Shown here: positions 1-64,000 of the stretch, piece after piece
Position numbering within the stretch: the stretch's first letter is position 1
Layout of the letters: the number at the start of each line of letters is the position of its first letter
IMG/VR virus record: IMGVR_UViG_3300022701_000122
Coordinates: 96,001-160,000 of that record
Length of the DNA stretch: 64,000 nt
Strand: one strand, 5' to 3'
From: a virus
Notes under the pieces: model-generated
Seen by the model: the letters and a program-made list of their open reading frames with translations, nothing else
The model's database searches: none
What the model was told of the DNA's origin: nothing
Position numbers and translations under genes: made by a program

Positions 1-2
1 AA

Positions 3-179
3 CAGAGAGGATCGCTTGAAGTGATAGGTTGGGGTTCTGATGTTATATCATTTAGAATTCAAAATGGCAAATATATGAATGGTAAATATGCTCTTGTTAA
101 AACAAAAACTACATATGGGACAGATAAGAAACAGCAAAGTTGGTTATTAGTTAAATCAAAAGATGATCAAGAAGATTAA
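3..179 (+). CDS. 3' end of a gene, possibly a LigD-type 3'-phosphoesterase (PE) domain (partial)
   Basis: Frame from nt 3 reads QRGSLEVIGWGSDVISFRIQNGKYMNGKYALVKT...SWLLVKSKD*, resembling the PE-domain end (DRG..E...F.L.G.KL.G.FAL.....WLL.K). Truncated by the window edge. Confidence 0.4.
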   Translation, partial: QRGSLEVIGWGSDVISFRIQNGKYMNGKYALVKTKTTYGTDKKQQSWLLVKSKDDQED

Positions 180-190
180 TAATTTTACAT

Positions 191-3100
191 ATGAAAGGGG
201 CAAATACTATGATGGATAGTTTGCGTGTCGAAAATAGTGATAGTACTAAGATTGAAGAAGATGTTAAGTTTGAAGAAAAAGATCCCTACGAGGGGATAAC
301 TTTTAAAAAAGTACAATCAACCATAAAAAATAAAAACGGAAAAGTTATATTTAATGAAGAAGTTGAATTTCCAGATTATTTTGATGAAAATGATATAAAT
401 ATTGTTGCGAGTAAATATCTTTGTAATTCAGCAAAAGCAAAAGAGACTTCTCTTAAACAAATGGTTGAACGAATTGGCGATACTATAACAGAAATGGGAG
501 ATAAACAGGGATATTTTGATGTTGGTTTAATTGATAAAGAAGAATTTAGATACTGGCTAAAATATTATCAAATTAGACAGTATTGTGCATTTAATAGTCC
601 AGTATATTTTAATGTTGGACTTGAAGATCCGGCTCAGGTATCTGCGTGTTTTATATTAGACATTCAAGACGATATGGATTCTATTTCTGGAATAACCCAA
701 TTAGAAAGTAGAATTTTTAAATGGGGAAGTGGTTCTGGAATTAATATGAGTAATCTAAGATCACGAAAAGAAAAAGTTCGTGGTGGTGGACATGCATGTT
801 TAACTGATGATACAGTTGTATATATAAATGAAGAAAAACGCACAACTATAAAGAATTTATGGAAAATGAAAGTTGATAATATTGATTTTCCAGATATTTT
901 ATCTGCTAAAGATGCAAAACGAATTATTCCGAATAGAATAATTGATATTGTTTATAATGGTCATCAAGTGGTTTATAAAATGGATACATCACTTGGATAC
1001 ACAATAAAAGCAACTATGAATCATAGATTCTTGTCTAAACAAGATGGATGGCAACCATTGGAATACTTTAATGAAGGAGATTGTATAGCAGTATCTGATG
1101 GCGACAAATTAAATTATGATACTATTATAGATATAAATAAATTTGGAAAAGAACACGTATATGATCTTCAAATGGAATCTCCTTTTCATAATTTTATAGC
1201 AAATGGTTTATTATCACATAATAGTGGTCCAACTTCATTTATGAAAACTCATGATACAAATGCTGGTGTAATAAGAAGTGGTGGAACATTACGGAGATCA
1301 GCAAAATTAGTGTGTCTTGATGATTGGCATCCAGATATTCTTCATTTTATAAATTGTAAGAAAAGAGAAGAAGAAAAATTAAGAATATTAATGAATTCTG
1401 GATTTGAACCAGAAGAAGGTTATGATCCATCAGACGATGCTTATTATCAAAATACAAATATATCTGTTCGATTATCTGATGAATTTATGGAGGCAGTGGA
1501 AAATGATGATAAATGGAGTACTAAATATGTATTAACAGGTGAAACTTGTGATACTTATAATGCAAAAGACATTCTAAAAGAAATATCAGAAACTGCATGG
1601 GAGACGGCTGATCCTGGAATTCTATTTTCTGGAGCAATGAATAAATGGAATACTACCAAGAAAGTTGGTGAAATAACAACCTCTAACCCGTGTAATCCTG
1701 ATTGGATTCCAGTTTTAACACCAAATGGTTATAAGAAATTTAGAGATATTAACAATAAAGTATTTGTTGGTGGGAAAGAAAATGAATGTTCAGATCTTAT
1801 TTTTACTGGTACTAAAAAAGTATATGAGATTGTTCTTAAAAGTGGATTAAGATTATACGCTACAGATAATCATAAAATAAATACTGAATATGGAGATGTA
1901 GAAGTTAAAGATCTTACTGTTAATAGTAAAGTAAGAGTTGATTATACAAAAATTCCATATGAATTTGATAAAGAAGAGTTTGAAAAAGGTTTATTGTGTG
2001 GGTTTTTATTTGCAGATGGGACTATAGATAAACATTGTAAATATTTTTGTTTTTCATTGGGAATAGAAGAATTTGATTTTGAACATGTATTTCTAGAACT
2101 TATACATAAATATACTGATAGTGATAAAACATTTAAACCACATGGACAAAAACCAGATACATGTAGATTATTAGGAGTTAATAAAAAGAAAATAGTTGAA
2201 AATTTTTTTAATAATATATTTAAAGCTAAAAATAAGAATGAATTTGATCTTTTTGATCATTCTATTTCTTTTCAAAAAGGTTTTATTCAATCAATGATAT
2301 CGTGTGATGGTCACGTTGTTAATAGTGGATATACTAAACATGTTGGCATTACGCAATCTGGTAAAAAAGGATATAATATATTAAGTCAGATTCAGTTATC
2401 TCTTGCATCTATGGGCATTTATTGTTATTTCGGAATACATAATCATGAAATGTCTGGAATACGTGATGGGAAAGAATTTCATTATAAAACTGTATATAAA
2501 CTTGAAATAAATGATGTTTGGGAATTTGATAAAGAATTTGAATTATATAGTACAAATAAACAAAAAAGAGTTAAAGAGATAGTTTCTATACCAAAATCTC
2601 ACCCAACAAGAATAACTAATCTGAAAACTTTTCAACATATAAAAGAAATAAATGACTATTCTGAGGAAGAAGTTTATGATATTCAAGTTCCAGATATTCA
2701 TTATTTTGTAGCCAGTGGTGTTGTCGTTCATAATTGCGGTGAGTATTTATCTCCTATAATAGAAGAAAATGGTGGTGCTGCTTGTAATCTTGCGTCTTGT
2801 AATTTCTTGAAATTTTTTAAATTTAAACAAGTTGGAGAATCATTTGAAGTTAATTTTGATTTTGAAAATTTTGAGAGATTAATAAAAATAATGATAATTG
2901 CTCAAGATATAATAATTAATGCTGGTAGTTATCCAAATAATAAGATTAGGAATAATGCTGTTAAACTTAGACCACTTGGGTTTGGATTTTCTAATCTTGG
3001 TTCCACTTTGATGAATATGTGTTTACCATATGATAGTGATGAGGGAAGATTATTAGCAAGTTTATTAACATCCTTACTGACATCAACTGCATTTTGTATA

Positions 3101-4438
3101 AGTAAAGATATGGGTCAGAAACTTGGATCATTTGAATTATTTAAAGAAAATGAAGAATCTTTTCGTGATGTGATGGAAATACATAGTGATAAAAATGATA
3201 AATTATATATAGATAATGGTTTTGATAATGATAATAATTTTAGACACAATGAATTATATAATAAAATGTTTACTAAGTGTAGTTCTAATTGGGATAAAGT
3301 TTGTGGTATTAATGATTTTAAAGATGAACCATATGAATTTAGAAATTCACAAGTATCGCTGGCTATGCCCACAGGCACGGTATCATTTTTAATGGGATGT
3401 ACTACAACTGGAATAGAGCCAGAATTTTCACATGTTAAATATAAAACATTAAGTGGAAATGAAGGTGCTATGATGACGATAGTAAATAAAGATGTTTCCA
3501 ATGTATTATTCAGACTTGGTTATACAGCAGAAGAAGTCATGAATATTGAACTTGATTTAAAGCATGATGGTTGTTTGGATAATTGTAATAAAATAAAAGA
3601 AGAACATCTTCCAATATTCGACACATCTACATCAAAAAATACAAATGGTAGAAGTATTCATTATATGGGTCATTTAAAAATGCTTGGTGCTGTACAACCA
3701 TTTTTGTCGGGAGCAATTTCAAAAACCGTTTCGTGTCCAAATAATATAACTCCAGAAGAAATTGGGGATATATATGTTGATGCTTGGAAAAGAGGGTTGA
3801 AAGGATTAACTATTTATAGGGATGGTTCAAAAACATATCAACCATTAAAAACATCAGATGAATGTAAATCAATTGATGTTAAATTAGAAAGAAAAAAGTT
3901 ATTAGATGATAGAGAATCATTAACTCATAAATTCTCATTTGGTGGAATAAAAGGTTATATTACATCTGGTAAATATGAAGATGGAAAATTAGGTGAAGTA
4001 TTTATTACATGTAATAAAATGGGAAGTACTATAAATGGATTACTCGATTCAATTGGTATATTGATGAGTATAAGTCTTCAATATGGTGTTCCACTTGAAG
4101 ATTATGTTCGTAAATTTATGAATACACGTTTTGAACCTGCTGGATTCACTCGTAATCCAGATATTAGATCAACTACAAGTATTGTTGATTATATGGTAAG
4201 ACATCTTGGTAATAGATATCTTACTGAAGATCAAAAAGAAGAACTTGGTCTTAATATTAATAGCCCATGTATTGATAATGGTATTAATCCAGTTATGCAA
4301 TCACAAACGATCCTCACCAATTCAGATATTTCACAAAGTGCGACATTTTGTTCTGAATGTGGTAATATAATGAAACGAATTGGATCAACTTGTTATCAAT
4401 GTGGTCATTGTGGGCATAATACTGGCGTATGTGGATAA
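191..4438 (+). CDS. nrdJ: Class II (B12-dependent) ribonucleotide reductase with two inteins and a C-terminal TSCPD-like/Zn-ribbon region
   Basis: FNSPVYFNVG, QVSACFIL, GSGSGINMSNLR, GGGHA|SGPTSFM, TSNP|CGE, AMPTGTVSFLMG-TTGIEP, GAISKTV, KGLTIYRDGSK; terminal CSEC...CGHC. The start may be the ATG at 209. Confidence 0.95.
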   Translation: MKGANTMMDSLRVENSDSTKIEEDVKFEEKDPYEGITFKKVQSTIKNKNGKVIFNEEVEFPDYFDENDINIVASKYLCNSAKAKETSLKQMVERIGDTITEMGDKQGYFDVGLIDKEEFRYWLKYYQIRQYCAFNSPVYFNVGLEDPAQVSACFILDIQDDMDSISGITQLESRIFKWGSGSGINMSNLRSRKEKVRGGGHACLTDDTVVYINEEKRTTIKNLWKMKVDNIDFPDILSAKDAKRIIPNRIIDIVYNGHQVVYKMDTSLGYTIKATMNHRFLSKQDGWQPLEYFNEGDCIAVSDGDKLNYDTIIDINKFGKEHVYDLQMESPFHNFIANGLLSHNSGPTSFMKTHDTNAGVIRSGGTLRRSAKLVCLDDWHPDILHFINCKKREEEKLRILMNSGFEPEEGYDPSDDAYYQNTNISVRLSDEFMEAVENDDKWSTKYVLTGETCDTYNAKDILKEISETAWETADPGILFSGAMNKWNTTKKVGEITTSNPCNPDWIPVLTPNGYKKFRDINNKVFVGGKENECSDLIFTGTKKVYEIVLKSGLRLYATDNHKINTEYGDVEVKDLTVNSKVRVDYTKIPYEFDKEEFEKGLLCGFLFADGTIDKHCKYFCFSLGIEEFDFEHVFLELIHKYTDSDKTFKPHGQKPDTCRLLGVNKKKIVENFFNNIFKAKNKNEFDLFDHSISFQKGFIQSMISCDGHVVNSGYTKHVGITQSGKKGYNILSQIQLSLASMGIYCYFGIHNHEMSGIRDGKEFHYKTVYKLEINDVWEFDKEFELYSTNKQKRVKEIVSIPKSHPTRITNLKTFQHIKEINDYSEEEVYDIQVPDIHYFVASGVVVHNCGEYLSPIIEENGGAACNLASCNFLKFFKFKQVGESFEVNFDFENFERLIKIMIIAQDIIINAGSYPNNKIRNNAVKLRPLGFGFSNLGSTLMNMCLPYDSDEGRLLASLLTSLLTSTAFCISKDMGQKLGSFELFKENEESFRDVMEIHSDKNDKLYIDNGFDNDNNFRHNELYNKMFTKCSSNWDKVCGINDFKDEPYEFRNSQVSLAMPTGTVSFLMGCTTTGIEPEFSHVKYKTLSGNEGAMMTIVNKDVSNVLFRLGYTAEEVMNIELDLKHDGCLDNCNKIKEEHLPIFDTSTSKNTNGRSIHYMGHLKMLGAVQPFLSGAISKTVSCPNNITPEEIGDIYVDAWKRGLKGLTIYRDGSKTYQPLKTSDECKSIDVKLERKKLLDDRESLTHKFSFGGIKGYITSGKYEDGKLGEVFITCNKMGSTINGLLDSIGILMSISLQYGVPLEDYVRKFMNTRFEPAGFTRNPDIRSTTSIVDYMVRHLGNRYLTEDQKEELGLNINSPCIDNGINPVMQSQTILTNSDISQSATFCSECGNIMKRIGSTCYQCGHCGHNTGVCG
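797..1222 (+). mobile_element. Mini-intein 1 in NrdJ (142 aa, no endonuclease)
   Basis: CLTDDT...ATMNHRF...VYDLQMESPFHNFIANGLLSHN, then Ser+1; removal restores GGGHASGPTSF. Confidence 0.92.
1691..2734 (+). mobile_element. Intein 2 in NrdJ (348 aa) with LAGLIDADG homing endonuclease, at the active-site NPC
   Basis: CNPDW...ATDNHKI...GFLFADG...SMISCDG...VYDIQVPDIHYFVASGVVVHN, then Cys+1; removal restores TSNPCGE. Confidence 0.93.
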
Positions 4439-4441
4439 GTT

Positions 4442-4882
4442 ATGTTGACGATTTTTAATTTTCCAAGAAGAAGCGGTAAAACAAGATTATGTAAGCGACT
4501 ACTCTTAAATAATAAAAAATCAATAGCTGTATTTGTTGAAAATGAAATTGCGAAGAGAAATTATATAAAATTTGTAAATGATAATTATAGAGTATTCGCT
4601 TTACATAATATTTATGATGCGAGAATACAATTAAGCGGTTTGAATATAGATACTTTAATTTTTGATGATTCTTTAAATATAATATATAAATATGAATTAT
4701 TAGCTATTAATGAGTTATCAAACATGTATAATATTATTATAATAGGTACAAATATTTATAGAAAAAGTAAATTCCCATTAAGTATGATCTCTTCTACCAG
4801 TGATAGAATTTTCCATAGTGATTTTTTATGTAAAATAATTAAAATTATTTTTGATATTTCAAACTGTGGTATTGTTATTTAA
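4442..4882 (+). CDS. Hypothetical protein with a P-loop-like N-terminus and the shared C-terminal G-hydrophobic tail
   Basis: FPRRSGKT near the N-terminus, LIFDD (Walker-B-like); ends IIFDISNCGIVI. Confidence 0.6.
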   Translation: MLTIFNFPRRSGKTRLCKRLLLNNKKSIAVFVENEIAKRNYIKFVNDNYRVFALHNIYDARIQLSGLNIDTLIFDDSLNIIYKYELLAINELSNMYNIIIIGTNIYRKSKFPLSMISSTSDRIFHSDFLCKIIKIIFDISNCGIVI

Positions 4883-4888
4883 TATAAC

Positions 4889-4903
4889 GGACAAATGGTA
4901 AAT
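4889..4903 (+). promoter_or_regulatory. Putative promoter motif A (GGACAAA-N3-YAAAT)
   Basis: ggacaaatggtaaat; the same motif is intergenic at 7464, 22884, 26748 and 52112. Confidence 0.4.
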
Positions 4904-4922
4904 GTTCGAAAGGGGTAATAAA

Positions 4923-5093
4923 ATGACAGATAAAAAGAAAATAACGGTAGAAGATGAAATTATAATAAAAGATAGTTTTAATATAAAATCAAAAACACTT
5001 ATCGATGAATATAATATCGAAGAAAATAATCCAATCGGAAATGAAGATAAAGTAAAAAAAGGTAAAGTCAAAAAGACTATTATATTGGAGTAA
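4923..5093 (+). CDS. Small hypothetical protein
   Basis: ORF with an aagggg RBS before the ATG at 4923 (the track extends it to 4902). Confidence 0.55.
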   Translation: MTDKKKITVEDEIIIKDSFNIKSKTLIDEYNIEENNPIGNEDKVKKGKVKKTIILE

Positions 5094-5099
5094 TATAAT

Positions 5100-5510
5100 A
5101 TGATACAAACTAAATCAAAAAGAATTGAATCTCTTATATCTGAATTTAGCAAAAATAGATCTGAATTAGATGATATGCTGAAGGATGTCAAAGAATCACG
5201 ATCTGCTATAGACCAACTTTTGCCGAAAAAAGTTGATTATAAATCTAAATGGGTTATCCAAGAGAGAGTTAAAGCTATAACGGAAATATTGAAAGCTGAA
5301 TTATCAATTCGTAAACATAAAGATGATTCTCTTAGAGTTGAAATTGAATTATTGCGTAAAGTTAGCGATGAAGAACAACAAGAGATTGATTCTAATATGA
5401 TAAGAAAGATTGTTGAAGTTGTTGAAAAGAATGAGTTACTTAAGAAAAAAACAAATAAAGTAACAGATATTAAATATAAAAAGAAAACTGGTGGAGGAAT
5501 TTCAGCATAA
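5100..5510 (+). CDS. Hypothetical coiled-coil protein
   Basis: 136-aa ORF, ggag RBS, heptad-like charged sequence. Confidence 0.7.
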   Translation: MIQTKSKRIESLISEFSKNRSELDDMLKDVKESRSAIDQLLPKKVDYKSKWVIQERVKAITEILKAELSIRKHKDDSLRVEIELLRKVSDEEQQEIDSNMIRKIVEVVEKNELLKKKTNKVTDIKYKKKTGGGISA

Positions 5511-5701
5511 TGAAAGAAAATACGTCAACTAAATTAAATATATTATGGGATAATATTGTATCTATATTTATAGCTGTTAAAAATATAAAACATTATTGTG
5601 GTTTTCATAATGATAAGTGTAAAGTAAGAATTGATGAGCAAGAGGGGATGAGTCAAACGATTTGTAAAATCACAAAAAAAGAAATAAAAGAAAAGAAGTA
5701 A
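5510..5701 (+). CDS. Small hypothetical protein
   Basis: Translationally coupled ORF (TAATG overlap). Confidence 0.55.
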   Translation: MKENTSTKLNILWDNIVSIFIAVKNIKHYCGFHNDKCKVRIDEQEGMSQTICKITKKEIKEKK

Positions 5702-5719
5702 CTTATTAGGAGAATTATT

Positions 5720-7069
5720 ATGATGACAGTTCAAGATAGTTCAACTGGTGTTACTACAAAAGTTGAAAATAGCTCGAATAATGATGATAAAACAGAGTCT
5801 AAAGTAGAAGATGATTTTGAAATATTATCTAATAAAAGTAATGAAGATGTTAAAAAAGAGCAACCAAAAAAAGAACCAGAACCAAAAGAAGAATCAGTCG
5901 ATGCACCAATTGCTGAAAAAGATGAAGATGAAAAATTTGAATTAGCTGATAGTTTCGATGCATTTTTGTCTAAAGATATGAAAGTTGAAAGAAGAATGTC
6001 ATCGATTAAATACATTCCAACTGGAATTGATGTTCTTGATAAAGTAATGGGTGGTGGTGCATCTGTTGGAGTTGTTCAATTTGTTGGTACTCCTGGATCT
6101 GGTAAAAGCCCAATATTAGCTAAAATTATTTCAAATGGTCAACGTTTATATGGAAAGAAATTCAATTCTGTTTTTATAGATAGTGAAGAAACAATGACAA
6201 AAGAAAGATTGTCTCAACTTGGAGTTAATTATCCACCACTTGAACCATATCAAGATATGACAGTTGAAAAAGTTTTTCAAGTTGTTGAAGGAATGTCATT
6301 GTTTAAACAGAAATATCCAGAACTTATTGATATTCCTTGGGTAATTGGTTGGGATAGTATTGCTAATACATTATCTGAAGTTGCAATGGCTACGAATGAT
6401 GTTAATTCTGTTATTGGTCAAAAGGCAAGAGCATTAGCTCATTTTTTACCCAAATATGTTCCAGTAATGAATAAATATTCTATATGTCTTGTATGTGTAA
6501 ATCAATTACGAGACAAAATTGATATGGGTGTATTTAAACAAAAATCAGATCTTAAATTTTTAAGTAATAAAAAATTACCAGGAGGACAATCCTTATTATT
6601 TAACTCTATACAAATAATGAATCTTTCTCCAGTTGGAAAAACCGTAGATGGAGAATATGGATTCAGTGGTCAACGAGTTGAATTCAGAGCTATAAAGAAT
6701 AAGTTATATGCTCCAAATATACCAATTAAAGTGGTATTTAGTTTTGAAAATGGATATTCTAATTTCTATACAAATTTTGAATTATTGAAATCTGCAAAGC
6801 GTATAAAATCTGGTGCGTGGTGTTCTCTTACATCTTGTCCAGAAGTTGGTAACTTTCGTCAGAAACAAGCATTAGAATTTTATAAAACTAAACCAGATTT
6901 TAGAAAAGCATTTGACGCAGATGTAAAAGATGTGTTACAAACTGAATTCGATGATATTTATAAATCTACAAATGAAGAAGATAGCGATTATATTGATGAT
7001 AGTGCAAATATTCCAACTTATAATTATCCAGATGATAATGATTCTACTCAAGAATTATCAAATTGGTAA
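5720..7069 (+). CDS. uvsX: RecA/UvsX-like recombinase with acidic N- and C-terminal extensions
   Basis: IPTGIDVLDKVMGGG, Walker A GTPGSGKS, FIDSEE, WDSIA, NQLRDKI, GG, KNKL. Confidence 0.9.
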   Translation: MMTVQDSSTGVTTKVENSSNNDDKTESKVEDDFEILSNKSNEDVKKEQPKKEPEPKEESVDAPIAEKDEDEKFELADSFDAFLSKDMKVERRMSSIKYIPTGIDVLDKVMGGGASVGVVQFVGTPGSGKSPILAKIISNGQRLYGKKFNSVFIDSEETMTKERLSQLGVNYPPLEPYQDMTVEKVFQVVEGMSLFKQKYPELIDIPWVIGWDSIANTLSEVAMATNDVNSVIGQKARALAHFLPKYVPVMNKYSICLVCVNQLRDKIDMGVFKQKSDLKFLSNKKLPGGQSLLFNSIQIMNLSPVGKTVDGEYGFSGQRVEFRAIKNKLYAPNIPIKVVFSFENGYSNFYTNFELLKSAKRIKSGAWCSLTSCPEVGNFRQKQALEFYKTKPDFRKAFDADVKDVLQTEFDDIYKSTNEEDSDYIDDSANIPTYNYPDDNDSTQELSNW

Positions 7070-7086
7070 AATGGGAGATTATTATT

Positions 7087-7362
7087 ATGAGCGATGAACG
7101 GGTTGCTACTTTAAGAGTTTTATCGAATAAAAGAAGATCTGATGGTAGTTATGATATAAAATATGAATGCTCAATATGTATGCATAAGTTAAACTTGAAA
7201 CTTGTAAGTATAAATACTTTATCAAGTGATATTATTTTATGTAAATCATGTTTAACTGACTGCATTGGTTTAATAGATAAAAGCTATAATATTGATTCAA
7301 GAGTAATAGCTAAAAAAACAGATAAAATAGATAAATATCTGGTCGAAGAAAAGAGTTGTTGA
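7087..7362 (+). CDS. Small Zn-finger protein
   Basis: CSIC...CKSC; the ATG at 7087 has an upstream ggag. Confidence 0.6.
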   Translation: MSDERVATLRVLSNKRRSDGSYDIKYECSICMHKLNLKLVSINTLSSDIILCKSCLTDCIGLIDKSYNIDSRVIAKKTDKIDKYLVEEKSC

Positions 7363-7400
7363 GGGGCAATTATTAAAATATATTCGATCAGAATTTATAA

Positions 7401-7440
7401 ATAGCCATGACATCTTTATTGGTGTTATGGCTATTTTTTT
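7401..7440 (+). terminator. Intrinsic terminator
   Basis: atagccatgacatc / ggtgttatggctat stem followed by a T tract. Confidence 0.8.
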
Positions 7441-7463
7441 ATGTAAAAGGAATTAATAGTTTA

Positions 7464-7478
7464 GGACAAATTATAAAT
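7464..7478 (+). promoter_or_regulatory. Putative promoter motif A
   Basis: ggacaaattataaat just after the terminator, ahead of the structural-gene block. Confidence 0.5.
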
Positions 7479-7539
7479 ATATTATTTATAGTTAGTCTTA
7501 TATCAATTCAAAATAGATAGCTTAAATGGGAGTTTTAAA

Positions 7540-8058
7540 ATGAATGAATCTTTGAAAAGAGAAGTTGTTAAAAAATGGTTTGGTATTGATCGAGTTTTAT
7601 TTGGAGATAAAGATCCAAAAGATGTTTTATCTGCTGAAGATCGTTCTAAATACTTGACCACAAAAGGTAGTCTTCTCGCTAATCTGGCAGAAATGTATCA
7701 TATTATGGATTTTCAAACAGAATCGGTTAATTATAAATCTGAAAGAGAATTTTTTGATGCATGTGTAACTGAAGCAGATGAAGCCATTAAACGTTCTAAA
7801 ACTCTTCTTACGAATGAATCAGTTTTAAAAATGGTTAGAGAAGAAGTTAAAGAAGTTGGTGAATTAGAGCAATTGACTGAAGAGCAAGTTGCAAGATACG
7901 TTGTATTAAAGAGAAAACATGCAACAGCAATTGATTCAATGCTTCATGAAAAATTCATAACTAAAGAAAATCGTAAAAAACTTAGTGATTGGAAGGGTAA
8001 AGTTATTGTAGAAGCATATAAACATTTAAGAAATGCCCTTATAGATTTATCTATGTAA
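7540..8058 (+). CDS. Hypothetical protein (probably virion-associated)
   Basis: 172-aa ORF, ggag RBS, heads an operon leading toward baseplate genes. Confidence 0.7.
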   Translation: MNESLKREVVKKWFGIDRVLFGDKDPKDVLSAEDRSKYLTTKGSLLANLAEMYHIMDFQTESVNYKSEREFFDACVTEADEAIKRSKTLLTNESVLKMVREEVKEVGELEQLTEEQVARYVVLKRKHATAIDSMLHEKFITKENRKKLSDWKGKVIVEAYKHLRNALIDLSM

Positions 8059-8089
8059 ATAGTTGAGTTATATAAAGAGGAATTAAAAT

Positions 8090-9289
8090 ATGGATGCATT
8101 ATTTATTGTACCCGCATTAGTAAGTCCAAATGTAGATTCCAGGCTTGTACCCGCTATTTCTAAGTTAATCGAACGAAATATTCTTTTAACTAATTCTGCA
8201 ATATTTAGATCTGCTGTATTGAAGAAATATAGTGGGATGTTTAAGTCAGTTAGAAGTGAAAATGTTGACTTATTAGAGGGGGGTCCAAAAGGATCGACTC
8301 CTGGTAATAAACAAACAGGTGGATCTGATTCATCGTCTTCAAGTTCATCATCTTCAAGTTCATCATCTGGAAGCAAATTTAATCCAAAAGTAGGAAAAGA
8401 ATTATTTAAAATTGATGCATCTTCTGCTACTCCTAATGAAAAAAAACCTGATAAAAAAACTGTAACCGATGTTGATAAAATAGAATTGCCAGCTGATATA
8501 GTATTTTTTAGTAATATAAGTTTAGAACCAACATTTTTACAAATACCAATATCTGTTAGAAAATCAAGGCTTGGTCAAGTTGGTGGTGCTCTTGCTAATA
8601 TTGCTTCAGGAGGAATGGTTGGAGGTACTAAAGGCGATGCTGGTCGTGTTGCGATTGTTGGTATGAAAGTTGTACCATATGTTGCTAAAGATGTTGATAA
8701 TATTCTTAACATGATGGAACATTTTAAAAGTATGAATTTGATTGAGAAATATTGGTATCGTGGTTGGAATTCAATTAAGAATAGAATACCATTGACAAGC
8801 AGATATTTTAACTATAAAGGTGAAAAAACTGGTAAAGCAACAGATATAATTATGTCACCAAATTCACATGATATAACGAGTTCTAATATACTTAGATTGA
8901 TGATGAGTGCAAGGCAAAAACATTCTTGGACAACATTAGTTATTCTAAGTACACTTGATTTTGGTGATAGTGATATGCGTAAATCGTTATTGCAATATAG
9001 AAATTTGGTACGTGCTGGTTGGGGAGATATGGTTATAGTTAATCCTCATAAAGAAAGTATTAATTTTTGTACTGTCAAAATGGGTGCTTGTTATGAAATT
9101 CAAATGGGATATTTAAGACAAATTCTTAATATATCAAATGTAATTGATTATTCAGAAGTATCCAGATTCACAAAACCATTTAGACTTGGTTCAGTTGGTA
9201 GAGCATTGAAAGAAGATGCTAATGATGATGAATCAGCATCTACAAAAATATCTCAACTAATTGATCAATGTAATTTAATCGGGGTATAA
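8090..9289 (+). CDS. Hypothetical probable structural protein with a poly-Ser linker
   Basis: 399 aa; the Ser run is encoded by a short tandem repeat (tcttcaagttcatca) near 8335-8370. Confidence 0.7.
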   Translation: MDALFIVPALVSPNVDSRLVPAISKLIERNILLTNSAIFRSAVLKKYSGMFKSVRSENVDLLEGGPKGSTPGNKQTGGSDSSSSSSSSSSSSSGSKFNPKVGKELFKIDASSATPNEKKPDKKTVTDVDKIELPADIVFFSNISLEPTFLQIPISVRKSRLGQVGGALANIASGGMVGGTKGDAGRVAIVGMKVVPYVAKDVDNILNMMEHFKSMNLIEKYWYRGWNSIKNRIPLTSRYFNYKGEKTGKATDIIMSPNSHDITSSNILRLMMSARQKHSWTTLVILSTLDFGDSDMRKSLLQYRNLVRAGWGDMVIVNPHKESINFCTVKMGACYEIQMGYLRQILNISNVIDYSEVSRFTKPFRLGSVGRALKEDANDDESASTKISQLIDQCNLIGV

Positions 9290-9290
9290 A

Positions 9291-9947
9291 ATGAGTGGTG
9301 ATAATGAAAATTTAAATGAATTAATGATTCCAGATAATGTTAGACAATTACGTGCAAATATCGAAAATCATGAATTATCTTCTGAAGATTCTCCTTTTAC
9401 GTTATCGTTAAGACGTGAAGAATTCGAAGAAGAAAAAGAAATGAAGCGATTTATTAAAACATGTGAATCAATAATTCGTAAATCACCAGAATATAAAATT
9501 TGGACTAATTATATTAGAGATTCTATAGGAATTGTTAAATGTGCACTAACTAATGAACGTCATGGGCATGTTACATGCGATATCCATCATCACCCTGTAT
9601 CATTATACACTATAGTGAGAGGAATAATAATTGATTATTTAATAAAGGGTGATGATTTTTGTTGTCTTGATGTAGCTATAAAAATACTTGAATTGCATTA
9701 TGAGAATCGAGTTGGTTATATTTCTATCATAAGATCTCTCCATGAAAAATTTCATAATGGTTTTTTAAATTTACCTATGGAATTAGTAATGGGAGATTAT
9801 AAACATTTTATGGATAATTATTATGTTAATTTATCTGATGAAGAAAAAGATATAATTGATTCTCGATTAGCAATAAATCTTGGTAATTGTGGATATGGTA
9901 ATAGTTATAATTGGGGAAACAACAATTATATTGCTGTGAATCAATAG
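9291..9947 (+). CDS. Hypothetical protein with an HNH-like metal-binding motif
   Basis: CALT...CDIHHHP...HEKFHNG. Confidence 0.55.
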   Translation: MSGDNENLNELMIPDNVRQLRANIENHELSSEDSPFTLSLRREEFEEEKEMKRFIKTCESIIRKSPEYKIWTNYIRDSIGIVKCALTNERHGHVTCDIHHHPVSLYTIVRGIIIDYLIKGDDFCCLDVAIKILELHYENRVGYISIIRSLHEKFHNGFLNLPMELVMGDYKHFMDNYYVNLSDEEKDIIDSRLAINLGNCGYGNSYNWGNNNYIAVNQ

Positions 9948-9970
9948 AATAAATAATCGAATTCAAGATT

Positions 9971-10008
9971 TTAAGATTGCTGGATTATTATTCAGCAATC
10001 TTAATTTC
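9971..10008 (+). terminator. Probable intrinsic terminator
   Basis: ttaagattgctgga / ttcagcaatcttaa stem, then ttt. Confidence 0.65.
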
Positions 10009-10031
10009 GTATAAAATAGGAAATTGATTAA

Positions 10032-10622
10032 ATGGAAGATATTTTAAGTGAATCTAAACAAAATATGGAACTACCTACTGATATAGATAACTATAGAGGT
10101 AGTTATATTGATTCAGAATATAATGTATATGGAAATAAATCAAGACAAGTTACTTTTCCAGCAGGTGAAGTTTATGTGTATGAAAAGAATTTTTTTATAT
10201 TATTAGCGAATGCTTCAAAAGTAGATTTTAAAGATAAATGGAATTATAGACCAGATTATGTTAGTTTTGAATTTTATAACACTGAGACATTATGGCCTTT
10301 AATACTTTTTGTGAATGGTATAAACTCTATAGAAGATTTTTCTGGATTGATTTATATATTTATACCAAATATGTCATCATTATATAATATAGTTAGAGAT
10401 AAAAAATATATAGAAAGCAAAATTATAGAAGATGAATCTGATCTTATAGAAAGTAAAACGGAAAAATATAAAATTTATCCACTTGATTCTAAAGAATTAG
10501 ATAGAATCAAAGCTGCTGAAATATTAACTGAAGAAACAACAACCGAGTTAACTGTTGAAGATGATTCATTCTTAGTCGATTTATCTGATATTGATTGGAT
10601 TGTCGATGGTGGAGTATTTTAA
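10032..10622 (+). CDS. Baseplate wedge protein, T4 gp53-like (LysM-like)
   Basis: YRPDYVSFEFYNTETLWPLILFVNGI matches the gp53 RP(D/E)..A...Y....LWWII...N.I pattern. Confidence 0.7.
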   Translation: MEDILSESKQNMELPTDIDNYRGSYIDSEYNVYGNKSRQVTFPAGEVYVYEKNFFILLANASKVDFKDKWNYRPDYVSFEFYNTETLWPLILFVNGINSIEDFSGLIYIFIPNMSSLYNIVRDKKYIESKIIEDESDLIESKTEKYKIYPLDSKELDRIKAAEILTEETTTELTVEDDSFLVDLSDIDWIVDGGVF

Positions 10623-10624
10623 AT

Positions 10625-11509
10625 ATGAAAATCAAAAAAGAATTTGAATTGATATATCATAAGGGAACAGATAGAGTATATAATATAGTTCCTTTATCAA
10701 AAAATACATTAAAAGCATATACTATTGATAAAATAGATGAGAATTATTTAATAGGTTTAATAAATACATATATACGAATGAAACCAAATAAAATGGGTGA
10801 AATTGTAAGAGATAATGCTAAAAAATGTATAGTTGTTAATATGCCTGAATATCCACTGCCTGGATTTTTAACAAAAAATAATTTACCAGTTATAAATCTT
10901 CATACTTTACCAGTTACAGTTATATCTGATTATTCTCCAGTTGATATATTTTCGTTATATCTTTATTCCCTATCGCTGATGATTTTTGTTAAGAATAAAT
11001 CATTTAAAGATGGCTCAGAAATAAATGTTGGAAATATGCTATTTTCAATTTTTATGAAAATGTTTGGTAAAAAGAGTGGTTTAATAGGTGCATTTAGAGA
11101 TTTAATTCCAACATTACAATTTTTAATAATGTTATATGTAACTATATCTATGATGGGTAAACCCCAAAATAAAAATTTAATTGATAAAATTGCTTCCAAA
11201 TATTATAGATCGACTGATAATATAAAACTTGATTATGATTTTTCATCTATTATAGATTTATTGAAATCTATAAATGAAAATAAGATAATAGCAATAAGTG
11301 AATATAAGTTTTCATCTACAGTCATATCTATGGGTAAGATGCAAATGTTACCTATATTTGAAGATATTTCAAGATTTTATGCGACAGTTCTTGCATCTAA
11401 TATTACCGGAAATACACAGTTTAATTATTTTATAGCTAAAACTCATGCACCGTTATTCAAGAAACTCACTGATTATGCAATATCTGAATTAAAAAGGTAT
11501 AATAAATAG
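10625..11509 (+). CDS. Hypothetical protein
   Basis: The ATG at 10625 follows a ggag RBS (track start 10595). Confidence 0.7.
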   Translation: MKIKKEFELIYHKGTDRVYNIVPLSKNTLKAYTIDKIDENYLIGLINTYIRMKPNKMGEIVRDNAKKCIVVNMPEYPLPGFLTKNNLPVINLHTLPVTVISDYSPVDIFSLYLYSLSLMIFVKNKSFKDGSEINVGNMLFSIFMKMFGKKSGLIGAFRDLIPTLQFLIMLYVTISMMGKPQNKNLIDKIASKYYRSTDNIKLDYDFSSIIDLLKSINENKIIAISEYKFSSTVISMGKMQMLPIFEDISRFYATVLASNITGNTQFNYFIAKTHAPLFKKLTDYAISELKRYNK

Positions 11510-11516
11510 GATTAAT

Positions 11517-12560
11517 ATGGCAAAAAATTTATTTGGATTTATGAGGGGTAGAGTTCAGGAAGTAGATATTCCTGAATTTAAAGAATATGGTGCTGTTAGA
11601 ATTTGGTTTCCAGATTTACATACTGATTTAGATCCAGATTTTAATCCAGATTCTTCTGGTCTTATAACATATCCAGCAAATAATCCAATTGGAGGCAGAA
11701 ACGATACTAAAGATACTTCGTATGGTGGTGGTGTCGTCTATGTTCCACGGGTTGGAGAATGGATGTTATGCTTTTTCGAACAAGGTGATTTAAAAAAACC
11801 ATTTTATTTATGCGCTTTAAATATATTTAATACTAAATTGCCTCCAGAACAAAGAGTTGATTTTAATGGAGGTTCAATCGATGAACCTCATAGTGTATAC
11901 ACTATAATACGATCACATAACGGTAGATCAATTGTTGTTGCCGATTCTGATGATGTTCAGCGTATTGAAATAACTGGTAAAAAACGAACTGGTTCCCCTG
12001 CAACAGAGCCAGCAGCAGAAAATCAAGATTCTAATTATCATATTATAGATGGAAATCAAACTACTATATTATTTGATGAACGAACAGGAAAAGAAAAAGT
12101 ATTAATAAGAACAAGACTTGGTGATTTTCTTCATATAGATGTCGATGAGAGAAGAATGCAAGCGTTTTTTAAAGAAGATATAAGAATTCAAACAGATCAC
12201 GATTTACATTTAAAAGTTAAAAATGATGTACATATGGAAGTTGGTAATGATTTATTTATTAAAGTTAAAAATGATAAACATTTAAATGTAAATAATGATA
12301 TAAAAGATACAGCTTTAAACAATATGCACATTAAAGCTAATTCATCTTTATATGAAGAAGCTGGTTCAGAAATAAATCAGAAAAGTGGTGGTGGATTTAA
12401 CATGCAAGCTGGTGGGACCATGAATGAAAAAGCAGGGGGAAATGTAAATATTGATGGTTCTATGACGAATGAGCAAACTGGTGCTGCCTCTGGTGCTTCT
12501 GGTGCTACACAATCGAAAATAGCCAAACCAATAGAACCAGTTGGTAAGAGGGAAACATAA
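11517..12560 (+). CDS. Baseplate hub/central spike, gp5/VgrG-like
   Basis: OB-fold pattern GRV...G.VRIWFP...VP.VGEW..CFFEQGD...PFYL, plus C-terminal beta-helix repeats (LHLKVKND, LFIKVKND). Confidence 0.85.
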   Translation: MAKNLFGFMRGRVQEVDIPEFKEYGAVRIWFPDLHTDLDPDFNPDSSGLITYPANNPIGGRNDTKDTSYGGGVVYVPRVGEWMLCFFEQGDLKKPFYLCALNIFNTKLPPEQRVDFNGGSIDEPHSVYTIIRSHNGRSIVVADSDDVQRIEITGKKRTGSPATEPAAENQDSNYHIIDGNQTTILFDERTGKEKVLIRTRLGDFLHIDVDERRMQAFFKEDIRIQTDHDLHLKVKNDVHMEVGNDLFIKVKNDKHLNVNNDIKDTALNNMHIKANSSLYEEAGSEINQKSGGGFNMQAGGTMNEKAGGNVNIDGSMTNEQTGAASGASGATQSKIAKPIEPVGKRET

Positions 12561-12562
12561 TA

Positions 12563-13783
12563 ATGAGTGATGATACGAAAGAACTTGTAAGATCTAAATT
12601 ACTTGATGTTTTTGATAAAGAATTAGAAGTTTTTATAAATACATTTACTACAAGTGTTTTAACAAATGTTGCTATAGTAGAATCTACATTAAGACGACAT
12701 ACATTTAACCCTGTATCTTTTGTAGATTTCTATAAAGGTCAATTATTAAATGGTGTTGGTGATGCAGTTCCAGATATAGATATAACTACAATTAATGAAT
12801 TAATAAATACGTGTGAATACTTAAGTGATACTTATGGTACGAATACAAGTTTGATAAGATCATTTGCATCTAATGTTGGAGATTTAGCAAAAGAATATGT
12901 TGAATCTTTTGATAATATGCCTGATGAATTTAATATAGCTATGGATATGGTTGATATGGTTGATGCTTATTCTGAATATACTGTATATGAAGATTTTGCA
13001 AGATTAGATAGTATGTTAACATGTATGTCTACTGATGAGTTAACTAAAGATGAAGATGGAGATATATTAACTACATTTGTTTCTCAAGTTGATAGCAGAA
13101 TATCTACTTTGGAGACGGTTATTGAAACTATGAGAATTGGCGATGATAATGAATTAGATATATCTATGGTTTATGATAATGCTTCAGTTTCAACAAATGA
13201 TCAAGAAATAATGGATAGTGCATATAATGCTGTTGGTATTGTTTTTGGTAAATTTAAATCCATTCATGAAAATGCATTAAATAAATCATTAGATAATGAT
13301 ACATCTATAACTTATATTTATTCTCATTTTAATGAATCTTCTGTTACATCATCTTCTGATCACTATGATTCTATAGATTCAACTTTTGAAAATTCTACCA
13401 CAATAACAGAGTTTTTTGATGCATTAGAACTTCCAGTTGATATAACTAATAAAGTTGGTATGTTAGATGTTGCAATAGAAATAACTGATACAGCAATATA
13501 TGAAGAAGAAGTTCCAACTGATAGATTACCATGTTTTTCAAGATATACTGCAACAGTCAATTTAACAATTGGTAATACAACAAAAAGTGGAACAGGAGAA
13601 TATGTTTATGGTATACCTGTTAGATTATTGGGATGTGGTGTATATGGTGTAACTCAACTCACATCACCAACAAGTGAAGAACTTATAATATATAAAAGTA
13701 GTTTACTTATTGCTATAAAGAATGCAATACGCAATGCTATAGATAATTTCGAATTAAATGAAATAGATATTCAGTTGTACTAA
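12563..13783 (+). CDS. Acidic hypothetical protein in the baseplate module
   Basis: 406-aa ORF coupled to the gp5-like gene. Confidence 0.7.
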   Translation: MSDDTKELVRSKLLDVFDKELEVFINTFTTSVLTNVAIVESTLRRHTFNPVSFVDFYKGQLLNGVGDAVPDIDITTINELINTCEYLSDTYGTNTSLIRSFASNVGDLAKEYVESFDNMPDEFNIAMDMVDMVDAYSEYTVYEDFARLDSMLTCMSTDELTKDEDGDILTTFVSQVDSRISTLETVIETMRIGDDNELDISMVYDNASVSTNDQEIMDSAYNAVGIVFGKFKSIHENALNKSLDNDTSITYIYSHFNESSVTSSSDHYDSIDSTFENSTTITEFFDALELPVDITNKVGMLDVAIEITDTAIYEEEVPTDRLPCFSRYTATVNLTIGNTTKSGTGEYVYGIPVRLLGCGVYGVTQLTSPTSEELIIYKSSLLIAIKNAIRNAIDNFELNEIDIQLY

Positions 13784-13797
13784 AAGGACTAAAAAAT

Positions 13798-14193
13798 ATG
13801 AAAATGGATGCAGATCTTTATAAAAATAAAGATATAAGATTGGGATATAATAATAGTGGTTATATTCTTGAATGTGATAGAGGATTAGAGTTAAAAATAA
13901 AGGGTGATTTAACATTAACTGTTGATGGTGAACTTAATTTAATAACAGTTAATGAAAATATAAATGTTGATTCAGTTGGTGGTAAAATACAACTGAATAG
14001 TAGAGAATCAAAACAAATTAAAAATACAAAAGAAGCAGAACAATATAAAAAAGAAAACCATACTGAGAAATTGAGTTATGCTGGTTTGGCACAGAGTGGT
14101 ATTGCTTTATTAATTTCTGGTAAACTTGGGAAATATAAAGCAATTGTTAATGTATTATTGAAAATATATAGATGGGTGAAAAAATATGCCTAA
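13798..14193 (+). CDS. Small protein resembling a gp5 C-terminal beta-helix fragment
   Basis: LELKIKGDLTLTVDGELNL...NINVDSVGGKIQLNS. Confidence 0.5.
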   Translation: MKMDADLYKNKDIRLGYNNSGYILECDRGLELKIKGDLTLTVDGELNLITVNENINVDSVGGKIQLNSRESKQIKNTKEAEQYKKENHTEKLSYAGLAQSGIALLISGKLGKYKAIVNVLLKIYRWVKKYA

Positions 14194-17100
14194 GACAATA
14201 AGAAATCAAGATAATTTTATTAATGCTTATACATATATAACTGAACAATTAGATATATATGATTATAAGTTAGAAACTGATATAGATATTCTCGAAATGA
14301 AGTTGAGAGCTTTAGATGGTCCAGTAAATGCTGAAGAATCTGGCGGTATGAAATTCGAATCAAATAAACTATATTTTCCAGATTCAAAAGTTATCATTAC
14401 AACTGATAATGGTCCAAAGATATATAAGTGCAATACTCTTCATGTATCAGGAATAAGAGAATTTAAGAGATTAAGTAAAATACAAAAATGGTCGCCAAAT
14501 ATAACATATAAAGCAGCAAATAGTAAAACTCATACAACTTATAATGGTGGAGCAGATCCCTGGGGAACATACTCTGAATCGTATTATGGTGATGTTGTAA
14601 GTTATCAAGATAAATTATATTTAGTTGTATCAGATTTTACAAGCTGTTATGAATTTGATAATGGATCATTAGATGAAATTGAATCATGGTCATATTGGTC
14701 TAAGTTGACAGATTATGATAATGGAGCATTAGTTGTTTCCAATGGTTATTTATGGGAATGTACTACACCACATGTAAGTGGTGATCTATTTGAAACAAAG
14801 CCATCTTTCTTTAGTAAATATTGGACTGAAGAAGGAGATGCTTTAGTTTGGGAATCTGATTCAAATGTGCCAATTGATCATTTTTCTTCTCTAAAAAATG
14901 AGTTACAATTATTGGATTTATATGTGAGAACAGAAGAAGACAAATTAATTGGAAATGAAATGTCATATAGTGAAGAAATTAATAAACGAGTAGTTCAAAT
15001 GGTTAATTTTTCAATGATGATAAATCTTGATACTGGATATCAAAATCAAGATTTCGATTTTCCAATTATACTTAGACCACCTTTATTAACAACTGATCAA
15101 ACAGAAGAAATATATCAATTATATCTTACTAAAAAAGCAAATAATGAATTAGATGTTCCATCTGATTATTTATTCAAAGTTGCTTCAAATTGTGTAGATG
15201 AGGAAGTCGTAAGTGCTGAGAACTCATTAAGTGGATTTATTTCACCACTTATTCAACTTGATGGAATTAGAGATGCGTCTCAAAAAATGAGAAGTGAACT
15301 TGATTCAAAAATAGCATATAGAGAAAAATTATATGATGAATTACATGATTTAGTATATAGTGTATTAACAACCGATCCAAATGTTACTACAAGAGATCAA
15401 TTATCATTAGCTAAAACATGGCGTCCAAATACAAGATATGAAAAATGGGATATGATAACTTCTGTTAAACCTGGAACCGTTGTTGCTGGATTATATGACA
15501 CATCTACTTTCAGTTTTACTTCAGCTATGGATCATTATGATACGTATGGTTCTCCTGGTCATATATGGATATGTAAATACGCACATACGAGTGGAACCAT
15601 ACATCCGACTATGGATAATACAGATGATCCTCCTCCAGGTCTTGGAAAAAGATCTGTAATGTACAAAGATCCAAATACTGATGAACCAATATGGCCTTTT
15701 CCATATTGGTGTGATGATTGTGAGACAAATTCTGATACTGCTACATGTAGTGAATGTAGCGGATCAAATGTATCTATACTAAATGAGGAAACTATATGGG
15801 TAAGACCATTGTGTACAGATTCTACAGCATTTATAGATTCAAATCTTACATTTAGTCCTAATCAAGATGATCCTCATGATTGGGAATCTGGTTTTATTCC
15901 AATGGTTTATTATCATCATAATTCTTCGAATGAAAGTGTTCTTCCAGATACAACGTTGCAAGATGAAGAGAGTAAATTTGGAGTAGCACAAACACAAGTA
16001 GATTATTCGACATTTGGAATAGTTGATGTAGAAGGTGATACTATACCATTTTTATTACTCAGATATTACAGTATGATATTTAAAATGGATAGATCTGGTT
16101 ATTCTACATCATTAGCAACACCTGTATCCCAAGGTAATCCTTTATATTGGCTTAATGATGCTCTTGATAATTTATCTTTGTCATTCGTTGGAATTGAACC
16201 AAAATTAAATGGTACTTTAGCAGATGAAGTAAAATTATTATCAATAGCATTTATGCCACAACGAAATCATGTTCCACCACAGAATGAGTGTTGCAAAGGT
16301 GGAAGTGGTGAAGGTACAACGATTCCAGAACCATCTGATATTCCAGGAGAACCACTTGAAGACGATACGCAAAGTGTAAAAAGAAGATCACATGATATTA
16401 GTAAATGTAATACATGTGAATTCGAATATGATAGTTGGGTTGATGCATATATATCTGGTTGTCCAAGATGTGGTTCTAATACAGAGCAATCAAGAACTGA
16501 ACTTGGTAGAGCATTAAAACCGATGAATTGTGGTAAAGTTAAACCTTGGTGTACTGGTATGAAAATACATCCATCGTTTGGTCCAAATGGAACGCTATCT
16601 CCAACAAATGCGAAATTTGCGTCACCAGGATCTTCTGATGATCCATATTGTTATGGTGCTGGAGATTCTCCACCAGTTGTATCTGATTGTACACCATGTT
16701 ATGGTTGTAGTATAGCTATACCAGAACCACTTGTTATTCCAACAAATTCAGATACAGTGTTTTCTTATAAAAAAAGAATATGGAAACATTGGGCACAAAT
16801 AGCGACTGGTTGGATTTGTACATATCTAACTGATCCAACAGTAATATGGCCTGGAGATCATCGTGCAGGAGAAAGTGATGATGAATATCAAGATCCAGAT
16901 CCATCTAATCCGGGGTGTGGAGATCCTTCTAATTTTTGGCCATATAATTGGGCAGATGCTCCAGATGCAGTATCTGGTGGATGGAATGATTTTTATGCTG
17001 AACCTGTTAGTAATGCGCCAGGAGATGGATATATATCAAAATATACTGCTATAGATGGTCATGATATAAACACGTATGGTGATTATTATGGTACACCCGA

Positions 17101-17464
17101 AGAATGTTTTAAACCATTTGCATTTTGTAGATTTACCGATTCTGGAGAATGTGGTGAAACTTCTGGTATTAGTACAGTAAGAGATAGAAATAATTTAATA
17201 TCAAGAGGACCAGGACCAGGACCAGGAGTATTATCTGTTGAAAGATTTGCTATATTAAATATAAGATTTAGAACTATAAATAATGAATTGAATAATAAAA
17301 CTCTTGCTATTGGTAATGAACAGATAGTAGAAATATTAGATAATGTTGGTATGCCAAATTTCAAAAATGATTACATCGAAGCATTTCAGAATTTAAAAAG
17401 ACAGAAAATAAATAATATATATACACTTACAGAATATTGCAACGAATGGGTTGTAACACTGTAA
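14186..17464 (+). CDS. Large probable tail/receptor-binding protein with CBM5/12-like W-Y-GD repeats and Cys-rich segments
   Basis: WSPNITY...YGDVVSYQDKLY; WSKLTDYDNGALVVSNGYLWECTTPH; WRPNTRYEKWD...WICKYAHTS; several CxxC pairs. Confidence 0.6.
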   Translation: MPKTIRNQDNFINAYTYITEQLDIYDYKLETDIDILEMKLRALDGPVNAEESGGMKFESNKLYFPDSKVIITTDNGPKIYKCNTLHVSGIREFKRLSKIQKWSPNITYKAANSKTHTTYNGGADPWGTYSESYYGDVVSYQDKLYLVVSDFTSCYEFDNGSLDEIESWSYWSKLTDYDNGALVVSNGYLWECTTPHVSGDLFETKPSFFSKYWTEEGDALVWESDSNVPIDHFSSLKNELQLLDLYVRTEEDKLIGNEMSYSEEINKRVVQMVNFSMMINLDTGYQNQDFDFPIILRPPLLTTDQTEEIYQLYLTKKANNELDVPSDYLFKVASNCVDEEVVSAENSLSGFISPLIQLDGIRDASQKMRSELDSKIAYREKLYDELHDLVYSVLTTDPNVTTRDQLSLAKTWRPNTRYEKWDMITSVKPGTVVAGLYDTSTFSFTSAMDHYDTYGSPGHIWICKYAHTSGTIHPTMDNTDDPPPGLGKRSVMYKDPNTDEPIWPFPYWCDDCETNSDTATCSECSGSNVSILNEETIWVRPLCTDSTAFIDSNLTFSPNQDDPHDWESGFIPMVYYHHNSSNESVLPDTTLQDEESKFGVAQTQVDYSTFGIVDVEGDTIPFLLLRYYSMIFKMDRSGYSTSLATPVSQGNPLYWLNDALDNLSLSFVGIEPKLNGTLADEVKLLSIAFMPQRNHVPPQNECCKGGSGEGTTIPEPSDIPGEPLEDDTQSVKRRSHDISKCNTCEFEYDSWVDAYISGCPRCGSNTEQSRTELGRALKPMNCGKVKPWCTGMKIHPSFGPNGTLSPTNAKFASPGSSDDPYCYGAGDSPPVVSDCTPCYGCSIAIPEPLVIPTNSDTVFSYKKRIWKHWAQIATGWICTYLTDPTVIWPGDHRAGESDDEYQDPDPSNPGCGDPSNFWPYNWADAPDAVSGGWNDFYAEPVSNAPGDGYISKYTAIDGHDINTYGDYYGTPEECFKPFAFCRFTDSGECGETSGISTVRDRNNLISRGPGPGPGVLSVERFAILNIRFRTINNELNNKTLAIGNEQIVEILDNVGMPNFKNDYIEAFQNLKRQKINNIYTLTEYCNEWVVTL

Positions 17465-17491
17465 TGTTAAATATGAGAGGACAAAAAATAA

Positions 17492-17737
17492 ATGCCAGGA
17501 GCCTGTAGAATTGGAGATCTTCATGTCCCACCATTAATTGATATTGGTGGATCAAGTGATGTAATTATAAATAGTCGTGGTGCACATAGAATTGGAGATG
17601 TTCATATCCCTATGGCTATTCAGATAACTGGTTCACCAGATGTTATTGCAAATGGTAAAGGTATAGCAAGAATAGGTGATATATCTTCACCAATTGCAAT
17701 TGAAGTAGTTGGATCAAGTGATACTATACTTGACTGA
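17492..17737 (+). CDS. PAAR-like spike tip protein
   Basis: Three RIGD repeats with GSxDVIxNxxGxxRIGD spacing. Confidence 0.85.
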   Translation: MPGACRIGDLHVPPLIDIGGSSDVIINSRGAHRIGDVHIPMAIQITGSPDVIANGKGIARIGDISSPIAIEVVGSSDTILD

Positions 17738-17751
17738 GAAAGGTGATTTAA

Positions 17752-18294
17752 ATGGCAATACCATTAATACTAAATAATTACAAATTAGCAAATAAACTAC
17801 CACAAAATATAATATTGCACCATGTTGCCTGTAAAGAAATAAGTGATGAGTATGATTTTGATAATTCTCGTTTACAATCACCAAAATATTCACTTGATAG
17901 TTATAGACAAAGTAAAAGAGAAACTGGATTTAATTTTATAATAGATAGATTTAAAAATGATTTTCAAGTTATCGTAAGTCAGCCTCTTGGAACGTTATGT
18001 GTTTATGATGATATAGATGAAAGTTTTCATAAAGATATTCATATTGGTTTTATGGGAAATTATAATGAAGATATGCCAATGAATAGATTTTATAGAGTTT
18101 TAACTTATAGATTATTATCCCCATTATTACGATCTTTTAGATTACAAGAATTTAATATTTTATTCCATTCTACATTATCAGATGACGACTCTTGTAGTTG
18201 TCCTGGTCAATTCATTGATATGGGTAAAATACTTAATAATCTAAGATCTGTACATAAACGCATACCATTAAATAGATCAAAAACAAGAGGTTAA
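17752..18294 (+). CDS. N-acetylmuramoyl-L-alanine amidase (Amidase_2/PGRP-like)
   Basis: IILHHV, GFNFII, HIGFMGNYN, ILFH, SCPG metal-ligand pattern. Confidence 0.7.
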   Translation: MAIPLILNNYKLANKLPQNIILHHVACKEISDEYDFDNSRLQSPKYSLDSYRQSKRETGFNFIIDRFKNDFQVIVSQPLGTLCVYDDIDESFHKDIHIGFMGNYNEDMPMNRFYRVLTYRLLSPLLRSFRLQEFNILFHSTLSDDDSCSCPGQFIDMGKILNNLRSVHKRIPLNRSKTRG

Positions 18295-18298
18295 TAAA

Positions 18299-18595
18299 AT
18301 GGATAAAGATAAATTAGAAGAATTGTATAAAGATAACATTCAAACAAATGAATTAATGGAAGATGATGATGAGAAGTTATTTCTGTCTGAATTAACTGCA
18401 AGTACAACAAAAGTAACTAAAAGAACTAAACTAAAGCAACAAGCTGGCGTTCAAGCGTTAAGAATAGCCAAAGAGAAAAATGATCCATTATACAAAAAAT
18501 ATAAAAGATACAATACAATGAGACTTGAAATTAAAAAGAAACTAATGGACAAGTACTCAAGAAAGGGTATGCAATACGTAAGGAAAAATCTTTAA
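18299..18595 (+). CDS. Small basic hypothetical (likely virion) protein
   Basis: Acidic N-terminus and basic C-terminus (AKEKNDPLYKKY). Confidence 0.7.
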   Translation: MDKDKLEELYKDNIQTNELMEDDDEKLFLSELTASTTKVTKRTKLKQQAGVQALRIAKEKNDPLYKKYKRYNTMRLEIKKKLMDKYSRKGMQYVRKNL

Positions 18596-18600
18596 TTAAC

Positions 18601-18623
18601 TATATATATTAAATAATAACATT
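18601..18623 (+). promoter_or_regulatory. Putative promoter motif B (TATATATATTAAAT-N3-AACAT)
   Basis: tatatatattaaat-aat-aacatt; recurs at 29623, 44467, 53583, 54255, 55678 and 56483. Confidence 0.55.
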
Positions 18624-18645
18624 GTTGGATTTATATGATAATGTT

Positions 18646-18776
18646 TGGTTAAGAGTGTGGAGAACCTTGGTCAGCCCGTGGTGGTCACGGGTGGGTTAAT
18701 TTCAGTTTTCTGGGTCTATTCTCTGGTGGTGGGGAATGGGTCCTTCTCCGACTGAATATCTTCATGCTCTTAACCA
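18646..18776 (+). ncRNA. Unassigned structured RNA (long closing stem, two hairpins with UGGUGG-containing loops)
   Basis: GC-rich intergenic island; tggttaagagtgtggaga pairs with tcttcatgctcttaacca; G-U pairs work only on the + strand; a T tract follows. Confidence 0.7.
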
Positions 18777-18825
18777 TTTTTTTAACTAATTGTTTCTTTT
18801 TATATAAAGGATCTTTTTTATTTTT

Positions 18826-19092
18826 ATGAATTTTGAAGATATAAAATTAACATTAGAATTGATAAATGTTGTTATTGATGAATCTTGTTGCGAAGAAGTT
18901 AAAAGAGAATCAATAATATTATTATTAACTGATATATATGAATTTATGAAGATCGTTGTAGATAATGATCATCTTGAAGAATCACCAAATGATTATTATA
19001 ATCATTTGCGTTTATTGATTTTATTCAATAAAACATTAGAATCTGAAGAGAAATTAAAGTTATTAACTTTATTTAGAACTATTTCTATATGA
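18826..19092 (+). CDS. Hypothetical protein
   Basis: 88-aa ORF overlapping the next start (ATGA). Confidence 0.6.
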   Translation: MNFEDIKLTLELINVVIDESCCEEVKRESIILLLTDIYEFMKIVVDNDHLEESPNDYYNHLRLLILFNKTLESEEKLKLLTLFRTISI

Positions 19093-20540
19093 AAAGGAGA
19101 TTTATGTTAAGATTTGTAAAAAAGAAAAAAGAAAAAAGAAAATGGAAAGTTTTTTTGGGAAATGAACAATTAGTAGAATTATCATTTAAACCAAATACAA
19201 TAACCAATAAATTCAAAGTTGTTGTTGAAACTATAGAAGATATGAGTAATGACATCGATGAATTTGGAGATTGGTATTCTGAATTATTGTCTAAATATAT
19301 TGAAGATGGATATAATGCAGAGATAATACTTGATAATACAATAAAATTGCTACAATATTCAATAGAATATGTAGATGGTAAAAAAGTTGATTTTAGTGAG
19401 TTTGTAAATATATCTAAATCAAATAAGACATCAATTATGTTCTATGAAAATGATTTAAGAGCAATAAGTATTGTATCTACATGTCTGAAATTATTATCTA
19501 TGTATGCATATGATGAACAAATACGAATAAACGAAAATGTTTATAAATCTATATATGAAAAATTAATAACTCCATGTGTGCAATTAGATACAACAACAAA
19601 AATATTTCAATTAGTAAGATCAAGAATTTATAGATCTGCAATAACTGACAGATACATGTGGGAATGGGTGAAAAATGCAATATTTGAAACACCAGAATCA
19701 TTTGTTATGACAATATTTAATTATGTTATGACAAATATATTATCTATTATAACAATTGGTAGAAATCCAATTCCCTACATTGTATCAATTATAGATGATA
19801 GTATTAAATGGTTAATGAAATCTCAGTATAAAGATAAGTTCTTATATGGAGAATCATATGGTGACTCTAATGATCTTTATGGATCATCTTTATCTAAAGA
19901 TGCGTTTTATATTTATTGTTGTAATGATACAATAATAAAGGGTGCAAAAATAGGTATGGATCTATTAGAACATGAGTACAATGTTACACATGATCAATTT
20001 GATGAAATAAGAGATAGACTTGATCAAATAAATGTTTTAACTCCAAATATCAAATTACTTATAATGCCCATTATATCAAAGATATTAGATATACCTTATA
20101 AATATCTTTTAACATGTCCACCAAAACATGCTTTATTATTGGGAGTCTTTATACATTATATATCAAAAGATCAATTTAAAAATAGATTTCCTATAATACT
20201 AAAGTATATGATATCTTGTCCAAATAGAACAGAACAAGCATTCATGTCCACAAGAAGTAGCTATAAAATAAGAAATCTTGAATTTATAATAAACGATGAA
20301 AATAGTAATATATTTGGATTTAAATCAGCAGTTGTTAAATTTGATATAATGAGTAGTATATGTGGAGTTTTGTCAGCTTCTAAAAAGAACTTGATAAATT
20401 TAATAACTGGAAAAAGATTAACTAAAATTACTTATCTTGATTTGGAACATGATATAACTAATTTTTTCACAGGATTATATTCTGGTTCTTTAAATCCATT
20501 ATTTGAAAAATTAAAAGACAAAGCAGATTTGTATTATTAA
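19089..20540 (+). CDS. Hypothetical protein (483 aa)
   Basis: Long ORF; no motif recognised. Confidence 0.75.
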   Translation: MKRRFMLRFVKKKKEKRKWKVFLGNEQLVELSFKPNTITNKFKVVVETIEDMSNDIDEFGDWYSELLSKYIEDGYNAEIILDNTIKLLQYSIEYVDGKKVDFSEFVNISKSNKTSIMFYENDLRAISIVSTCLKLLSMYAYDEQIRINENVYKSIYEKLITPCVQLDTTTKIFQLVRSRIYRSAITDRYMWEWVKNAIFETPESFVMTIFNYVMTNILSIITIGRNPIPYIVSIIDDSIKWLMKSQYKDKFLYGESYGDSNDLYGSSLSKDAFYIYCCNDTIIKGAKIGMDLLEHEYNVTHDQFDEIRDRLDQINVLTPNIKLLIMPIISKILDIPYKYLLTCPPKHALLLGVFIHYISKDQFKNRFPIILKYMISCPNRTEQAFMSTRSSYKIRNLEFIINDENSNIFGFKSAVVKFDIMSSICGVLSASKKNLINLITGKRLTKITYLDLEHDITNFFTGLYSGSLNPLFEKLKDKADLYY

Positions 20541-20606
20541 GTTTCTACTGTTTTTCAAACAGATTCATTAATTTTATATATATGGTAAAAATAAGGGATT
20601 TGAAAA

Positions 20607-21617
20607 ATGTCAATTATAAAAGACAATGATATTAAAATAGTTAATTTGATACTAACAAGAAAATGTAATCTGAGTTGTAACTATTGTAGATTATCTGGAA
20701 ATTTAAGTTATGAGAATTCACCATATCCAGATAAAGAATATTTTTATGAAAATGAATTAGATTATAATGAATGGAAAGATATTATAAGATATTTTAATAC
20801 CAGAAATGAAAATACATTTTTCATATTAGTTGGCGGTGAACCTTTATTCTATAAAAATTTATATAAAATAGTTAATTATCTTAATTATATCAATGCACCA
20901 TATACAATAATATCAAATTGTTCAGAACAAGTTATCCCATTAATAGATGATTTACTTAATAAATGTGGAAAGTTGAAAGGGTTCACTGCAAGTGTAGATC
21001 CCATAATAGATAGTTCAGATAAAAGTATTATACATAAAACAAACAATGGGTTTAAAGTATTAAAATGGTTGAAAGATAAAGATTTAGTTGATGATATTGT
21101 TGCCGAAGTTACAGTAGATAATGATAATATTAAATATCTGATAGAAACTGTTAAGATATTAGATAATAATGGTATAACTACAGATATAACAACATTAGAT
21201 ATATGCAAATCTAAAAATTATGATTTTTCAAATATACGTGATTATTCTAGAGCAGTTCAAAAATCACCAGAAACATTTGAAATATTTAAAAGTTTGATAA
21301 ATTCTAATTTTAAAATACATATGAAAGATCAATTATTGCCAGTTATATATTCCAAGTTACCATGTACCATGAGATGTAATATTAAAATAGGTAATATAAA
21401 CAATATAACAATTGATTCAGATGGTGCTGTTAGATTGTGTTATCGGATAAGGGGCGTTGATTCTGTTAAAAATAGTTATAAAGATATAATTAGAGTTAAT
21501 CTTAATGGTAGTGTTGAAGCTGGATTAATTTCTGATTATAAGAAGTTATGTAGAGGGTGTATTTGGACATGTATGATGATGTCTAATTTACCAAGTGAAA
21601 ATATAATTAATCATTAA
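20607..21617 (+). CDS. Radical SAM protein with a C-terminal SPASM/twitch-like region
   Basis: CNLSCNYC, GGEP, ITIDSDGAVRLC, CRGCIWTC. Confidence 0.92.
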   Translation: MSIIKDNDIKIVNLILTRKCNLSCNYCRLSGNLSYENSPYPDKEYFYENELDYNEWKDIIRYFNTRNENTFFILVGGEPLFYKNLYKIVNYLNYINAPYTIISNCSEQVIPLIDDLLNKCGKLKGFTASVDPIIDSSDKSIIHKTNNGFKVLKWLKDKDLVDDIVAEVTVDNDNIKYLIETVKILDNNGITTDITTLDICKSKNYDFSNIRDYSRAVQKSPETFEIFKSLINSNFKIHMKDQLLPVIYSKLPCTMRCNIKIGNINNITIDSDGAVRLCYRIRGVDSVKNSYKDIIRVNLNGSVEAGLISDYKKLCRGCIWTCMMMSNLPSENIINH

Positions 21618-21628
21618 AGGAATTTATT

Positions 21629-22813
21629 ATGACTCGTAAACCAAACTTATTTATATCGAAAAGAAATTATGATGATATTCCAAAATTGGCAAGTAAAACT
21701 CAATGGTTAGATAAAGGAGCAACCATAAAGTGTTCTAAAAAGTATCAGGGAGATATGATTAACTTTTTAGCTGGTTTTGGATTGGAAGTTAAAAGATATG
21801 ATAACGAAACCAATATTTTCGAAGTTTTAAAGAAGAATAGTGAACAACCAAGATATAAACAATATCTTAAAGATAAAAAGCAAAAAGAGCTTGATATCCA
21901 ATTTGAAAAACTTAAAAAATTTAATGTCGCAACACCAACCAGAAAATTAATTATTGGAAGAAAGTATAAATCATTATTAACCCCAAGTTTAATATATGAA
22001 GTTATTGGAGTTTCCGACGATTTTAAATTTTATCATTGTAAACTCAAAAAATCATATGGGTATCATTACTATAATAATCAAAATTATGAGAAATGGGTAA
22101 TATGGTCGTATATAAACCCAATACCTCTTGATTCAGATAATGTTTCGGAAGAAGATTCATGTAAAGTAATAACTTCTAGTTTATTTAACATGTATTCTTT
22201 TTCAAATCGATCAATTAGTGAGTTGTATAAAAGATGTATAGAACACAATATCGATTTTTCTAATGTTAATACTGATGGATTAGATAATGAATATAAATTA
22301 AATGTTATAAGATCTCTTGTATATGGATTTTCTATAGGAAGTATGGTTTTCATTAAAGAAAGATCTGGTGGTGGTGAAGTTAAAAAATATATTTGTATAT
22401 ATGGTGGAGAGAGATTGAAAACTATATTTGATTTTATAGAAGGAAGATTCAAATTATATTTTACAGGCCAACTTCCAGAAGAAGGGAAGTACATACATCA
22501 ATTAAATGATGATTTTAGAAAAAGATTCTTTGATTCAGCTTATATAAATATATGTACTATAGCATTAAACGAATATGATGGTGAACTGGAAAAACTTTTA
22601 AAGATAGTTAAGTCAGTTATCACATTCAATTATGGATTACTTGGATCGTCCAATCAAAATATTCAAAATCTGCGAACGTTTGAACTAAAATTACATGATG
22701 TTGTTAATCATGTAAGAGGAAGGTTTGATGATGTAAGAAGTCCTCTAATTAGAGAATTGGTCAGACACAGATCTTCATTTTATATAAACCAAGATGAAGA
22801 AGAAACTGCGTAA
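21629..22813 (+). CDS. Protein with a degenerate DUF262 (ParB/Srx-like, GmrSD-type) domain
   Basis: KLNVIRSLVYGFSIGSMVF...YICIYGGERLKTIFDF vs the family pattern LI.SI..G.PI..I....V.DGQQRL.TI..F. Confidence 0.55.
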   Translation: MTRKPNLFISKRNYDDIPKLASKTQWLDKGATIKCSKKYQGDMINFLAGFGLEVKRYDNETNIFEVLKKNSEQPRYKQYLKDKKQKELDIQFEKLKKFNVATPTRKLIIGRKYKSLLTPSLIYEVIGVSDDFKFYHCKLKKSYGYHYYNNQNYEKWVIWSYINPIPLDSDNVSEEDSCKVITSSLFNMYSFSNRSISELYKRCIEHNIDFSNVNTDGLDNEYKLNVIRSLVYGFSIGSMVFIKERSGGGEVKKYICIYGGERLKTIFDFIEGRFKLYFTGQLPEEGKYIHQLNDDFRKRFFDSAYINICTIALNEYDGELEKLLKIVKSVITFNYGLLGSSNQNIQNLRTFELKLHDVVNHVRGRFDDVRSPLIRELVRHRSSFYINQDEEETA

Positions 22814-22863
22814 ATGAATGGGCATGAATTCTTAAGTTAATTCATGCCCATTTATTTTTTTTT
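22812..22863 (+). terminator. Intrinsic terminator
   Basis: atgggcatgaatt / aattcatgcccat perfect stem, then a long T tract. Confidence 0.9.
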
Positions 22864-22883
22864 GAAAAATGTGTAAAAATGAA

Positions 22884-22898
22884 GGACAAACTGTAAAT
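22884..22898 (+). promoter_or_regulatory. Putative promoter motif A
   Basis: ggacaaactgtaaat after the terminator. Confidence 0.5.
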
Positions 22899-22918
22899 TT
22901 GTATATAAAGGAGAATAT

Positions 22919-23320
22919 ATGAAAGAAATAGATATATTAAAAGATATTGTGCGTAGTAAAGGAATTATTACAGAACAAGAATTTATGAGTAAGAAATCGA
23001 ATAGAGTAAGATTACATTCAACCAATCCAAAATCATTTTTAGCTGTTGGTAAAAATGGAACACCAAGATTTCCAATAGTTAATCAATATAACGCTGTATC
23101 TATGTCTACATTAAAAAGAAGTTTAGCAGCAGCAAGAAGACAGAGATCAATAGCTCAAAATAAAAGTAAGTATCAAAAAATAATTGATAAATTAAAAGTT
23201 TATATAAATAGAATTGAAAAAAGAACGAATACTTATCCAGTATCTTATAAGATAGATAATGCATTAAAAAATATATTGAATAAAGGTATGAAAAAAACAC
23301 TCATAAAAATAGGCGAATAG
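22919..23320 (+). CDS. Basic hypothetical protein
   Basis: 133-aa ORF with an aaggag RBS. Confidence 0.7.
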   Translation: MKEIDILKDIVRSKGIITEQEFMSKKSNRVRLHSTNPKSFLAVGKNGTPRFPIVNQYNAVSMSTLKRSLAAARRQRSIAQNKSKYQKIIDKLKVYINRIEKRTNTYPVSYKIDNALKNILNKGMKKTLIKIGE

Positions 23321-23330
23321 GTTAATTGAT

Positions 23331-24257
23331 ATGATAAATGTAATAAATGTAAATAAGTTTATTCGTGAAGGAAAATTGAAGGGTCCGATAACGAGTCCTC
23401 AAATATTCATGGGTAAATCTTATACACCACATCCAGAAGGGTTACATAGCGAAGAAATATTTGGATTAGACGGTTCACCGGAAAGAAGAAATTCGATGTC
23501 GTGGATTGATTTGAACTGTAATGTAATACATCCAGTATTTTATGATATTGTATCTAAACAAATAGAGAAAAAAATTGTTAAACTAATATCTAATGAAGAA
23601 ATGTTTACTATAAATGAAGAGACAGGTGAACTTGTTCAAGACGAAGAAGGGGAATTAACTGGATTTTCAAGTTTTGTTAAAAATATAGATAAAATAAAAT
23701 TTAGAAGAGCAGAAGAAGGATCAAAAGGTAATAGAAATAAGGTAGTTAGTGTTTTAGAAAAAAATATTAAGAATAATACATTTTTTATAAATAAATTGAT
23801 AGTTATTGCACCAGACTATAGACCAATATTTTATTCAGAATCGGATGATCGACCAACAATCGATGAGTTAAATGATATATATAAAAGTATTATAATATTA
23901 TCTAATCAATTAAAAAGTGTATCTGGACCATTATTTGACATACTTAGCTATAAAATGCAGATGTATATGAAAGAATTGTTTGAATGGGTTAAATCGAAAG
24001 TGAGTAAAAAACACGGTATAATAAGAAGAATGATGCTTGGTAAACGAGTAGATTTTTCTGCTCGATCTGTTATATCACCAAATCCAAATCTTAAACTTGG
24101 TGAAGTTGGAATACCACTTAATACGGCGTGTGGTTTATTTGAACCAAATTTGATATATGGTATAGTAAATTCTCCGTATTCCAAAGATATACCAGATGAA
24201 TTTCATGAAGAAGTTAAATCATTTTTGGGTAAAGAATTACTTCCTGATTTAACGTAA
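23331..24257 (+). CDS. rpoC: Phage RNA polymerase beta' subunit, N-terminal part
   Basis: EGLHSEEIFG, IDLNCNVIHP, VIAPDYRP, LNDIYKSII, KHGIIRRMMLGKRVDFSARSVISP, GIP...LFEP. Confidence 0.92.
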   Translation: MINVINVNKFIREGKLKGPITSPQIFMGKSYTPHPEGLHSEEIFGLDGSPERRNSMSWIDLNCNVIHPVFYDIVSKQIEKKIVKLISNEEMFTINEETGELVQDEEGELTGFSSFVKNIDKIKFRRAEEGSKGNRNKVVSVLEKNIKNNTFFINKLIVIAPDYRPIFYSESDDRPTIDELNDIYKSIIILSNQLKSVSGPLFDILSYKMQMYMKELFEWVKSKVSKKHGIIRRMMLGKRVDFSARSVISPNPNLKLGEVGIPLNTACGLFEPNLIYGIVNSPYSKDIPDEFHEEVKSFLGKELLPDLT

Positions 24258-24276
24258 TAATAAAGGCGATTAAAAA

Positions 24277-24957
24277 ATGTATATATCAGAACAGTATTTA
24301 AATGAATTATCTTATTTCGTAACGCCATACGTTAAAAAATTAATAAATAATATCCCAACTGTTACTAAAAAAGATTTCATTGGCAATGTTGAGCCAGGAG
24401 ATATTGTTCTTGGATTTTCGCCAAGAGAACTGAAAACGGTAAGAACATCTAAGATAATTGCATCTGTTCAACGATCACCATATACTACTTCAAAAATTGT
24501 TGCTGATAATAAGACTATTATTGGATATGGAGTTAAGGCAGTCAATACAGTTGATGAAAATTTTCTTAGAACATATCAATTAAGAAATTTATTAATTGAA
24601 CGACATGAATTATGTTTAATTAGAATAAATGATGCTACACTTACACAAAAAAGAAAAGCTATAGATTTTTGTTTAAATAGACTTGGACTTGAATATAATT
24701 CTTCTGATTTATTGAAAACTATATGGAATGTTTTTACACGAAAGAAACTATTTCCATTTTTTAGAAATGAACCATTGGAGAAAAAAGAAGTAGATAATTT
24801 ACAAAGACCACTTTTTTGTTCTTCTATTATTGCATTGGGTTATTGGTATGCCGGATATAAACATAAATTTAATGGTAAGAGTCCATACGAACTTTGGCCT
24901 ATTGATTTTTTAATTGATGATAATACAACTGGTGTTTGTAGAGTGGAGCAATTATAA
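24277..24957 (+). CDS. Permuted papain-like (YiiX/YaeF-type) protein with the MYISEQYLNE leader
   Basis: PGDIVL, G.EYN, FCSSII, PYELWP; the expected catalytic His position reads SPYTT. Confidence 0.65.
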   Translation: MYISEQYLNELSYFVTPYVKKLINNIPTVTKKDFIGNVEPGDIVLGFSPRELKTVRTSKIIASVQRSPYTTSKIVADNKTIIGYGVKAVNTVDENFLRTYQLRNLLIERHELCLIRINDATLTQKRKAIDFCLNRLGLEYNSSDLLKTIWNVFTRKKLFPFFRNEPLEKKEVDNLQRPLFCSSIIALGYWYAGYKHKFNGKSPYELWPIDFLIDDNTTGVCRVEQL

Positions 24958-24976
24958 AAAATAAAGGATAATCGTA

Positions 24977-25264
24977 ATGATGGATTTTTTTAAAGAACGT
25001 CACATTTATGATAAGTTAGTAGATGATAACGTATTAGTATGGGAAAGTCATGAAGATGATGTAGATTATTTTGTAAAATGGACGAGAGTAAGTGATAATG
25101 AACACAGAATAAGAGAACATGTGCCAGTTAATAGATGTAATACATTTGGTCAATCAAGATTAAGTTTAAATTTTTTAAAAAAAGGAAAATATCAAATAGA
25201 TATAACTGCATATAGTGAAAAAGGTCTTCAGAGTGATAAGTCATCTATTTTATTGTCAATATAA
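24977..25264 (+). CDS. Fibronectin type III-like protein
   Basis: LVWE...Y.V.W...GKYQIDITAYSEKGLQSDKS. Confidence 0.55.
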   Translation: MMDFFKERHIYDKLVDDNVLVWESHEDDVDYFVKWTRVSDNEHRIREHVPVNRCNTFGQSRLSLNFLKKGKYQIDITAYSEKGLQSDKSSILLSI

Positions 25265-25323
25265 CAAACATTTTTATTAGTTAATGTCAATAGTATAAAC
25301 ACTGGTAAGAAAGGATTAAAGAA

Positions 25324-25728
25324 ATGAAGAAATTAAATTTTACATTAATTTTATTGCCGATTATTGTTGTTTGTTTTATGGTTTCCCCATTATTTGCTGC
25401 AACTGTAACATTAACATGGAATCAACCAAATGAATCGGAAGAAAATATTACGGAATGGGAAGTGTTTTGGGGATACGAGGGTAGAGGTGGAAACGGTGAA
25501 GAGTTTGTATACCAATTTAATCCAACCACAAATTCAGAATTACTTGTGACTGAGAAAACATGCGTTATAGAAAATGTAGATAATGGAAAACAGACATTTT
25601 ATGCAGTTAGAGCCAAATCTGGAGAAGTAAGAAGTTTTTATTCAGAAGAAGTATCAACTACTATTCCATTATCAAGTCCATCTGGAATTCAGATTAATAT
25701 ATCGATAACGATTACAACAAATCCATAA
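25324..25728 (+). CDS. Secreted FN3-like protein with a signal peptide
   Basis: Hydrophobic leader ending PLFA-ATVTLTWN...TFYAVRA...SFYSEEV. Confidence 0.7.
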   Translation: MKKLNFTLILLPIIVVCFMVSPLFAATVTLTWNQPNESEENITEWEVFWGYEGRGGNGEEFVYQFNPTTNSELLVTEKTCVIENVDNGKQTFYAVRAKSGEVRSFYSEEVSTTIPLSSPSGIQINISITITTNP

Positions 25729-25769
25729 ATAATTAATAGTAATTATATAATAAATAAAATGGGTGATTT

Positions 25770-26273
25770 ATGTTTTTATCAGAAGAATGCATCAATGAAA
25801 AAATAAATTTAAGTGAAGGAAAATTTTGGGAATGGTTAAAGAAAGTATTCTATGATCATAATCCAAGACATCCACGAATGGTAGAATTAAATCAAGATTA
25901 TTATGAATATATTTGGCATTGTAAAAGAGATCATCGAGATACAACGATGAAAGCAAATATTCCAATTGGTAATGATACTGAAATAAAAATGGATTACGAT
26001 GAAGAAAATATTCAAAAGACTGCATGTGTTCTTGAAGCACGTATTGAATATTTAGAAGGAATAATAGCTGTTATAGAGGAGGAAGGTATAGAGGAAGTTT
26101 GTCAATATAATAAATATAAATCGGAATGTCACAATGTATCACGTAATCTTCTTAGAGCATCAAAAATACGATTAAAACATGATAAAAAATATCTGCAAGG
26201 AATAAAATCTGGAAGGGTAAAACCAAGACGAGATTTTAAAGCAGAATTAGATAATGCCAAATATATAATTTAA
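25770..26273 (+). CDS. Hypothetical protein with a leader (MFLSEECINE...LSE)
   Basis: Shared N-terminal leader, partly duplicated. Confidence 0.7.
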   Translation: MFLSEECINEKINLSEGKFWEWLKKVFYDHNPRHPRMVELNQDYYEYIWHCKRDHRDTTMKANIPIGNDTEIKMDYDEENIQKTACVLEARIEYLEGIIAVIEEEGIEEVCQYNKYKSECHNVSRNLLRASKIRLKHDKKYLQGIKSGRVKPRRDFKAELDNAKYII

Positions 26274-26290
26274 AATGAGAATAATAAAAA

Positions 26291-26656
26291 ATGTTTATAT
26301 CAGAACAATACTTAACTGAAATGTCTGTTACTGTAAAATATAAACGAAAATTATTTGATGCTATTGTTTGCCCAAATAGTGGCTTATATTTTTTAGCTGA
26401 TTTTAATGATTGGTCTATAGAATGGGCTGAATATGTTGCTCTTGAAGAAGATATAGATAAAATAACTGAAGATCATTGGAAAGTAATTCATTTTATTCGA
26501 AGTTATTACTCTAAATATAATAGACCACCACGTTTAAGAACAATATTTCGTAAAACTGGATTTAAGTTAATGCATATTTATGAACTATTCCCAAATGGTC
26601 CTGGTCGTGGTGCTGGACGAATGGCTGGACTCCCATATAAACAACTTCCGATATAA
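26291..26656 (+). CDS. dsrC: DsrC/TusE-like protein lacking both conserved C-terminal cysteines, with a leader
   Basis: DW..EWAEYVA.EE.I..ITEDHWKVIHFIR.YY...TGFKL..IYELFP.GPG.GA..MAGLP; the tail reads GAGRMAGLPYKQLPI instead of GACKMAGLPKPTGCV. Confidence 0.88.
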   Translation: MFISEQYLTEMSVTVKYKRKLFDAIVCPNSGLYFLADFNDWSIEWAEYVALEEDIDKITEDHWKVIHFIRSYYSKYNRPPRLRTIFRKTGFKLMHIYELFPNGPGRGAGRMAGLPYKQLPI

Positions 26657-26682
26657 TACATAAATAAAAGTTCAGATAATTT

Positions 26683-26725
26683 AATAAAGCGTATCTATTT
26701 TATAATAGATACGCTTTATTTTTTT
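26683..26725 (+). terminator. Intrinsic terminator
   Basis: aataaagcgtatctatt / aatagatacgctttatt perfect stem, then Ts. Confidence 0.9.
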
Positions 26726-26747
26726 AATAAAATTAAGGAAATATGAA

Positions 26748-26762
26748 GGACAAACTACAAAT
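26748..26762 (+). promoter_or_regulatory. Putative promoter motif A
   Basis: ggacaaactacaaat after the terminator. Confidence 0.5.
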
Positions 26763-26831
26763 GAATATATTAATATAATCTAAATAAAATAAGATAATAA
26801 TATATATAGTTACAACAACGCTATTTAAACA

Positions 26832-29615
26832 ATGAGAGGTCTAAATATGGCGGTTGAGAAAATAACAACGGAAGAAGCAAGAAACATATTGTTAATGATG
26901 AGTCAAGGGTATAAAGTTCCAAAAATTGTAAAAGATGTAATATTTAAAGTTGCTAAGACGGAGATAGAAGATAAAGGGAGAGTCGTAATTATAAAACGCG
27001 ACCCAAATGTGGGATCACGTCGTATGCAGGGTATGTATGCTAAAATAGTTGATGGTAGTACTATGGAAATACATCCTGCTATCGTCGGTGGGTTTGGCGC
27101 AGATTTTGATGGTGACACCGTTAGGTGCAGACTTCGATGCACTTGTAAATTTGAGAAAAACGAAACAGGACATACTGTGAATCACGAATGTCATATAGGA
27201 GAAATTTTATCTGTTACTAATGCATTTGAGTTTTACAGTAAAGAAGAAAAAAGAAATGGTATATTGGTATCGAAATATAAGCCTAAAAAAGGTTATACTG
27301 TAAAAATAAAAGCCATTGATATTGAAACTGGCAATGTTGAGATGAAAAATGTTTCTGAATATTCTATCCACGAATTTATAAAATTATACAAGATAGAAGA
27401 TACAAAAGATAGATTTGAAACGATTCATGCTTCTTCAGATCATTCATTAATCGTTTATGACGATAATGATAAACAGATTAAGAAAATTTCTCCTATAGAC
27501 TTGTTGGAAAATCTTAATAATAGATATTTAATCAAAGAAAATAATAATACTAAATCAAATCATTTAAATGATATATCTATACAAAAACTGCAAGAAATGG
27601 GATTAGAATTAATACCAGTTTCAGAAGTTAATATAGAGTATGATCCAGATGAAACAACTGGATATGATTTAACAGTAGATGATTTCTATACATTTGCAAC
27701 TCATGATGGTTTATTTATTCAAGATACAATGGCTGTTTATCATCCAATTTCAAATGAAGCCCAAAAAGAAGTCAAAGATAAAATGATTTCTACATATGGT
27801 ATAGAAGGATTAAATAAACCAAATTTTGAGTTATCAAAAGAAATGTTGACTGGTATTTTCACTCTTACATATGATGAGAATAAAAAATCTCAAATCAAAA
27901 CTATAAAAAAAGCAGATGAAGCGAATACGTTACCCATTGATCAACGTGTTAAATTCAATGATATAGAAACAACTGCTGGTAGAGTTGTATTTAATAGTAA
28001 TTTACCAAAATATATTCCATTTGTTAATGAACCAATTGATAAAAAGAAATTAAATGGAATACTTGCAGGTATATTAGAAAAAAGTATTCAAGACAATGCC
28101 ACTACAATTGATAAATTAATGAGAATTGGATTTTTTTATGCTACTGTATACCCAAAAACTATGTCTATCGATATGATGAAATTAAATCCAAAACTTATTA
28201 AACTTAAACAAAAATTAGCCAATGAAGAAGATATTGCCAGACAAATGGATATTCAGAATGAAATGGAATCTGAAATGTTGAAATATCTTGAAAAAAATCA
28301 TAGCGATATTTTTTATATGGTTAAAAGTGGTGGAGCTAAAGGGAGTAATCAGATACGTCAATTAATGGTTGCGAAGGGATTAACATCAGACCCAATGGGA
28401 AATGTTATACCAGCAATTTCTACCAGTATTTCTGATGGTTATTCTCCAGAAGAATATTTTAAAGTGTCTGCTGCTGGAAGGAAGGGTATAATTGATAGAG
28501 CATTAAACACCGCTAACGGTGGATATGCTTATAGAAAATTTATCTTCTTAATGGCGAATGTTGAAGCAGATATAAATATTGGTGATTGTGATACTCCAAG
28601 AACATTAGATATCAAACTAACTAATGAATTGATGAAAAGAATGCCTGGAAGATATGTATATAATAATAGTAATAAGATAATTCCCATTAATGAAAAAATG
28701 ATTGGAAATGTTATAAAATTAAGATCTCCAATATTCTGTAGATCACAAAAGATTTGTAGAATTTGTTATGGTGATTTATTGAAACAATTGAAGAGTAAAA
28801 ATGTAGGTATTCTGGCTAGTATGACCTGCACCAGCCTTTCAGAGCGCATAATGAAAGCATTTCATCTTGGTGGTGCTGTTATATTAAATAGAGTTGATAT
28901 TATAAATGAAATTATGGATAATTTAAATGATGATATGTTGCAAAAAGTTAAATCATTAGTTCATCAGAAGGAAGATGACTTATTCAATGATTCTGAATTT
29001 GCAACTATAAGAATAGATAAAAATATATATAATTCAACTATACCATCAAATAGAATAGTCGAAGAACATGGTTTTATAAAATTAGTAGTTGGTCATTTTA
29101 CATTATCTTTAGATGGGTTTGAAATAAATGTTGAAATAGAACAACCAGTTAAAATATATATTCCAGAAGAACGAGAAGATAATGATAATATAATATCTTG
29201 TATGTACGCAAAAGGAGATAAATTATTTAGAATTGAATCAATAAGAGAAGATTTTTCAAAATTGGCTCAGAATCTTGATGGGTTGGTTGCTGGAAAGTCT
29301 CCGTGGTCAAGTATTCCCGGTATATATAAGAAATTTTATAAACAGTTAAGTGTTGTTGGATCATGGGATTCAGTTCATTTAGAAACTATTATTTCAAATG
29401 TATTGAGAGCAAAGCGTAATCCACAAAAACCAGCAAGATTGGTTGAACCATTTGATCCAGATTTTTATTCAATTAAGAGATTGCCAGGAATGATGTCATG
29501 GCCCCTTGGCGTAGCCCTCGAAAATTTTTCTGTGGGGTTGCAAAGTGGGCTATGTGAGGATCGTGCTCCATCATCTCAAATTGAAAAAGTATTATTTGGA
29601 GAACCATTGTATTAA
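26832..29615 (+). CDS. rpoC: Phage RNA polymerase beta' subunit, C-terminal (catalytic) part, intein-containing
   Basis: KRDP, GADFDGD|TMAV, TTAGRV, SGGAKGS, GRKGIIDRALNTANGGYAYRK, DCDT, CRS..ICRICYG, NVGILAS, VHLE. The probable start is 26847. Confidence 0.93.
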   Translation: MRGLNMAVEKITTEEARNILLMMSQGYKVPKIVKDVIFKVAKTEIEDKGRVVIIKRDPNVGSRRMQGMYAKIVDGSTMEIHPAIVGGFGADFDGDTVRCRLRCTCKFEKNETGHTVNHECHIGEILSVTNAFEFYSKEEKRNGILVSKYKPKKGYTVKIKAIDIETGNVEMKNVSEYSIHEFIKLYKIEDTKDRFETIHASSDHSLIVYDDNDKQIKKISPIDLLENLNNRYLIKENNNTKSNHLNDISIQKLQEMGLELIPVSEVNIEYDPDETTGYDLTVDDFYTFATHDGLFIQDTMAVYHPISNEAQKEVKDKMISTYGIEGLNKPNFELSKEMLTGIFTLTYDENKKSQIKTIKKADEANTLPIDQRVKFNDIETTAGRVVFNSNLPKYIPFVNEPIDKKKLNGILAGILEKSIQDNATTIDKLMRIGFFYATVYPKTMSIDMMKLNPKLIKLKQKLANEEDIARQMDIQNEMESEMLKYLEKNHSDIFYMVKSGGAKGSNQIRQLMVAKGLTSDPMGNVIPAISTSISDGYSPEEYFKVSAAGRKGIIDRALNTANGGYAYRKFIFLMANVEADINIGDCDTPRTLDIKLTNELMKRMPGRYVYNNSNKIIPINEKMIGNVIKLRSPIFCRSQKICRICYGDLLKQLKSKNVGILASMTCTSLSERIMKAFHLGGAVILNRVDIINEIMDNLNDDMLQKVKSLVHQKEDDLFNDSEFATIRIDKNIYNSTIPSNRIVEEHGFIKLVVGHFTLSLDGFEINVEIEQPVKIYIPEEREDNDNIISCMYAKGDKLFRIESIREDFSKLAQNLDGLVAGKSPWSSIPGIYKKFYKQLSVVGSWDSVHLETIISNVLRAKRNPQKPARLVEPFDPDFYSIKRLPGMMSWPLGVALENFSVGLQSGLCEDRAPSSQIEKVLFGEPLY
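27117..27725 (+). mobile_element. Atypical mini-intein (203 aa; Thr1...Gln-Asp, Thr+1) immediately after DFDGD
   Basis: Insert TVRCR...HASSDHSL...GYDLTVDDFYTFATHDGLFIQD; removal restores ADFDGDTMAV. Confidence 0.85.
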
Positions 29616-29622
29616 AAATTAC

Positions 29623-29636
29623 CATATATATTAAAT
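29623..29636 (+). promoter_or_regulatory. Putative promoter motif B
   Basis: catatatattaaat between rpoC-C and the nuclease gene. Confidence 0.45.
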
Positions 29637-29696
29637 AATAAAGAGATGTTCTCATCATTATTTTTTCATTGTTTAATATATAAGGAGAGTTATATT

Positions 29697-31988
29697 ATGA
29701 CTGTAAAATGTGAAATTTGTGGAAGAGAATTTGAAAAAGTATTGGGTTTATCGAGACATATTGCTCATGCTATTAAAAATGATAATGTACGACATAATGG
29801 GATAACTGTAAGAGAATATTATGATAAATATATAAAAATTGATGAGAATGAAGGGATATGTCCAACTTGTGGATCAGAAACAGATTTTAAATCTATGGGG
29901 CGAGGTTATTCTAAATATTGTCCAAATAGAAAATGTTTAAGAATGAGTAAAGAAACTATAAATAAAAGAAAACAAACTAATTTAGAAAAATATGGTGTTG
30001 AAAACCCATTATCAAATAAAGAAGTTCAAGAAAAACGAAAACAAACATTTATTAAAAATTATGGAGTAGATAACCCATTAAAAAATAAAGATATTCAAAA
30101 AAAAGTAAAAAGGACTTGTTTAGAAAAATATGGTGTTGAAAACCCATTATCAAATAAAGAAGTTCAAGAAAAACGAAAACAAACAATGGTTAGACGATAT
30201 GGTGTTGAAATATCGATTCAAAATAAAGAAATAAAAGATAAAATAAAGAAAACTAATATAGAGCGATATGGTGTAGATAATCCTGGAAAGTCTAAACAAG
30301 TTCAAGAAAAAATGAAGAAGACTAATATAGAACGACATGGTGTAGAAAATGTGTTTATGATAGATTCTTTTCAAGAAAAAAGAAAGAAATCAATGATTAA
30401 AAAATATGGTGCAGAATATCCAATTCAAAATAAAGAAATAAAAAATAAAATAAAGAAAACTAATATAGATCGATATGGTGTAGAAAACCCATTACAAAAT
30501 AAAGAAATAAAAGATAAAATAAAGAAAACTAATTTAGAACGGTATGGTACTGAATTTGGTCTTTCTTCAGAAGAAGTAAGAAAAAAAATTGAACAAACAA
30601 ATACGGATAGATATGGTGTTAAGTCAACTCTTTCAGTTCCAGAAGTTCAAGAAAAAATAAGACAGACTAATATTAAAAGATATGGTGTAGAATATCCGAT
30701 TCAGAATAAAGAAATAAAAGATAAAATAAAGAAAACTAATTTAGAGCGATATGGTGTAGATAATGTGTTTATGTCTGACAAAATAAAGAAGCGAATTAAA
30801 GAAATTAATTTAGAACGATATGGTATAGAATATCCAGCTAAAAACAAAGAAATTTATGATAAAGTTAGAAAAACAAATATGAAGAGATATGGAGTAAGAA
30901 ACTATTCACAATCAAACGAATATAAAGAAAAAATTCAAAAATATTGGTTTAACAGATTAATGAGTAATAAAACTATATTATCCAAAGTTGAACCATTATT
31001 TACTATAGATGATTTTGATGGTTTTTCAGATGGTCAAGAGTACACATTTAAATGTAAAAAATGTGATTCTATTTTTAATGGTAGAATAACAAATGGGTTA
31101 ATTCCAAGATGTTATACATGTTATCCGTCTCATGGTACATCAATAGGTGAAAGAGAAATATCTGAATTTTGTGAACAATATACAGAAGTTATAAATAATA
31201 GTAGATCTATATTAGAAGATGGAAAAGAAATAGATATATTTTTACCAGAATTTAATATTGGTATAGAATTTGATGGGTTATACTGGCATAGTGAATATAT
31301 TATAAATAAAGATTATCATCTTAATAAAACACTAAATGCTTTAGCTGTTGGGATTAATCTTATTCATATTTTTGAAGATGAGTGGTATTCCAAATCAGAA
31401 ATAATAAAGTCTATGTTGCTTTATAGAATGGGTAAAATAGAAAATAGAATATATGGAAGAAAATGTGAAATAAGAGAAGTATCTAAAAAAGATGAAATAA
31501 CATTTTTAGATAATAATCATATAAGCGGATACGTTGGATCAAAAATAGCTATTGGATTATATTATGAAGATGAACTTATATCAATAATGACATTTGGTAA
31601 ATCAAGATTTAATAAGAAATATAATTATGAACTAATACGATTTTGCAATAAATTATTTACTACTGTTATTGGTGGAGCATCAAAATTATTCAAATATTTT
31701 ATTTCAAATTATTCTATTTATTCTATTATTTCATATTGTAATATGAGATTTTCTACAGATGGCTTTTATTCAAAAATTGGGTTTGATTTAATTGATATTA
31801 GTAGACCAAATTATTTTTACGTTAATAGTAGTAATATACGTGAATCGAGAATTAAATATCAAAAACACAAATTAAAAGATAAATTAGAGACTTTTGATAA
31901 TAAATTAACAGAGTATGAGAATATGCAATTAAATGGATATTATAGAATTTATGATTGTGGAAATTTAGTTTATACATGGGAGAAGTGA
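29697..31988 (+). CDS. Free-standing Hef-like PD-(D/E)XK endonuclease: Zn-finger module, 14 x 23-aa repeats, Zn ribbon, nuclease, GNAT-like tail
   Basis: CEIC..H..H/CPTC module; KKTNLERYGVENP repeats; EIDIFLPEFNIGIEFDGLYWH; LIHIFEDEW. The ATG at 29697 has an aaggag RBS (track start 29646). Confidence 0.8.
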   Translation: MTVKCEICGREFEKVLGLSRHIAHAIKNDNVRHNGITVREYYDKYIKIDENEGICPTCGSETDFKSMGRGYSKYCPNRKCLRMSKETINKRKQTNLEKYGVENPLSNKEVQEKRKQTFIKNYGVDNPLKNKDIQKKVKRTCLEKYGVENPLSNKEVQEKRKQTMVRRYGVEISIQNKEIKDKIKKTNIERYGVDNPGKSKQVQEKMKKTNIERHGVENVFMIDSFQEKRKKSMIKKYGAEYPIQNKEIKNKIKKTNIDRYGVENPLQNKEIKDKIKKTNLERYGTEFGLSSEEVRKKIEQTNTDRYGVKSTLSVPEVQEKIRQTNIKRYGVEYPIQNKEIKDKIKKTNLERYGVDNVFMSDKIKKRIKEINLERYGIEYPAKNKEIYDKVRKTNMKRYGVRNYSQSNEYKEKIQKYWFNRLMSNKTILSKVEPLFTIDDFDGFSDGQEYTFKCKKCDSIFNGRITNGLIPRCYTCYPSHGTSIGEREISEFCEQYTEVINNSRSILEDGKEIDIFLPEFNIGIEFDGLYWHSEYIINKDYHLNKTLNALAVGINLIHIFEDEWYSKSEIIKSMLLYRMGKIENRIYGRKCEIREVSKKDEITFLDNNHISGYVGSKIAIGLYYEDELISIMTFGKSRFNKKYNYELIRFCNKLFTTVIGGASKLFKYFISNYSIYSIISYCNMRFSTDGFYSKIGFDLIDISRPNYFYVNSSNIRESRIKYQKHKLKDKLETFDNKLTEYENMQLNGYYRIYDCGNLVYTWEK
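29961..30926 (+). repeat. 14 tandem 69-nt (23-aa) coding repeats
   Basis: Consensus xKxKxTNxERYGVxNxxQNKEIK; two units share an exact stretch of about 66 nt (near 29981 and 30120). Confidence 0.92.
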
Positions 31989-31993
31989 TTTAA

Positions 31994-32149
31994 ATGGAAA
32001 ACGTAAATAAATATTTACTCGAAGATAAAAATAAAGATGAAAAGGATATAAGATATATAGTTAAAGAAATGATTCTTCTTAATTATAGAATGTCTGTATC
32101 ATTTATGAATTTTCAACTTAAGCAACTTAAATTATTTTTTAATAAATAA
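31994..32149 (+). CDS. Small hypothetical protein (51 aa, not in track)
   Basis: MENVNKYLLEDK...FNK* fills the gap between neighbouring genes. Confidence 0.4.
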   Translation: MENVNKYLLEDKNKDEKDIRYIVKEMILLNYRMSVSFMNFQLKQLKLFFNK

Positions 32150-32166
32150 AAAGGATGTGATTTGCT

Positions 32167-33066
32167 GTGACACAAGGTAGTTATAAGAAACGTAATCCCG
32201 AAGATGTTGTTCATAAATGTAGAGTTTGTGGATATGAAGCAACTAATTGGACTGATTTTAAGAAACATGTAACAAGATGGACAAAATATCATCCAACTCT
32301 TGAAAAATATTATATCCGATATATGAAGAACGATGGAGAAGGAATATGTGCTATTGATGGTTGTAATAATGAAACTGAATTTATAACAATTAATGGTGAT
32401 AAATCATATAAATTATATTGCAATGAACACTTTCCAAAACATGTTCAGATAAGAACTGATGAAGAAATAGAGCATAATAAGAAAGTATGTCAAATATGCG
32501 GAAAGGAAAATATAAAGAAGATTGGTGGTCATACATATCTATGTCATAAAATTACTGCTAAAGAATACTATGATAAATATTTAACGAAGTATGAAGATGA
32601 GAAAATATGTTCAGTATGTGGTCGAGATGTTACTTTTACTGGTAGAGTAACGGCAGGATATTATAGGACATGTACTCATCTTGGAGTATGTGCTAAATTA
32701 GATAAAGAGTACAAAAAGAAACAAAAATCTGTTTCATTAAAAAAATATGGAGTAGATAATCCTGCAAAATCTCCTGTAATAATTGAAAAAATAAAAAGAT
32801 CTACTAAAGAGAATAAGGATAAAGAGTTACGTAGATTAAAACTAAAGCTATCTAAACCAAATATATATGTATTAAATATAAAAGAATTTGCTGATAAACA
32901 TGATATTATAGAATCAAAAAGAAAAAATAGTAAAGAAGAATTAGAATGTATTATTAAAGAAGTTGATGATGATAATTCTGAATTAGAATGTAGTGATTCG
33001 AATGGAATAATTATAAAAAAATCAATAAAAAAAGATAAGACCATCTTCAATTTTGGAAAATTCTAA
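32167..33066 (+). CDS. Protein with two Zn-finger modules and one 23-aa repeat, no nuclease domain
   Basis: CRVC..H..H-YY-CAIDGC and CQIC..H..H-YYDKY-CSVC...GYYRTC; KKYGVDNPAKS; GTG start. Confidence 0.75.
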   Translation: MTQGSYKKRNPEDVVHKCRVCGYEATNWTDFKKHVTRWTKYHPTLEKYYIRYMKNDGEGICAIDGCNNETEFITINGDKSYKLYCNEHFPKHVQIRTDEEIEHNKKVCQICGKENIKKIGGHTYLCHKITAKEYYDKYLTKYEDEKICSVCGRDVTFTGRVTAGYYRTCTHLGVCAKLDKEYKKKQKSVSLKKYGVDNPAKSPVIIEKIKRSTKENKDKELRRLKLKLSKPNIYVLNIKEFADKHDIIESKRKNSKEELECIIKEVDDDNSELECSDSNGIIIKKSIKKDKTIFNFGKF

Positions 33067-33071
33067 CTGTT

Positions 33072-33263
33072 ATGAGAAATAAAGATATAAAGAATCTAAT
33101 AAAAAATAATATTACATGTAATAAATGTATTGGGTGTGGAAAAAAGTTTGTCACATTTGAAGATTATATGGATCATATGGAAAGATTTAAACAACGAGTT
33201 AAATTAATAATAGTTCTTAAAAAAATAATATTGAAAGCGATTGATTCTAATGATGATAACTAA
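33072..33263 (+). CDS. Small Zn-finger-like protein
   Basis: CIGCGKKFVTFEDYMDH. Confidence 0.55.
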   Translation: MRNKDIKNLIKNNITCNKCIGCGKKFVTFEDYMDHMERFKQRVKLIIVLKKIILKAIDSNDDN

Positions 33264-33579
33264 AGAAATTCAATACACTGAAAATGTACCTACATTCAAA
33301 ACTCGACAGTTAACTTTTCCAATATATTTAATATATGATATGACTAATAAAGATAATCCAAATGAACAAGAATGTTGTCTTTATTGGAGAATAGATGAGT
33401 TTTTAAATTGTACTAAAATATATATAAATGATTGTTTTGATAGCAAATCTATTACATTAGAATTTGAGCAAATAGACGGAACAAAATTAATAGAAATGAT
33501 GAATGAATATAATGAAACAAATGAATGTGATTTCAGATCAGCAATATGTGAATTAGAGAATAAGATGTTAAATTTGTGA
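33241..33579 (+). CDS. Hypothetical protein
   Basis: 112-aa ORF. Confidence 0.55.
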   Translation: MILMMITKEIQYTENVPTFKTRQLTFPIYLIYDMTNKDNPNEQECCLYWRIDEFLNCTKIYINDCFDSKSITLEFEQIDGTKLIEMMNEYNETNECDFRSAICELENKMLNL

Positions 33580-33581
33580 AA

Positions 33582-33753
33582 AAAACAAGCATTTACTTAT
33601 TACCCGAATAATTCGGTAAATGCTCTGGCGCACATACTTCACGCCAATTTCTCGTATAGGACCATGTACTCTCTGATATCCATGATCCCATTCGGGTTTA
33701 CGGTCAGGGCACCAATCTTGACAACGGGTGCTTTTATTAACTACATATATGTA
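33582..33753 (-). ncRNA. Unassigned structured RNA, probably on the minus strand
   Basis: Minus-strand hairpins gcacc/ggtgc, ggatcatg/catggtcc, ggcgtg/tgcgcc and agcatttac/gtaaatgct followed by Ts; upstream TATATATAT-N8-TACAT resembles motif B. Confidence 0.5.
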
Positions 33754-33843
33754 TCAGAGCCATATATATAGCACACTATAGAAAGTACAAATTTTCTATA
33801 GTGTTATTACTTAATATATAGTGAATTTATAAGGAGAAATTGT

Positions 33844-34107
33844 ATGAATAAGTTAAAATGTAGAGAGTGTGGAAAAGAGTTTAAAAATGTAGCTGCTACA
33901 AGTAGACATGTAACAAAAGAACATAATATGAAAGTTAAAGATTATTATGATAAATATTTTAAAGAAAATGGAGAAGATAAGTGTAAAAACGATCTTTGTG
34001 TTGGAGGTGGAAAGAACAGTTTTCTATCATTGGGTAGAGGGTACAATAATTGCTGTTGTACTAAGTGTGGATCAATATGGGGATTAAGTCGAAATAAGAA
34101 AGGGTAG
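33844..34107 (+). CDS. Stand-alone Zn-finger module (homologous to the nuclease N-terminus)
   Basis: CREC..H...H-YYDKY-C....C-FLSLGRGY..CC. Confidence 0.8.
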   Translation: MNKLKCRECGKEFKNVAATSRHVTKEHNMKVKDYYDKYFKENGEDKCKNDLCVGGGKNSFLSLGRGYNNCCCTKCGSIWGLSRNKKG

Positions 34108-34111
34108 ATTT

Positions 34112-34366
34112 ATGAATGATAAAACAAAGTGTAAACTATGTGAAAAAAAATTTGTAAATATATCAGAAATCAGTAAGCATATAATAAACGATCATAATAT
34201 TTCAGTTAAAGAATATTATGATCGTTTTTATAAGGAAGATGGAGAAGGAGAGTGTGCAAATATCATATGTGGAAAAGAAACAAGATTTTTGTCATTAGGT
34301 CGTGGATATAATTTATGTTGTAGTACTGGTTGTGGAATGGATTATGGTCGCTGGCAAAAAAACTAA
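34112..34366 (+). CDS. Stand-alone Zn-finger module
   Basis: CKLC..H...H-EYYDRFY-C...IC-ETRFLSLGRGYNLCC. Confidence 0.8.
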   Translation: MNDKTKCKLCEKKFVNISEISKHIINDHNISVKEYYDRFYKEDGEGECANIICGKETRFLSLGRGYNLCCSTGCGMDYGRWQKN

Positions 34367-34390
34367 ACCTTATTGGAGGACAAATTTTAA

Positions 34391-34639
34391 ATGATATGTC
34401 AGATATGCAAAAAGAGATATGATGATTCATATTGGTTTTTATATCATTTAACTAAAGGTTACAATGAGGGTACTCATTGTAGTCATCAAGAATATTATGA
34501 CAGATTCATGGCAATTGATGGGAATGATGTTTATTGCATTCGAAAAGGATGTGATAACTTATGTAAACTAATAGATGCTATATCTGGATATGAAGATTAT
34601 TGTTCAAAAGAATGTGAACAAAAAGATAAAAGGGTGTAA
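34391..34639 (+). CDS. Stand-alone Zn-finger module (divergent)
   Basis: CQIC..H...H-EYYDRF-C..KGC-GYEDYCSKEC. Confidence 0.75.
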   Translation: MICQICKKRYDDSYWFLYHLTKGYNEGTHCSHQEYYDRFMAIDGNDVYCIRKGCDNLCKLIDAISGYEDYCSKECEQKDKRV

Positions 34640-34645
34640 TAAATT

Positions 34646-36610
34646 ATGTATACATACTTGTCAGAAGAATACATTGAAGAATTTACTATGTTTTCTCCAG
34701 AAATAAAAGAAGCTGGTAAATATATTACTGTTTCTAAATTTCCAGTAAACATATTTAAAGCTGATCTAAAAAGGCAATATAATACTATAAAAATTGCCAA
34801 TGTTTTTGATCATGCTTTCTTATTCTTTGGAACTGGTAAATTAAGAATTCATAAATTCTTCTTACCAGAATTTGTATATCTTCTGACAATATTACCACCT
34901 TATCCCATCTATTCAAAAGTAAGAGAACTTATATATAGAGATACATGGATGGCAAATACTGTTAAGAATTTTTCATCCATAATTGATTATTCGGCTATAT
35001 CTAAAATGCTATTTACTCCAATGTCTCATCAGAAGAAGTTTATTGATTTATATCAAGATAGAAAACAAAAATTTCTTCTTAATGGATATATATTGGCATT
35101 TGACATGGGCCTCGGAAAAACTGCCACATCTTTATTTTTAATGGAAGGGTTACATAAAGATGTAGTAATCATCATTGCTCCAAAAAGTACCTTGTTACCC
35201 GTTTGGAGCAATGAGATTGATAATATATTTAAAGATCATAAAGAAAAATGGCTACCATTTGATAGACCAAAACCAGCAGATTTTTTTATTGTTAATTATG
35301 AATCCATAGATAAATTAAAAAATGTTTTACCATATTTAAGAAGAGCAAAAAATGTTGGTATAGTTGTTGATGAATGTCATAATTTCAGAAATGCTAAAAC
35401 AAAGAGAGTTCAAAATCTAAAGAAAATAGCCGATTTAACAAATTGTAAAGATATATTGTTAATGAGTGGTACTCCAATTAAAGCATTGGGAACTGAAATT
35501 ATACCAGTTCTTGAACTCATTGATCCATTTTTCGATGATGAGAGCAAAGTTGTATTCAAAAAAGCTTTTGGTGTAAATGTGCCAGTTGCACTCGATATTG
35601 TTAAGAATAGACTTGGTATAATGATGCATAGGAAGTTGAAGACAGAAGTTCTTAAGCTTCCAAAAAAATTTATAAAAGAAATAAAAATAAAAATAAGTAA
35701 TGGGATGGATTTTACTCTTGTATCTGTTAAGAAACAAGTTATGGATTTTATAGTTGAAAGAAAAGCATATTATGCCAAAAATATGTACAAATATAGAGCA
35801 GATTACAATGAATGTATTGTGTATCTTAGATCACAAATACCATATAATGATCCAGATTTTGTAGAATATAGAAAAATAGTCGATTATCTTACTAAAAAAG
35901 GTTATGATCGACAGAATCAAAAAGTTGTAGAAAAAGTTGCTTGGGCTAATAATTACGAAAAAGAAGTATTACGTCCATTATTAACATCAGAACTAAAAAA
36001 GAAATTTGATAAATCTAAATCTGCTGTAAAATATGTAGATTTGAAGATAATGGGTGAAGTCATAGGTGGATTGTTATCAAGACTTAGAGTAGCGATGTTT
36101 AAAGAGATGATAAATAATAGTCCAACTTGTAAAATAATAAATGATGCTAAGAAAAAAACAGTTATGTTTACAACTTATGTGGACGTTTTAAAAGAAGCAA
36201 ATAGTTATTTAAGAAGAAAATGTAAAAAAGATCCAATATTGATTTATGGAGATACAAGTAAGAATATAAAAACTGAATTAAGAAAATTTAAAGCCGATGA
36301 GACAATTAATCCACTTGTTGCAACAATTCAAACACTTTCAACTGGTGTTACGCTAGTTGAAGCAAATACTGTCATCTTTATAAATAAGCCTTGGAGAGAT
36401 GCAGATATGCAGCAAGCTACAGATCGAATATACCGCATTGGTCAGACGGATGATGTTTACATATATACATATACATTAGATACTGGAAATGAACCAAATC
36501 TTTCAACTCGAATGGATGATATATTAGCATGGTCTAAAGAGATGTTTGAAGGGATAGTTGGTGAAAAGGAAGCCGAACAAGTTATAAAAAGATTAGCTTA
36601 TAGAGGATAG
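34646..36610 (+). CDS. SNF2-family helicase with a leader-like N-terminus (YLSEEYIEE)
   Basis: HQ, AFDMGLGKT, NYE, VDECH, SGTP, STGVTLVEAN, QATDRIYRIGQ. Confidence 0.92.
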   Translation: MYTYLSEEYIEEFTMFSPEIKEAGKYITVSKFPVNIFKADLKRQYNTIKIANVFDHAFLFFGTGKLRIHKFFLPEFVYLLTILPPYPIYSKVRELIYRDTWMANTVKNFSSIIDYSAISKMLFTPMSHQKKFIDLYQDRKQKFLLNGYILAFDMGLGKTATSLFLMEGLHKDVVIIIAPKSTLLPVWSNEIDNIFKDHKEKWLPFDRPKPADFFIVNYESIDKLKNVLPYLRRAKNVGIVVDECHNFRNAKTKRVQNLKKIADLTNCKDILLMSGTPIKALGTEIIPVLELIDPFFDDESKVVFKKAFGVNVPVALDIVKNRLGIMMHRKLKTEVLKLPKKFIKEIKIKISNGMDFTLVSVKKQVMDFIVERKAYYAKNMYKYRADYNECIVYLRSQIPYNDPDFVEYRKIVDYLTKKGYDRQNQKVVEKVAWANNYEKEVLRPLLTSELKKKFDKSKSAVKYVDLKIMGEVIGGLLSRLRVAMFKEMINNSPTCKIINDAKKKTVMFTTYVDVLKEANSYLRRKCKKDPILIYGDTSKNIKTELRKFKADETINPLVATIQTLSTGVTLVEANTVIFINKPWRDADMQQATDRIYRIGQTDDVYIYTYTLDTGNEPNLSTRMDDILAWSKEMFEGIVGEKEAEQVIKRLAYRG

Positions 36611-36614
36611 ATTA

Positions 36615-37217
36615 TTGAAAATAGATGTGAAAGTTATTGGACATCAAAGATGTGGGAATAATTATTTAGCTAATTTAATAAAATTAAATTTTGGAGATGA
36701 TGTAGAAGTACAAAGTGATTTACACGGGATACTTAGCAGAGACAAAGTACAATATTGTGTTTATTATGTATATATTGTTAGAAGAATTGGACCAGTTATG
36801 AAATCTATGTATAAATTAAGAAATAGATTTGGTTTGAACGTTTCTTCTTATAATGAATTTAAAAAAACAAGATACAGAGATATGTGGTCTGAAAATATAA
36901 AATCGAAAAATGTTATAATAGATGGAAATAATAAATCTGATTATGTTAGTGATAGATTTAAGAAAAATAAACATACTCCTATACAATGGTATAACAAACA
37001 TGTATCGGATTGGGTTGATTTAAAAAGTGAATTCAAAAATATATGCATTATTCATTATGAAGATTTAATAATTAATTTTAATGGAACTATGAATAGAATA
37101 TCTGATTTTTTTGGTTTAGGAAAAAGAAAGAGTTTTAAAAATATAGATAAAAAAGTTGGTCCAAGAATAATTGATGATGAAGTAATAAATAAAAAATACA
37201 TAGATAAAATGAGGTAA
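36615..37217 (+). CDS. Sulfotransferase-domain protein 1
   Basis: 5'-PSB-like HQRCGNNYL, 3'-PB-like YIVR....MKSMY, IHYEDL; TTG start. Confidence 0.7.
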   Translation: MKIDVKVIGHQRCGNNYLANLIKLNFGDDVEVQSDLHGILSRDKVQYCVYYVYIVRRIGPVMKSMYKLRNRFGLNVSSYNEFKKTRYRDMWSENIKSKNVIIDGNNKSDYVSDRFKKNKHTPIQWYNKHVSDWVDLKSEFKNICIIHYEDLIINFNGTMNRISDFFGLGKRKSFKNIDKKVGPRIIDDEVINKKYIDKMR

Positions 37218-37221
37218 TTTA

Positions 37222-37842
37222 ATGCGAGAAATTGTAAAAGTATTTGGACATCAGCGAAGTGGAAACCATTATTTGAATCAGTTACTGAAATTAAATTTTG
37301 AAAAATTTATTAATATTAAAATAGAAACAAATCATAAATTACTTAAACCAGAAGATATAGATAAAAATATAAGTTATATTTATATAATTAGAAATAGAGA
37401 AGCTGTTTTGAAATCATTATTCAGAATGAAAGATAGTTATGGATTAGATATTGATAGTTATGAAAATTTTATATCAACAAGATATTGTGATATGTGGTCT
37501 GAAAATATTAAATCAAAAAGTAGAATGATTAGAAGAATTGATTCATCTCTTAATGAAACTGTAGAACATACAAGTGAGTGGTTTAGAAATATAAAACATA
37601 ATCCAATAAAATGGTATAACATTCATTGTAAGCATTGGGTTGATTTAAATCATAAATTTGATAATATTTATATAATCTATTATGAAGAAATTATAAAGCA
37701 TTTTAATGACACACTTGGAAATATAAGAAAATTTTTAGGAATAATTGAGAAAATAAAATTCAAAGATGTAAAGCTTAAAATTGGTCCAAGCAAAATTAAT
37801 GATAATAAAATTCATAATGATTATATCAAAAAGGCATCATAA
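37222..37842 (+). CDS. Sulfotransferase-domain protein 2 (paralog)
   Basis: HQRSGNHYL, YIIRNREAVLKS, IYYEEI; shares RYxDMWSENIKSK with the previous gene. Confidence 0.7.
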   Translation: MREIVKVFGHQRSGNHYLNQLLKLNFEKFINIKIETNHKLLKPEDIDKNISYIYIIRNREAVLKSLFRMKDSYGLDIDSYENFISTRYCDMWSENIKSKSRMIRRIDSSLNETVEHTSEWFRNIKHNPIKWYNIHCKHWVDLNHKFDNIYIIYYEEIIKHFNDTLGNIRKFLGIIEKIKFKDVKLKIGPSKINDNKIHNDYIKKAS

Positions 37843-38372
37843 TGTTTATATCAGAAGAATATATTAAAAACTTTTTTCATTATGAATATTGGCTTTCCAG
37901 AAATTTATGGAATGATAAAGTACATGAAGCCATGAAGACGTTTGGTGTCTTTTTTGATTTAGAAAATAATGATACTAATAAAGAACAAAGAAATATTACA
38001 ATTCCACAAGATAGATGGGAACATTCTAAGTGTAAATTTAGATGTGAAATGTGGGTTGCTGGTGGTGATTGGGAGTATCCAGTTCATTATTTTAGATGTC
38101 AATTAGCAGACGGTTATGCTTATGAATTGCGACAATATGGTGATCCATTTTTTATTTTTATACCAAATAAAGAAGAAGGTAACTCCCATCTTGTTGAAAT
38201 TGATAAGGGTAAAAATAAAGGTGATTTTAGAGCGCCTCATGATGGTGAAAAAGAATATGATCCAAAAGTAGATAAAAATCCAAGTAAACGTAAATGTTGG
38301 GAATCATTAAATAAATATTTGAAAAAATTGGTTGATATGGAAATTGAGAAGAATAAAAAGGGTAAAGAGTGA
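37842..38372 (+). CDS. Hypothetical protein with a leader (MFISEEYI)
   Basis: Shared N-terminal leader. Confidence 0.75.
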   Translation: MFISEEYIKNFFHYEYWLSRNLWNDKVHEAMKTFGVFFDLENNDTNKEQRNITIPQDRWEHSKCKFRCEMWVAGGDWEYPVHYFRCQLADGYAYELRQYGDPFFIFIPNKEEGNSHLVEIDKGKNKGDFRAPHDGEKEYDPKVDKNPSKRKCWESLNKYLKKLVDMEIEKNKKGKE

Positions 38373-38947
38373 TGTTCATATCTGAAGAATATGTTACTAT
38401 ACAAAATAGAAAAGTTTATCATTTAGTTACTGGTAATATTAAAACAATAAAGAAGTATGGATTGTGTTCTCCACGTAGAATGTATGAAGTTGATAAAAAT
38501 TTATTTATGAAAACTTCTTATTCTATTTATCAGAAACGTGCGGCAGATTATAAAAATATTTCTATTAATGACGTAACAGCAGAAGATATATTATATTACT
38601 TAGATAATTCACCTCAACGAGTACCACAATTTAGCTCACGTTCTTTATTTTTTAGTTATTTGCCTCTATCTGAACATCATAATGATTTACAAAAATATTT
38701 TTCAAATGCTATAGAATTAAGCTTACCAATGAAATTTTTAGAAATGTATTATAGCAAACCAGTAATTGTTGGACCAGGACCACCTGCTATTGTTAGCAAT
38801 TGGAATATTATTAAAGATCCCAAGTTTATGGAAACTGTTAAGAAAGCAGCAAGAAGGAAGCCGCATCCAGTACTTAGATTTAAATATATTCCACATTTAG
38901 CAGTTGATGCTTACCATATTCCATTTAATAAATTTGAGGTTATTTAA
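38369..38947 (+). CDS. Leader-bearing protein, possible ADP-ribosyltransferase fold
   Basis: MFISEEYV then VYHLVT..I.TI.KYGL.S, SLFFS, IELSL (an H..T..I...GL pattern of ART-like folds). Confidence 0.5.
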   Translation: MMFISEEYVTIQNRKVYHLVTGNIKTIKKYGLCSPRRMYEVDKNLFMKTSYSIYQKRAADYKNISINDVTAEDILYYLDNSPQRVPQFSSRSLFFSYLPLSEHHNDLQKYFSNAIELSLPMKFLEMYYSKPVIVGPGPPAIVSNWNIIKDPKFMETVKKAARRKPHPVLRFKYIPHLAVDAYHIPFNKFEVI

Positions 38948-39018
38948 TGTATATATCAGAACAATTCATAAATGAAAAATGTAGTAGTACAGATCGAATA
39001 AAAAAACTAAAGTATTAG
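38947..39018 (+). pseudogene. Orphan leader remnant (MYISEQFINEKCSSTDRIKKLKY*)
   Basis: The first 45 nt are nearly identical to the start of 39606; it stops after an A run, and another frame continues briefly. Confidence 0.55.
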
Positions 39019-39075
39019 CAGAAGAAAAATATAAATCAGCTAAAGAATGTATGTTAAAAATGGGGGTTAAAATAA

Positions 39076-39603
39076 ATGTATATATCAGAACAATACTTAA
39101 ATGAATTTTTAAAAGGTAAATATTCATACATACACATTGATCTTATAAAAATATATAATGAATATCTATCAAATATAAGAAATTGTGTTAGATATTATGA
39201 TGAAAATAATCAAGGGGATAATGAATTACATTTTTTTATAATAGAGCACGGTCATATAAGTATACCAGTAACTACTAAAATGGAATATGGTTCATTTGTT
39301 CAAAATTTACCAATTTTTTCTATTCGTAAAAGAGATACTTATAAAGATTCTGGTTTCCATAGTGTTTATTTTGAACATAATATACCGATTACTAAATTCG
39401 CATTATGTACTGCACTCAATGATCAGAAATTATTAATGAATTGTCTTAAATTTATTAATAATACAAATATTGATGAATTATATAATGGTTACTTTTGGGA
39501 TAGAGATTATTGTATTGGTAGTTATGATTATATTAAAAAAGATATTAAATATTCTTTAAATCAATATAAACAAATGATTATAGAATTTAAAAGGAAAATG
39601 TAA
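39076..39603 (+). CDS. Hypothetical protein with a leader (MYISEQYLNE)
   Basis: Shared N-terminal leader. Confidence 0.75.
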   Translation: MYISEQYLNEFLKGKYSYIHIDLIKIYNEYLSNIRNCVRYYDENNQGDNELHFFIIEHGHISIPVTTKMEYGSFVQNLPIFSIRKRDTYKDSGFHSVYFEHNIPITKFALCTALNDQKLLMNCLKFINNTNIDELYNGYFWDRDYCIGSYDYIKKDIKYSLNQYKQMIIEFKRKM

Positions 39604-39605
39604 AT

Positions 39606-40328
39606 ATGTATATATCAAAACAATTCATAAATGAAAAATGTAGTAGTACAATAATGTTTTTATCGGAACAATACTTAACTGAAAAATTAGAAGACATCAG
39701 AGTTGATAAAAAATGGTATGATTTATTTAATACTAAATTGAAAAAAGCTTTATTAAAAGAAACTGAAATGGTATTTCTAAAACATTTTAGATTATCTCAT
39801 CCAATTATTGATTCAAGAAAAACATCTATGATATTTGATCATCAAATACTTGGAGTTAGTATTAGTGTTACTATTGTATTATATGATAAATTTGGAAATC
39901 GTATAATGTATGAAAGTGAAGATTTTCCAGGTCAAGATCAATTTGCTGTGTATTTAAAAAGAAATAAAAAATCTGGAAGATGGAGTATAGAATATTATAA
40001 CTTGAATGTTAAAGAGGAATATAGAAATAAAGGTATAGAACGACAATTGATGCAGTCAGTAAATAAATGTGTAAAAATATTGCAAAATGAACGAACTGTA
40101 ACTCTTGAAACGATGGATGATGAACGATATTTTATCTCAAGAATGCCTGGAGTTCGATTTGCAGATGGAGATCCTTATGGAATAATTGGTGTTCAAAAAG
40201 CTTATAAATATTGGTGCAGGAGGAATAAGATACCATATGAAATTCTTACTTTACCATCAGAATACCCAAGAGATTTTTTAACTTCAAAACATGCACCACC
40301 TTTTATAGAATATGTTATCAATATTTAA
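39606..40328 (+). CDS. GNAT-like protein with a tandem double leader
   Basis: MYISKQFINE-KCSSTI-MFLSEQYLTE; LNVKEEYRNKGIERQLM acetyl-CoA-binding-like motif. Confidence 0.6.
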   Translation: MYISKQFINEKCSSTIMFLSEQYLTEKLEDIRVDKKWYDLFNTKLKKALLKETEMVFLKHFRLSHPIIDSRKTSMIFDHQILGVSISVTIVLYDKFGNRIMYESEDFPGQDQFAVYLKRNKKSGRWSIEYYNLNVKEEYRNKGIERQLMQSVNKCVKILQNERTVTLETMDDERYFISRMPGVRFADGDPYGIIGVQKAYKYWCRRNKIPYEILTLPSEYPRDFLTSKHAPPFIEYVINI

Positions 40329-40351
40329 TATATGATCAAGAGGGATAATAA

Positions 40352-43300
40352 ATGCAATTTAACAAATTAAAATTATATAAACCGATTACTAATATAGTTG
40401 TACCTCAAACAGGTTATAACTCATTAAATATATGTTTAGCATATTTTCCAGAAAATACGTCATTTCTTGAATCATTTAATTATATACATATAAAACCATC
40501 AAATAGTGTTAAACGTATATTAATCCCCAAAACAAAAAAACCACCAACACATCTTACAAATAAATATAAAAGAGAATTGATGGATAGAAAATTGATTCCA
40601 GCAAGAGGATTCTTTGGTGATTATAGTAGAATGATCGGTAAGAATTTTTATTTAGATTTTGGATTATTTATAAATAGAATCGCTAAAGTATATGATATAA
40701 CGAATTATAATGTAGGAAGACCGTATAATATGATTCAGCAGTTAATGAATACTTTAGATGAAACAGAATCTAATTTTTATACAACTGTATTATATTCAGT
40801 AAATATAGAGAAATCTTTGTCTTCAAAATTAATTAGAAGAAGAGTATTTCCTATATATAAAATGATTGCTGATAAATTAACTGGTAAATTGGAATCTTTA
40901 CCATTCAAACGAGTTATACTACATATATTCAATCATTCGAATTCAATGTTTAATATGGTTTATGATGAATATGAGAATAATAGTATATCCAGATTAAAAT
41001 CAGTATTATCTAAAGTATATAGTGTCAATGAAGCTGATTCTGAATTTGTAGAAAAAGAAGAAATATCTAAAGATATATCTTCTGATCTTATAAAGAAATA
41101 TTCATCACTGAAAAAGTATGGGAAACCAATTCAAGATTCTATATCAAATTTATTACAATCTGACTCAACTCTACATAGTGTTACATCAGATAATATAAAT
41201 AAAGATATGCTATCATTATCAGCACTTGCTTATAATATAACAGGCGATATAGATAAGTCAAAAAATATAGCTAAATCTATAATGAATATATCTGATAATG
41301 TTAAAAGAGATACTGCTATAAACAATTTAGTAACTAGTTTTTCAGAAATGATGATTAAACGTCCACCTATAACATCATATTCTGATAATCCAATAGTTAC
41401 TGCTTCTAAGCCGATACAAATAACTGATGGAAAAGTACCATCTCATATATTAGAAAAAAGAAAAATGGATTTTGAAAATATATTAAGAGATGATTTGGAA
41501 TCAGTATTTAAACCATTTAAGAATGAGTTTGTTCCAATAGAAGTTGTAGATCTTGAAGTAAAACACATTGAATCTCCACCAGGAGAATTGAAGAAGACAT
41601 TACTTGATAGATATTTAATAAAATTAAAAGATGGTGATGGTAAAATACACAATGTAACAATAGAAATACCAACACTTACCAAAAATGGAACGTTTACTAT
41701 TAATGGTCAAGATAAAGTATTAGTTAATCAATTAGTACCATTTCCCATTTTTTTCTTGAAGCCATATTCTGGTCGATTTGAATCAATATATTCAACTATT
41801 ACTATATATAGTCGCCATCTTAAAAATACATCATATTTACATTCGTTTATATCAAATTATTATGTTCCATTAATGATGGTTTTTGGATATAAAGTTGGTT
41901 TTAAAGATACAATGGATTTATTCAAAGTTAGATATAAAATAGTTAAAGAAAAACCAACTTTTAATCCAGATATAGAACAAGTTGTAAGATTATTAGATGG
42001 AAGATATATAATATTTACACATGGTCAAGATAATCAAGTTGGTTATGAGATGGTAGAATCTTTTAAACGATGCATGAAAGATTTTCCAAAAAGAAATGTT
42101 GATGTAGAAGATACAAAATTTTGGATGAGAGTATTGATAAATAATATCGGAACAAGAAATTGTATTTATATGATAGATCTTGTTTGGAAATATATTGTTA
42201 CTCCATCTGAAGAAAAGATATTGAAATCGAGAGGTTATCCAACTGATATTGTAAATATATTGAAATATATATGCGATGAAGTTGTAAAAGGAAGAGTAGA
42301 TGATCGAAATTCAGTAGATCGACAAAGAGTTAGAACAAGTGAAGTATTTACACATTCTATTCAAAAACAAGTAATTGCTGCATATAACGAATTTTTAAGT
42401 AAAAAATTAGGGGGTGATGAAACAGCAGAAATAAGAATAGATCCAAAGAAAGCATTCAATGAAATTGCTCATTCTCAAAATGTGCAAGCATTAGAGATGA
42501 TTAATCCAATGGAAGAATTATCAATGATGACGAGAATAACTCCAATTGGTATTGGTGGTATTCCAGATAAGAATGCTTTTCCACAAGTAGCGATGAATGT
42601 TCATGATACATATTATGGTAATATAGATCCATTTGAAACTCCAGATGGACCTGGCATTGGAATTCAACAACATTTAACAGTTGGTGCAGCGCTGACAAAT
42701 GCGAGAGGTCAATTTAATGTAAAAGATCGTGGAATGATAACTCCAACTGAAATACTTAGTGTCGGACCATGCATGGTTCCATTTGTTGAATCAAATGATG
42801 GTCCAAGAATCACGATGGGTACGGGTCAATCAAAGCAAGCATTACCACTTGTCAATCCAGAAAATCCAGCTATTCAAACTGGTTATGAGTCATTATTTAC
42901 TCCATTATTATCCGATTCATTTATAAAAAAATCACCAGTGGATGGTAAAATTGTAGAAATAACTGATGCATTTATAACGATTGAAGATAAATTAACTGGT
43001 GAAAATATAACAGTTAGTATTGCTCCGAAAAAGATAAAAAGTGGACAGGGTAAATATGGATTAAGTAAATTTAAACCCGTAGTGAAGAAGGGACAAATTG
43101 TAAAGAAGAATGCACTAATGGCAGAAGGTGCAAATATAAAGAATGGTTTAATAAGTAATGGGATAAATCTTTTAACTGCTGTTATGCCTTGGAAAGGCTA
43201 CAATTTCGAAGATGGTATAGTTTTATCTAAATCAGCATCGAATAAATTCTTATCTGCCCATATAGAAGAGAAACAGTTATATTTAGATGTAGATGATGAA

Positions 43301-44461
43301 TTGATATTTATATCGCAAATAGGCGATACAATAAAAAAGGGTGGAATAATTGCCACTCGTTCTAAAGCTCTGTACGATGTAGAATCATACAATCATACGC
43401 ATTGTGATGGTGGAACATTGACTTATATAGAGGTGTATTCTAACGTAGAAGAAGAAGAGATACCAGAAAAGTTAGTACCAATATATAAAGATTTTAAACA
43501 CCAATATGAGTTAATAAATGGAACTTACCCGACTGGTAAGTTTAGAGAAAAACAGAGCAAGATAGAAGGTATATTAATAAAATTCACACTTGAGCAACAA
43601 TTAGTACTTAATAAAGGTGATAAATTAAATAATAGACATGGGAATAAAGGAGTAGTCGGTATAATAGAAGATGATGAAAATATGCCTCGTACACCGTGGG
43701 GCGAACATTGTGAAATCGTAATTAATCCAATTGGTATAGTCAATAGAATGAATAACGGTCAGTTGTTCGAAATACATTGTGGTTTGATTTCTCGTGAATT
43801 ATCAAAACAAATGGGTAAACTTGAGCGTCAAGCATTTATAAAATTATACGAAAGAGTTCTCTCTTTCTTAGATGGAACAAAGAATCAACAATATAGTAAA
43901 AACGTAATCCAATATCTTACCAAAATATCAGATAAAAAATACAACGAAGTTAAAACAAAACTCGTTAATGATAGATTTATCCCATTACTTTTTACACCAT
44001 TCAAGTCACCTACCCGAATGAATATTCTTGATGCATTAAAAGTTGTTGGATTAAAGCCAAAATATCCAGTTACATTTACTTGGAATGATAAAAAGATAAA
44101 AACTGATCCAGTAAATATTGGATATATGTTAGTTCAAAAATTAGAACATTTGGCTGATAAAAAGATGGCTACGAGAGGAGTTGGTGCATATGTTGGTAAA
44201 ACTTTGGCTCCTACTCAAGGTAAGAGGAGGGGTGGGGGTCAGTTTTGTGGAGAATATGATATGTATGGGTTGCTCTCATGGGATTGCCCATTGGTCATAG
44301 AAGAATTTTTTGGACCATTATCTTCAGATCATCCCACTAAAAATGAGATGATTGGAGAGTTAATACAAACCGGTGAATGTGAAACTAAAAGAGCGAAAAC
44401 GAATCCAGTTAAAGATCTTCTTTCACAAATGTTTACAGCTATACATTTAGAATCACAATAA
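40352..44461 (+). CDS. rpoB: Phage RNA polymerase beta subunit with a long N-terminal extension
   Basis: GTFTINGQDKVLVNQL, IDPFETPDG, SNDGPRITMG..QSKQA, YNFEDGI, GDKLNNRHGNKGVV, NPIGIVNRMNNGQ, KLEHL, GGGQFCGEYD. Confidence 0.95.
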   Translation: MQFNKLKLYKPITNIVVPQTGYNSLNICLAYFPENTSFLESFNYIHIKPSNSVKRILIPKTKKPPTHLTNKYKRELMDRKLIPARGFFGDYSRMIGKNFYLDFGLFINRIAKVYDITNYNVGRPYNMIQQLMNTLDETESNFYTTVLYSVNIEKSLSSKLIRRRVFPIYKMIADKLTGKLESLPFKRVILHIFNHSNSMFNMVYDEYENNSISRLKSVLSKVYSVNEADSEFVEKEEISKDISSDLIKKYSSLKKYGKPIQDSISNLLQSDSTLHSVTSDNINKDMLSLSALAYNITGDIDKSKNIAKSIMNISDNVKRDTAINNLVTSFSEMMIKRPPITSYSDNPIVTASKPIQITDGKVPSHILEKRKMDFENILRDDLESVFKPFKNEFVPIEVVDLEVKHIESPPGELKKTLLDRYLIKLKDGDGKIHNVTIEIPTLTKNGTFTINGQDKVLVNQLVPFPIFFLKPYSGRFESIYSTITIYSRHLKNTSYLHSFISNYYVPLMMVFGYKVGFKDTMDLFKVRYKIVKEKPTFNPDIEQVVRLLDGRYIIFTHGQDNQVGYEMVESFKRCMKDFPKRNVDVEDTKFWMRVLINNIGTRNCIYMIDLVWKYIVTPSEEKILKSRGYPTDIVNILKYICDEVVKGRVDDRNSVDRQRVRTSEVFTHSIQKQVIAAYNEFLSKKLGGDETAEIRIDPKKAFNEIAHSQNVQALEMINPMEELSMMTRITPIGIGGIPDKNAFPQVAMNVHDTYYGNIDPFETPDGPGIGIQQHLTVGAALTNARGQFNVKDRGMITPTEILSVGPCMVPFVESNDGPRITMGTGQSKQALPLVNPENPAIQTGYESLFTPLLSDSFIKKSPVDGKIVEITDAFITIEDKLTGENITVSIAPKKIKSGQGKYGLSKFKPVVKKGQIVKKNALMAEGANIKNGLISNGINLLTAVMPWKGYNFEDGIVLSKSASNKFLSAHIEEKQLYLDVDDELIFISQIGDTIKKGGIIATRSKALYDVESYNHTHCDGGTLTYIEVYSNVEEEEIPEKLVPIYKDFKHQYELINGTYPTGKFREKQSKIEGILIKFTLEQQLVLNKGDKLNNRHGNKGVVGIIEDDENMPRTPWGEHCEIVINPIGIVNRMNNGQLFEIHCGLISRELSKQMGKLERQAFIKLYERVLSFLDGTKNQQYSKNVIQYLTKISDKKYNEVKTKLVNDRFIPLLFTPFKSPTRMNILDALKVVGLKPKYPVTFTWNDKKIKTDPVNIGYMLVQKLEHLADKKMATRGVGAYVGKTLAPTQGKRRGGGQFCGEYDMYGLLSWDCPLVIEEFFGPLSSDHPTKNEMIGELIQTGECETKRAKTNPVKDLLSQMFTAIHLESQ

Positions 44462-44466
44462 ATAAT

Positions 44467-44480
44467 TATATATATTAAAT
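44467..44480 (+). promoter_or_regulatory. Putative promoter motif B
   Basis: tatatatattaaat directly after the rpoB stop. Confidence 0.5.
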
Positions 44481-44507
44481 ATTAATATATAATCATTTGG
44501 TTTTTTA

Positions 44508-44545
44508 GGGGAATTAGTTTTTATACTGATTCCCCTTCTTTCTTT
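44508..44545 (+). terminator. Terminator-like hairpin
   Basis: ggggaattagt / actgattcccc, then ttctttcttt. Confidence 0.75.
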
Positions 44546-44573
44546 GTAAAATCAATTTTATTTGGAGATCGTT

Positions 44574-46736
44574 ATGAAAGAAATTAGTTTAACATGTCAA
44601 GTATGTGGAAAAGTAACTAAAACTGAAAGTGGTCTTGGATTACATATTTCAAGATCTAAAAAAGATCATCCTACCATTAAAGAATATTTTGATCTTTATA
44701 TCAAAGAAGAACAAGATGGAATTTGTTCTTTAGATGGCTGTGAAAATAAAACCAAGTTTAGAAATTTGGTAAAAGGGTATGGTCCTTATTGTTCTCCAAA
44801 ATGCATGAATAATTCACCGGAGAGAAAGAAAGCTATAAAGGAAGGAGTAAGGAAAAAGTATGGTGTTGATAATGTATTTCAATCAAAGAAGATTAAAGAA
44901 AAAACTAAACAAATGTATTTAGAAAAATATGGTGTAGAACATAATTCTCAACTTAAAGAAGTAGTTCAAAAAAGAAGAAATACAATGTTAAGAAGATATG
45001 GTGAAACTCATTATTTAAAAACAGAAGAGGGAATGGATCGAGTTAGAAAAACCAATTTAGAAAAATATGGTACTGAATATGTGTTACAAAATGAAGATAT
45101 TAAAGCTAAAGCAGATGCTACTGTTAAAGAGAAATACGGTGTTGATAATGTATTTCAAAATGAAGATATAAAAGAAAAATCAAGAGAAACGATACAAGAG
45201 AAATATGGTGTTGATAATGTATCTCAAAATGAAAATATAAAAAATAAGAAAAGAGAAACAAATCTTAGAAGACATGGTGTTCAACAACCTTTTCAATCTG
45301 AAAAAATATGGAACAAAGTTAAACAAACTTGGTTAAGTAAACATGGATTTGATAATATATCTAAACTTGGTGAGACAAAAGATAAAAAGAAAAAAACATC
45401 TTTAAAAAATCATGGTGTAGAACACCCTCTTCAATCAGAACAAGTTAAATCAAAAATGAAACAAACTAATTTAGAAAGATATGGTGCTGTTGCACCTACT
45501 CAAAATGAAGGTGTAATGGCTAAAATGAGAGAAAATAATTTGGATAAATATGGAGTAGAGTATGTATCACAAGTAGAAGAATTTAAACAAAAAAAGATAG
45601 AAACCAATCTTGAAAGATATGGTTGTAAAGTACCAACTCAGAATAAAGAAATTATGAGTAAAGTAATAAGAACACAACATAAGAAATTTTTTAATGAATT
45701 ATTAAATGGTAATAGATTAAATGATTTATGTATTCCTGATTTTGGATTGGATGATTATAAAGGAATAAAATGTAAATACAATTGGATATGTAAAAAATGT
45801 AGTAATAAATTTAAAGATCATTTATATAATAATCTTATTCCAAGATGCCCTATCTGTTTCCCTATATATTCTTCTATGTCAGAAATAGAAGTTCTTGAAT
45901 TTGTTAAATCTATTTATGATGGAGAAATAATTCCTGGTGATAGATCCATATTAAAAAACAGAGAACTTGATATATATCTTCCAGAATTAAAATTGGCTAT
46001 AGAGTTTAATGGTTTATATTGGCATAGTGAAGGAAGAGGAAAAGACAAAAATTACCACATCGATAAAACAAAAAGATGTGCAGAGAAGGGTATTCAGCTA
46101 ATACATATATTTGAAGATGAATGGAATTATAAACAAGATATCGTTAAATCAATATTAATAGCGAAAATGGGATTATGTAAAAATAGAATATACGCAAGAA
46201 AATGTGAAGTTCATATTGTAACAAATAACAATGATATATGGGAATTTTATAATGATAATCATATTCAGGGTCCAATTCATGGGAATACAACTTTTTCTTT
46301 AAAATATGAAAATGAATATGTTGCAATGATGACAATTGGAAAGAGTAGATTTCATAAAGAAGAAATTTATGAAATTCTAAGATTTTGTGTCAAAAAAGAT
46401 ACTATAGTTGTTGGTGGGTTATCAAAATTAATGAAACAAGTAAGACTTCATCAATTTGGAAAAGTTATCAGTTATGTTGATTTGAGATATGGAAATGGGA
46501 ATGGTTACGAATTAGCAGGAATGAAATTTGTTAAATATACTCAGCCAAATTATTTCTATGTTCGTAATGGTGATTTCATTAGAGAATCAAGAATTAAATA
46601 TCAGAAACATAAATTAGAGAAACAATTAGAAATATTCGATCCAGAATTAACTGAATGGGAAAATATGCAATTAAATGATTTTGATAGAGTATATGATTGT
46701 GGGAATAAATTATATGAATTAGTAATAGAGAAATAA
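44574..46736 (+). CDS. Second Hef-like repeat-array endonuclease (12 x 23-aa repeats)
   Basis: Same architecture as 29697; ELDIYLPELKLAIEFNGLYWH, LIHIFEDEW. ATG at 44574 (track TTG 44562). Confidence 0.8.
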   Translation: MKEISLTCQVCGKVTKTESGLGLHISRSKKDHPTIKEYFDLYIKEEQDGICSLDGCENKTKFRNLVKGYGPYCSPKCMNNSPERKKAIKEGVRKKYGVDNVFQSKKIKEKTKQMYLEKYGVEHNSQLKEVVQKRRNTMLRRYGETHYLKTEEGMDRVRKTNLEKYGTEYVLQNEDIKAKADATVKEKYGVDNVFQNEDIKEKSRETIQEKYGVDNVSQNENIKNKKRETNLRRHGVQQPFQSEKIWNKVKQTWLSKHGFDNISKLGETKDKKKKTSLKNHGVEHPLQSEQVKSKMKQTNLERYGAVAPTQNEGVMAKMRENNLDKYGVEYVSQVEEFKQKKIETNLERYGCKVPTQNKEIMSKVIRTQHKKFFNELLNGNRLNDLCIPDFGLDDYKGIKCKYNWICKKCSNKFKDHLYNNLIPRCPICFPIYSSMSEIEVLEFVKSIYDGEIIPGDRSILKNRELDIYLPELKLAIEFNGLYWHSEGRGKDKNYHIDKTKRCAEKGIQLIHIFEDEWNYKQDIVKSILIAKMGLCKNRIYARKCEVHIVTNNNDIWEFYNDNHIQGPIHGNTTFSLKYENEYVAMMTIGKSRFHKEEIYEILRFCVKKDTIVVGGLSKLMKQVRLHQFGKVISYVDLRYGNGNGYELAGMKFVKYTQPNYFYVRNGDFIRESRIKYQKHKLEKQLEIFDPELTEWENMQLNDFDRVYDCGNKLYELVIEK
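44829..45656 (+). repeat. 12 tandem 69-nt (23-aa) coding repeats
   Basis: e.g. KTNLEKYGTEYVLQNEDIK, QTNLERYGAVAPTQNEGVM. Confidence 0.92.
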
Positions 46737-46740
46737 TTAT

Positions 46741-46944
46741 ATGAATACAATTACAATAAATCAATTTATTATATTATATAAATATAATCCTGTAACATTA
46801 GATAATTTAACCATTAATTATAATGTAACAAGAAGAGAATATTGGATTAATTTAAGCAATTCGTTTAACTGGTATATGTTAAAAGATCCAATTAATATTT
46901 TTAATATAATCAATAATATAGGAATTAACGGAATAATAGTATGA
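46741..46944 (+). CDS. C-tail family small protein
   Basis: Ends INIFNIINNIGINGIIV. Confidence 0.65.
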   Translation: MNTITINQFIILYKYNPVTLDNLTINYNVTRREYWINLSNSFNWYMLKDPINIFNIINNIGINGIIV

Positions 46945-47321
46945 GTTTTTCAGATTTTATTGAATGGTGTTTTATTAATAACAATATTAGAATAAAATAT
47001 AATAAATCAGTTAAAAAATATGTTGTAAGTTTAGACTGTCTTGATGAATGGTATGGTTTAGATGATTATGACTGTATACTATTTGAGGATGTAATTGATA
47101 ATATAGGAATTAAAGGAATAATAATTATGAATGTGATGGATGAAAATTATTTGCTTGAAGGTCTTGTATGTGATTTTAACAGCATCATAATAAATTATAA
47201 TTATTCGATTAACCAATATTTAATAACTTTTAATAATTTTGCTAAATTATATATTCTTGACGATTATTTACGTATAGATAATGTAATAACTGAACTTGGA
47301 AATTATGGGATTATATTATGA
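46941..47321 (+). CDS. C-tail family protein (two fused units)
   Basis: Internal ILFEDVIDNIGIKGIII-M; ends RIDNVITELGNYGIIL. Confidence 0.7.
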   Translation: MSFSDFIEWCFINNNIRIKYNKSVKKYVVSLDCLDEWYGLDDYDCILFEDVIDNIGIKGIIIMNVMDENYLLEGLVCDFNSIIINYNYSINQYLITFNNFAKLYILDDYLRIDNVITELGNYGIIL

Positions 47322-47560
47322 GCGTTGTTAGAATTAATTGTGATATAAGAAGATTTATAATGTATTTAAATCGTATAGCTCCAAAATATAAAGATGATGT
47401 ATTAGAGTTTTTAAAATCACCATTTTATATAGAATACGATAAATATATTAATAAATTTAAAGCGAAAGTTCTATATATTCCTATATATTATAGAATAAAT
47501 GATAATGTTAATGTATATGATGCTATAACTAAACTTAATTATAAGGGGTTTATATGGTAG
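47318..47560 (+). CDS. C-tail family small protein
   Basis: Ends VNVYDAITKLNYKGFIW. Confidence 0.65.
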   Translation: MSVVRINCDIRRFIMYLNRIAPKYKDDVLEFLKSPFYIEYDKYINKFKAKVLYIPIYYRINDNVNVYDAITKLNYKGFIW

Positions 47561-47808
47561 GAACACTTATTAATTATAATATGAATAGCGTTTTACATGC
47601 TATAAGACGTGATAACGTTAATAATAAAAAATTCAGAATAGATGATTGTAAGGTTATTATATTTAAAAATAGTGATTATTTATTAGTTTCAAGTTGCAGA
47701 TTAAAATATAATAACTATGGTGACGATTGGTGGTATTCTATAGATGATCCGATTTGTTTTGATAGTGTAATTAAAAATATAGGAAATAATGGAGTAATAT
47801 ATGAATGA
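47554..47808 (+). CDS. C-tail family small protein
   Basis: Ends ICFDSVIKNIGNNGVIYE. Confidence 0.65.
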   Translation: MVGTLINYNMNSVLHAIRRDNVNNKKFRIDDCKVIIFKNSDYLLVSSCRLKYNNYGDDWWYSIDDPICFDSVIKNIGNNGVIYE

Positions 47809-48031
47809 TAAATATAGTTTACATGATGCTATGGTAGAATGTATGAACCAACCAAAAGGTTTAATCGATGACAATATTGATCATGGAATAGGAGTTATAT
47901 ATGGAAAATCAACTTGTTTATATTATATATATGCAAAAAATAATAATCATTTTGTAATAAAGAGTATTGATGATTATGTAAAATTTGAAGATGTTGTACA
48001 TAAACTTTCTAAAACTGGAGTTATTATATGA
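47801..48031 (+). CDS. C-tail family small protein
   Basis: Ends VKFEDVVHKLSKTGVII. Confidence 0.65.
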   Translation: MNDKYSLHDAMVECMNQPKGLIDDNIDHGIGVIYGKSTCLYYIYAKNNNHFVIKSIDDYVKFEDVVHKLSKTGVII

Positions 48032-48411
48032 TTAATAGAATTATATTTATAAATAATGTTAAAGTTAATGGATTTAGTCGTTATGAATTTATATTAACAA
48101 TATTTATAAATGATCGTGATGTAGATATAAAAAATATCTATCATTTATTTAAGTTATATGAGTTGAAACTTAAAGTTGATAAAGTTCTACATCAAATACC
48201 TATTGGAAGACGAACTTCCATATTAAATATTAATAAATATAATTGTTCTATAAATAATGAACATATACATGATTTACGAGATGTAAGACAATTGATAAAT
48301 AATCATTTTAGATGTTCAGATCCAGAAATTAGAAAAATAATATTTAAACAGAGTATAATTAATTTTGAATATATTTTATTAAATATTAGTAATATAGGAG
48401 CTATATTATGA
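48028..48411 (+). CDS. C-tail family protein
   Basis: Ends INFEYILLNISNIGAIL. Confidence 0.65.
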   Translation: MINRIIFINNVKVNGFSRYEFILTIFINDRDVDIKNIYHLFKLYELKLKVDKVLHQIPIGRRTSILNINKYNCSINNEHIHDLRDVRQLINNHFRCSDPEIRKIIFKQSIINFEYILLNISNIGAIL

Positions 48412-49307
48412 TTGATATATCTACTGTTACCACTTTTGGTTCAGAAGGTCGAGTCAAGTATAAATTTGAATCTGGACATGATTTATGGGTTAATCATGAT
48501 GATCTAACATGGAAGTTAACATCTGATGTATTTATTGGATTAAGAGAAAGTCAGAATTTTGGATTTAAAGTAAAATATAATGGTTTTTATAAAAAAAGAT
48601 TTGGAATATTTGTATATAATAATGTTGTGTTTAATCGTTCTGACGTTGGGCATCTTACTAAACTCAATATGATGATAAGAAGAGTTGCAAAATATATAAA
48701 AAAATATAAAGATAATATAAATGAGATAGAATATAAGAATAGTAAATATAGAGTAAATAAAGCAAAAAAAATTGTGGCGATATATTTATATGGAAGAGAA
48801 TATTATCTTACAACATTATATAGAATAATTATTAATTATTCTATATATATATCTGAATATTATAATGTAGAAGATAGAATTGAAAGAATTACTGCTTGTG
48901 ATTTGGCAGATTATGTATGTAATATATCGAATACAGGGATAATTATGAAATCTATAAAGTCATTTAAAGAAACCTTATTTTATTATGATTATGATCCACT
49001 TTATAGATTCAGTTCTGATTTCGATATTTTAAAAGTAAATGTATGTATAAATAATTTAATATTATTTAATATGTTATTTTATACACTTGAAAGTATAAAT
49101 ATATTTAATAAAAATAGTATTGTAGTTGCCGTAGGAAATCGTTTAGTTGATGTACTACTTACAACAGAAGTATTTCAATTTTTCAGAAATACAATGGAAG
49201 ATATAAAAAATAAATATGATATAAGTTATGATGATATACCAGTTAAAATAGTATTCATTGAAGATGTTATATTTAATTTGGGGGGAAGTGGTGGTATTAA
49301 TTTATAA
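48408..49307 (+). CDS. C-tail family protein (two fused units)
   Basis: Internal DLADYVCNISNTGII-M; ends VFIEDVIFNLGGSGGINL. Confidence 0.7.
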   Translation: MIDISTVTTFGSEGRVKYKFESGHDLWVNHDDLTWKLTSDVFIGLRESQNFGFKVKYNGFYKKRFGIFVYNNVVFNRSDVGHLTKLNMMIRRVAKYIKKYKDNINEIEYKNSKYRVNKAKKIVAIYLYGREYYLTTLYRIIINYSIYISEYYNVEDRIERITACDLADYVCNISNTGIIMKSIKSFKETLFYYDYDPLYRFSSDFDILKVNVCINNLILFNMLFYTLESINIFNKNSIVVAVGNRLVDVLLTTEVFQFFRNTMEDIKNKYDISYDDIPVKIVFIEDVIFNLGGSGGINL

Positions 49308-49731
49308 ACATGGATATATGGATTATTTAAACATGACAAACGATATGATGGCATTTGTTGGAAATATATTTGATCATATATGTCAAATGAAAGAAATATA
49401 TGATTGTGTTGTTTTAACTGAAAGTAAAGATATTATTATAAATGGAGAAATGTTTTATTATTGTGATTATAAACATATAATGATTATAAATGTATTATTT
49501 AATCATAATAGATTAAAATGTTATAATATGGAATATATATTTAAACTTGTTAGAGATAGATTGATACAAGAAGAAGAATTTATATCTGTTGTTTTAAGCA
49601 TAGCATTTCATAAAATAAATGAAGAATTTAAACTGATAGATGAGAAAAATGTAAGATTTCATAAATTTATAGATAAAATAAACATATATGAAATATTCAA
49701 TGTCATTTCTGATAAAGGGTATTTATTATGA
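49258..49731 (+). CDS. C-tail family protein (start uncertain)
   Basis: Ends INIYEIFNVISDKGYLL. Confidence 0.6.
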   Translation: MKMLYLIWGEVVVLIYKHGYMDYLNMTNDMMAFVGNIFDHICQMKEIYDCVVLTESKDIIINGEMFYYCDYKHIMIINVLFNHNRLKCYNMEYIFKLVRDRLIQEEEFISVVLSIAFHKINEEFKLIDEKNVRFHKFIDKINIYEIFNVISDKGYLL

Positions 49732-50267
49732 TAAAATATTTAAGATGGTCACCACGTGCAAATTTTGTATATATCAATCTACATATTCAAAGATTATTTA
49801 CATCAATTTTTAATTTAAAAAATTATAAATTAATATATGCACTGTATAAGTGTATTAATGTATTACGTATTAATGAACAAAAGTTTCATTCATATAATGA
49901 TGAAAATAAAATATTAAACTATTTAGAAAATAATAATATATACTATAGTAAAATATTAACAAAATTAAAAAAATACAATGGCTATCATATTCCAAGATAC
50001 ATTAAACCATTAACTGAATTGAATGTATTAATTAAGGTGAGTAATATGGCTATGTTATCAACTAATAATGTATTAATTGAAATATATAAGAATTTAACTT
50101 TAGTAAAAGATTTACATATAGCTGTATCGCTTTTTAGATATGATTTACGAAAAAATGGAATATACGACGATAAAAAACATAAAAAAATATTTAATGATCT
50201 TTTGAAGATAAAATCTATAAAATTTGATAATGTTATTGAGAAAATTTATAGGGGGGTTGTATGTTAA
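49728..50267 (+). CDS. C-tail family protein
   Basis: Internal YNGYHIP; ends IKFDNVIEKIYRGVVC. Confidence 0.65.
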   Translation: MIKYLRWSPRANFVYINLHIQRLFTSIFNLKNYKLIYALYKCINVLRINEQKFHSYNDENKILNYLENNNIYYSKILTKLKKYNGYHIPRYIKPLTELNVLIKVSNMAMLSTNNVLIEIYKNLTLVKDLHIAVSLFRYDLRKNGIYDDKKHKKIFNDLLKIKSIKFDNVIEKIYRGVVC

Positions 50268-50596
50268 GTAAACATATAAATTACGATATACTTAAAAATA
50301 ATTACTTTGATTGTAAAGATTATTTAAATATATTTAATCATTATTTATTTAAATCTTTAATTTATGATCATGATATAACTAACAATCTGATAATTAGAGT
50401 TGTAGATAATAATGGATCTTGTTATTTAACAAATAGTTCAACTATTTTACTTAATAAAAATGTATTCAAAAAAGAATGTGAATCTCGTCAATTCTTTCTA
50501 AGATTACAATATGGGCAACATATTCCAAAATTTATGAATGTAATAAATATTTATAATGTTATTAAAACAATCGGTAATATAGGTAGTATATTATGA
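50261..50596 (+). CDS. C-tail family protein (YGxHIP subgroup)
   Basis: YGQHIP...INIYNVIKTIGNIGSIL. Confidence 0.7.
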   Translation: MLSKHINYDILKNNYFDCKDYLNIFNHYLFKSLIYDHDITNNLIIRVVDNNGSCYLTNSSTILLNKNVFKKECESRQFFLRLQYGQHIPKFMNVINIYNVIKTIGNIGSIL

Positions 50597-50970
50597 ATAA
50601 AATTATAGGGTTATTCGAATCTTATCCCCAAATGGTTACTTTATTTAGAGAATATACTCATTATTTTATGAATGAGTTTTATAACGATGTAATTTCTGAA
50701 AATAAAAAATTAGATCTTTCAGATTATAGAACTATTTATTCATTATATTATCCTCGAACTATGAATACAATTAGACCTGAATATGATAATGGTGATTATA
50801 GGTGGCTTGAAATAATTGATGAACGTCGTGAATCATTTTATAATTCTATTGGAGATGAATTCTATCGAAATCTTAAATTAATACATGGTGATCATATACC
50901 AAAGAAAATAGATCATATTAAATTTGTAAATATTATTTATAATTTTGGATTAAAAGGGATAGTTATATAA
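50593..50970 (+). CDS. C-tail family protein (YGxHIP subgroup)
   Basis: HGDHIPKKIDHIKFVNIIYNFGLKGIVI. Confidence 0.7.
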   Translation: MNKIIGLFESYPQMVTLFREYTHYFMNEFYNDVISENKKLDLSDYRTIYSLYYPRTMNTIRPEYDNGDYRWLEIIDERRESFYNSIGDEFYRNLKLIHGDHIPKKIDHIKFVNIIYNFGLKGIVI

Positions 50971-51284
50971 TGCCGTCATTTAAACAACAAACTAAATTAA
51001 ATAGATTAATATATGATTGTACTCAATTTATAATGGGTAGATCTATGTTTTATATGGATTGGTTTGATTTAAAATTCACAGATATTGAAATAATATATTC
51101 TTTGTATTTTCCAATAAAATTTAAACATGGATTGCCATTACCATGTAAACCATTTATGCATAAATCTGGAGATAAATTGCTCAAAATATTTAGATCCAAA
51201 TATGGGAAACATATTCCAAAAAAAATAGATAAAATAACAATATTAACTATTTATAATAATAGTAATAGAGGGATAATATTATGA
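50970..51284 (+). CDS. C-tail family protein (YGxHIP subgroup)
   Basis: YGKHIPKKIDKITILTIYNNSNRGIIL. Confidence 0.7.
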   Translation: MPSFKQQTKLNRLIYDCTQFIMGRSMFYMDWFDLKFTDIEIIYSLYFPIKFKHGLPLPCKPFMHKSGDKLLKIFRSKYGKHIPKKIDKITILTIYNNSNRGIIL

Positions 51285-51616
51285 TGATTTATTCATGGAT
51301 ACAATTAATTCGAACTGGAATAAAAAAAGATTTAGAGAGAGTTTTATCTTATTATGTTTATGCGGATATTACTAAAAATAGAAGTAAATATAAAGGAAAA
51401 ATATTTAAAATTAAATCAATTGGTGGATATGATGGAATTTCAGTTGGTCTTACATCTGCCGAACATGTTATGAAGAGAGATTTTTTGCAAGTTGATTTGA
51501 ATAAATTATATAGAACTTTAAAATATGAATTTGGAAATCATGTTCCAGAATATATTGATATTCATGATTTTATTAATATGATTAAAATAATAACAAATAA
51601 TGGAATTTTATTATGA
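51281..51616 (+). CDS. C-tail family protein (YGxHIP subgroup)
   Basis: FGNHVPEYIDIHDFINMIKIITNNGILL. Confidence 0.7.
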   Translation: MMIYSWIQLIRTGIKKDLERVLSYYVYADITKNRSKYKGKIFKIKSIGGYDGISVGLTSAEHVMKRDFLQVDLNKLYRTLKYEFGNHVPEYIDIHDFINMIKIITNNGILL

Positions 51617-51726
51617 CAAAATTAGTTGATGAATGTGACAATAATTTATTTTCATATCCAACTATCGAATTTATAAGATTTGAAGAAATATTAAACAAAA
51701 TAAAGAAAGGAATAATAATAACATGA
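51613..51726 (+). CDS. 37-aa minimal C-tail family peptide (not in track)
   Basis: MTKLVDECDNNLFSYPTIEFIRFEEILNKIKKGIIIT*; ATGA-coupled at both ends. Confidence 0.6.
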   Translation: MTKLVDECDNNLFSYPTIEFIRFEEILNKIKKGIIIT

Positions 51727-51995
51727 CATACTTTCTTAATTCATCTATAAATAAATCTATACATAGAAAAAAGTATAATGGTAAACGATTGAAATTTAAA
51801 CTTAAATATCAAGATACAATAGGAAAATTAATCATTATGGGTGACGCAAATAGATCTATAAAAAGTTATATTTTAAAAACAATATATGAAGGACATAATA
51901 TATATGGTGTTGAAAAATATGATCAATATGAAATTACAGATTATGTTGATATAAATAACATTTATAAGAGATTTATTAAAGGATTTATATTATGA
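51723..51995 (+). CDS. C-tail family small protein
   Basis: Ends VDINNIYKRFIKGFIL. Confidence 0.65.
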   Translation: MTYFLNSSINKSIHRKKYNGKRLKFKLKYQDTIGKLIIMGDANRSIKSYILKTIYEGHNIYGVEKYDQYEITDYVDINNIYKRFIKGFIL

Positions 51996-52108
51996 GAGAA
52001 TTTAGAATATGTACGTCTGGCATGTCAAAAGATATACGAGAATTAAGTTACATATTTATTGATGATTTTATACTTGATACTTATAAATTTGGATGGTTTG
52101 TAATGTGA
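51992..52108 (+). CDS. 38-aa minimal C-tail family peptide (not in track)
   Basis: MREFRICTSGMSKDIRELSYIFIDDFILDTYKFGWFVM*. Confidence 0.5.
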   Translation: MREFRICTSGMSKDIRELSYIFIDDFILDTYKFGWFVM

Positions 52109-52111
52109 TGC

Positions 52112-52126
52112 GGACAAATAATAAAT
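52112..52126 (+). promoter_or_regulatory. Putative promoter motif A
   Basis: ggacaaataataaat upstream of 52157, a gene outside the C-tail family. Confidence 0.5.
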
Positions 52127-52156
52127 TGAATATATAATATTATAGGAGATATTACA

Positions 52157-52684
52157 ATGAGTATACTTGATATAGCAACAAGTTATTTGGTTGATGAAGA
52201 AGAGGCAGAAGAGTCGCAAACCGAAAAAAATGAAGATCTTCTGATTCTTCTTGATCAAAAAGATTTATTAAAATCTATAAGTATAAAAACGTCTAAATAT
52301 GATCTAAATTATTATTTAGATAATTTAGATATATTGAATGATGAATTTATACAGTTATTACTAAAACGATTTATAACTGTATATAGCTTAACTCCACTTA
52401 AACAATATCTATCCCCTGCTTTTTCGACTATAGATGTTCGTAAACATCTTATTAAGATTATAAAATTAATAAAGATAAAATTAGTTGAAGAATTAATAGA
52501 AGATGATTCTCTTCTTGATTTAATACGAAACGGGGATAGAGAAGAAATACTTGAGATATTTAATAATATAGAACCAAATATTTTCATGAATCATTCTATG
52601 AAATTCATAGATAATGATAGTTTAAAAAGATTTATTACTGTCATTGAGCGAGAAAACGAAGCGGAATATGATGAAAAGATATAA
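52157..52684 (+). CDS. Acidic hypothetical protein interrupting the C-tail array
   Basis: 175 aa, aggag RBS, lacks the C-tail. Confidence 0.75.
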   Translation: MSILDIATSYLVDEEEAEESQTEKNEDLLILLDQKDLLKSISIKTSKYDLNYYLDNLDILNDEFIQLLLKRFITVYSLTPLKQYLSPAFSTIDVRKHLIKIIKLIKIKLVEELIEDDSLLDLIRNGDREEILEIFNNIEPNIFMNHSMKFIDNDSLKRFITVIERENEAEYDEKI

Positions 52685-52732
52685 TTAAAATTTGGCTATA
52701 TCCAATTTTAAAGTAAATTATATGGAGAAATT

Positions 52733-53194
52733 ATGGGAGGATTTAAAGAGTATAGAATACATAGTAAATTTGGGATAGTGTATAAATTTTCTAATTATAG
52801 ATATTTAATCAATGGTTTATTAAAAAATAAATTTTTAGTTAAATTTATAAGTAATGCAATTTATACTCTTAGTTTCAATCATTACAATTTTAGTATTGTT
52901 AGAATGAAAATAACAGATTTTTCTGAATTATTTTATTATTATACATATTTGAATTTTTATATGAAAATTAATAAATTAACCATTAAAGATTATTATAATT
53001 ATATGAAATTTGAAAGAAAATCTTTAAATGAATATGATGATATTTCATATAGTGAATGGGAAACTTTTAGAAGAGTTGAACGTATAACACATGAAGCTAT
53101 AATAAAATATGGTAATCATATACCATTTACAATAAAGACTATATTTGTTGAAGATTTAATGAAGCTTGATAATTGTGGTTTTATAATGAATTGA
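52733..53194 (+). CDS. C-tail family protein (YGxHIP subgroup)
   Basis: YGNHIPFTIKTIFVEDLMKLDNCGFIMN. Confidence 0.7.
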   Translation: MGGFKEYRIHSKFGIVYKFSNYRYLINGLLKNKFLVKFISNAIYTLSFNHYNFSIVRMKITDFSELFYYYTYLNFYMKINKLTIKDYYNYMKFERKSLNEYDDISYSEWETFRRVERITHEAIIKYGNHIPFTIKTIFVEDLMKLDNCGFIMN

Positions 53195-53577
53195 TGAGGA
53201 GAAATTTTATGAGATTATATGAATATAGTAAAAGAATGTGGAATATTAATTATGAATCATATTCACTATTTAGATATATAAATACTGATTCAATAAAATA
53301 TAATAGATATGTATTATCAGTGTGTTTAGATAGTTATAAACAATTAACTTTTTATCATATAACATTATGGAATATAGTTAAAAGATTTAATTTAGAGTAT
53401 TCTGATAATGATATATTTGCAGATGCCCATTTTAGAAATTCTAATTATTTATTCTTTAGTAGATTTTATAATGTAAGATCTATCATATATGAAAAATATG
53501 GAAATATACATGCCATCATAAAAATAATATCGATACATGATATATATAATATCGGACTCAGTGGTATAATAATCTGA
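53173..53577 (+). CDS. C-tail family protein
   Basis: KYGNIHAIIKIISIHDIYNIGLSGIII. Confidence 0.65.
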   Translation: MWFYNELMRRNFMRLYEYSKRMWNINYESYSLFRYINTDSIKYNRYVLSVCLDSYKQLTFYHITLWNIVKRFNLEYSDNDIFADAHFRNSNYLFFSRFYNVRSIIYEKYGNIHAIIKIISIHDIYNIGLSGIII

Positions 53578-53582
53578 ATATA

Positions 53583-53604
53583 TATATATATTAAATTATA
53601 ACAT
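53583..53604 (+). promoter_or_regulatory. Putative promoter motif B followed by a hairpin
   Basis: tatatatattaaat-tat-aacat; gttggg/cccaac hairpin then Ts at about 53610-53637. Confidence 0.5.
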
Positions 53605-53657
53605 GTAAACGGTTGGGGGTATACCCAACATGTTTTGTTCATAGGAGAGATATATCT

Positions 53658-53966
53658 ATGACTGTGAGTATAGAAGAAATATTTGATTACATCAATTATC
53701 GACATTTGTTACGTTTTCACCAACAATTAGATGTCGATAATTGGTTGTCATCAGATTCATATTTTGCTTTTATAAATGATATACTTAAAGAAAATGAAGA
53801 TAATTATACTATCGGCAATGGATTTTACTGTAACCCTGGTGAATTCACACGTATAAAAAATACCATTATTGATAAATATGGTCATCATATTGATTTTAAT
53901 GATATATTTTTATGCAGAATGGATAGAGTTCTTAAAACTATTTGGAAGATAGGAGTTACGATATGA
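53658..53966 (+). CDS. Hypothetical protein, distant YGxHI family member
   Basis: KYGHHID; ATG at 53658 with an aggag RBS. Confidence 0.65.
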   Translation: MTVSIEEIFDYINYRHLLRFHQQLDVDNWLSSDSYFAFINDILKENEDNYTIGNGFYCNPGEFTRIKNTIIDKYGHHIDFNDIFLCRMDRVLKTIWKIGVTI

Positions 53967-54253
53967 TTTGTTTACGATGTGGATATTGCTGTAAGAAATT
54001 GTTTGTTGTTATTATTGATGATCCAGAAAAAGGGATAATTGAAGGTAACTTAATTGCCAATATTGGCGATGGTCCATGTAAACATTTAGTTGGTGATGCC
54101 CCTGGAAACTATTCATGCGCAATTCATGATCATGATTGATACGAAGAAACTCCATGCTCAAAATATACTCAAGTCGAATCGTCTGATGAGTGTGTTTGTA
54201 GAGTTGGAGATTATCAAATGAAACTATATAAAAAGAAAAAAATAATTTTATGA
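53963..54253 (+). pseudogene. YkgJ-like Cys-cluster (Fe-S/Zn) protein interrupted by an in-frame TGA at 54137
   Basis: CLRCGYCC...CKHL...CAIHDHD*YEETPCSKY...CVCRVG; the frame stays open for 37 codons after the TGA. Confidence 0.65.
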
Positions 54254-54254
54254 T

Positions 54255-54276
54255 TATATATATTAAATATTAACAT
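54255..54276 (+). promoter_or_regulatory. Putative promoter motif B
   Basis: tatatatattaaat-att-aacat. Confidence 0.55.
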
Positions 54277-54402
54277 TATTAAGTTGCATTTATTAATAAT
54301 ATGTTATATGTGATAAGTATGGTCCGATTGGAGGTAGGACATACTTATAGTTTAAATTATTTTTTGTTTTTCTTTGAATATACATAAATAAAGGAGAGAA
54401 TC

Positions 54403-54666
54403 ATGCCAGAAGCCAAAGAAGTAAAAAGACCAACTACTGTAATTCATGGTGGAACAAAAGTTGTTGGTGTTGTATCTGGATTTACACCAGGAGGAGAAAC
54501 ATTTCGAATCGATTTTGAAAATGGATGTGCATTTGAAGTTGATCGGAAAGCGTTCGTTACAGATACCACTATGGATAAGTTAAGAGTTACGATGAATACT
54601 GTTGGACTCAATAAACTACCTGGAGCAACAATCAATTTCACAAATGCAACTTTGAGTCTTGGATAA
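54403..54666 (+). CDS. Hypothetical protein
   Basis: 87 aa, aaggag RBS. Confidence 0.75.
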   Translation: MPEAKEVKRPTTVIHGGTKVVGVVSGFTPGGETFRIDFENGCAFEVDRKAFVTDTTMDKLRVTMNTVGLNKLPGATINFTNATLSLG

Positions 54667-54675
54667 ATAAATAAA

Positions 54676-55083
54676 ATGGCGTTTACTATAGTTGATGCAA
54701 AAATGAAAGGATACCAAATGACAAAAGATACAAAAGATAATGGCGTTGTGGAAAAAGAAAAACAATCAAAAGATAATGAATCTATAAGTAGTAATGAAAA
54801 AGCATTCGAATTATTCAAAGAAAGAGCAATCTCGCAATTACATATTCTTGTTAAAGATCCCAAAAAGTTGGATGTACAAATAAATGAATATCCATCATTG
54901 ATTGTTGTATCTGCATCAGCATCAACGATGATAGACACTGGTAGGCTAATTGGAGTGAAAGGAATAATTGCAAAATCGTTAAGACAAACAATGCTACCAG
55001 CAATTGCATCATGTGTTGGATTAAAGAAGAGAATCCATTTTGATATTGCTGATGGCGATGTTGAGACGAAGATTACAACATAA
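54676..55083 (+). CDS. khpA: KhpA-like single KH-domain RNA-binding protein
   Basis: LVKDP..LDV...DTGRLIGVKGIIAKSLR...KKRIHFDI vs KhpA LVD.P..V...D.G.VIG..G.TA.AIR...KR..LEI. Confidence 0.7.
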   Translation: MAFTIVDAKMKGYQMTKDTKDNGVVEKEKQSKDNESISSNEKAFELFKERAISQLHILVKDPKKLDVQINEYPSLIVVSASASTMIDTGRLIGVKGIIAKSLRQTMLPAIASCVGLKKRIHFDIADGDVETKITT

Positions 55084-55090
55084 TATATTT

Positions 55091-55167
55091 CGGGGTATAT
55101 CTCAGTCTGGTAGAGTGTGCGGTTTGGGTCCGCATTGTCGGGGGTTCAAATCCCTCTGCCCCGACCA
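55091..55167 (+). tRNA. trnP: tRNA-Pro(UGG)
   Basis: Acceptor cggggta/tgccccg, anticodon arm tgcgg-tttgggt-ccgca, T loop ttcaaat, encoded CCA. Confidence 0.95.
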
Positions 55168-55176
55168 ATTTATCAT

Positions 55177-55213
55177 AAGGGAAATCAATTTTTTATAATT
55201 GGTTTCCCTTTTT
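55177..55213 (+). terminator. Intrinsic terminator
   Basis: aagggaaatcaatt / aattggtttccctt, then Ts. Confidence 0.85.
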
Positions 55214-55365
55214 ATTTGTGGAGAGTAGTATTATAACGATATTTCTTATATATTATAAAATAGGAAATATCGTTTTTATCATACTGTTTAACTTTTTTAA
55301 TCCTTTTTGTACAACACAAATTTTTTTATGTTTAAATAAAAAAACTTATATTAAGAAAGGAAAAT

Positions 55366-55623
55366 GTGATGAAAAATTTAATCGTTTTAATTTTTTGTAT
55401 CTTTTTAATTGGTTTAAATGGTTGTACTTCTGTTCATATCAAAATGGCTGATGGATCTGAATATACATATATGAGAATCTTTACAGAGGTATATGATCTT
55501 AAGGCAGAAACTTCTGGTGGAAATAGAATATCTGTTGGTTCTGCTGAAGTTAATACTGAACTTATAGAATCTGCTATTGAAGCATATTTAAGTACATATG
55601 ATATATTGCATCTTAAAAAATAG
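55366..55623 (+). CDS. Small lipoprotein
   Basis: Signal MKNLIVLIFCIFLIG-LNGC lipobox. Confidence 0.75.
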   Translation: MMKNLIVLIFCIFLIGLNGCTSVHIKMADGSEYTYMRIFTEVYDLKAETSGGNRISVGSAEVNTELIESAIEAYLSTYDILHLKK

Positions 55624-55677
55624 ATCTACTATCTCTTCGAGATAGATTAAAATTTTATATATATAATGAATATATTA

Positions 55678-55695
55678 TATATATATTAAGTATTA
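55678..55695 (+). promoter_or_regulatory. Motif B variant directly abutting an ATG (likely leaderless mRNA)
   Basis: tatatatattaagt-att-a-ATG, with no SD upstream. Confidence 0.45.
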
Positions 55696-56244
55696 ATGGA
55701 TACGATTCAGAAACGAATCGAAAATGCTATCCATGAGACTAAGCGTCTCTCGAAAGAAGTCGAAGGATTTCCGACCGACTACTTTCAAAATACGCTTAAG
55801 TCTCGCCAACCGGATGGTATCGGTTCGACATTTAATGGGAGAGTCACTGAAGACGATCTCATTAATGCTGAATGGAAACCATTTAAACATCCGTCTGTAG
55901 CAGACGGATGTACGGCATTCATCACCCATAATTTGGGGGGTAAAGTGGGTGTCGTGAGGTTGGATGATCTCCCGAATCTAACCGTCATCGAACTCGATGA
56001 TGGTAAAGAGACGGGCCAAGTATCTGCAGTTGTAGATCGAGAGGATATTGATCTTCATCGATATTCTGTCGATTATACTGTGCTGATTCTTGGTCAGGAA
56101 ATGGAAAGTGAAGTAGTATACACTTTCCATCCCGGAGATCCAGTTTTTCCATCTAATGTCTCTTCGGAGATATTGGTTGGTACAATAGTTTTAGTCCAAG
56201 AAGCTATATCTCTTGGATTGGAATATTGTAAGATTAGAGGGTAA
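55696..56244 (+). CDS. Hypothetical protein, GC-richer than its surroundings
   Basis: 182 aa; YTFHPGDP motif; family not recognised. Confidence 0.8.
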   Translation: MDTIQKRIENAIHETKRLSKEVEGFPTDYFQNTLKSRQPDGIGSTFNGRVTEDDLINAEWKPFKHPSVADGCTAFITHNLGGKVGVVRLDDLPNLTVIELDDGKETGQVSAVVDREDIDLHRYSVDYTVLILGQEMESEVVYTFHPGDPVFPSNVSSEILVGTIVLVQEAISLGLEYCKIRG

Positions 56245-56471
56245 CTTCTAATCTGAAAACGTGCTAAATGGTTACTTATAAAGTGTAGCCATCCAATCGC
56301 GTAAGAATTGGTAAAAACTTTATACGAGAAGCAAAAAACTCGGCAATGTGAGAAAGCATTGAAAAAATCAGTGGAATACCACTATAAAAGTAATGGTTTA
56401 GTCAGCCATATATCTAACAAAAATGATACTGGAATATGCTCCAGGGAACACGTTTGCATTACGTGTTTTTT
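56231..56471 (+). ncRNA. Multi-hairpin 3'-UTR/sRNA (about 8 short hairpins plus a terminator)
   Basis: agattaga/tctaatct, atggttac/gtagccat, ccaat/attgg, cgag/ctcg, caatg/cattg, agtgg/ccact, atggtt/agccat, ctgga/tccag, aacacgt/acgtgtt+T, with A-rich linkers. Confidence 0.55.
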
Positions 56472-56482
56472 ATTAAAATCAC

Positions 56483-56504
56483 TATATATATTAAATTCTA
56501 ACAT
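56483..56504 (+). promoter_or_regulatory. Putative promoter motif B
   Basis: tatatatattaaat-tct-aacat. Confidence 0.55.
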
Positions 56505-56647
56505 AACGTTGCATATTACGTTTATGAAAATATGCCGTGAGAGACTCCAGCGAAGATATTCTGGGTAAACAGATCTGACAAATCTGGTGACTGAATATTA
56601 TAAGCACGGAGCATTGGACACGTAAATCCAATGGAGGGAGGATTCTT

Positions 56648-57556
56648 ATGTTGGATAATATTTCCAAGATCGTCTGTGGGTTTAAGGTCGATCTTGATAT
56701 TATCGGTGCTCTTTGGCTTTTAGCTTTTCGTTTCGACGTTAAGGCCGATGCCATTGAGTTCGTCTTTGGCGATGCAAAGGCTGAAGATCTTTCCGACCCA
56801 ACCGTAGTTTGTATCGAATGCGGTGGAAGCGGTCGAGTCGATCTGATGAACTTTGATCATCATGGCGAAGGATCTGAAGGTCTCGTTTCGGCGACCTGGC
56901 AGGCTTATGATAAATATAAGCCAGTCGGTGTCTACACCGAAGATACTCAGCGTATCGTAAAATACATCGATACGATGGATAGATTCGGCCCGGACGAGAT
57001 CCGAAAATACTCTATCGGGGAACCCCCGTTCCTCTCCGACATAATTTCCGGTATCTTTCTGGTTAATCCGAAAGATAACGCGAAAAAGGTCGAAGAAGGG
57101 ATATTGTTTCTCGACGATATTTCCCGCAGTGGAATTGATCCTTTTGGATCGATGAAACTGTTGGTCGATGAAAATGAACATTATGTTCAATTCGTCGATG
57201 CACACGCCGAAAATAAACGGCAAGTGCAGAAGGTCGTCGAAAAGGCAACATGGGGTAAGACAAAGTCGGGGCTTATTATAGCTTCGGTGGAGTCTGGTTT
57301 CTTTGGAACCATAGGTGCACTGTATGAAAATGGTGCACAAGTGGTCGTGGCTGTTAATCCCAATTTCCAAGGGATTAGAAAGTTTACGGTCGCTGGTAAC
57401 AAGGGAATCTCCGTTGCCCCCGCTGCTGACGACATCAGTAAAGTCGAAAGTGGTTGGGGTGGACCGCCAAGTGGCACGATTATCGGCAGCAACCAGAAAA
57501 AAGATTCAGAATTGGATCTTGAACTGGTTACGCGGATAGTCGTCTCGGCGATCTAA
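56648..57556 (+). CDS. DHH-superfamily phosphoesterase-like protein, GC-richer than its surroundings
   Basis: VDLD, FDHH, SAT, D..DRFG, C-terminal WGG...IIGS (DHHA1-like). Confidence 0.7.
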   Translation: MLDNISKIVCGFKVDLDIIGALWLLAFRFDVKADAIEFVFGDAKAEDLSDPTVVCIECGGSGRVDLMNFDHHGEGSEGLVSATWQAYDKYKPVGVYTEDTQRIVKYIDTMDRFGPDEIRKYSIGEPPFLSDIISGIFLVNPKDNAKKVEEGILFLDDISRSGIDPFGSMKLLVDENEHYVQFVDAHAENKRQVQKVVEKATWGKTKSGLIIASVESGFFGTIGALYENGAQVVVAVNPNFQGIRKFTVAGNKGISVAPAADDISKVESGWGGPPSGTIIGSNQKKDSELDLELVTRIVVSAI

Positions 57557-57786
57557 GAGACGTGATCCAGACCGAAGCGCGGGCCAGAGTGGGTGAAAAT
57601 CCCATGTACAGATACGCGCTATAAACCCCGCAACCTGCGGGATCTGGCAGTCGGATAGAGCCACTATTACATTGGCTCGAAAAGGGAAATATGATGAAAC
57701 CCATCCGACAACCATTTGGGACTATCATGTCAAATCTCAAATGGAAATATATAAAGTGCAAAGAATACCACTTTATATATTTTTTG
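57541..57786 (+). ncRNA. Large unassigned structured RNA downstream of the DHH gene, ending in a terminator
   Basis: cgtctc/gagacg, ccaga/tctgg, agcgcg/cgcgct, tggg-tgaaaat-ccca, cccgc/gcggg, gtcggat/atccgac enclosing gagcca/tggctc and ggg/ccc, ccatttggga/tctcaaatgg, then a 13-bp terminator stem. Confidence 0.65.
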
Positions 57787-57820
57787 TAAAATTTATTATA
57801 TTTATAAAGGAGAATATATC

Positions 57821-58135
57821 ATGGGTGATGGTAAGTTGGGAATGATGAGAGATGATTATTGGGAAGTAAGAGATTTATTCTACAGTAGGAAAGTTAAAGC
57901 TGATAATAATAATGGAGATTTTATTTCAATTATTAAACAAAAATATGAAGAGAATTCTAATGCAGATATCGGATCTTATATGAATTGTCCAATATGTAAT
58001 CGCAAAATAAGAAAAAAATCATATCAACATAAGTTTTGTTCCAATAAAGGAAGTGGTAATTGTAAAGATCGATATTGGAATATAGTAGATGAAAACCGAT
58101 TGAAAAGAGCGAAGCTATTCGGGAAAGGAGAATGA
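57821..58135 (+). CDS. Zn-finger hypothetical protein
   Basis: CPIC...KFCS....CKDRYWN. Confidence 0.75.
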   Translation: MGDGKLGMMRDDYWEVRDLFYSRKVKADNNNGDFISIIKQKYEENSNADIGSYMNCPICNRKIRKKSYQHKFCSNKGSGNCKDRYWNIVDENRLKRAKLFGKGE

Positions 58136-58136
58136 T

Positions 58137-58784
58137 ATGGATTTTTACTATAAGATACATTCTTATGATAAATGTGATGATGGATCTGCTTGTGAATTAT
58201 ACAAAGTTCCATCATTTGTAAATGGTTATGGATTAGTTGTATTTATTGAGAATTGTATTAAAGATAGATTGGAAGAAATAGGTTACAATTTAAAAGAAAA
58301 TAAAAATAAGATACTGATAGATGCAAAAAAAGTTGTATTAAATGATGAAAAGTCGATTCAAACACGATTCTTAATAACTGATATGTCAGTTGTTAAAAAA
58401 TTACATAAATTATATTCTGTATTTAATAATAATACCAAATTTAATATTTATATGCCAAAAAATGGCTTAATGGGTATAACTTATTTTCAAGTTGATTTTA
58501 ATATGCGGGATTGTATATCACCAGCACATATACGTGAACTTAATGATAAATTTTTATCTGATTTAAATAAATCATTATTTGTTATAAATGATTGTAAATC
58601 AATAGTAGTAACATTAAAAACTGATTATAATCTATTAGTTGAGTTATTAAATAAAAAGTTTTTGAATGATACTATTGCTATGCATGACATTAAAAAGTTT
58701 AAATATGAAATACCAACACAAGATATTAATCTTCAAACCCGATTTAAAGTTAAGTCAATAATTGATGGAGGTAAAGTATGGTAG
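58137..58784 (+). CDS. Hypothetical protein
   Basis: 215-aa coupled ORF. Confidence 0.7.
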   Translation: MDFYYKIHSYDKCDDGSACELYKVPSFVNGYGLVVFIENCIKDRLEEIGYNLKENKNKILIDAKKVVLNDEKSIQTRFLITDMSVVKKLHKLYSVFNNNTKFNIYMPKNGLMGITYFQVDFNMRDCISPAHIRELNDKFLSDLNKSLFVINDCKSIVVTLKTDYNLLVELLNKKFLNDTIAMHDIKKFKYEIPTQDINLQTRFKVKSIIDGGKVW

Positions 58785-59509
58785 ATTTATTGGGTAATAA
58801 TCGTCCAAGTGAAAGATGTAAGATATTTTTATACACTTTAAGATATAAAGATGATACATCTATAGATGAAAGAATTATTGATAATGTAATTGGTACACGT
58901 CATGATGGTTTATATATACCACCATCCGATAAAATTGGATTAGATTTTGTTGATATTGTAAAAGAAGAAGATGGTTATGATTATCCAGCAACAATATTTT
59001 GTAATACTCCAAAAATTAATTGTGTATCATCGATAAACGTATCAGAAAAAATGGCAAGAAAATTTGGTATATTTAATGCATCATTTGATGTAAAAATAAT
59101 TTTACCAAGATTATCGTTATCAAAGTATGTGAAAGTTGTAATTTATAAAAATTATTTAGATATTACTAAATTTGACTTTTGTAAAGTTTGGACATGGGTT
59201 AAAAATAGTAGAAAATTTAAAAAAGATTCTGAATACTTTAAACCCGAAAATATAAAATCTATAATGATATCATATGAGTTAGACACCGATAGAATATTAA
59301 AAACTATATTAAAATATTTAAGAAATAATCAATATGAAAATATTATAATAAATAAAATTTTCTATATATGGATTGATTTAAATAAGTCTGTTAATGAATC
59401 ATTTTTAAATATGGAAGATACCCCCGATTCATATTTTAAAGAATTGGAAGAGGACAAATATAATGAAGATAGATATTGTTCTGTTGTAAAAGTAGATTGC
59501 AGAACATAA
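58778..59509 (+). CDS. Hypothetical protein
   Basis: 243-aa coupled ORF. Confidence 0.7.
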   Translation: MVDLLGNNRPSERCKIFLYTLRYKDDTSIDERIIDNVIGTRHDGLYIPPSDKIGLDFVDIVKEEDGYDYPATIFCNTPKINCVSSINVSEKMARKFGIFNASFDVKIILPRLSLSKYVKVVIYKNYLDITKFDFCKVWTWVKNSRKFKKDSEYFKPENIKSIMISYELDTDRILKTILKYLRNNQYENIIINKIFYIWIDLNKSVNESFLNMEDTPDSYFKELEEDKYNEDRYCSVVKVDCRT

Positions 59510-59525
59510 CTTTAAATCATTATAT

Positions 59526-60149
59526 TTGGAGGGGCAAATGAATTTAAATTTCAAGCCAAACATGCTCGTAAAGTATACTGGATATCCCGCGTGTAACTAC
59601 ATACCAGATGAGTACGCTGATGCCATCGTAGATATCTTCACTGAAGATTTCAATCGATATGGTACAACTCTTTATATTCCTTCCGCTTCTCGTGCGTATT
59701 CCGCTGCTCGTGGATGTCAATTCAAAGATAATACTTTTGCATTATGTTATCCGACTGACAATTCTCAAGAAATGGCTGAACGTACTCAAAACTATACTGC
59801 CGAAGAAAGATCAATATGGTATAGAACGAGGCATGAAGTAACTCATCCATTTGAGCGTCCAATTGTTGAACGAACAAAATACACATTCGTGCCATATAAT
59901 CTGTTTGATGGTGATGAATTCACAGTTACTGTAATTGATTTAGAAAGAGTGTACCGACTTATTCAGCGATTTAAACGATTTTTGCCTGAACAACACTCCA
60001 TATACATGAATCAAAAAGTATGGACATCAATAGAAGAGATGTGTTCGGAACGAAATCTTTTAGACACAATTAAAAAGTCAGATACTCGCATGGATGTGAG
60101 AGATGTCGAAGATGATTATTATTACTTCATGAAGATCATTCTGAGATAA
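59526..60149 (+). CDS. Hypothetical protein with an HExxH motif (possible metallopeptidase)
   Basis: RHEVTH; the start may be the ATG at 59538. Confidence 0.55.
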   Translation: MEGQMNLNFKPNMLVKYTGYPACNYIPDEYADAIVDIFTEDFNRYGTTLYIPSASRAYSAARGCQFKDNTFALCYPTDNSQEMAERTQNYTAEERSIWYRTRHEVTHPFERPIVERTKYTFVPYNLFDGDEFTVTVIDLERVYRLIQRFKRFLPEQHSIYMNQKVWTSIEEMCSERNLLDTIKKSDTRMDVRDVEDDYYYFMKIILR

Positions 60150-60177
60150 TAATTAATCTTTCCAAATTTTTCAGATT

Positions 60178-60213
60178 ATCGGGAAGCTGATTATTATGCT
60201 TCCCGATTTTCTG
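60178..60213 (+). terminator. Intrinsic terminator
   Basis: atcgggaagc / gcttcccgat, then tttt. Confidence 0.8.
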
Positions 60214-60239
60214 CGTCTATAAATATTATATGATTTATT

Positions 60240-60440
60240 ATGAGGAGAATTATTATGTATTTGATTATTGATAAAGACATAACACAAGATGATGTTGGAT
60301 TTTCTTTCGATTATGATGAAGATGATGTGAATGATGTAAAAAGTGGTGATAAAATAATTATTGATTTAGATACTGAAGAAGTTATGTCTGTCGATGATTA
60401 TGGTAATACTTGTTGGGATACTATATTGCATAGGGGTTAA
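60240..60440 (+). CDS. Small acidic hypothetical protein
   Basis: 66-aa ORF. Confidence 0.6.
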   Translation: MRRIIMYLIIDKDITQDDVGFSFDYDEDDVNDVKSGDKIIIDLDTEEVMSVDDYGNTCWDTILHRG

Positions 60441-60444
60441 ATTA

Positions 60445-60609
60445 ATGAATAAAAGAATAATATGCCCAAATTGCAATAAGAAAGCCATTGTGTATTGGAA
60501 ACAGATTCATGGTATTCGTTTGATGAAAGAGCGAAATGGGTCTTTCTTCTATGAATGTAAATGCTCTGATTGTGGTTGGATATGGGAGACGAAAAGGAAA
60601 GAACAGTAA
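60445..60609 (+). CDS. Small Zn-ribbon protein
   Basis: CPNC...CSDC; ATG at 60445. Confidence 0.6.
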   Translation: MNKRIICPNCNKKAIVYWKQIHGIRLMKERNGSFFYECKCSDCGWIWETKRKEQ

Positions 60610-60794
60610 TGAATTATCGAGAATATAATTGGTTAGATACCAAAAGAAATATTCCAATGTATGGAATTCAAGCTCAGATCGAAAAAGACGGAAAATGGTT
60701 TAATACTTCAGAAAGAGGAAAACCATTAATCTTTGAAAGTAAGAGTGAACGAGATCTAAAATTGAAAGAATTAAAAAAATATGTGAGGAAATAA
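60609..60794 (+). CDS. Small hypothetical protein
   Basis: TAATG-coupled start at 60609. Confidence 0.6.
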   Translation: MNYREYNWLDTKRNIPMYGIQAQIEKDGKWFNTSERGKPLIFESKSERDLKLKELKKYVRK

Positions 60795-60796
60795 TC

Positions 60797-61060
60797 ATGC
60801 CATTATTTATGTGTTCCAAGTGTAAATGTGTAGAGAATACAGCTTTAACTGATTATGCCTATAGAATTGGAATGCTGAAAGAAGAGCCATTATGTTCAGA
60901 ATGTTCACCAATAACGAATAAATGGCATGATGAATTTGAAAAGATGGATGCAAAATGGTGGTTTGTAGATCAATATAGATATTTATGGAAAGAAAAAGAA
61001 CATATACCAAAACATTTTAAATGTATTGGTGTAATAGGAGATGATTATAAAGTTTCTTAA
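60797..61060 (+). CDS. Small Zn-finger protein
   Basis: MPLFMCSKC.CVENTAL...LCSEC...WH..F. Confidence 0.7.
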   Translation: MPLFMCSKCKCVENTALTDYAYRIGMLKEEPLCSECSPITNKWHDEFEKMDAKWWFVDQYRYLWKEKEHIPKHFKCIGVIGDDYKVS

Positions 61061-61070
61061 ACACCTTTAA

Positions 61071-61142
61071 GCCCGCATAACTCAGTTGGTAGAGTGCTGG
61101 ATTTGTAATCCAGATGCGTCAGTTCGAATCTGACTGTGGGCT
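61071..61142 (+). tRNA. trnT: tRNA-Thr(UGU), CCA not encoded
   Basis: Acceptor gcccgca/tgtgggc, anticodon arm ctgga-tttgtaa-tccag, T loop ttcgaat. Confidence 0.93.
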
Positions 61143-61172
61143 TACATTATTTTAAACTATGGAGAATTTATC

Positions 61173-61427
61173 ATGACTGAATTAGATCAAGACAAAGTAT
61201 ACAAATGTGATGAGTGTGATGCAACATTTAAAAGAAATGAAATGAAATTCATAGAACCAAGTGATAATATTTCAATTCTTACGCCTCTATCCCCATTTAT
61301 TTATGCAGATAAAGATGGTAATCCTATAGGTGGATCTGAACAACCATCAAAAGAAAAGGGCGATAAAATATTAGCATGTCCAAAATGTGGGCAAATTCAC
61401 TTATATGGATTTGATTTAATTGGGTGA
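61173..61427 (+). CDS. Small Zn-ribbon protein
   Basis: CDEC...CPKC. Confidence 0.7.
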   Translation: MTELDQDKVYKCDECDATFKRNEMKFIEPSDNISILTPLSPFIYADKDGNPIGGSEQPSKEKGDKILACPKCGQIHLYGFDLIG

Positions 61428-61728
61428 CTATATGATTTTACGTTCACGAGATAGAGTGTATAATACTTATTCTATTGAATATTCTTTTAATCCTGAAAGA
61501 TTCGATGATAACTTTTATGATGTTACTTTTGAAGTTGAATCAAATAACTGTCAAAAGTTTTATGATAATAATAATCGGGTGGTTGAAATATTTATAGTTA
61601 GAATGAAACATAGACGCAAAGATTCTAACCCATCTGGTTGTATATTTTTAAATGGGTATCTTATCTATAATGGAATATTATTTAATAATATAGTTGATAG
61701 ATTATATGATAATGGTGTTTTTATATAA
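61420..61728 (+). CDS. C-tail family protein
   Basis: Ends ILFNNIVDRLYDNGVFI. Confidence 0.65.
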   Translation: MGDYMILRSRDRVYNTYSIEYSFNPERFDDNFYDVTFEVESNNCQKFYDNNNRVVEIFIVRMKHRRKDSNPSGCIFLNGYLIYNGILFNNIVDRLYDNGVFI

Positions 61729-61749
61729 ATTATACAATAGGAATTTATC

Positions 61750-62013
61750 ATGCTTTTAAATATTGGAAATAATCGACTGGTTGTATTAAATAATATAGAT
61801 CGTCTATTAAATCAATATAATGATTATGAACATATAGTAGACATAAAAGTTAATCAATATAAGTATAAGTATTATGTCCCATATTTATTTATAGTTACTA
61901 TATCATTTATAAATATTAATACTTCTAATTCTCAAACAAATAAATGGATATGTTTTGAATTTATTTCTATTTATAATGTTTTGAATAATATATGTAATGG
62001 GGTGATTATATGA
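61750..62013 (+). CDS. C-tail family protein
   Basis: Ends ISIYNVLNNICNGVII. Confidence 0.65.
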   Translation: MLLNIGNNRLVVLNNIDRLLNQYNDYEHIVDIKVNQYKYKYYVPYLFIVTISFININTSNSQTNKWICFEFISIYNVLNNICNGVII

Positions 62014-62261
62014 ATAAAAAATTTAATGAATTTATGGATAATTTCATTCATGATTTTTATGATCGTGGTGGATCTCATTTTGATGTATATAAATCATCTA
62101 CCGATTATAAATCTAAATATTATAATGATGAATATCCAATATCTATAGATATATATACGCATGAAGGTGTATATTGTATTACTCATATATTAACTGAAAA
62201 GTGTTGTATATCTTTATTTGACATTTATCAAAATATATCATGTGGCCTTATATTGGAGTAA
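62010..62261 (+). CDS. C-tail family protein
   Basis: Ends ISLFDIYQNISCGLILE. Confidence 0.65.
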   Translation: MNKKFNEFMDNFIHDFYDRGGSHFDVYKSSTDYKSKYYNDEYPISIDIYTHEGVYCITHILTEKCCISLFDIYQNISCGLILE

Positions 62262-62265
62262 TATT

Positions 62266-62523
62266 ATGACGATAAGATTAACCGATAATATCAGAGATGT
62301 TTTATGTTACATAGATCTTTATAAAAGAAATTATAAGTATAATACAATGAGAGTTAAATATTGTTCACCCAATGAGTATGGAGTTTTAGTTTACGATAAT
62401 ACTTATTCGTTTGGATTAGTATTACACAATGGGTCATTTGGACATACTATATATCTAAATGACAAAGATTGTGTACTTTTTGATAAAATATATAGTATGT
62501 CGAGTGGGCTTATTTTAAACTGA
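62266..62523 (+). CDS. C-tail family protein
   Basis: Ends VLFDKIYSMSSGLILN; ATG at 62266 has a ggag RBS; the stop abuts tRNA-Gln. Confidence 0.65.
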   Translation: MTIRLTDNIRDVLCYIDLYKRNYKYNTMRVKYCSPNEYGVLVYDNTYSFGLVLHNGSFGHTIYLNDKDCVLFDKIYSMSSGLILN

Positions 62524-62600
62524 AGTGGCGTGGTCGAGTGGTTTAAGACACATGATTTTGGCTCATGTTTTCGCTGGTTCAAATCCAGCCGCCACTTCCA
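62524..62600 (+). tRNA. trnQ: tRNA-Gln(UUG)
   Basis: Acceptor agtggcg/cgccact, anticodon arm catga-ttttggc-tcatg, encoded CCA. Confidence 0.95.
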
Positions 62601-62618
62601 TATAAAAAAGGGATTATT

Positions 62619-63050
62619 ATGGGATGGATTATAAAGAATAAAGGTATAACCATGACAAGTGATATGTGTGAACATAAGCTTGTTAATAGTATAGGGTTAG
62701 AAAACTGCAGTTTATTGGATTATAAATTATATACGATTACAAAATGTGATAGAATAAGATGTCCGATTAAAGAAACTAATTATGCAGAAATAACTAAAAA
62801 CGAACCAGTAAAATATTTATTTCTTGATATTGATCCAAGAAATTATGAATTTTTTACTGGAAAAGGTTATGCACGTAGTGATGTTGAAGCTGTTAAAAAT
62901 GGTCAACTTGCTATAGTCGATTTAGAAACATTATCGATGATGGTTGTTTTTGATAATATTGTTAAATGGGTTAAAATCGATCATTCAGTTATTAGAGATA
63001 AATTGGCTATAGAAAATAAACTATATATGTTGAATAACGAAAAAACTTAA
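62619..63050 (+). CDS. Hypothetical protein
   Basis: ATG at 62619 after an aaggga RBS (the track start 62565 lies inside the tRNA). Confidence 0.7.
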   Translation: MGWIIKNKGITMTSDMCEHKLVNSIGLENCSLLDYKLYTITKCDRIRCPIKETNYAEITKNEPVKYLFLDIDPRNYEFFTGKGYARSDVEAVKNGQLAIVDLETLSMMVVFDNIVKWVKIDHSVIRDKLAIENKLYMLNNEKT

Positions 63051-63056
63051 TTATTT

Positions 63057-63146
63057 CCTGGGGTATCCAAGTGGCTCAAAGGACACGGGCTGTAAACCCG
63101 TTGGCCTATATGGTCTTCGAAGGTTCGAATCCTTCCCCCAGGACCA
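63057..63146 (+). tRNA. trnY: tRNA-Tyr(GUA)
   Basis: Acceptor cctgggg/ccccagg, anticodon arm acggg-ctgtaaa-cccgt, long variable arm, encoded CCA. Confidence 0.95.
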
Positions 63147-63388
63147 TTTTCATTTATTAATGGAGATTTTATAATGACGATTTTAATGAAACAATCTGGA
63201 AAAGTGAACTACCCAGCGACTGCTAAAGCAGATCACGGGGTTTCCTACTCTGGCGAATTATAAAATTAAACATAATAATAGAAAGATAGACGATATATTT
63301 AAAGTTATGGAAAGTAATAAAATATTTGCATCTCATGATAGATCAATAGAATTTTTATTTCTGTAGAGATAGAAAAAAGGAGGCTTAT

Positions 63389-63706
63389 ATGCCGATTATA
63401 TTTATAGATGAAGGAATAGTGACTGAAATAAATAACTTCGTTTTATCATTAGATGATAATCCAGATAGTTCTGTTAGCATAGTACTATATGATAGATTAG
63501 AAGTTGGTGATAATTATCGTTCCCCGAAAAAGATAACTCTACGGGAACTTTTTGCTGTTCCGAGTATAGGGGTATACTACGGAGATATTCTCAGAAAAGC
63601 GCAAGTCGAATTGGAGAGGATATTATATAAAATAATTAAGAATAGAGCAGATAAAGGGGAAACTGTTATTTATGAATCTGGAAGCATAGTATTAATACTT
63701 AAATAA
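63389..63706 (+). CDS. Hypothetical protein
   Basis: 105 aa, aggagg RBS. Confidence 0.7.
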   Translation: MPIIFIDEGIVTEINNFVLSLDDNPDSSVSIVLYDRLEVGDNYRSPKKITLRELFAVPSIGVYYGDILRKAQVELERILYKIIKNRADKGETVIYESGSIVLILK

Positions 63707-63725
63707 TTATAGGAGAATAGTTATA

Positions 63726-64000
63726 ATGAATAGATCTGAAGAAATAGAAGAAAAAATGAAAAGAATAGATGAACTGAATGATGAAAAGAATGCTTTAATG
63801 GTTAAGCTAAAACGATCATTACAAATACAAGAAATTTGGCCCGATGCATTTGATTATGGATCAGTAGTTTGTTCTTTATCTGGAAATATTCATAAAGATG
63901 AACTTATGTTTTCTATAAGAAATGGTAAAGATGAAGTAAGACTTTTTAAATTGGAAGAAGTTCCAATACATCTATTAGAGCATCAGATAGATATTCAAAA
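63726..64000 (+). CDS. Hypothetical protein (runs off the window)
   Basis: MNRSEEIEEKMKRIDELNDEK..., aggag RBS, no stop before 64000. Confidence 0.65.
   Translation, partial: MNRSEEIEEKMKRIDELNDEKNALMVKLKRSLQIQEIWPDAFDYGSVVCSLSGNIHKDELMFSIRNGKDEVRLFKLEEVPIHLLEHQIDIQ

Follow-up and report, generated by a model that had tools for sequence, protein, structure and literature searches.

A ten-residue N-terminal leader shared by unrelated proteins of an uncultured large phage, a probable T4-type capsid-targeting and cleavage tag

Why should otherwise unrelated proteins of one phage begin with the same ten residues? This question is raised by a stretch of 64,000 nucleotides (the window; positions 96,001 to 160,000 of IMG/VR record IMGVR_UViG_3300022701_000122), in which 8-9 genes start with a 10-residue leader of consensus M-[YF]-[ILV]-S-E-x-[YF]-[ILV]-x-E. 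One orphan leader stub and one stacked double leader are present in addition (Table 1). The first-pass annotation interpreted the leader as a packaging and cleavage tag of injected proteins. All starts of tagged genes that it listed indeed carry the leader, and so does position 38947, which opens only a stub, not a full tagged protein. In the whole 183-kb record (G000; estimated completeness ~58%), 11 of about 230 ORFs are tagged; three of these lie beyond the window. Motif scan of the record found no internal leader copy in any ORF. When a position matrix of the leader was run on five related genomes, N-terminal matches were also obtained in relatives, and all matches of at least 19.7 bits, save the stacked copy, were situated at ORF residue 2-4. 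Since random placement would qualify about 1.6% of positions, N-terminal location of 12 leaders out of 12 is far beyond chance.

Table 1. Leader-tagged genes and neighbouring features (window positions unless marked G000)
Feature	Position	Strand	Remarks
SPASM-like radical-SAM gene	20607-21617		adjoins tagged operon; conserved
Strong terminator	22812-22857		just before first promoter-like box
Promoter-like box G-G-A-C-A-A-A-Y-N-N-Y-A-A-A	22884-22897	+	opens operon 22919 / beta'-N / tagged genes 1-3
RNA polymerase beta', N-terminal fragment	23331-24257	+	Pfam Rpb1 domains 1-2
Tagged gene 1	24277-24957	+	leader 24277-24306; YiiX/C92-type permuted papain-like cysteine hydrolase, 226 aa
Tagged gene 2	25770-26273	+	leader; 167-aa protein, function not assigned
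Tagged gene 3	26291-26656	+	leader; DsrC/TusE-family protein without both conserved cysteines
Terminator	26683-26720	+	closes first tagged cluster
Second promoter-like box	26748-26761	+	ahead of beta'-C
RNA polymerase beta', C-terminal fragment	26832-29615	+	intein-like insert; Pfam Rpb1 domains 2, 5
Tagged gene 4	34646-36610	+	leader at codons 4-12; SNF2-family helicase, 654 aa
Two sulfotransferase paralogues	36615-37842		inside second tagged cluster
Tagged gene 5	37842-38372	+	leader without Glu10; 176-aa protein, no assigned function
Tagged gene 6	38372-38947	+	leader without Glu10; 191-aa protein, no assigned function; ATG start taken (ORF list begins 3 nt earlier, GTG)
Orphan leader stub	38947-39018	+	leader and 13 codons, then stop; 23 codons in total
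Tagged gene 7	39076-39603	+	leader; 175-aa protein, no assigned function
Tagged gene 8	39606-40328	+	two stacked leaders, 39606-39635 (Lys at position 5) and in-frame 39654-39683; weakly GNAT-like domain
RNA polymerase beta subunit	40352-44461	+	Pfam Rpb2 domains 3, 6; tblastn matches phage RNAP beta
Tagged gene beyond window	G000 7435-7818	-	
Tagged gene beyond window	G000 9338-9994	-	
Tagged gene beyond window	G000 48254-48934	+	

Pairwise comparison of tagged proteins revealed no significant similarity outside the leader, and their initial description as otherwise unrelated is thus confirmed. Two of the assigned functions are solid on Pfam evidence, namely the SNF2 helicase (SNF2-rel_dom, ResIII and Helicase_C) and the DsrC-family protein (7e-24). 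The latter aligns from Met11 end to end with a 105-aa bacterial DsrC, so that its leader represents an exact 10-residue addition; both conserved cysteines are substituted. The papain-like assignment is supported, a weak Pfam C92 match being accompanied by an Atlas structure match to C92 families (TM 0.71, residues 18-226). In both the C92 and the DsrC protein the leader thus lies outside the cargo fold. The GNAT-like assignment of tagged gene 8 is weak, as Pfam and PHROG acetyltransferase matches are both under cut-off, and the "ART-like" label given previously found no support by any tool. Atlas structure search with tagged gene 6 gave no usable match. Several cargo proteins have predicted transmembrane segments. 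In three genomes, basic character is significantly more pronounced in tagged proteins than in the remainder (p = 0.007, 5e-5 and 4e-5).

If the leader is a head-directed tag, the head genes are of particular concern. A gp21-type prohead protease, whose gene the first-pass annotation had left to be located, is encoded (Peptidase_S77, Pfam 39-42 bits with cut-off 27; PHROG head maturation protease, 6e-30), and alignment with T4 gp21 and relatives shows its motifs with the conserved His and Ser to be invariant. The capsid protein matches Pfam Gp23 (2e-30); its identity to that of any cultured phage is only ~22-25%. The order of genes for portal, acidic protein and protease is T4-like, and no homologue of the gp22-type scaffold was identified.

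T4 gp21 cleaves after L/I-x-E (PMC9026906). Motifs of this kind recur in the present lineage. L-L-x-E occupies residues 5-8 of the capsid protein in all five genomes, and all proteases contain an N-terminal [LIF]-x-E that aligns to T4 L-I-E-9. Within residues 6-15, [LI]-x-E is found in 9 of the 11 leaders of the record, compared with 11% of other ORFs; in two relatives the fractions of leaders are 5/9 and 4/9. Four orthologues of the C92 cargo possess N-terminal extensions of different length (10, 21, 23 and 29 aa), all of which terminate in [LIV]-x-E, with the conserved domain immediately after. Moreover, [ILV]-S-E is present at positions 3-5 of all leaders. Glu10 is missing in nearly all G002 leaders and in two leaders of the window; as relatives do not conserve this residue, the precise point of cleavage is uncertain. 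Near-invariance of Ser4 is unexplained by the T4 rule, whose middle residue is free.

The capsid-targeting sequence (CTS) of T4, which gp21 removes from IPI, IPII, IPIII and Alt, likewise comprises about 10 N-terminal residues of unrelated, mostly basic proteins (PMC9026906, PMC8442874, PMC3012670). Its residues 4 and 7 serve in targeting, 8 and 10 in processing (PMC9026906). Comparison with the T4 sequence (taken from PMC8442874) shows that both signals have an aromatic residue at position 7, followed by an aliphatic one and, in most leaders of the present record, by Glu at position 10 as in L/I-x-E, whereas first halves differ, being M-K-T-Y-Q in T4 and M-[YF]-[ILV]-S-E here. A scoring matrix built solely from the present leaders was run on 274 T4 N-termini. 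IPIII and IPII ranked 2nd and 3rd, with a modest score of 4.7 bits. With the second half of the matrix, which was picked after the data were seen, IPIII and IPII took 1st and 2nd place, followed by scaffold gp22 (3rd) and a small CTS-like ORF (4th). The two phages also agree in having a protease of the gp21 family and a capsid protein of the gp23 family. The head-core and protease operon of G002 encodes two very small tagged proteins (75 and 82 aa, pI ~12), whose genes separate that of the acidic core protein from that of the protease; gp67/gp68 have the corresponding place in T4.

We conclude that the leader is probably a T4-type capsid-targeting and cleavage tag. Given its resemblance to the T4 signal and the putative head-protease cut site at the end of most copies, the capsid probably takes up tagged proteins, which would reach the host along with the DNA. 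The computational checks favour the reading proposed in the first-pass annotation, in which packaging, cleavage and injection are inferred steps. The process might run as follows. Late in infection, tagged proteins would be made alongside head proteins and one of the two RNA polymerases of the phage. Docking on the core of the assembling prohead would be through residues 1 to ~8, which have aromatic side chains at 2 and 7 and [ILV]-S-E at 3-5. The gp21-family protease would then cleave after Glu of [LIV]-x-E, mostly at position 10 and possibly at 5 too, and the mostly basic cargo, freed within the capsid, would enter the host with the DNA. Distribution of promoter-like boxes is of interest in this respect. 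Seven are present in the window, compared with 0.1 expected, and the identical type precedes operons for capsid protein and for head core and protease, the operon of tagged genes 1-3 and a further two tagged genes in other places.

An alternative is that the leader is recognized or modified by an enzyme, most plausibly the SPASM-like radical-SAM protein, similarly to a RiPP leader but on whole proteins. The near-invariant Ser4 would suit such a role, G000, G001, G002 and G003 all have the enzyme gene at a distance of 2-3 genes from one that is tagged or leader-like, and G006 and G009 lack leader and enzyme alike. The correlation nevertheless breaks down in G005, which has the enzyme without this leader, and in G001, closest to our record by capsid protein, where the enzyme is accompanied by merely 1-3 weak leader copies. 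G006 has another shared N-terminal region together with the protease, the enzyme being absent. Tagged genes are dispersed over the genome, the G002 protease operon included, and no N-terminal domain for peptide recognition is present in the enzyme, whose radical-SAM core begins at residue 15. Similarity to the T4 CTS, basic cargo and the junction Glu are left unaccounted for, and the RB43 tag is unrelated in sequence. We consider this explanation unlikely.

Position of the tagged genes raises another possibility. As stated earlier, both leader clusters sit among RNA polymerase genes. The first occupies the split site of beta', whose C-terminal fragment has an Intein_splicing match under cut-off, and the beta gene starts directly after the second. 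In G001, G002 and G003, too, leader-type genes lie between the two parts of beta' or next to them; in G005 beta' is unsplit. The leader could thus dock proteins on a different assembly, such as the split-beta' polymerase, or target them for membrane localization or degradation. Tagged genes filling the split site in four genomes and preceding beta, as well as transmembrane segments in cargo, speak for this. On the other hand, many tagged genes are not close to polymerase genes, the polymerase subunits themselves have no leader, and the leader lacks a signal-peptide-like hydrophobic core. Neither T4 CTS similarity nor protease-site features would be explained, and we regard this possibility, too, as improbable.

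It was further considered whether the shared sequence acts as nucleic acid, that is, as a translation-initiation or mRNA element or a recombination module without peptide role. Similarity is visible in DNA (ATG-TWT-ATA-TCA-GAA), TCA is used for Ser in 63% of leaders compared with ~30% genome-wide, and the stub and stacked copy point to recombination at the leader. However, synonymous and conservative changes are frequent. Ser codons of 30 leaders comprise TCA (19), TCT (6), TCG (1), TCC (1) and AGT (3), thus including TCN/AGY switches, and amino acid replacements are conservative (Y/F, I/L/V). Only the SD sequence is common to the upstream regions. The leader is kept though capsid proteins are 64-69% identical and orthologous cargo 26-32%. 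Conservation confined to DNA, named at the outset as evidence against a tag, is therefore not what is seen; selection on the leader acts at the peptide level, and the nucleic-acid reading is largely refuted and very unlikely. Tyrosine sulfation by the two paralogous sulfotransferases can practically be dismissed: their genes lie within the second tagged cluster and the S-E-E-Y-I-E-E context, with an acidic residue next to Tyr, resembles sulfation sites, but the enzymes occur only in G000 (absent from G001, G002, G003 and G005), all G002 leaders have Phe at position 7 and Tyr is entirely absent from one leader of the window.

To return to the capsid-targeting tag, the leader appears to be mobile between genes. 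The first 45 nt of the orphan stub are 98% identical to 39606-39650. One genomic slot holds different cargo in different genomes. The G003 orthologue of tagged gene 2 (39122-39592) is likewise tagged, and the G003 orthologue of the SNF2 helicase (55% identical) has no leader, which is found instead on its upstream neighbour. Since homologous cargo has the leader in G003 but begins in G005 with another N-terminal motif that is likewise recurrent, N-terminal tags seem interchangeable. Tags diversify between related genomes, and phiR1-37 and SA1, cultured distant relatives, have no comparable leader. Recruitment of cargo would thus consist in exact in-frame fusion of the 10-codon leader ahead of a complete, intact gene, and exchange of cargo in recombination between leaders.

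Such exchange has a parallel. According to what is related of Repoila et al. 1994 in PMC3012670, internal-protein loci of T-even phages are polymorphic, with diverse cargo and only the CTS conserved. The stub, the stacked leader and the slot with variable cargo are comparable signs of cassette exchange; as far as this account goes, the present case differs in that slots are placed within an RNA polymerase operon and tags themselves diversify. Other large phages with virion RNA polymerase (phiKZ, 201phi2-1, SPN3US) possess a gp21-related protease that cuts after Glu, and their propeptides are thought to target proteins to the prohead (PMC5694885, PMC9026906). These are mostly >100 residues long, share no single sequence and are cut at S/A-x-E (PMC5694885, PMC9026906). 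The present tag does not belong to this type, being 10 residues long, common to many proteins and with [LIV] at P3.

The principle is therefore known from T4, and the lineage and the cargo are new. Instead of 3-4 tagged genes as in T4, there are 11-13 per genome. Besides membrane proteins and a cysteine hydrolase, they encode a helicase of 654 aa and a dead DsrC. The phage itself has multisubunit RNA polymerases and is known from sequence alone. If the tag works as in T4, injected proteins of this uncultured lineage could be listed directly from its genomes. Host takeover and counter-defence begin with injected proteins, ahead of gene expression; the tagged set (SNF2 helicase, cysteine hydrolase, dead DsrC, membrane proteins and proteins of no assigned function) thus provides candidates for anti-defence and host-reprogramming functions. 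For engineered phage capsids, the 10-residue tag could also provide a second handle for packaging, orthogonal to the first. A more tentative idea, which we hold to be rather doubtful, is that leader and T4 CTS are truly homologous, both being one ancient address code that gp21/gp23-type head cores read in phages as far apart as T4 and the present lineage. If so, sequence would reveal all proteins that uncultured large phages inject, at least 11 proteins would be delivered here together with a virion RNA polymerase, and the dead DsrC, copied from sulfate-reducing bacteria, could jam sulfite respiration of the host at infection.

A peptide of about ten residues (the leader, or tag) opens a set of proteins that were claimed at first pass to be otherwise unrelated, and indeed no mutual similarity was found beyond it. 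It is present at every start named by the first-pass annotation, with the consensus M-[YF]-[ILV]-S-[EK]-[EQ]-[YFC]-[ILV]-x-E in the window, where nearly every gene lies on the + strand. The 182,757-bp IMG/VR record (G000; 28% G+C, about 58% complete according to CheckV), of which bases 96,001-160,000 make up the window, contains 11 tagged ORFs among approximately 230 and no internal matches. When a position matrix was applied to five related genomes, all matches of at least 19.7 bits, apart from the stacked copy, fell at ORF residue 2-4, and the top internal match reached 18.4 bits. Leaders of relatives, missed by a stricter pattern, were recovered by whole-genome scans. Taken over the whole genome and its relatives, motif scanning confirmed the N-terminal leader, whose occurrence is far beyond chance.

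Coordinates of the leader-tagged genes and of other features discussed in the text
Feature	Sequence	Position	Strand	Remark
Tagged gene 1	window	24277		C92-type cysteine hydrolase
Tagged gene 2	window	25770		167-aa protein
Tagged gene 3	window	26291-26656		DsrC
Tagged gene 4	window	34646		SNF2 helicase; 3 residues precede leader
Tagged gene	window	37842		176-aa protein; no Glu10 in leader
Tagged gene	window	38372		leader ATG downstream of GTG chosen as start by ORF caller
Leader stub	window	38947		23 codons only
Tagged gene	window	39076		175-aa protein
Tagged gene	window	39606		leader in two stacked copies
Tagged gene	G000	7435-7818	-	outside window
Tagged gene	G000	9338-9994	-	outside window
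Tagged gene	G000	48254-48934	+	outside window; membrane protein
M-S-F-E-L-[IL] protein	G000	7964-9250	-	
Major capsid protein	G000	24943-26397	-	
Prohead protease	G000	33178-33891	-	outside window
Portal	G000	34462-39207	-	
Radical-SAM gene	window	20607-21617		
RNA polymerase beta'-N	window	23331-24257		
RNA polymerase beta'-C	window	26832-29615		
Promoter-like boxes	window	4889, 7464, 22884, 26748, 34378, 43091, 52112	+	
Strong terminators	window	22812-22857; 26683-26720		
DUF7487 ORF	window	29646-31988		repeats at 29956-30893
Second DUF7487 ORF	window	44562-46736		
Small ORFs	window	32167, 33844, 34112, 34391		
Sulfotransferase paralogues	window	36615-37217; 37222-37842		
G+C-rich stretch	window	56001-58000		
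G+C-rich stretch	G000	1-60		
Gp23 capsid precursor (example)	L022	319-1662	-	pelagimyophage
Pelagibacter phage Mosig loci	L190	7029-7673; 9001-10350		

By homology and gene order, head machinery of the virus is predicted to be of T4 type. The prohead protease gene, which remained to be located after the first pass, encodes a Peptidase_S77 protein (Pfam 39-42 bits at a cut-off of 27; PHROG head maturation protease family, 6e-30). Alignment of this protease with T4 gp21 and six further phage proteases shows no variation in the motifs G-E-x-x-H-P and S-x-R-G or in an N-terminal Glu that matches T4 L-I-E-9; a phmmer comparison with PDB sequences gave no match. The major capsid protein belongs to Pfam Gp23 (2e-30), its nearest cultured relatives (22-25% identity) being those of SA1, AR9/PBS1, phiR1-37 and T4-like Campylobacter phages. 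The portal gene carries two inteins with HNH. Genes for the portal, the acidic protein and the protease follow an order reminiscent of T4 genes 20, 67-68 and 21; no gp22 homolog was found.

In T4, gp21 cleaves after L/I-x-E, residues 1-10 of IPIII suffice for packaging, and residues 4 and 7 of the capsid targeting sequence (CTS) are needed for targeting, 8 and 10 for processing (PMC9026906; sequence of the CTS in PMC8442874). T-even internal proteins are diverse and have the CTS alone in common (PMC3012670). The leader described here is probably a capsid-targeting and cleavage tag of this type, a reading supported in silico. De novo N-terminal clustering of T4, used as positive control, regained the IPIII/IPII/IPI group. 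The matrix derived from metagenomic leaders alone ranked T4 IPIII and IPII second and third among 274 T4 N-termini. Its second half (E-x-aromatic-aliphatic-x-E) ranked them first and second, followed by scaffold gp22 and a small CTS-like ORF; this half was picked post hoc, and the full matrix scores modestly, yet the best-ranked matches are known prohead-core proteins. The [LI]-x-E motif occurs at residues 6-15 of 9 of the 11 tagged proteins, compared with 11% of other ORFs; in relatives the corresponding counts are 5 of 9 and 4 of 9. L-L-x-E at residues 5-8 of the capsid protein is kept in all five genomes.

Three orthologs of the C92-type cargo have N-terminal extensions of 21, 23 and 29 residues that differ in sequence. 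Immediately ahead of the first conserved domain residues, [LIV]-x-E is found in all four C92-type proteins, as would be expected of a processing site. Tagged proteins are also more basic than the remainder in three genomes (p = 0.007, 5e-5 and 4e-5), a property common to them and T4 internal proteins. In G002 and its sibling G004, two relatives of the virus, genes for two tagged proteins (75 and 82 aa, pI about 12) separate those for the acidic protein and the protease within one operon. Glu10 is absent from nearly all G002 leaders and from two window leaders, and the sole candidate cleavage site universal among leaders is [ILV]-S-E at 3-5. Capsid targeting gives no account of Ser4, which is near-invariant. 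In the cultured phages phiR1-37 and SA1, de novo clustering of N-termini revealed nothing comparable to the leader, so that their virion proteomes offer no experimental link.

Among cargo identities proposed at first pass, SNF2 and DsrC are firm and the papain-like (C92) assignment is supported, GNAT is weak, and the ART-like label found no support. Over its whole length, the 105-aa DsrC of Desulfobacterota can be aligned with the tagged DsrC (45-48% aligned identity), whose closest BLASTP matches are Desulfobacterota DsrC as well (50-55%). The bacterial start Met pairs with Met11, which makes the leader an addition of exactly 10 residues. Both conserved functional cysteines are replaced in the tagged protein. 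There are hints that the host could be a sulfate reducer and the tagged DsrC a decoy. In the SNF2 helicase, Met directly follows the leader, and the 55% identical ortholog in relative G003 has none; the predicted fold of the C92 cargo begins at residue 12-18. An Atlas structure search with the 38372 protein gave no usable match. Another family (345-508 aa, with orthologs in G001 and G003) has a conserved N-terminus M-S-F-E-L-[IL] and a promoter-like box in front, and shares homology with the tagged membrane protein in its C-terminal part.

It is unlikely that the leader is a recognition tag for a radical-SAM enzyme. A SPASM-like gene (Pfam Radical_SAM) does adjoin the tagged operon in four genomes (G000-G003), and it was not found in G006 and G009, both of which also lack this leader. 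However, the enzyme is present in G005, which has no leader copies, and in G001, which has few; tagged genes are spread over the genome; and G006 has a different shared N-terminus without the enzyme. Cross-recognition of T4 proteins, the cleavage motif, junction conservation, basic cargo and the protease-operon context would all be left unexplained. No homologs of the enzyme were found in 50,697 cultured phage records. Tyrosine sulfation of the leader was rejected: G000 alone among G000-G003 and G005 encodes the sulfotransferases, and all G002 leaders have Phe at position 7. The sulfotransferase-domain genes themselves are tandem paralogs (42% identical) within the second tagged cluster, absent from relatives.

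The leader might also be a docking tag for polymerase or another cellular destination, which we consider improbable. More complete relatives encode two RNA polymerase sets, and the split beta' belongs to the set found in the window. A leader gene immediately follows beta'-N in G000, G001 (a weak variant) and G003; in G002 a tagged gene sits immediately before beta'-N, and the split itself holds a leader-like gene of 146 aa. The split falls within Rpb1 domain 2, with exchangeable leader-tagged genes in the gap in several genomes, and the cargo there varies from genome to genome. In G005 beta' is unsplit. The beta'-C piece bears an intein-like insert. Elsewhere in the window, one DUF7487 ORF contains twelve tandem 69-nt (23-codon) repeats, four small ORFs have in common a zinc-finger-like N-terminus and repeated K-E-Y-Y-D-K-Y, and local G+C rises up to 41% (28% in the genome); this stretch and the G+C-rich start of the record could be foreign or chimeric.

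Seven copies of the box G-G-A-C-A-A-A-Y-N-N-Y-A-A-A are present in the window, where 0.1 would be expected. Genome-wide counts in four genomes (G000-G003) are 22, 27, 39 and 12; none was found in G005. Between 80 and 85% of sites lie at most 120 nt upstream of a start, most at 13-120 nt. Boxes stand in front of the operons for the capsid protein and for the acidic protein and protease, of tail genes, and also of the terminator-flanked unit of 22919, beta'-N and tagged genes 1-3, as well as of two tagged genes elsewhere. This would fit co-expression of tagged genes with head genes. The box is a putative late promoter; scanning for sigma-70 promoters revealed no enrichment. A sub-class with preceding AGC or ACT is found before replication genes. 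Because the box is common to head genes and the window's polymerase set and absent from the other set, the window's set may be the virion-packaged polymerase.

Conservation of the leader is that of a peptide, and a nucleic-acid element, conserved at DNA level only as the first-pass annotation had considered, is very improbable. In 30 leaders from three genomes, both Ser codon families are used (TCA 19, TCT 6, TCG 1, TCC 1, AGT 3), codon choice varies for Tyr, Ile, Glu and Gln, substitutions are conservative (Y/F, I/L/V, E/Q/K), and the sole common upstream feature is a Shine-Dalgarno-like purine run. The leader is retained in orthologs whose cargo identity is down to 26-32%. The somewhat over-represented TCA, together with a 45-nt duplication between 38947 and 39606 (98% identity), points to recombination between leaders.

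Tagged genes number 11 in G000, about 9 each in G003 and G002, at least 3 in G004 (half a genome), 1-3 weak variants in G001 and none in G005. The last genome has an alternative recurrent motif, [DN]-[DEN]-Y-L-N-x-[IL]-x-E, on 4-5 genes (4 N-terminal matches, 1 internal), one of which encodes an 80-aa protein of pI 11.6 and adjoins the portal gene. A third, longer common N-terminal region (about 35 residues, rich in L-x-E) is found on five genes at 134-141 kb of G006. One leader-tagged G003 protein has a G005 homolog that bears the alternative motif. Inside the lineage the tag thus diversifies while the principle remains constant. Searches with beta'-N gained just one further relative. Scanning IMG/VR with a DNA pattern for the leader yielded no new tagged loci; its matches were dominated by one abundant family, the pelagimyophage Gp23 capsid protein, which happens to have the same starting heptapeptide. 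The Gp23 precursor begins with M-Y-L-S-E-(Q/T), like the leader, and the prohead protease of Mosig with M-K-L-I-S-E-E; [LI]-S-E N-termini may be widespread among prohead-core proteins.

In the open literature searched, no comparable tag is described for this kind of phage. The principle of capsid targeting is known from T4; here it would operate in a lineage that is distant and uncultured, on a cargo set of unusual size and enzymatic content.

Follow-up and report, generated by a model that had tools for sequence, protein, structure and literature searches.

Directly behind the RNA polymerase β′ gene of a jumbo phage lies an endonuclease gene that encodes a long string of 23-residue repeats, and this locus raises the question of whether the repeats read target DNA unit by unit or have another role. 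The window comprises 64,000 nucleotides (positions 96,001 to 160,000 of IMG/VR record IMGVR_UViG_3300022701_000122), and the source record is a partial jumbo-phage genome of 183 kb with three full diverged copies of the gene. The original prediction described a Hef-type nuclease adjoining a conserved gene, which is borne out by membership in PHROG 3339, a match to PDB 3r3p and the β′ neighbor. The Zn finger, the CxxC ribbon (aa 453–475), the nuclease motif, the C-terminal domain and the paralog at 44574 that it listed are all present. It also proposed that the repeats act as a modular reader of DNA. We favor, with a probability of about 0.6, a Hef-type selfish homing endonuclease with a repeat arm that holds DNA and does little base reading. 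The features of the locus are collected in Table 1.

Table 1. Features of the endonuclease gene and its surroundings, in window coordinates.
Feature	Position	Strand	Basis or remark
AT-rich motif TATATATTAAATA, candidate phage promoter element	29625..29637	+	5′ of the gene; putative function
Ribosome-binding site AAGGAG	29682..29687	+	Read from the sequence
Complete CDS, Hef-type endonuclease, 763 aa	29697..31988	+	PHROG 3339 'homing endonuclease', E = 1.2e-173
N-terminal zinc module, aa 1–83: C2H2-like finger, YYDKY helix, Cys4 ribbon	29697..29945	+	Weak Pfam matches
Array of 14 tandem 23-aa (69-nt) units, aa 84–405	29946..30911	+	Pfam DUF7487, repeat searches
138-nt (2-unit) block bounded by 67-nt repeat	29981..30118	+	Missing from second assembly
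Degenerate 15th helix, linker and Cys4 zinc ribbon, aa 406–480	30912..31136	+	CxxC at 453–456 and 472–475
Vsr-like (EDxHD-family) nuclease, aa 481–585	31137..31451	+	Profile and fold matches
Mom-like GNAT-fold C-terminal domain, aa 586–763	31452..31985	+	Foldseek, VIA
Small ORFs with N-terminal zinc module only	32167..34624	+	Profile E 2e-8 to 2e-17
Paralog, 720 aa, 12 units	44574..46736	+	39% identity to the gene; PHROG 3339, E = 1.4e-150

The gene, a Hef-type homing endonuclease, is intact and belongs to a selfish DNA-cutting type that is very common in phages. Its open reading frame was confirmed in the window at 29646–31988 on the plus strand. The start codon is probably the ATG at 29697, which has the AAGGAG 9 nt ahead and matches the start that JGI assigned to the gene on the sister contig. 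The full-length protein is modeled by AlphaFold2 with a mean pLDDT of 91.2. The motif TATATATTAAATA has four exact plus-strand copies in the window (at 18603, 29625, 44469 and 54257), and one copy precedes each of the two endonuclease genes found there. With one mismatch allowed, it gives 14 matches against 5.0 expected, a number reached in 0 of 100 shuffles. No enrichment was found in scans for sigma-70 promoters and terminators.

Judged by its sequence, the gene is a member of an established group, the Hef-like free-standing homing endonucleases of PHROG 3339. A tblastn search finds relatives in 441 phage records, some of them annotated as Hef or homing endonuclease; the annotated ones include the Campylobacter CP220 group, RaK2 and F-LimIII of LIMEstone. 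The match to the gene annotated 'Hef' in Campylobacter phage vB_CcoM-IBB_35 covers 90% of the query (E = 5e-66) and that to F-LimIII 93%, the kinship to Hef being drawn through genes annotated as such. Fold matches in BFVD agree with the Hef/homing-endonuclease family. F-CphI was rejected as a relative, because it uses an Endo VII motif.

The genomic setting recurs within and beyond the window. The paralog lies directly 3′ of an RNA polymerase β-like gene (40352–44461), and the homolog P0003 of another phage directly follows a β gene that is 50% identical to the β of the window. The three paralogs have DNA identities of only 64–71%, and no recent gene conversion was found among them. Their N-terminal halves are 38–40% identical, compared with 49–52% for the catalytic halves; between close orthologs, the divergence is 29% in the N-terminal half and 22% in the catalytic half. 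As the N-terminal half diverges faster, it could carry more specificity than our preferred explanation allows. A megablast of positions 26000–34000 against 50,697 phage records found no endonuclease-free relative, a search of viral contigs found no relatives of the β′ protein, and at the RaK2 locus the gene is present in all nine close relatives, with no empty allele seen.

The nuclease domain is Vsr-like. A profile of 100 homologs matches I-Bth0305I (PDB 3r3p) with E = 1.5e-6, and a VIA fold search gives, over aa 480–582, Z = 12.6 for 3hrl, 10.6 for 3r3p and 10.1 for the Vsr–DNA complex 1cw0. The Foldseek TM score against 3r3p is 0.73 by target. The domain contains the motif EIDIF...IEFDGLYWH. 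Among the 100 homologs, D513, H531, H541 and K544 are invariant, while E511 and E524 are conserved in at least 90%. In the alignment to I-Bth0305I, D513 falls on D196, H531 on H213 and E524 on the Glu of IEVNG; the position of I-Bth0305I D222 is occupied by the invariant His541, a variation at the level of the family. By these alignments, the catalytic residues of a Vsr-like nuclease are kept.

Two zinc modules flank the array. The N-terminal one shows weak Pfam matches to zf-C2HC_2, zf-C2H2_4 and Zn_ribbon, and both homologs and a neighboring small ORF match ROS_MUCR; by these profiles, it is a Ros/MucR-like zinc-finger module. In the second ribbon, the model has strands at 449–453 and 459–462, and the alignment consensus keeps CxxC...IPRCxxCxP. 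Across the 183-kb record, a profile of the N-terminal module matches 11 times. Downstream of the gene, ORF 32167–33066 contains two zinc modules and one repeat unit, and single modules are found at 33841–34071, 34109–34336 and 34391–34624. These small ORFs are either decayed remnants of endonuclease genes or free-standing zinc-finger proteins. Three gene copies, the zinc-module fragments and the sites after RNA polymerase genes argue for the behavior of a selfish element.

The C-terminal domain has, according to its model, the GNAT fold of phage Mu Mom. Its best Foldseek match in the PDB is Mu Mom (8bv8, E = 2.4e-4), with a VIA Z score of 9.4 over 146 aligned residues; generic GNATs score 9–10. 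The Pfam family Mom (PF25680) gives 18.4 bits, below its cut-off of 27.1, and several homologs have a precomputed PF25680 match. In hhalign, the match of the domain to Mu Mom has a probability of 55% and E = 1.2e-4. In this alignment, which is of moderate confidence, R111, S124, D149 and R151 of Mu Mom correspond to R648, S662, N682 and R684. The family of 100 homologs conserves R648 in 99%, S662 in 85%, D682 in 89% and R684 in 76%; the window copy has Asn at 682, where 89% of the family has Asp.

All 14 units of the array are exactly 23 residues long, arranged head to tail, and carry [YH]G at unit positions 16–17, followed by the residues that the original prediction had listed. A repeat search recovers 12 in-register copies with a spacing of 69 nt, and TRF reports higher-order periods of 207 and 276 nt besides. 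The match to Pfam DUF7487 is far above chance (E = 2e-76, 257 bits, cut-off 27) and is confined to model positions 1–124 of 220, the repeat part; the C-terminal part of that model is a different nuclease tail with a D..EVK motif, seen in shorter relatives. In the AlphaFold2 model, each unit comprises a helix of 15 residues, a loop of 4 and a turn of 3, and most pLDDT values are 88–94. The degenerate 15th helix (aa 406–428) follows the last unit. The array has a net charge of +36 and a pI of 9.9.

The exact repeat noted earlier between units is real and measures 67 nt rather than ~66: positions 29981–30047 equal 30119–30185, at an offset of 138 nt, or two units. A second assembly of the phage (L009; JGI 3300022696, contig Ga0248654_100149) is 100% identical to window positions 23697–37988 (14.2 kb) except for this 138-nt block, and it has 12 units where the window record has 14. 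Since exactly the two units between the 67-nt copies are missing, the unit number is either truly unstable or mis-assembled. The predicted change of array length by duplication or deletion of units is matched by this two-unit indel, which falls exactly at the 67-nt repeat. Homologs have 4–17 units per array, and 14 (or 12) lies near the top of this range.

Unit statistics were taken from 1096 units of 120 homologs. In these arrays, 963 of ~1040 unit spacings are exactly 23, and K7, T11, Y16 and G17 are nearly invariant, which suggests that they are backbone contacts. The units are only ~35–60% alike, the entropy is ~2–3 bits at most unit positions, and positions 20–22 show 338 distinct residue triplets. 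Moderate variation is seen at positions 8 and 12 and in the loop at 20–22, where the residues are polar or aromatic (N/Y/H/S/C/Q). When close orthologs are compared, positions 2, 6, 10 and 14 change fastest; together they form one helix face rich in K/E/D/Q. The residues after YG evolve only as fast as the array does on average. Unit order is not kept between homologs of 40–45% identity, even beside the same kind of gene; among the protein, the paralog and P0003, units at corresponding positions are no more alike than units at other positions.

The array itself is widespread. A search with the array alone retrieves 11,922 cluster representatives at E ≤ 1e-10, and these array-bearing proteins (~12,000 clusters) come from phages and giant viruses. 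Some fusions join the array to the Vsr-like nuclease, either with Mom or lacking it, and others to the separate D..EVK PD-(D/E)XK tail; this range of at least two types of nuclease is consistent with a DNA-binding module that is portable. The automatic label of the ESM Atlas names a DUF7487/DNA-methylase cluster, with a methylase family in 15% of members. The partner domain is unidentified in 15 of 118 representatives, and a Pfam scan of ten array proteins with such partners found no named family. When the array was scanned by itself against Pfam at E ≤ 10, only DUF7487 and compositional noise came back, and NUMOD, HEAT and LRR-variant families were absent; an ESM Atlas search with the array gave no match beyond the family, and no sequence relative of known function was found in Pfam or the PDB. 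Engineered OspA repeats, a phmmer match in the PDB (E = 0.02), were set aside as a K/E-rich compositional match. We found no paper on this 23-residue repeat, and it has no solved structure. The lists from fold searches with the full-length protein were filled by GNAT and nuclease domains.

We propose that the gene acts as a selfish element, cutting genomes that do not have it, so that repair would copy it in. By analogy with I-Bth0305I, the Vsr-like nuclease is probably dimeric and would derive most of its sequence preference from bases near the cut. The probable DNA-holding arm is the N-terminal half, in which the zinc-finger module is followed by a strongly basic, continuous stack of fourteen helical units. 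Every unit presents the conserved face of Lys7, Thr11, Lys/Arg15 and Tyr16–Gly17, which we infer to run along the DNA backbone. This face would provide affinity, a long footprint and a fixed spacing from the zinc-finger anchor to the cut site. Any sequence preference contributed by the semi-variable loop residues would be modest. Recombination between repeats may shift the unit number in blocks, changing the reach of the arm without rewriting a code. The target of the putative homing is likely to lie in or near the adjacent RNA polymerase β′ gene of phages without the endonuclease gene. The Mom-like domain may modify or bind DNA, with the key Asp replaced by Asn in the window copy.

That each unit instead reads one or a few bases through its variable residues, as in TALE proteins or zinc fingers, and that the array could thereby be retargeted, seems to us quite unlikely. 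A very improbable extension is a new portable class of programmable repeats, in which each unit would specify a fixed few base pairs through positions 12, 20–23 and position 1 of the next unit, and in which shuffling would retarget nucleases or methylases. A reader would account for the strictly constant unit length, the variable unit number, the portability between enzymes, the moderately variable polar or aromatic positions and the faster evolution of the arm relative to the catalytic half. However, the array has no hypervariable position on a fixed scaffold, and the 338 triplets mean that there is no small residue alphabet. The fastest positions are those expected of a solvent face, and a surface rich in K/E/D/Q is not typical of base reading. 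The loop after YG, which the original prediction had emphasized, evolves at the average rate, and unit order is unconserved at 40–45% identity. In I-Bth0305I, moreover, the flanking arms add little specificity (PMC3239194). Of the predicted reading of DNA by the repeats, binding is thus plausible, given the net charge of +36 and the fusion to two nucleases, but the unit-by-unit code is unsupported, though not refuted.

The C-terminal domain permits another interpretation. Iyer et al. 2021 (PMC7824862) read REase–Mom fusions of jumbo phages as restriction–modification-like and not as homing enzymes. Here, the Mom-like domain would mark the adenines of the phage itself, the nuclease would degrade unmodified DNA of the host or of competitor phages, the repeat arm would be a non-specific DNA holder for the nuclease, and no homing would take place. 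The conserved nuclease–Mom fusion, the retention of the essential Mom residues in the family and the several copies in jumbo phages are consistent with such a weapon. We nevertheless regard it as unlikely, because the equivalent of D149 is Asn in the window copy, many array-bearing relatives are without the Mom domain, the Mom alignment reaches a probability of only 55%, and single intergenic genes beside core genes, with decayed fragments nearby, are the pattern of homing genes. According to a review (PMC2988022), nrdB is the gene that phage U5 Hef cuts when it acts as a homing endonuclease. It is also conceivable that the array does not bind DNA and is a rigid spacer, an oligomerization scaffold or a binder of protein or of RNA such as tRNA. 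The model is a confident regular helical stack in which no DNA-binding motif is recognizable, the array has no sequence relative of known function, and the co-substrate of Mu Mom is Gly-tRNA (PMC13219725), which makes an RNA-binding arm thinkable. The same array is, however, found on nucleases without the Mom domain, and every partner domain that could be identified acts on DNA (leaving aside the 15 of 118 mentioned above). Its strong positive charge with an invariant stripe of Lys, Thr and Lys/Arg, and its place in a DNA-cutting enzyme with a zinc module on either side, also make a role away from DNA very unlikely. From these features, the repeat arm of the preferred homing endonuclease probably holds DNA.

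The closest known systems are Hef and the Hef-like genes (Hef of U5, 'Hef' of CP220/IBB_35, F-LimIII of Dickeya phage LIMEstone1, ORF039 of RaK2 and PA5oct), with the same PHROG; the matches to genes annotated Hef or homing endonuclease cover 33–94% of the query at 30–40% identity. As in the window gene, a zinc module comes first, followed by repeats, a Vsr-like nuclease and a GNAT tail, and the genes are multicopy and stand free beside conserved genes. The window gene differs in its place after the RNA polymerase β′ gene of an uncultured low-GC jumbo phage. As one more Hef-type homing endonuclease, the gene adds little on its own. Taylor et al. 2011 (PMC3239194) placed Hef-type enzymes in the Vsr-like family and described I-Bth0305I as a homodimer with a footprint of ~60 bp and a specificity centered on 14 bp at the cut. 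This prototype of the EDxHD enzymes (3R3P) shares the nuclease fold, the catalytic Asp, Glu and His and a DNA-binding region N-terminal to the nuclease. In contrast, it is intron-encoded, has two NUMOD2/HTH motifs instead of 23-residue repeats and lacks a Mom domain.

Fusion of an REase fold to Mom has been described before (PMC7824862). Mu Mom (8BV8) is the best Foldseek match in the PDB; in the window protein, the Mom-like domain shares a chain with a nuclease and a repeat arm, and its Pfam score is below the cut-off. The conserved Mom-like tail prompts the question whether these selfish nucleases also modify DNA chemically.

TAL effectors and BurrH resemble the array in having fixed-length tandem helical repeats in a DNA-targeting protein, whose unit number is changed by recombination. 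TALE units are two-helix hairpins of 33–35 residues, nearly identical except for two hypervariable residues. In the array, each unit has 23 residues, modeled as a single long helix plus a short turn, variation is diffuse and no residue–base code is evident; near-identical units with one or two hypervariable residues from a small alphabet are not what we observe.

The NUMODs of I-TevI and I-HmuI and the zinc-finger repeats of T5orf172 proteins likewise form a row of DNA-binding modules attached to a nuclease. Those arms are separate folded beads with linkers, whereas the array is an uninterrupted helical stack with no detectable similarity to NUMODs or to further repeat families in Pfam. Recombination between intragenic repeats produces in-frame indels in T5orf172 endonucleases (Barth et al. 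2023, PMC10448857), and these resemble the 138-nt block described above. The natural pair of 12 and 14 units would offer a ready-made contrast between units as a ruler and units as readers. The notable feature of the gene is its arm, with ~12,000 clusters and at least two kinds of nuclease, and if its regular binding to DNA is true, it would represent an unstudied DNA-binding scaffold.

The endonuclease gene encodes a protein of an already known kind, a homing-type nuclease, and the whole product matches the PHROGs family phrog_3339 'homing endonuclease' (E = 1e-173). ATG 29697 is most likely its start. The zinc-finger module, CxxC ribbon, nuclease and C-terminal domain named in the original prediction are all present, as are the 14 exact 23-residue repeats and the second full copy at 44574.

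Table. Positions of the endonuclease, its parts and neighbouring features
Feature	Position	Remark
Open frame containing the gene	29646-31988 (+)	
Endonuclease gene	29697-31988 (+)	763 aa from the most likely start
AAGGAG	29682-29687	9 nt ahead of the ATG
C2H2-like finger + Cys4 ribbon	N-terminal 83 residues	weak Ros/MucR-type matches
Repeat array	aa 84-405	14 head-to-tail units, each exactly 23 aa (69 nt)
Longest exact repeat	29981-30047 = 30119-30185	67 nt; offset two units
Vsr-like nuclease domain	aa 481-585	family profile + fold comparison
GNAT-fold domain	C-terminal 178 residues	best Foldseek PDB match phage Mu Mom 8bv8
Paralog	44574-46736 (+)	39% identical
Third full copy (outside the window)	G000:C1:22816-24693 (-)	625 aa with just 5 units; follows a 484-aa ORF
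Small zinc-module ORFs	32167-34624	five module copies in four nuclease-free ORFs
Zinc-module ORF (outside the window)	G000:C1:1970-3361 (-)	three tandem modules, nothing else recognisable
RNA polymerase beta'-like gene	26832-29615	immediately precedes the endonuclease gene
Insert in beta'-like ORF	27117-27728 (aa 96-299)	204 aa
RNA polymerase beta-like gene	40352-44461	immediately precedes the paralog
Further beta/beta'-like gene	23331-24257	
TATATATTAAATA	18603, 29625, 44469, 54257 (+)	exact copies
DsrC-like gene; two adjacent sulfotransferase-like genes	26291-26656 and 36615-37842	Pfam; identical sister contig

The family profile of the nuclease domain matches the catalytic domain of I-Bth0305I (3r3p, E = 1.5e-6), and fold comparison gives Z = 10.6 to the same structure and 10.1 to DNA-bound Vsr. 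Residues D513, H531, H541 and K544 are invariant in the homolog alignment, and E511 and E524 nearly so. Taylor et al. 2011 (PMC3239194) assigned both Hef-type enzymes and I-Bth0305I to the Vsr-like EDxHD family, and nrdB is cleaved by the Hef of phage U5 according to a review (PMC2988022). The match of the C-terminal domain to Mom has a Foldseek E of 2.4e-4 and a Z of 9.4 across 146 residues in the VIA fold comparison. An hhalign comparison of moderate confidence (55%) places R111, S124, D149 and R151, essential in Mu Mom (PMC13219725), at R648, S662, position 682 and R684. In 100 homologs, conservation is 99% for R648, 85% for S662, 89% for Asp at 682 and 76% for R684, so that most of the family retains all four residues. 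This gene retains three, with Asn at position 682, where the paralog has Asp.

In the array, [YH]G occupies unit positions 16-17 in all 14 units, and the DNA contains 12 in-register copies spaced 69 nt, with a higher-order periodicity of 3 and 4 units. The repeats match Pfam DUF7487 (E = 2e-76). An AlphaFold2 model (alignment of 100 homologs, mean pLDDT 91.2) predicts a unit of a 15-residue helix, a 4-residue loop and a 3-residue turn, the stack being capped by a degenerate 15th helix. This helix-plus-short-turn unit presumably resembles the 24-residue leucine-rich-repeat-variant solenoid.

The exact stretch shared by two units, put at about 66 nt in the original prediction, measures 67 nt. 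A 717-residue form of the endonuclease in the protein database (P0002) is encoded on the sister contig Ga0248654_100149 (JGI 3300022696, 64,607 nt), which has zero mismatches to the window across 14.2 kb apart from a 138-nt gap. The missing 138 nt are the stretch between the two 67-nt copies. Either 12-unit and 14-unit alleles both exist in the phage population, or the repeat was collapsed or expanded in one assembly; under both alternatives, the block that varies is the one delimited by the 67-nt repeat. In other phage homing endonucleases, recombination between intragenic repeats has been reported to produce in-frame indels (PMC10448857). Units 5, 8 and 12 share 83-88% DNA identity, which points to older block duplications.

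The array has a net charge of +36, with each unit contributing +1 to +5. Across 1096 units from 120 homologs, K7, T11, Y16 and G17 hardly vary, and conservation is also strong at K9, L13 and K/R15. The same repeats are joined to a different nuclease, a D..EVK tail of ~110 residues that constitutes the second half of the DUF7487 model, in 70 of 120 shorter relatives (for example the metagenomic proteins P0126, P0224 and P0143, with DIYIP...IIEVKSTWT). Among 118 further cluster representatives, 79 carry a Vsr-like nuclease with or without Mom and 26 the D..EVK tail (2 have both), while the partner domain was not identified in 15. According to an automatic ESM Atlas label, 15% of the members of one cluster are fused to a DNA methylase (PF01555). 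Because of its charge, its invariant residues and its portability between nucleases, the array probably binds DNA. The conserved Lys/Thr/Lys-Arg stripe would touch the DNA backbone, and the arm would provide affinity, reach and spacing, with the nuclease centre and zinc modules as the main source of specificity.

The original prediction had proposed that the repeats read DNA unit by unit, as in TALE or zinc-finger proteins. Its interpretation is supported in part: the gene is a nuclease of the homing type whose repeat arm varies, but for such reading we find no evidence. In the 1096 units of 120 homologs, no hypervariable position on a fixed scaffold is observed; entropy peaks at ~3 bits at positions 2, 8, 10 and 20-22, and the 338 different triplets at positions 20-22 are too many for a small residue alphabet. 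In 20 independent close-ortholog pairs, divergence is 29% in the array versus 22% in the rest, and the post-YG loop evolves at the array average. The fastest positions (2, 6, 10 and 14) form a single K/E/D/Q-rich helix face that looks solvent-exposed, and no conserved unit order is recognisable between homologs of 40-45% identity. I-Bth0305I is a homodimer that protects ~60 bp; its specificity centres on 14 bp in the middle, and changes in the flanks have little effect (PMC3239194). The diffuse variation, triplet diversity, exposed-type face, unconserved order and flank tolerance of I-Bth0305I all count against a code.

A tblastn search with the endonuclease matches 441 phage records, a single record being hit at as many as 24 places. 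Matches annotated as Hef or homing endonuclease include the Campylobacter CP220 group, Klebsiella RaK2, Dickeya LIMEstone (F-LimIII) and huge metagenomic phages. BFVD fold matches concur and add giant-virus proteins of the same general family, from Klosneuvirus, Marseillevirus and an iridovirus. The three full copies in the record are long diverged (pairwise DNA identity 64-71%), with ~38-40% identity in the arm and ~50% in the catalytic half. The best metagenomic homolog, P0003, directly follows a beta gene 50% identical to that of the window. One of the small ORFs downstream of the endonuclease gene has two zinc modules and a single 23-residue unit; these ORFs look like decayed endonuclease copies, the alternative being a free-standing family of small zinc-finger proteins. 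Taken together, the multiple copies, the position next to RNA polymerase genes and the zinc-module ORFs form the pattern typical of homing endonuclease genes of the free-standing kind. The nuclease-Mom fusion has already been published in jumbo phages and interpreted as restriction-modification-like (PMC7824862), and such a role is a live rival to homing.

The repeat arm itself appears undescribed: we found no mention of DUF7487 in the literature, no treatment of the repeats in 'Hef-like' papers, and no solved structure sharing the array sequence in PDB sequence and profile searches. A search with the array alone retrieves 19,510 cluster representatives at E <= 1e-3, of which 11,922 also pass E <= 1e-10. 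The system draws its interest from this extremely widespread, uncharacterised repeat and from the 12-unit and 14-unit forms as a natural pair.

The source record (182,757 nt, IMG/VR; CheckV completeness 58%; G+C ~27%) is evidently a jumbo phage. One exact copy of TATATATTAAATA lies upstream of each endonuclease gene in the window, where 14 matches with at most one mismatch are found against ~5 expected; the motif may be a promoter element used by the transcription system that the phage itself encodes. The DsrC-like and sulfotransferase-like genes may be auxiliary sulfur-metabolism genes. In the beta'-like ORF, the catalytic DFDGD motif and MAVYHP exactly flank the insert, and the free-standing endonuclease lies ~2 kb downstream of it. 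The insert has a weak Pfam Intein_splicing match under the cut-off (E = 2.4e-5), ends atypical for an intein (TVRC start, FIQDT end, no His-Asn) and no endonuclease domain of its own. The split RNA polymerase beta/beta'-like genes are reminiscent of phiKZ-like jumbo phages, which have their own multisubunit polymerases.

Follow-up and report, generated by a model that had tools for sequence, protein, structure and literature searches.

A short C-terminal module shared by dissimilar small proteins of a large phage

Results

The window analyzed here is a stretch of 64,000 nucleotides (positions 96,001 to 160,000 of the IMG/VR record IMGVR_UViG_3300022701_000122) of a 183-kb fragment of a large uncultured phage, with 28% GC, 234 called genes and its own multisubunit RNA polymerase. 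It contains an array of small genes at 46741–53966 that share a C-terminal tail (Table 1). With 20 genes in the array and nine scattered ones, the tail family comprises about 29 small genes, i.e. about an eighth of the called genes of the fragment. Between 46741 and 53577 there are 18 tail-bearing genes with one tail-less gene (52157–52684) among them; the next gene, 53613–53966, is a further member, for which the public gene call uses an ATG giving 102 aa instead of 117 aa. Most array junctions are ATGA or similar overlaps. For 49258–49731, an ATG at about 49310, just 3' of the preceding stop, is the more probable true start. In relatives, the homolog of the tail-less gene follows rpoB either immediately or after one intervening gene, so that the array represents an insertion flanking that gene on both sides.

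Table 1. Tail-bearing genes and neighboring features (positions in the window)
Position	Strand	Feature	Length (aa)	Basis
4442–4882	+	scattered member, uncoupled, Gly codon GGT	146	layout
40352–44461	+	RNA polymerase beta subunit gene rpoB		upstream context
44469–44480	+	promoter-like 12-mer motif A, between rpoB and DUF7487 gene		motif scan
44562–46736	+	DUF7487 homing-endonuclease-like gene, directly upstream of array		upstream context
46741–46944	+	member, short 'WY-DD' class, first array gene	67	layout, class alignment, tail PSSM
46941–47321	+	member, fusion of two short-class units	126	layout, PSSM, class alignment
47318–47560	+	member, short class	80	layout, class alignment
47554–47808	+	member, short class, one residue beyond tail	84	layout, class alignment
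47801–48031	+	member, short class	76	layout, class alignment
48028–48411	+	member, short class, longer N-terminus	127	layout, class alignment
48408–49307	+	member, Gly-rich tail, weak internal tail copy near aa 164–180	299	layout, PSSM
49258–49731	+	member, as listed from TTG	157	layout
49728–50267	+	member, internal YGxHIP-like copy, then decayed tail	179	layout
50261–50596	+	member, YGxHIP class	111	layout, class alignment
50593–50970	+	member, YGxHIP class, AF2 pLDDT 50	125	layout, class alignment, AF2
50970–51284	+	member, YGxHIP class	104	layout, class alignment
51281–51616	+	member, YGxHIP class	111	layout, class alignment
51613–51726	+	member, barely more than tail, ATGA-coupled at both ends	37	layout
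51723–51995	+	member	90	layout
51992–52108	+	member, barely more than tail, uncoupled downstream	38	layout
52157–52684	+	non-member, acidic, without tail	175	comparison with relatives
52733–53194	+	member, YGxHIP class	153	layout, class alignment
53173–53577	+	member, YGxHIP class, uncoupled	134	layout, class alignment
53613–53966	+	member, YGxHIP class	117	layout, class alignment
61420–61728	+	scattered member, tRNA region, uncoupled	102	layout
61750–62013	+	scattered member, uncoupled	87	layout
62218–62523	+	scattered member, YGxHIP-like	101	layout, class alignment

Two promoter-like motifs occur around the array. Motif A occurs 15 times in exact form in the genome, almost always between genes; the copy at 44469–44480 is the nearest upstream promoter-like signal for the array, and another lies in the 35-nt gap 3' of 53173–53577. 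Motif B is present in the 48-nt gap 3' of 51992–52108 and is found without distinction before the head-gene operon, the clamp-loader gene and rpoC, so that an assignment of the array to a temporal class from these motifs failed.

The tail is a module of about 20 residues, consisting of an amphipathic helix, a polar turn, glycine and three hydrophobic residues. The helix carries hydrophobic residues at i, i+3, i+4 and i+7 and is opened by Asp or Asn, also by Glu. Glycine is present in 28 members, where the three hydrophobic residues end the chain or leave one further residue; it stands three residues from the end in 22 of these and four in the remaining six, all nine uncoupled genes included. 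Non-polar residues, as in C-terminal degrons, occupy the extreme C-terminus of these 28 members and of the 29th, which has a hydrophobic end but no glycine. A glycine with three hydrophobic residues at most one residue from the C-terminus was found in 32 of the 234 genes, compared to 2.7 expected from the internal rate (Poisson P about 3e-23); 29 of these 32 belong to the family. In a leave-one-out PSSM, 20 of the 28 tails exceeded 8.4 bits, with the 99.9th percentile of the background at 4.6 bits (50,718 windows). A preliminary description made from the sequence alone had proposed an array with a common tail, and these numbers bear it out. Its residue pattern is a consensus and not a rule, since the literal form matched no C-terminus completely, whereas a version based on residue properties found 15 C-termini and two internal sites as against 0.77 in the shuffled proteome.

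Internal tail copies, which had been reported for two fused genes, were recovered as well. In 46941–47321 the copy at aa 46–62 scores 26.7 bits and the methionine of the second unit comes directly after it; this fusion is apparently recent. By PSSM the other internal copies (48408–49307 and 49728–50267) are weak. A further tail-like motif inside the long forms seemed promising at first but was not significant and was dropped. The products of 51613–51726 (37 aa) and 51992–52108 (38 aa) are, as previously noted, almost nothing but tail.

Sixteen members are coupled to the next gene by overlapping stop and start codons, with the purine-rich glycine codon 8–10 nt before the next ATG. GGA or GGG is used in 15/16 coupled genes but in 4/9 uncoupled ones, the other five uncoupled genes using GGT or GGC (Fisher P = 0.012); in the genome, GGT makes up 47% and GGG 9% of glycine codons. 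Given this bias, the glycine codon doubles in the array as Shine-Dalgarno element for the next ATGA-overlapping gene, in line with the earlier suggestion that part of the tail codons is an overlapping ribosome-binding site.

It had also been considered that conservation might be restricted to the codons overlapping the ribosome-binding site. This is not the case: nine genes without a coupled successor retain the tail, and glycine stays, as GGT or GGC, in uncoupled genes. The uncoupled ends named at the outset (4882, 52108, 53577, 61728 and 62523, the last abutting a tRNA-Gln at 62524–62600) all carry it. The tail glycine is encoded by all four codons, with a third-position entropy of 1.71 bits compared to 1.60 bits in the genome. 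In the hydrophobic columns entropy is low only at codon position 2, and positions 1 and 3 are free; the upstream helix is thus conserved as a hydrophobic class, which is the amino-acid constraint that had been called for. The tail is kept by selection at the protein level. Among paralogs, pN/pS is only slightly lower in tails (0.79–0.83) than in bodies (0.93–1.09), values that are saturated and nearly uninformative. Synonymous divergence is equally saturated in tails (pS 0.51–0.60) and bodies (0.52–0.55), so that recent gene conversion has not taken place, and the tail DNA of some members is only 69–81% identical over about 40–42 nt. The proposal that the tail is a recombination handle for shuffling cassettes is therefore not supported.

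The bodies upstream of the tail span lengths of about 12–280 aa, counting the 37–38 aa genes, and form at least three classes with related members. Between classes, hhalign aligned only the last 23, 17 and 8 columns, anchored at the end, and blastp with member bodies returned no match. The N-termini have nothing in common apart from a bias in the second codon, as ATGA overlap would predict. The preliminary description had called the N-termini unrelated, which is correct between classes but not within the three classes, where bodies align. Judged by these comparisons, the tail sits on at least three body classes without other detectable similarity. Short-form tails predicted the long-form tails independently. 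The short class is marked by a strand-like WY-x-h-DD segment, and the YGxHIP subgroup, confirmed with eight genes, by a likewise strand-like segment. Within classes, conservation reaches 10–25 residues upstream of the tail, so that the tail may be the most conserved portion of a folded domain rather than a free tag.

A relative with an rpoB about 50% identical has 27 tail genes of its own, mostly in an array at a different genome position. Its tail is one helical turn shorter, typically ends G-h-x-I with a free middle residue, and shows the same design with different codons. At the syntenic sites of other relatives the family is absent, and searches of billions of proteins found it only in this phage and the one relative. 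Members 4442–4882 and 48408–49307 matched nothing but themselves among 5.8 billion proteins. A contig of 201 kb that is nearly identical to the present fragment also exists. A protein of a third genome matching a long form at E = 3e-4 was judged not to be a family member. Nothing scored above cut-offs in Pfam for 20 members of this phage and five of the relative, or in PHROG for ten of these 20 and five long-form members, and members had no sequence match in the PDB. From these searches the tail family appears to be previously undescribed, with no Pfam or PHROG counterpart. For the suggested database search, HMMs of the tail alone proved too short: the seeds reach 13–39 bits, and in a six-frame hmmsearch other members did not stand out from noise. 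A profile search of relatives with the tail alignment also found nothing, although a direct scan of the same relative yielded the 27 tails, and we thus regard this negative as a failure of sensitivity. Overall, the array of 20 and nine scattered genes, the homology within classes and the occurrence in two phages only are the features of a lineage-specific expansion of tandem paralogs.

A binding partner was sought in the genomes. PDZ domains (PDZ_2, PDZ_6) had no match in this phage or two relatives, and neither ClpP nor a chaperonin is encoded in this phage fragment; a clamp loader is present, and a sliding clamp was not identified in the fragment. Phyletic profiling gave no candidate because all three genomes compared are fragments (58–87% complete), and most genes common to both tail-bearing phages but not to the third lie in blocks missing there. 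The G-h-h-h end may resemble the GroES mobile loop and the HslU C-terminus. AF2 models of a YGxHIP-class and a long-class member were unusable (pLDDT 50 and 40), and an Atlas model of one member was poor, with uninformative nearest neighbors.

Discussion

We give slightly less than an even chance to the view that these genes form a fast-evolving, tandemly amplified, lineage-specific family of small soluble phage proteins with the C-terminal module as shared docking element. The tail would be a common docking piece requiring a free C-terminal end, and one reader, a host or phage protein, could handle many different bodies through it. The bodies would diversify while the tail stays, probably in host takeover or counter-defense. 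More tentatively, the tail might be an address label: one phage or host reader would grip some 29 unlike small proteins at the helix-Gly-strand of their free C-terminus and manage them collectively, be it for recruitment, delivery or timed removal. The array would then be a library of exchangeable payloads built to one docking standard, with an own version of the label in each phage lineage and different labels in other large phages. Of the earlier notion of a shared tag on variable payloads, the single module on dissimilar bodies is retained and the recombination handle is not. Some observations speak against docking: PDZ is encoded in neither phage fragment and ClpP and chaperonin are not encoded in this one, common descent by tandem duplication could alone explain a shared end, conservation within classes continues 10–25 residues beyond the tail, and pN/pS is only slightly lower in tails.

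Alternatively, the tail could be the structural core or a self-association element of one domain family, whose bodies diverged from one ancestor and need no outside reader. The helix-Gly-strand would then close the fold or pair with the same element of another copy. All members are plausibly paralogs in tandem arrays, natural two-unit fusions exist, the within-class conservation includes the strand-like WY-x-h-DD and YGxHIP segments, and both low-confidence AF2 models put a helix over the tail, after strands. However, a common core is difficult to reconcile with the range of body lengths, with profile–profile comparisons that detect no body similarity between classes, with proteins of 37–38 aa that could hardly fold alone, and with internal tail-like motifs of the long forms that are not significant. 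We consider this explanation rather unlikely.

Proteases are known to recognize non-polar C-termini and ssrA-like ends. A C-terminal degron, whose helix-presented non-polar free end sends takeover proteins to a host protease and renders them short-lived, would agree with the non-polar residues, which are strictly terminal and keep a constant spacing to the glycine. However, a few terminal residues suffice for known C-terminal degrons, while conservation here covers about 20, and the free middle residue in the relative (G-h-x-I) is more like strand docking. A degron is therefore improbable.

The cargo peptides of encapsulins sit at the C-terminus and bind to a shell with the HK97 fold, and the major head protein of this phage is of the HK97 type. 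In the manner of these cargo peptides, or of the T4 capsid-targeting sequence but at the opposite terminus, the tail might load proteins into the capsid or another phage-built compartment. The T4 internal proteins have only the targeting peptide in common (PMC3012670). Yet the array adjoins RNA polymerase and nucleotide-metabolism genes rather than head genes and lacks its own motif B site, which makes capsid loading quite improbable.

A peripheral membrane-targeting sequence of the MinD/FtsA type is very improbable: the clear amphipathic periodicity and the hydrophobic terminus would suit it, but the helix opens with Asp, Asn or Glu and lacks a cationic or basic face, and the members have no transmembrane segments, mixed pI and varying charge. 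Least probable, and largely refuted, is a functionless peptide whose likeness is a nucleotide-level by-product of ribosome-binding and coupling signals or of homology that serves to shuffle cassettes or to convert genes, since the 16 coupled members with their GGA/GGG bias and the 69–81% DNA identity of some tails over about 42 nt are opposed by nine uncoupled genes that keep the tail with near-genomic glycine codon usage, by conservation of residue class with variable codon positions 1 and 3, by synonymous sites as diverged as in bodies, and by the same design in different codons in the relative.

Large phages give many genes to small proteins without known function, and here such genes share one selected terminal module whose design is repeated in a relative. 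If the tail were a docking standard, a single hub would serve dozens of takeover or counter-defense proteins, and many orphan genes could be grouped at once. If it is merely the best-kept part of a fast-evolving fold, the genes would still represent a new orphan family and an example of accordion-like expansion. In either case, two overlapping codes can be separated in the same codons, the amino acid glycine and the choice of its codon as ribosome-binding site.

The array resembles other ATGA-coupled operons in that stop and start codons overlap and the last codons of the upstream gene carry the next Shine-Dalgarno element. Plain coupling accounts for the choice of the glycine codon, but not for glycine itself, the hydrophobic end or the helix, which persist in uncoupled genes. 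Short C-terminal docking peptides are known from the tail by which the adaptor SspB is linked to ClpX, from encapsulin cargo and from class II PDZ ligands. The tail shares with them a short terminal peptide with alternating hydrophobic residues, a free carboxyl end and varied bodies, but its conserved stretch is longer and includes a helix, and the PDZ and ClpP counterparts are missing from the fragments as described above.

In T4, internal proteins carry an N-terminal capsid-targeting sequence of about 10 residues that is cut off by the prohead protease and occurs in few proteins (Rao and Black 2010, PMC3012670). This phage has T4-like traits such as a split topoisomerase II, homing-endonuclease-like genes and a tRNA region, and, as in T4, a short terminal peptide is common to dissimilar, fast-evolving small proteins. 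Instead of standing at the N-terminus and ending in a site for the prohead protease, however, the shared element here is C-terminal, about 20 residues long and present in 29 proteins; it shows neither a cleavage motif nor a connection to head genes. Bacillus phage G has about 35 copies of a zinc ribbon, a lineage-specific jumbo-phage expansion (Iyer et al. 2021, PMC7824862). Whereas such expansions copy one recognizable domain, the classes described here align over the last 8–23 residues alone and contain no known domain; in common with these expansions, dozens of tandem paralogs occur in one phage lineage and their copy number and position vary among relatives.

Small genes with a common C-terminal tail

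The preliminary description had claimed an array of small genes that share only their C-termini, and this array is real. A greedy gene call of the genome gave 234 genes, of which 32 finish with a glycine and three hydrophobic residues, at most one residue short of the C-terminus; the rate at which this pattern occurs inside proteins predicts 2.7 (Poisson P ~3e-23). Inspection left 29 family members. Twenty of them form the array at 46741-53966, with a tail-less gene (52157-52684) as the sole interruption; four more lie elsewhere in the window and five or six downstream of it, two of these inserted between topoisomerase II subunit genes. When scored leave-one-out with an ungapped PSSM of 17 residues around the glycine, 20 of 28 tails exceeded 8.4 bits versus a 99.9th percentile of 4.6 bits in the background (50,718 windows), the low-scoring tails being those with different spacing. 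The consensus proposed earlier held as a property-class version (15 C-termini and 2 internal sites, compared with 0.77 in a residue-shuffled proteome), but its literal version matched no complete C-terminus. The original description also holds for the YGxHIP subgroup, for the fusions and for the pair of 37-38 aa peptides, as well as for the tail-bearing ends that overlap no following start, one of which (62523) adjoins tRNA-Gln. The TTG starts assigned mechanically to the members at 49258 and 53613 are probably wrong; better starts are an ATG at about 49310, right after the preceding stop, and for the second (span 53613-53658) the ATG of the public gene call, giving 102 aa.

Hydrophobic residues of the tail occupy positions i, i+3, i+4 and i+7, with Asp, Asn or Glu ahead of them, and are followed by a stretch of three residues, mostly polar or Gly, then the invariant glycine and three hydrophobic residues. 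We read this architecture as helix, turn and short strand, and both AF2 models place a helix over the tail at very low confidence. The distance from glycine to chain end is three residues in 22 of the 28 Gly-bearing members and four in the other 6, all uncoupled genes included.

That the N-termini are unrelated stands across classes, where only the tails align, but not within three classes whose bodies are alignable; blastp of the bodies with tails removed finds essentially nothing. Between classes, profile-profile alignments were C-terminally anchored and limited to the final 23, 17 and 8 columns, and class HMMs detected other classes at 12-14 bits only. Several members are singletons, body pI is mixed (4.1-9.8), and members contain no transmembrane segments.

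Constraint on protein and nucleotide level

Constraint on the tail acts at both the protein and the nucleotide level, as separable layers. The glycine is invariant in 28 tails, and the entropy at its third codon position (1.71 bits) compares with a genome baseline of 1.60. Hydrophobic columns -11, -8, -7, -4 and +1 to +3 relative to the glycine have low entropy at codon position 2 only, a signature of selection for residue class; conservation is thus not restricted to codons overlapping the ribosome-binding site of the next gene. Where genes are coupled by overlap, the glycine codon is GGA or GGG in 15 of 16 and lies 8-10 nt ahead of the next ATG. Among the nine uncoupled genes, whose downstream gaps measure 11-48 nt, four have GGT, two GGG, two GGA and one GGC, a distribution close to genome usage (GGT 47%, GGA 39%, GGG 9%, GGC 5%). 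Since this bias is confined to coupled genes (Fisher P = 0.012), glycine is selected everywhere and its codon additionally as a Shine-Dalgarno element where genes are coupled. Synonymous divergence (pS) of tails (0.51-0.60) equals that of bodies (0.52-0.55), so tail similarity does not stem from recent gene conversion. Together with a maximum tail DNA identity between members of 69-81% across ~40 nt, this argues against the earlier suggestion of a recombination handle.

Possible role of the tail

It is established that the tail genes are a new orphan family, tandemly amplified, whose dissimilar bodies carry a C-terminal module constrained at the protein level, and that each of two phage lineages has its own form of this module. 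Tentatively, and with somewhat less than even confidence, we favour the reading that the tail is a common docking element whose end is free; a single putative partner would read many dissimilar bodies through it. Modularity, fixed terminal position and tail-only peptides speak indirectly for this reading, as does the decay of internal copies: only the fusion at 46941-47321 has a strong one, directly followed by the Met of the second unit, and older copies in the 48408 and 49728 genes are weak or decayed, as expected if the free end matters. The alternating end-residue pattern in a relative would likewise suit strand docking. The main rival, in our view less probable, makes the tail the core of a single, fast-evolving domain, serving its structure or its self-association; conservation reaching upstream of the tail within classes and the existence of natural fusions speak for it. 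Degron, capsid-loading, membrane-targeting and nucleotide-only explanations are less likely still.

Genomic setting

The parent IMG/VR record is a single record of 182,757 bp (estimated completeness 58%, GC 28%), and the window covers its bases 96001-160000. Nearly all window genes lie on the plus strand, and GC in the array (21-23%) is below that of the remainder of the window. The phage encodes full-length RNA polymerase beta and beta-prime, DUF7487 homing-endonuclease-like genes, a split T4-type topoisomerase II, a clamp loader, primase and family-B DNA polymerase, an HK97-type head protein and, in the window, four tRNAs.

Features of the phage genome and classes of tail-bearing proteins (window coordinates unless marked genome)
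Feature	Position	Strand	Length	Remarks
Members outside the array	starts 4442, 61420, 61750, 62218			
RNA polymerase beta	40352-44461	+		full-length
RF-1-domain protein	genome 42386-42769	-	127 aa	ArfB-like ribosome-rescue factor
Family-B DNA polymerase ORF, then next gene	genome 44817-48172	-	861 aa (ORF)	
Topoisomerase II large and medium subunit genes	genome 165398-170223			T4-type
12-mer TATATATTAAAT	44469, 53585, 18603, 29625, 54257, 56485			others elsewhere in genome
[AC]GGACAAA	4888, 7463, 17478, 22883, 26747, 34377, 52111, 59451			
Short class			~60-130 aa	WY-x-h-DD segment; alignment
YGxHIP class			100-150 aa	alignment
Long class			170-200 aa	alignment

The genome has 15 exact copies of the 12-mer TATATATTAAAT. 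Nearly all are intergenic and precede genes, homing-endonuclease-like genes or RNA regions; they are likely a promoter class for the polymerase that the phage encodes. Another promoter-like motif, [AC]GGACAAA, frequently has TAAAT 3-6 nt after it. It is found on both strands, at a distance of 13-100 nt ahead of many genes, among them rpoC, the clamp-loader gene and the head-gene operon, and in three copies GTGTGG or CTGTGG precedes the motif by 17-18 nt. The family-B polymerase ORF ends soon after its YADTDS motif, with only some two thirds of the phage polymerase profile covered, and a QueE-like radical-SAM gene comes next; this polymerase is perhaps a split or interrupted one. Between the topoisomerase II large and medium subunit genes, which adjoin in relatives, lie three small genes, two of them tail-bearing.

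Comparison with related phages

Neither a search of 5.8 billion proteins nor an exhaustive one, by profile, of 1.84 billion representatives returned members other than the query genomes' own proteins; Pfam, PHROG and PDB gave no match for the family, and INPHARED phages no DNA-level resemblance to the array. Among relatives identified via rpoB, two metagenomic ones have no tail-bearing genes downstream of it. A homologue of the tail-less 175-aa gene marks the syntenic site: in one relative it follows rpoB directly, in two others a single gene intervenes. The array is an insertion, as the absence of tail genes from these sites shows.

Another relative (275-kb contig, 35% GC, rpoB 47-51% identical) has 27 tail genes of its own; an array at the contig start comprises 22 and has ATGA overlaps at most junctions, as in this phage. 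The tail in this relative is shorter by a helical turn, usually with G-h-x-I as its ending, and one long-form gene is homologous between both phages, in similar neighbourhoods. This relative carries a ThyX gene within its array and a peptidyl-tRNA hydrolase gene just after it; the ArfB-like protein is 50% identical to a gene there and had no counterpart in the incomplete third genome. Relative G003 has, at 164964-171391, an additional and divergent pair of RNA polymerase beta and beta-prime genes (25-28% identical), and the missing part of the present genome may hold such a set too.

The third relative (genome 69% complete) lacks the tail family and carries a different small-gene array with its own common termini. 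In G001, a relative without the tail family, a row of about 40 small genes at ~38,000-53,000 has common termini, with starts resembling M-[RK]-[LI]-[QK]-[VL] and ends resembling h-x-h-F-[KQE]; it is a separate family built along the same general lines as the tail array.
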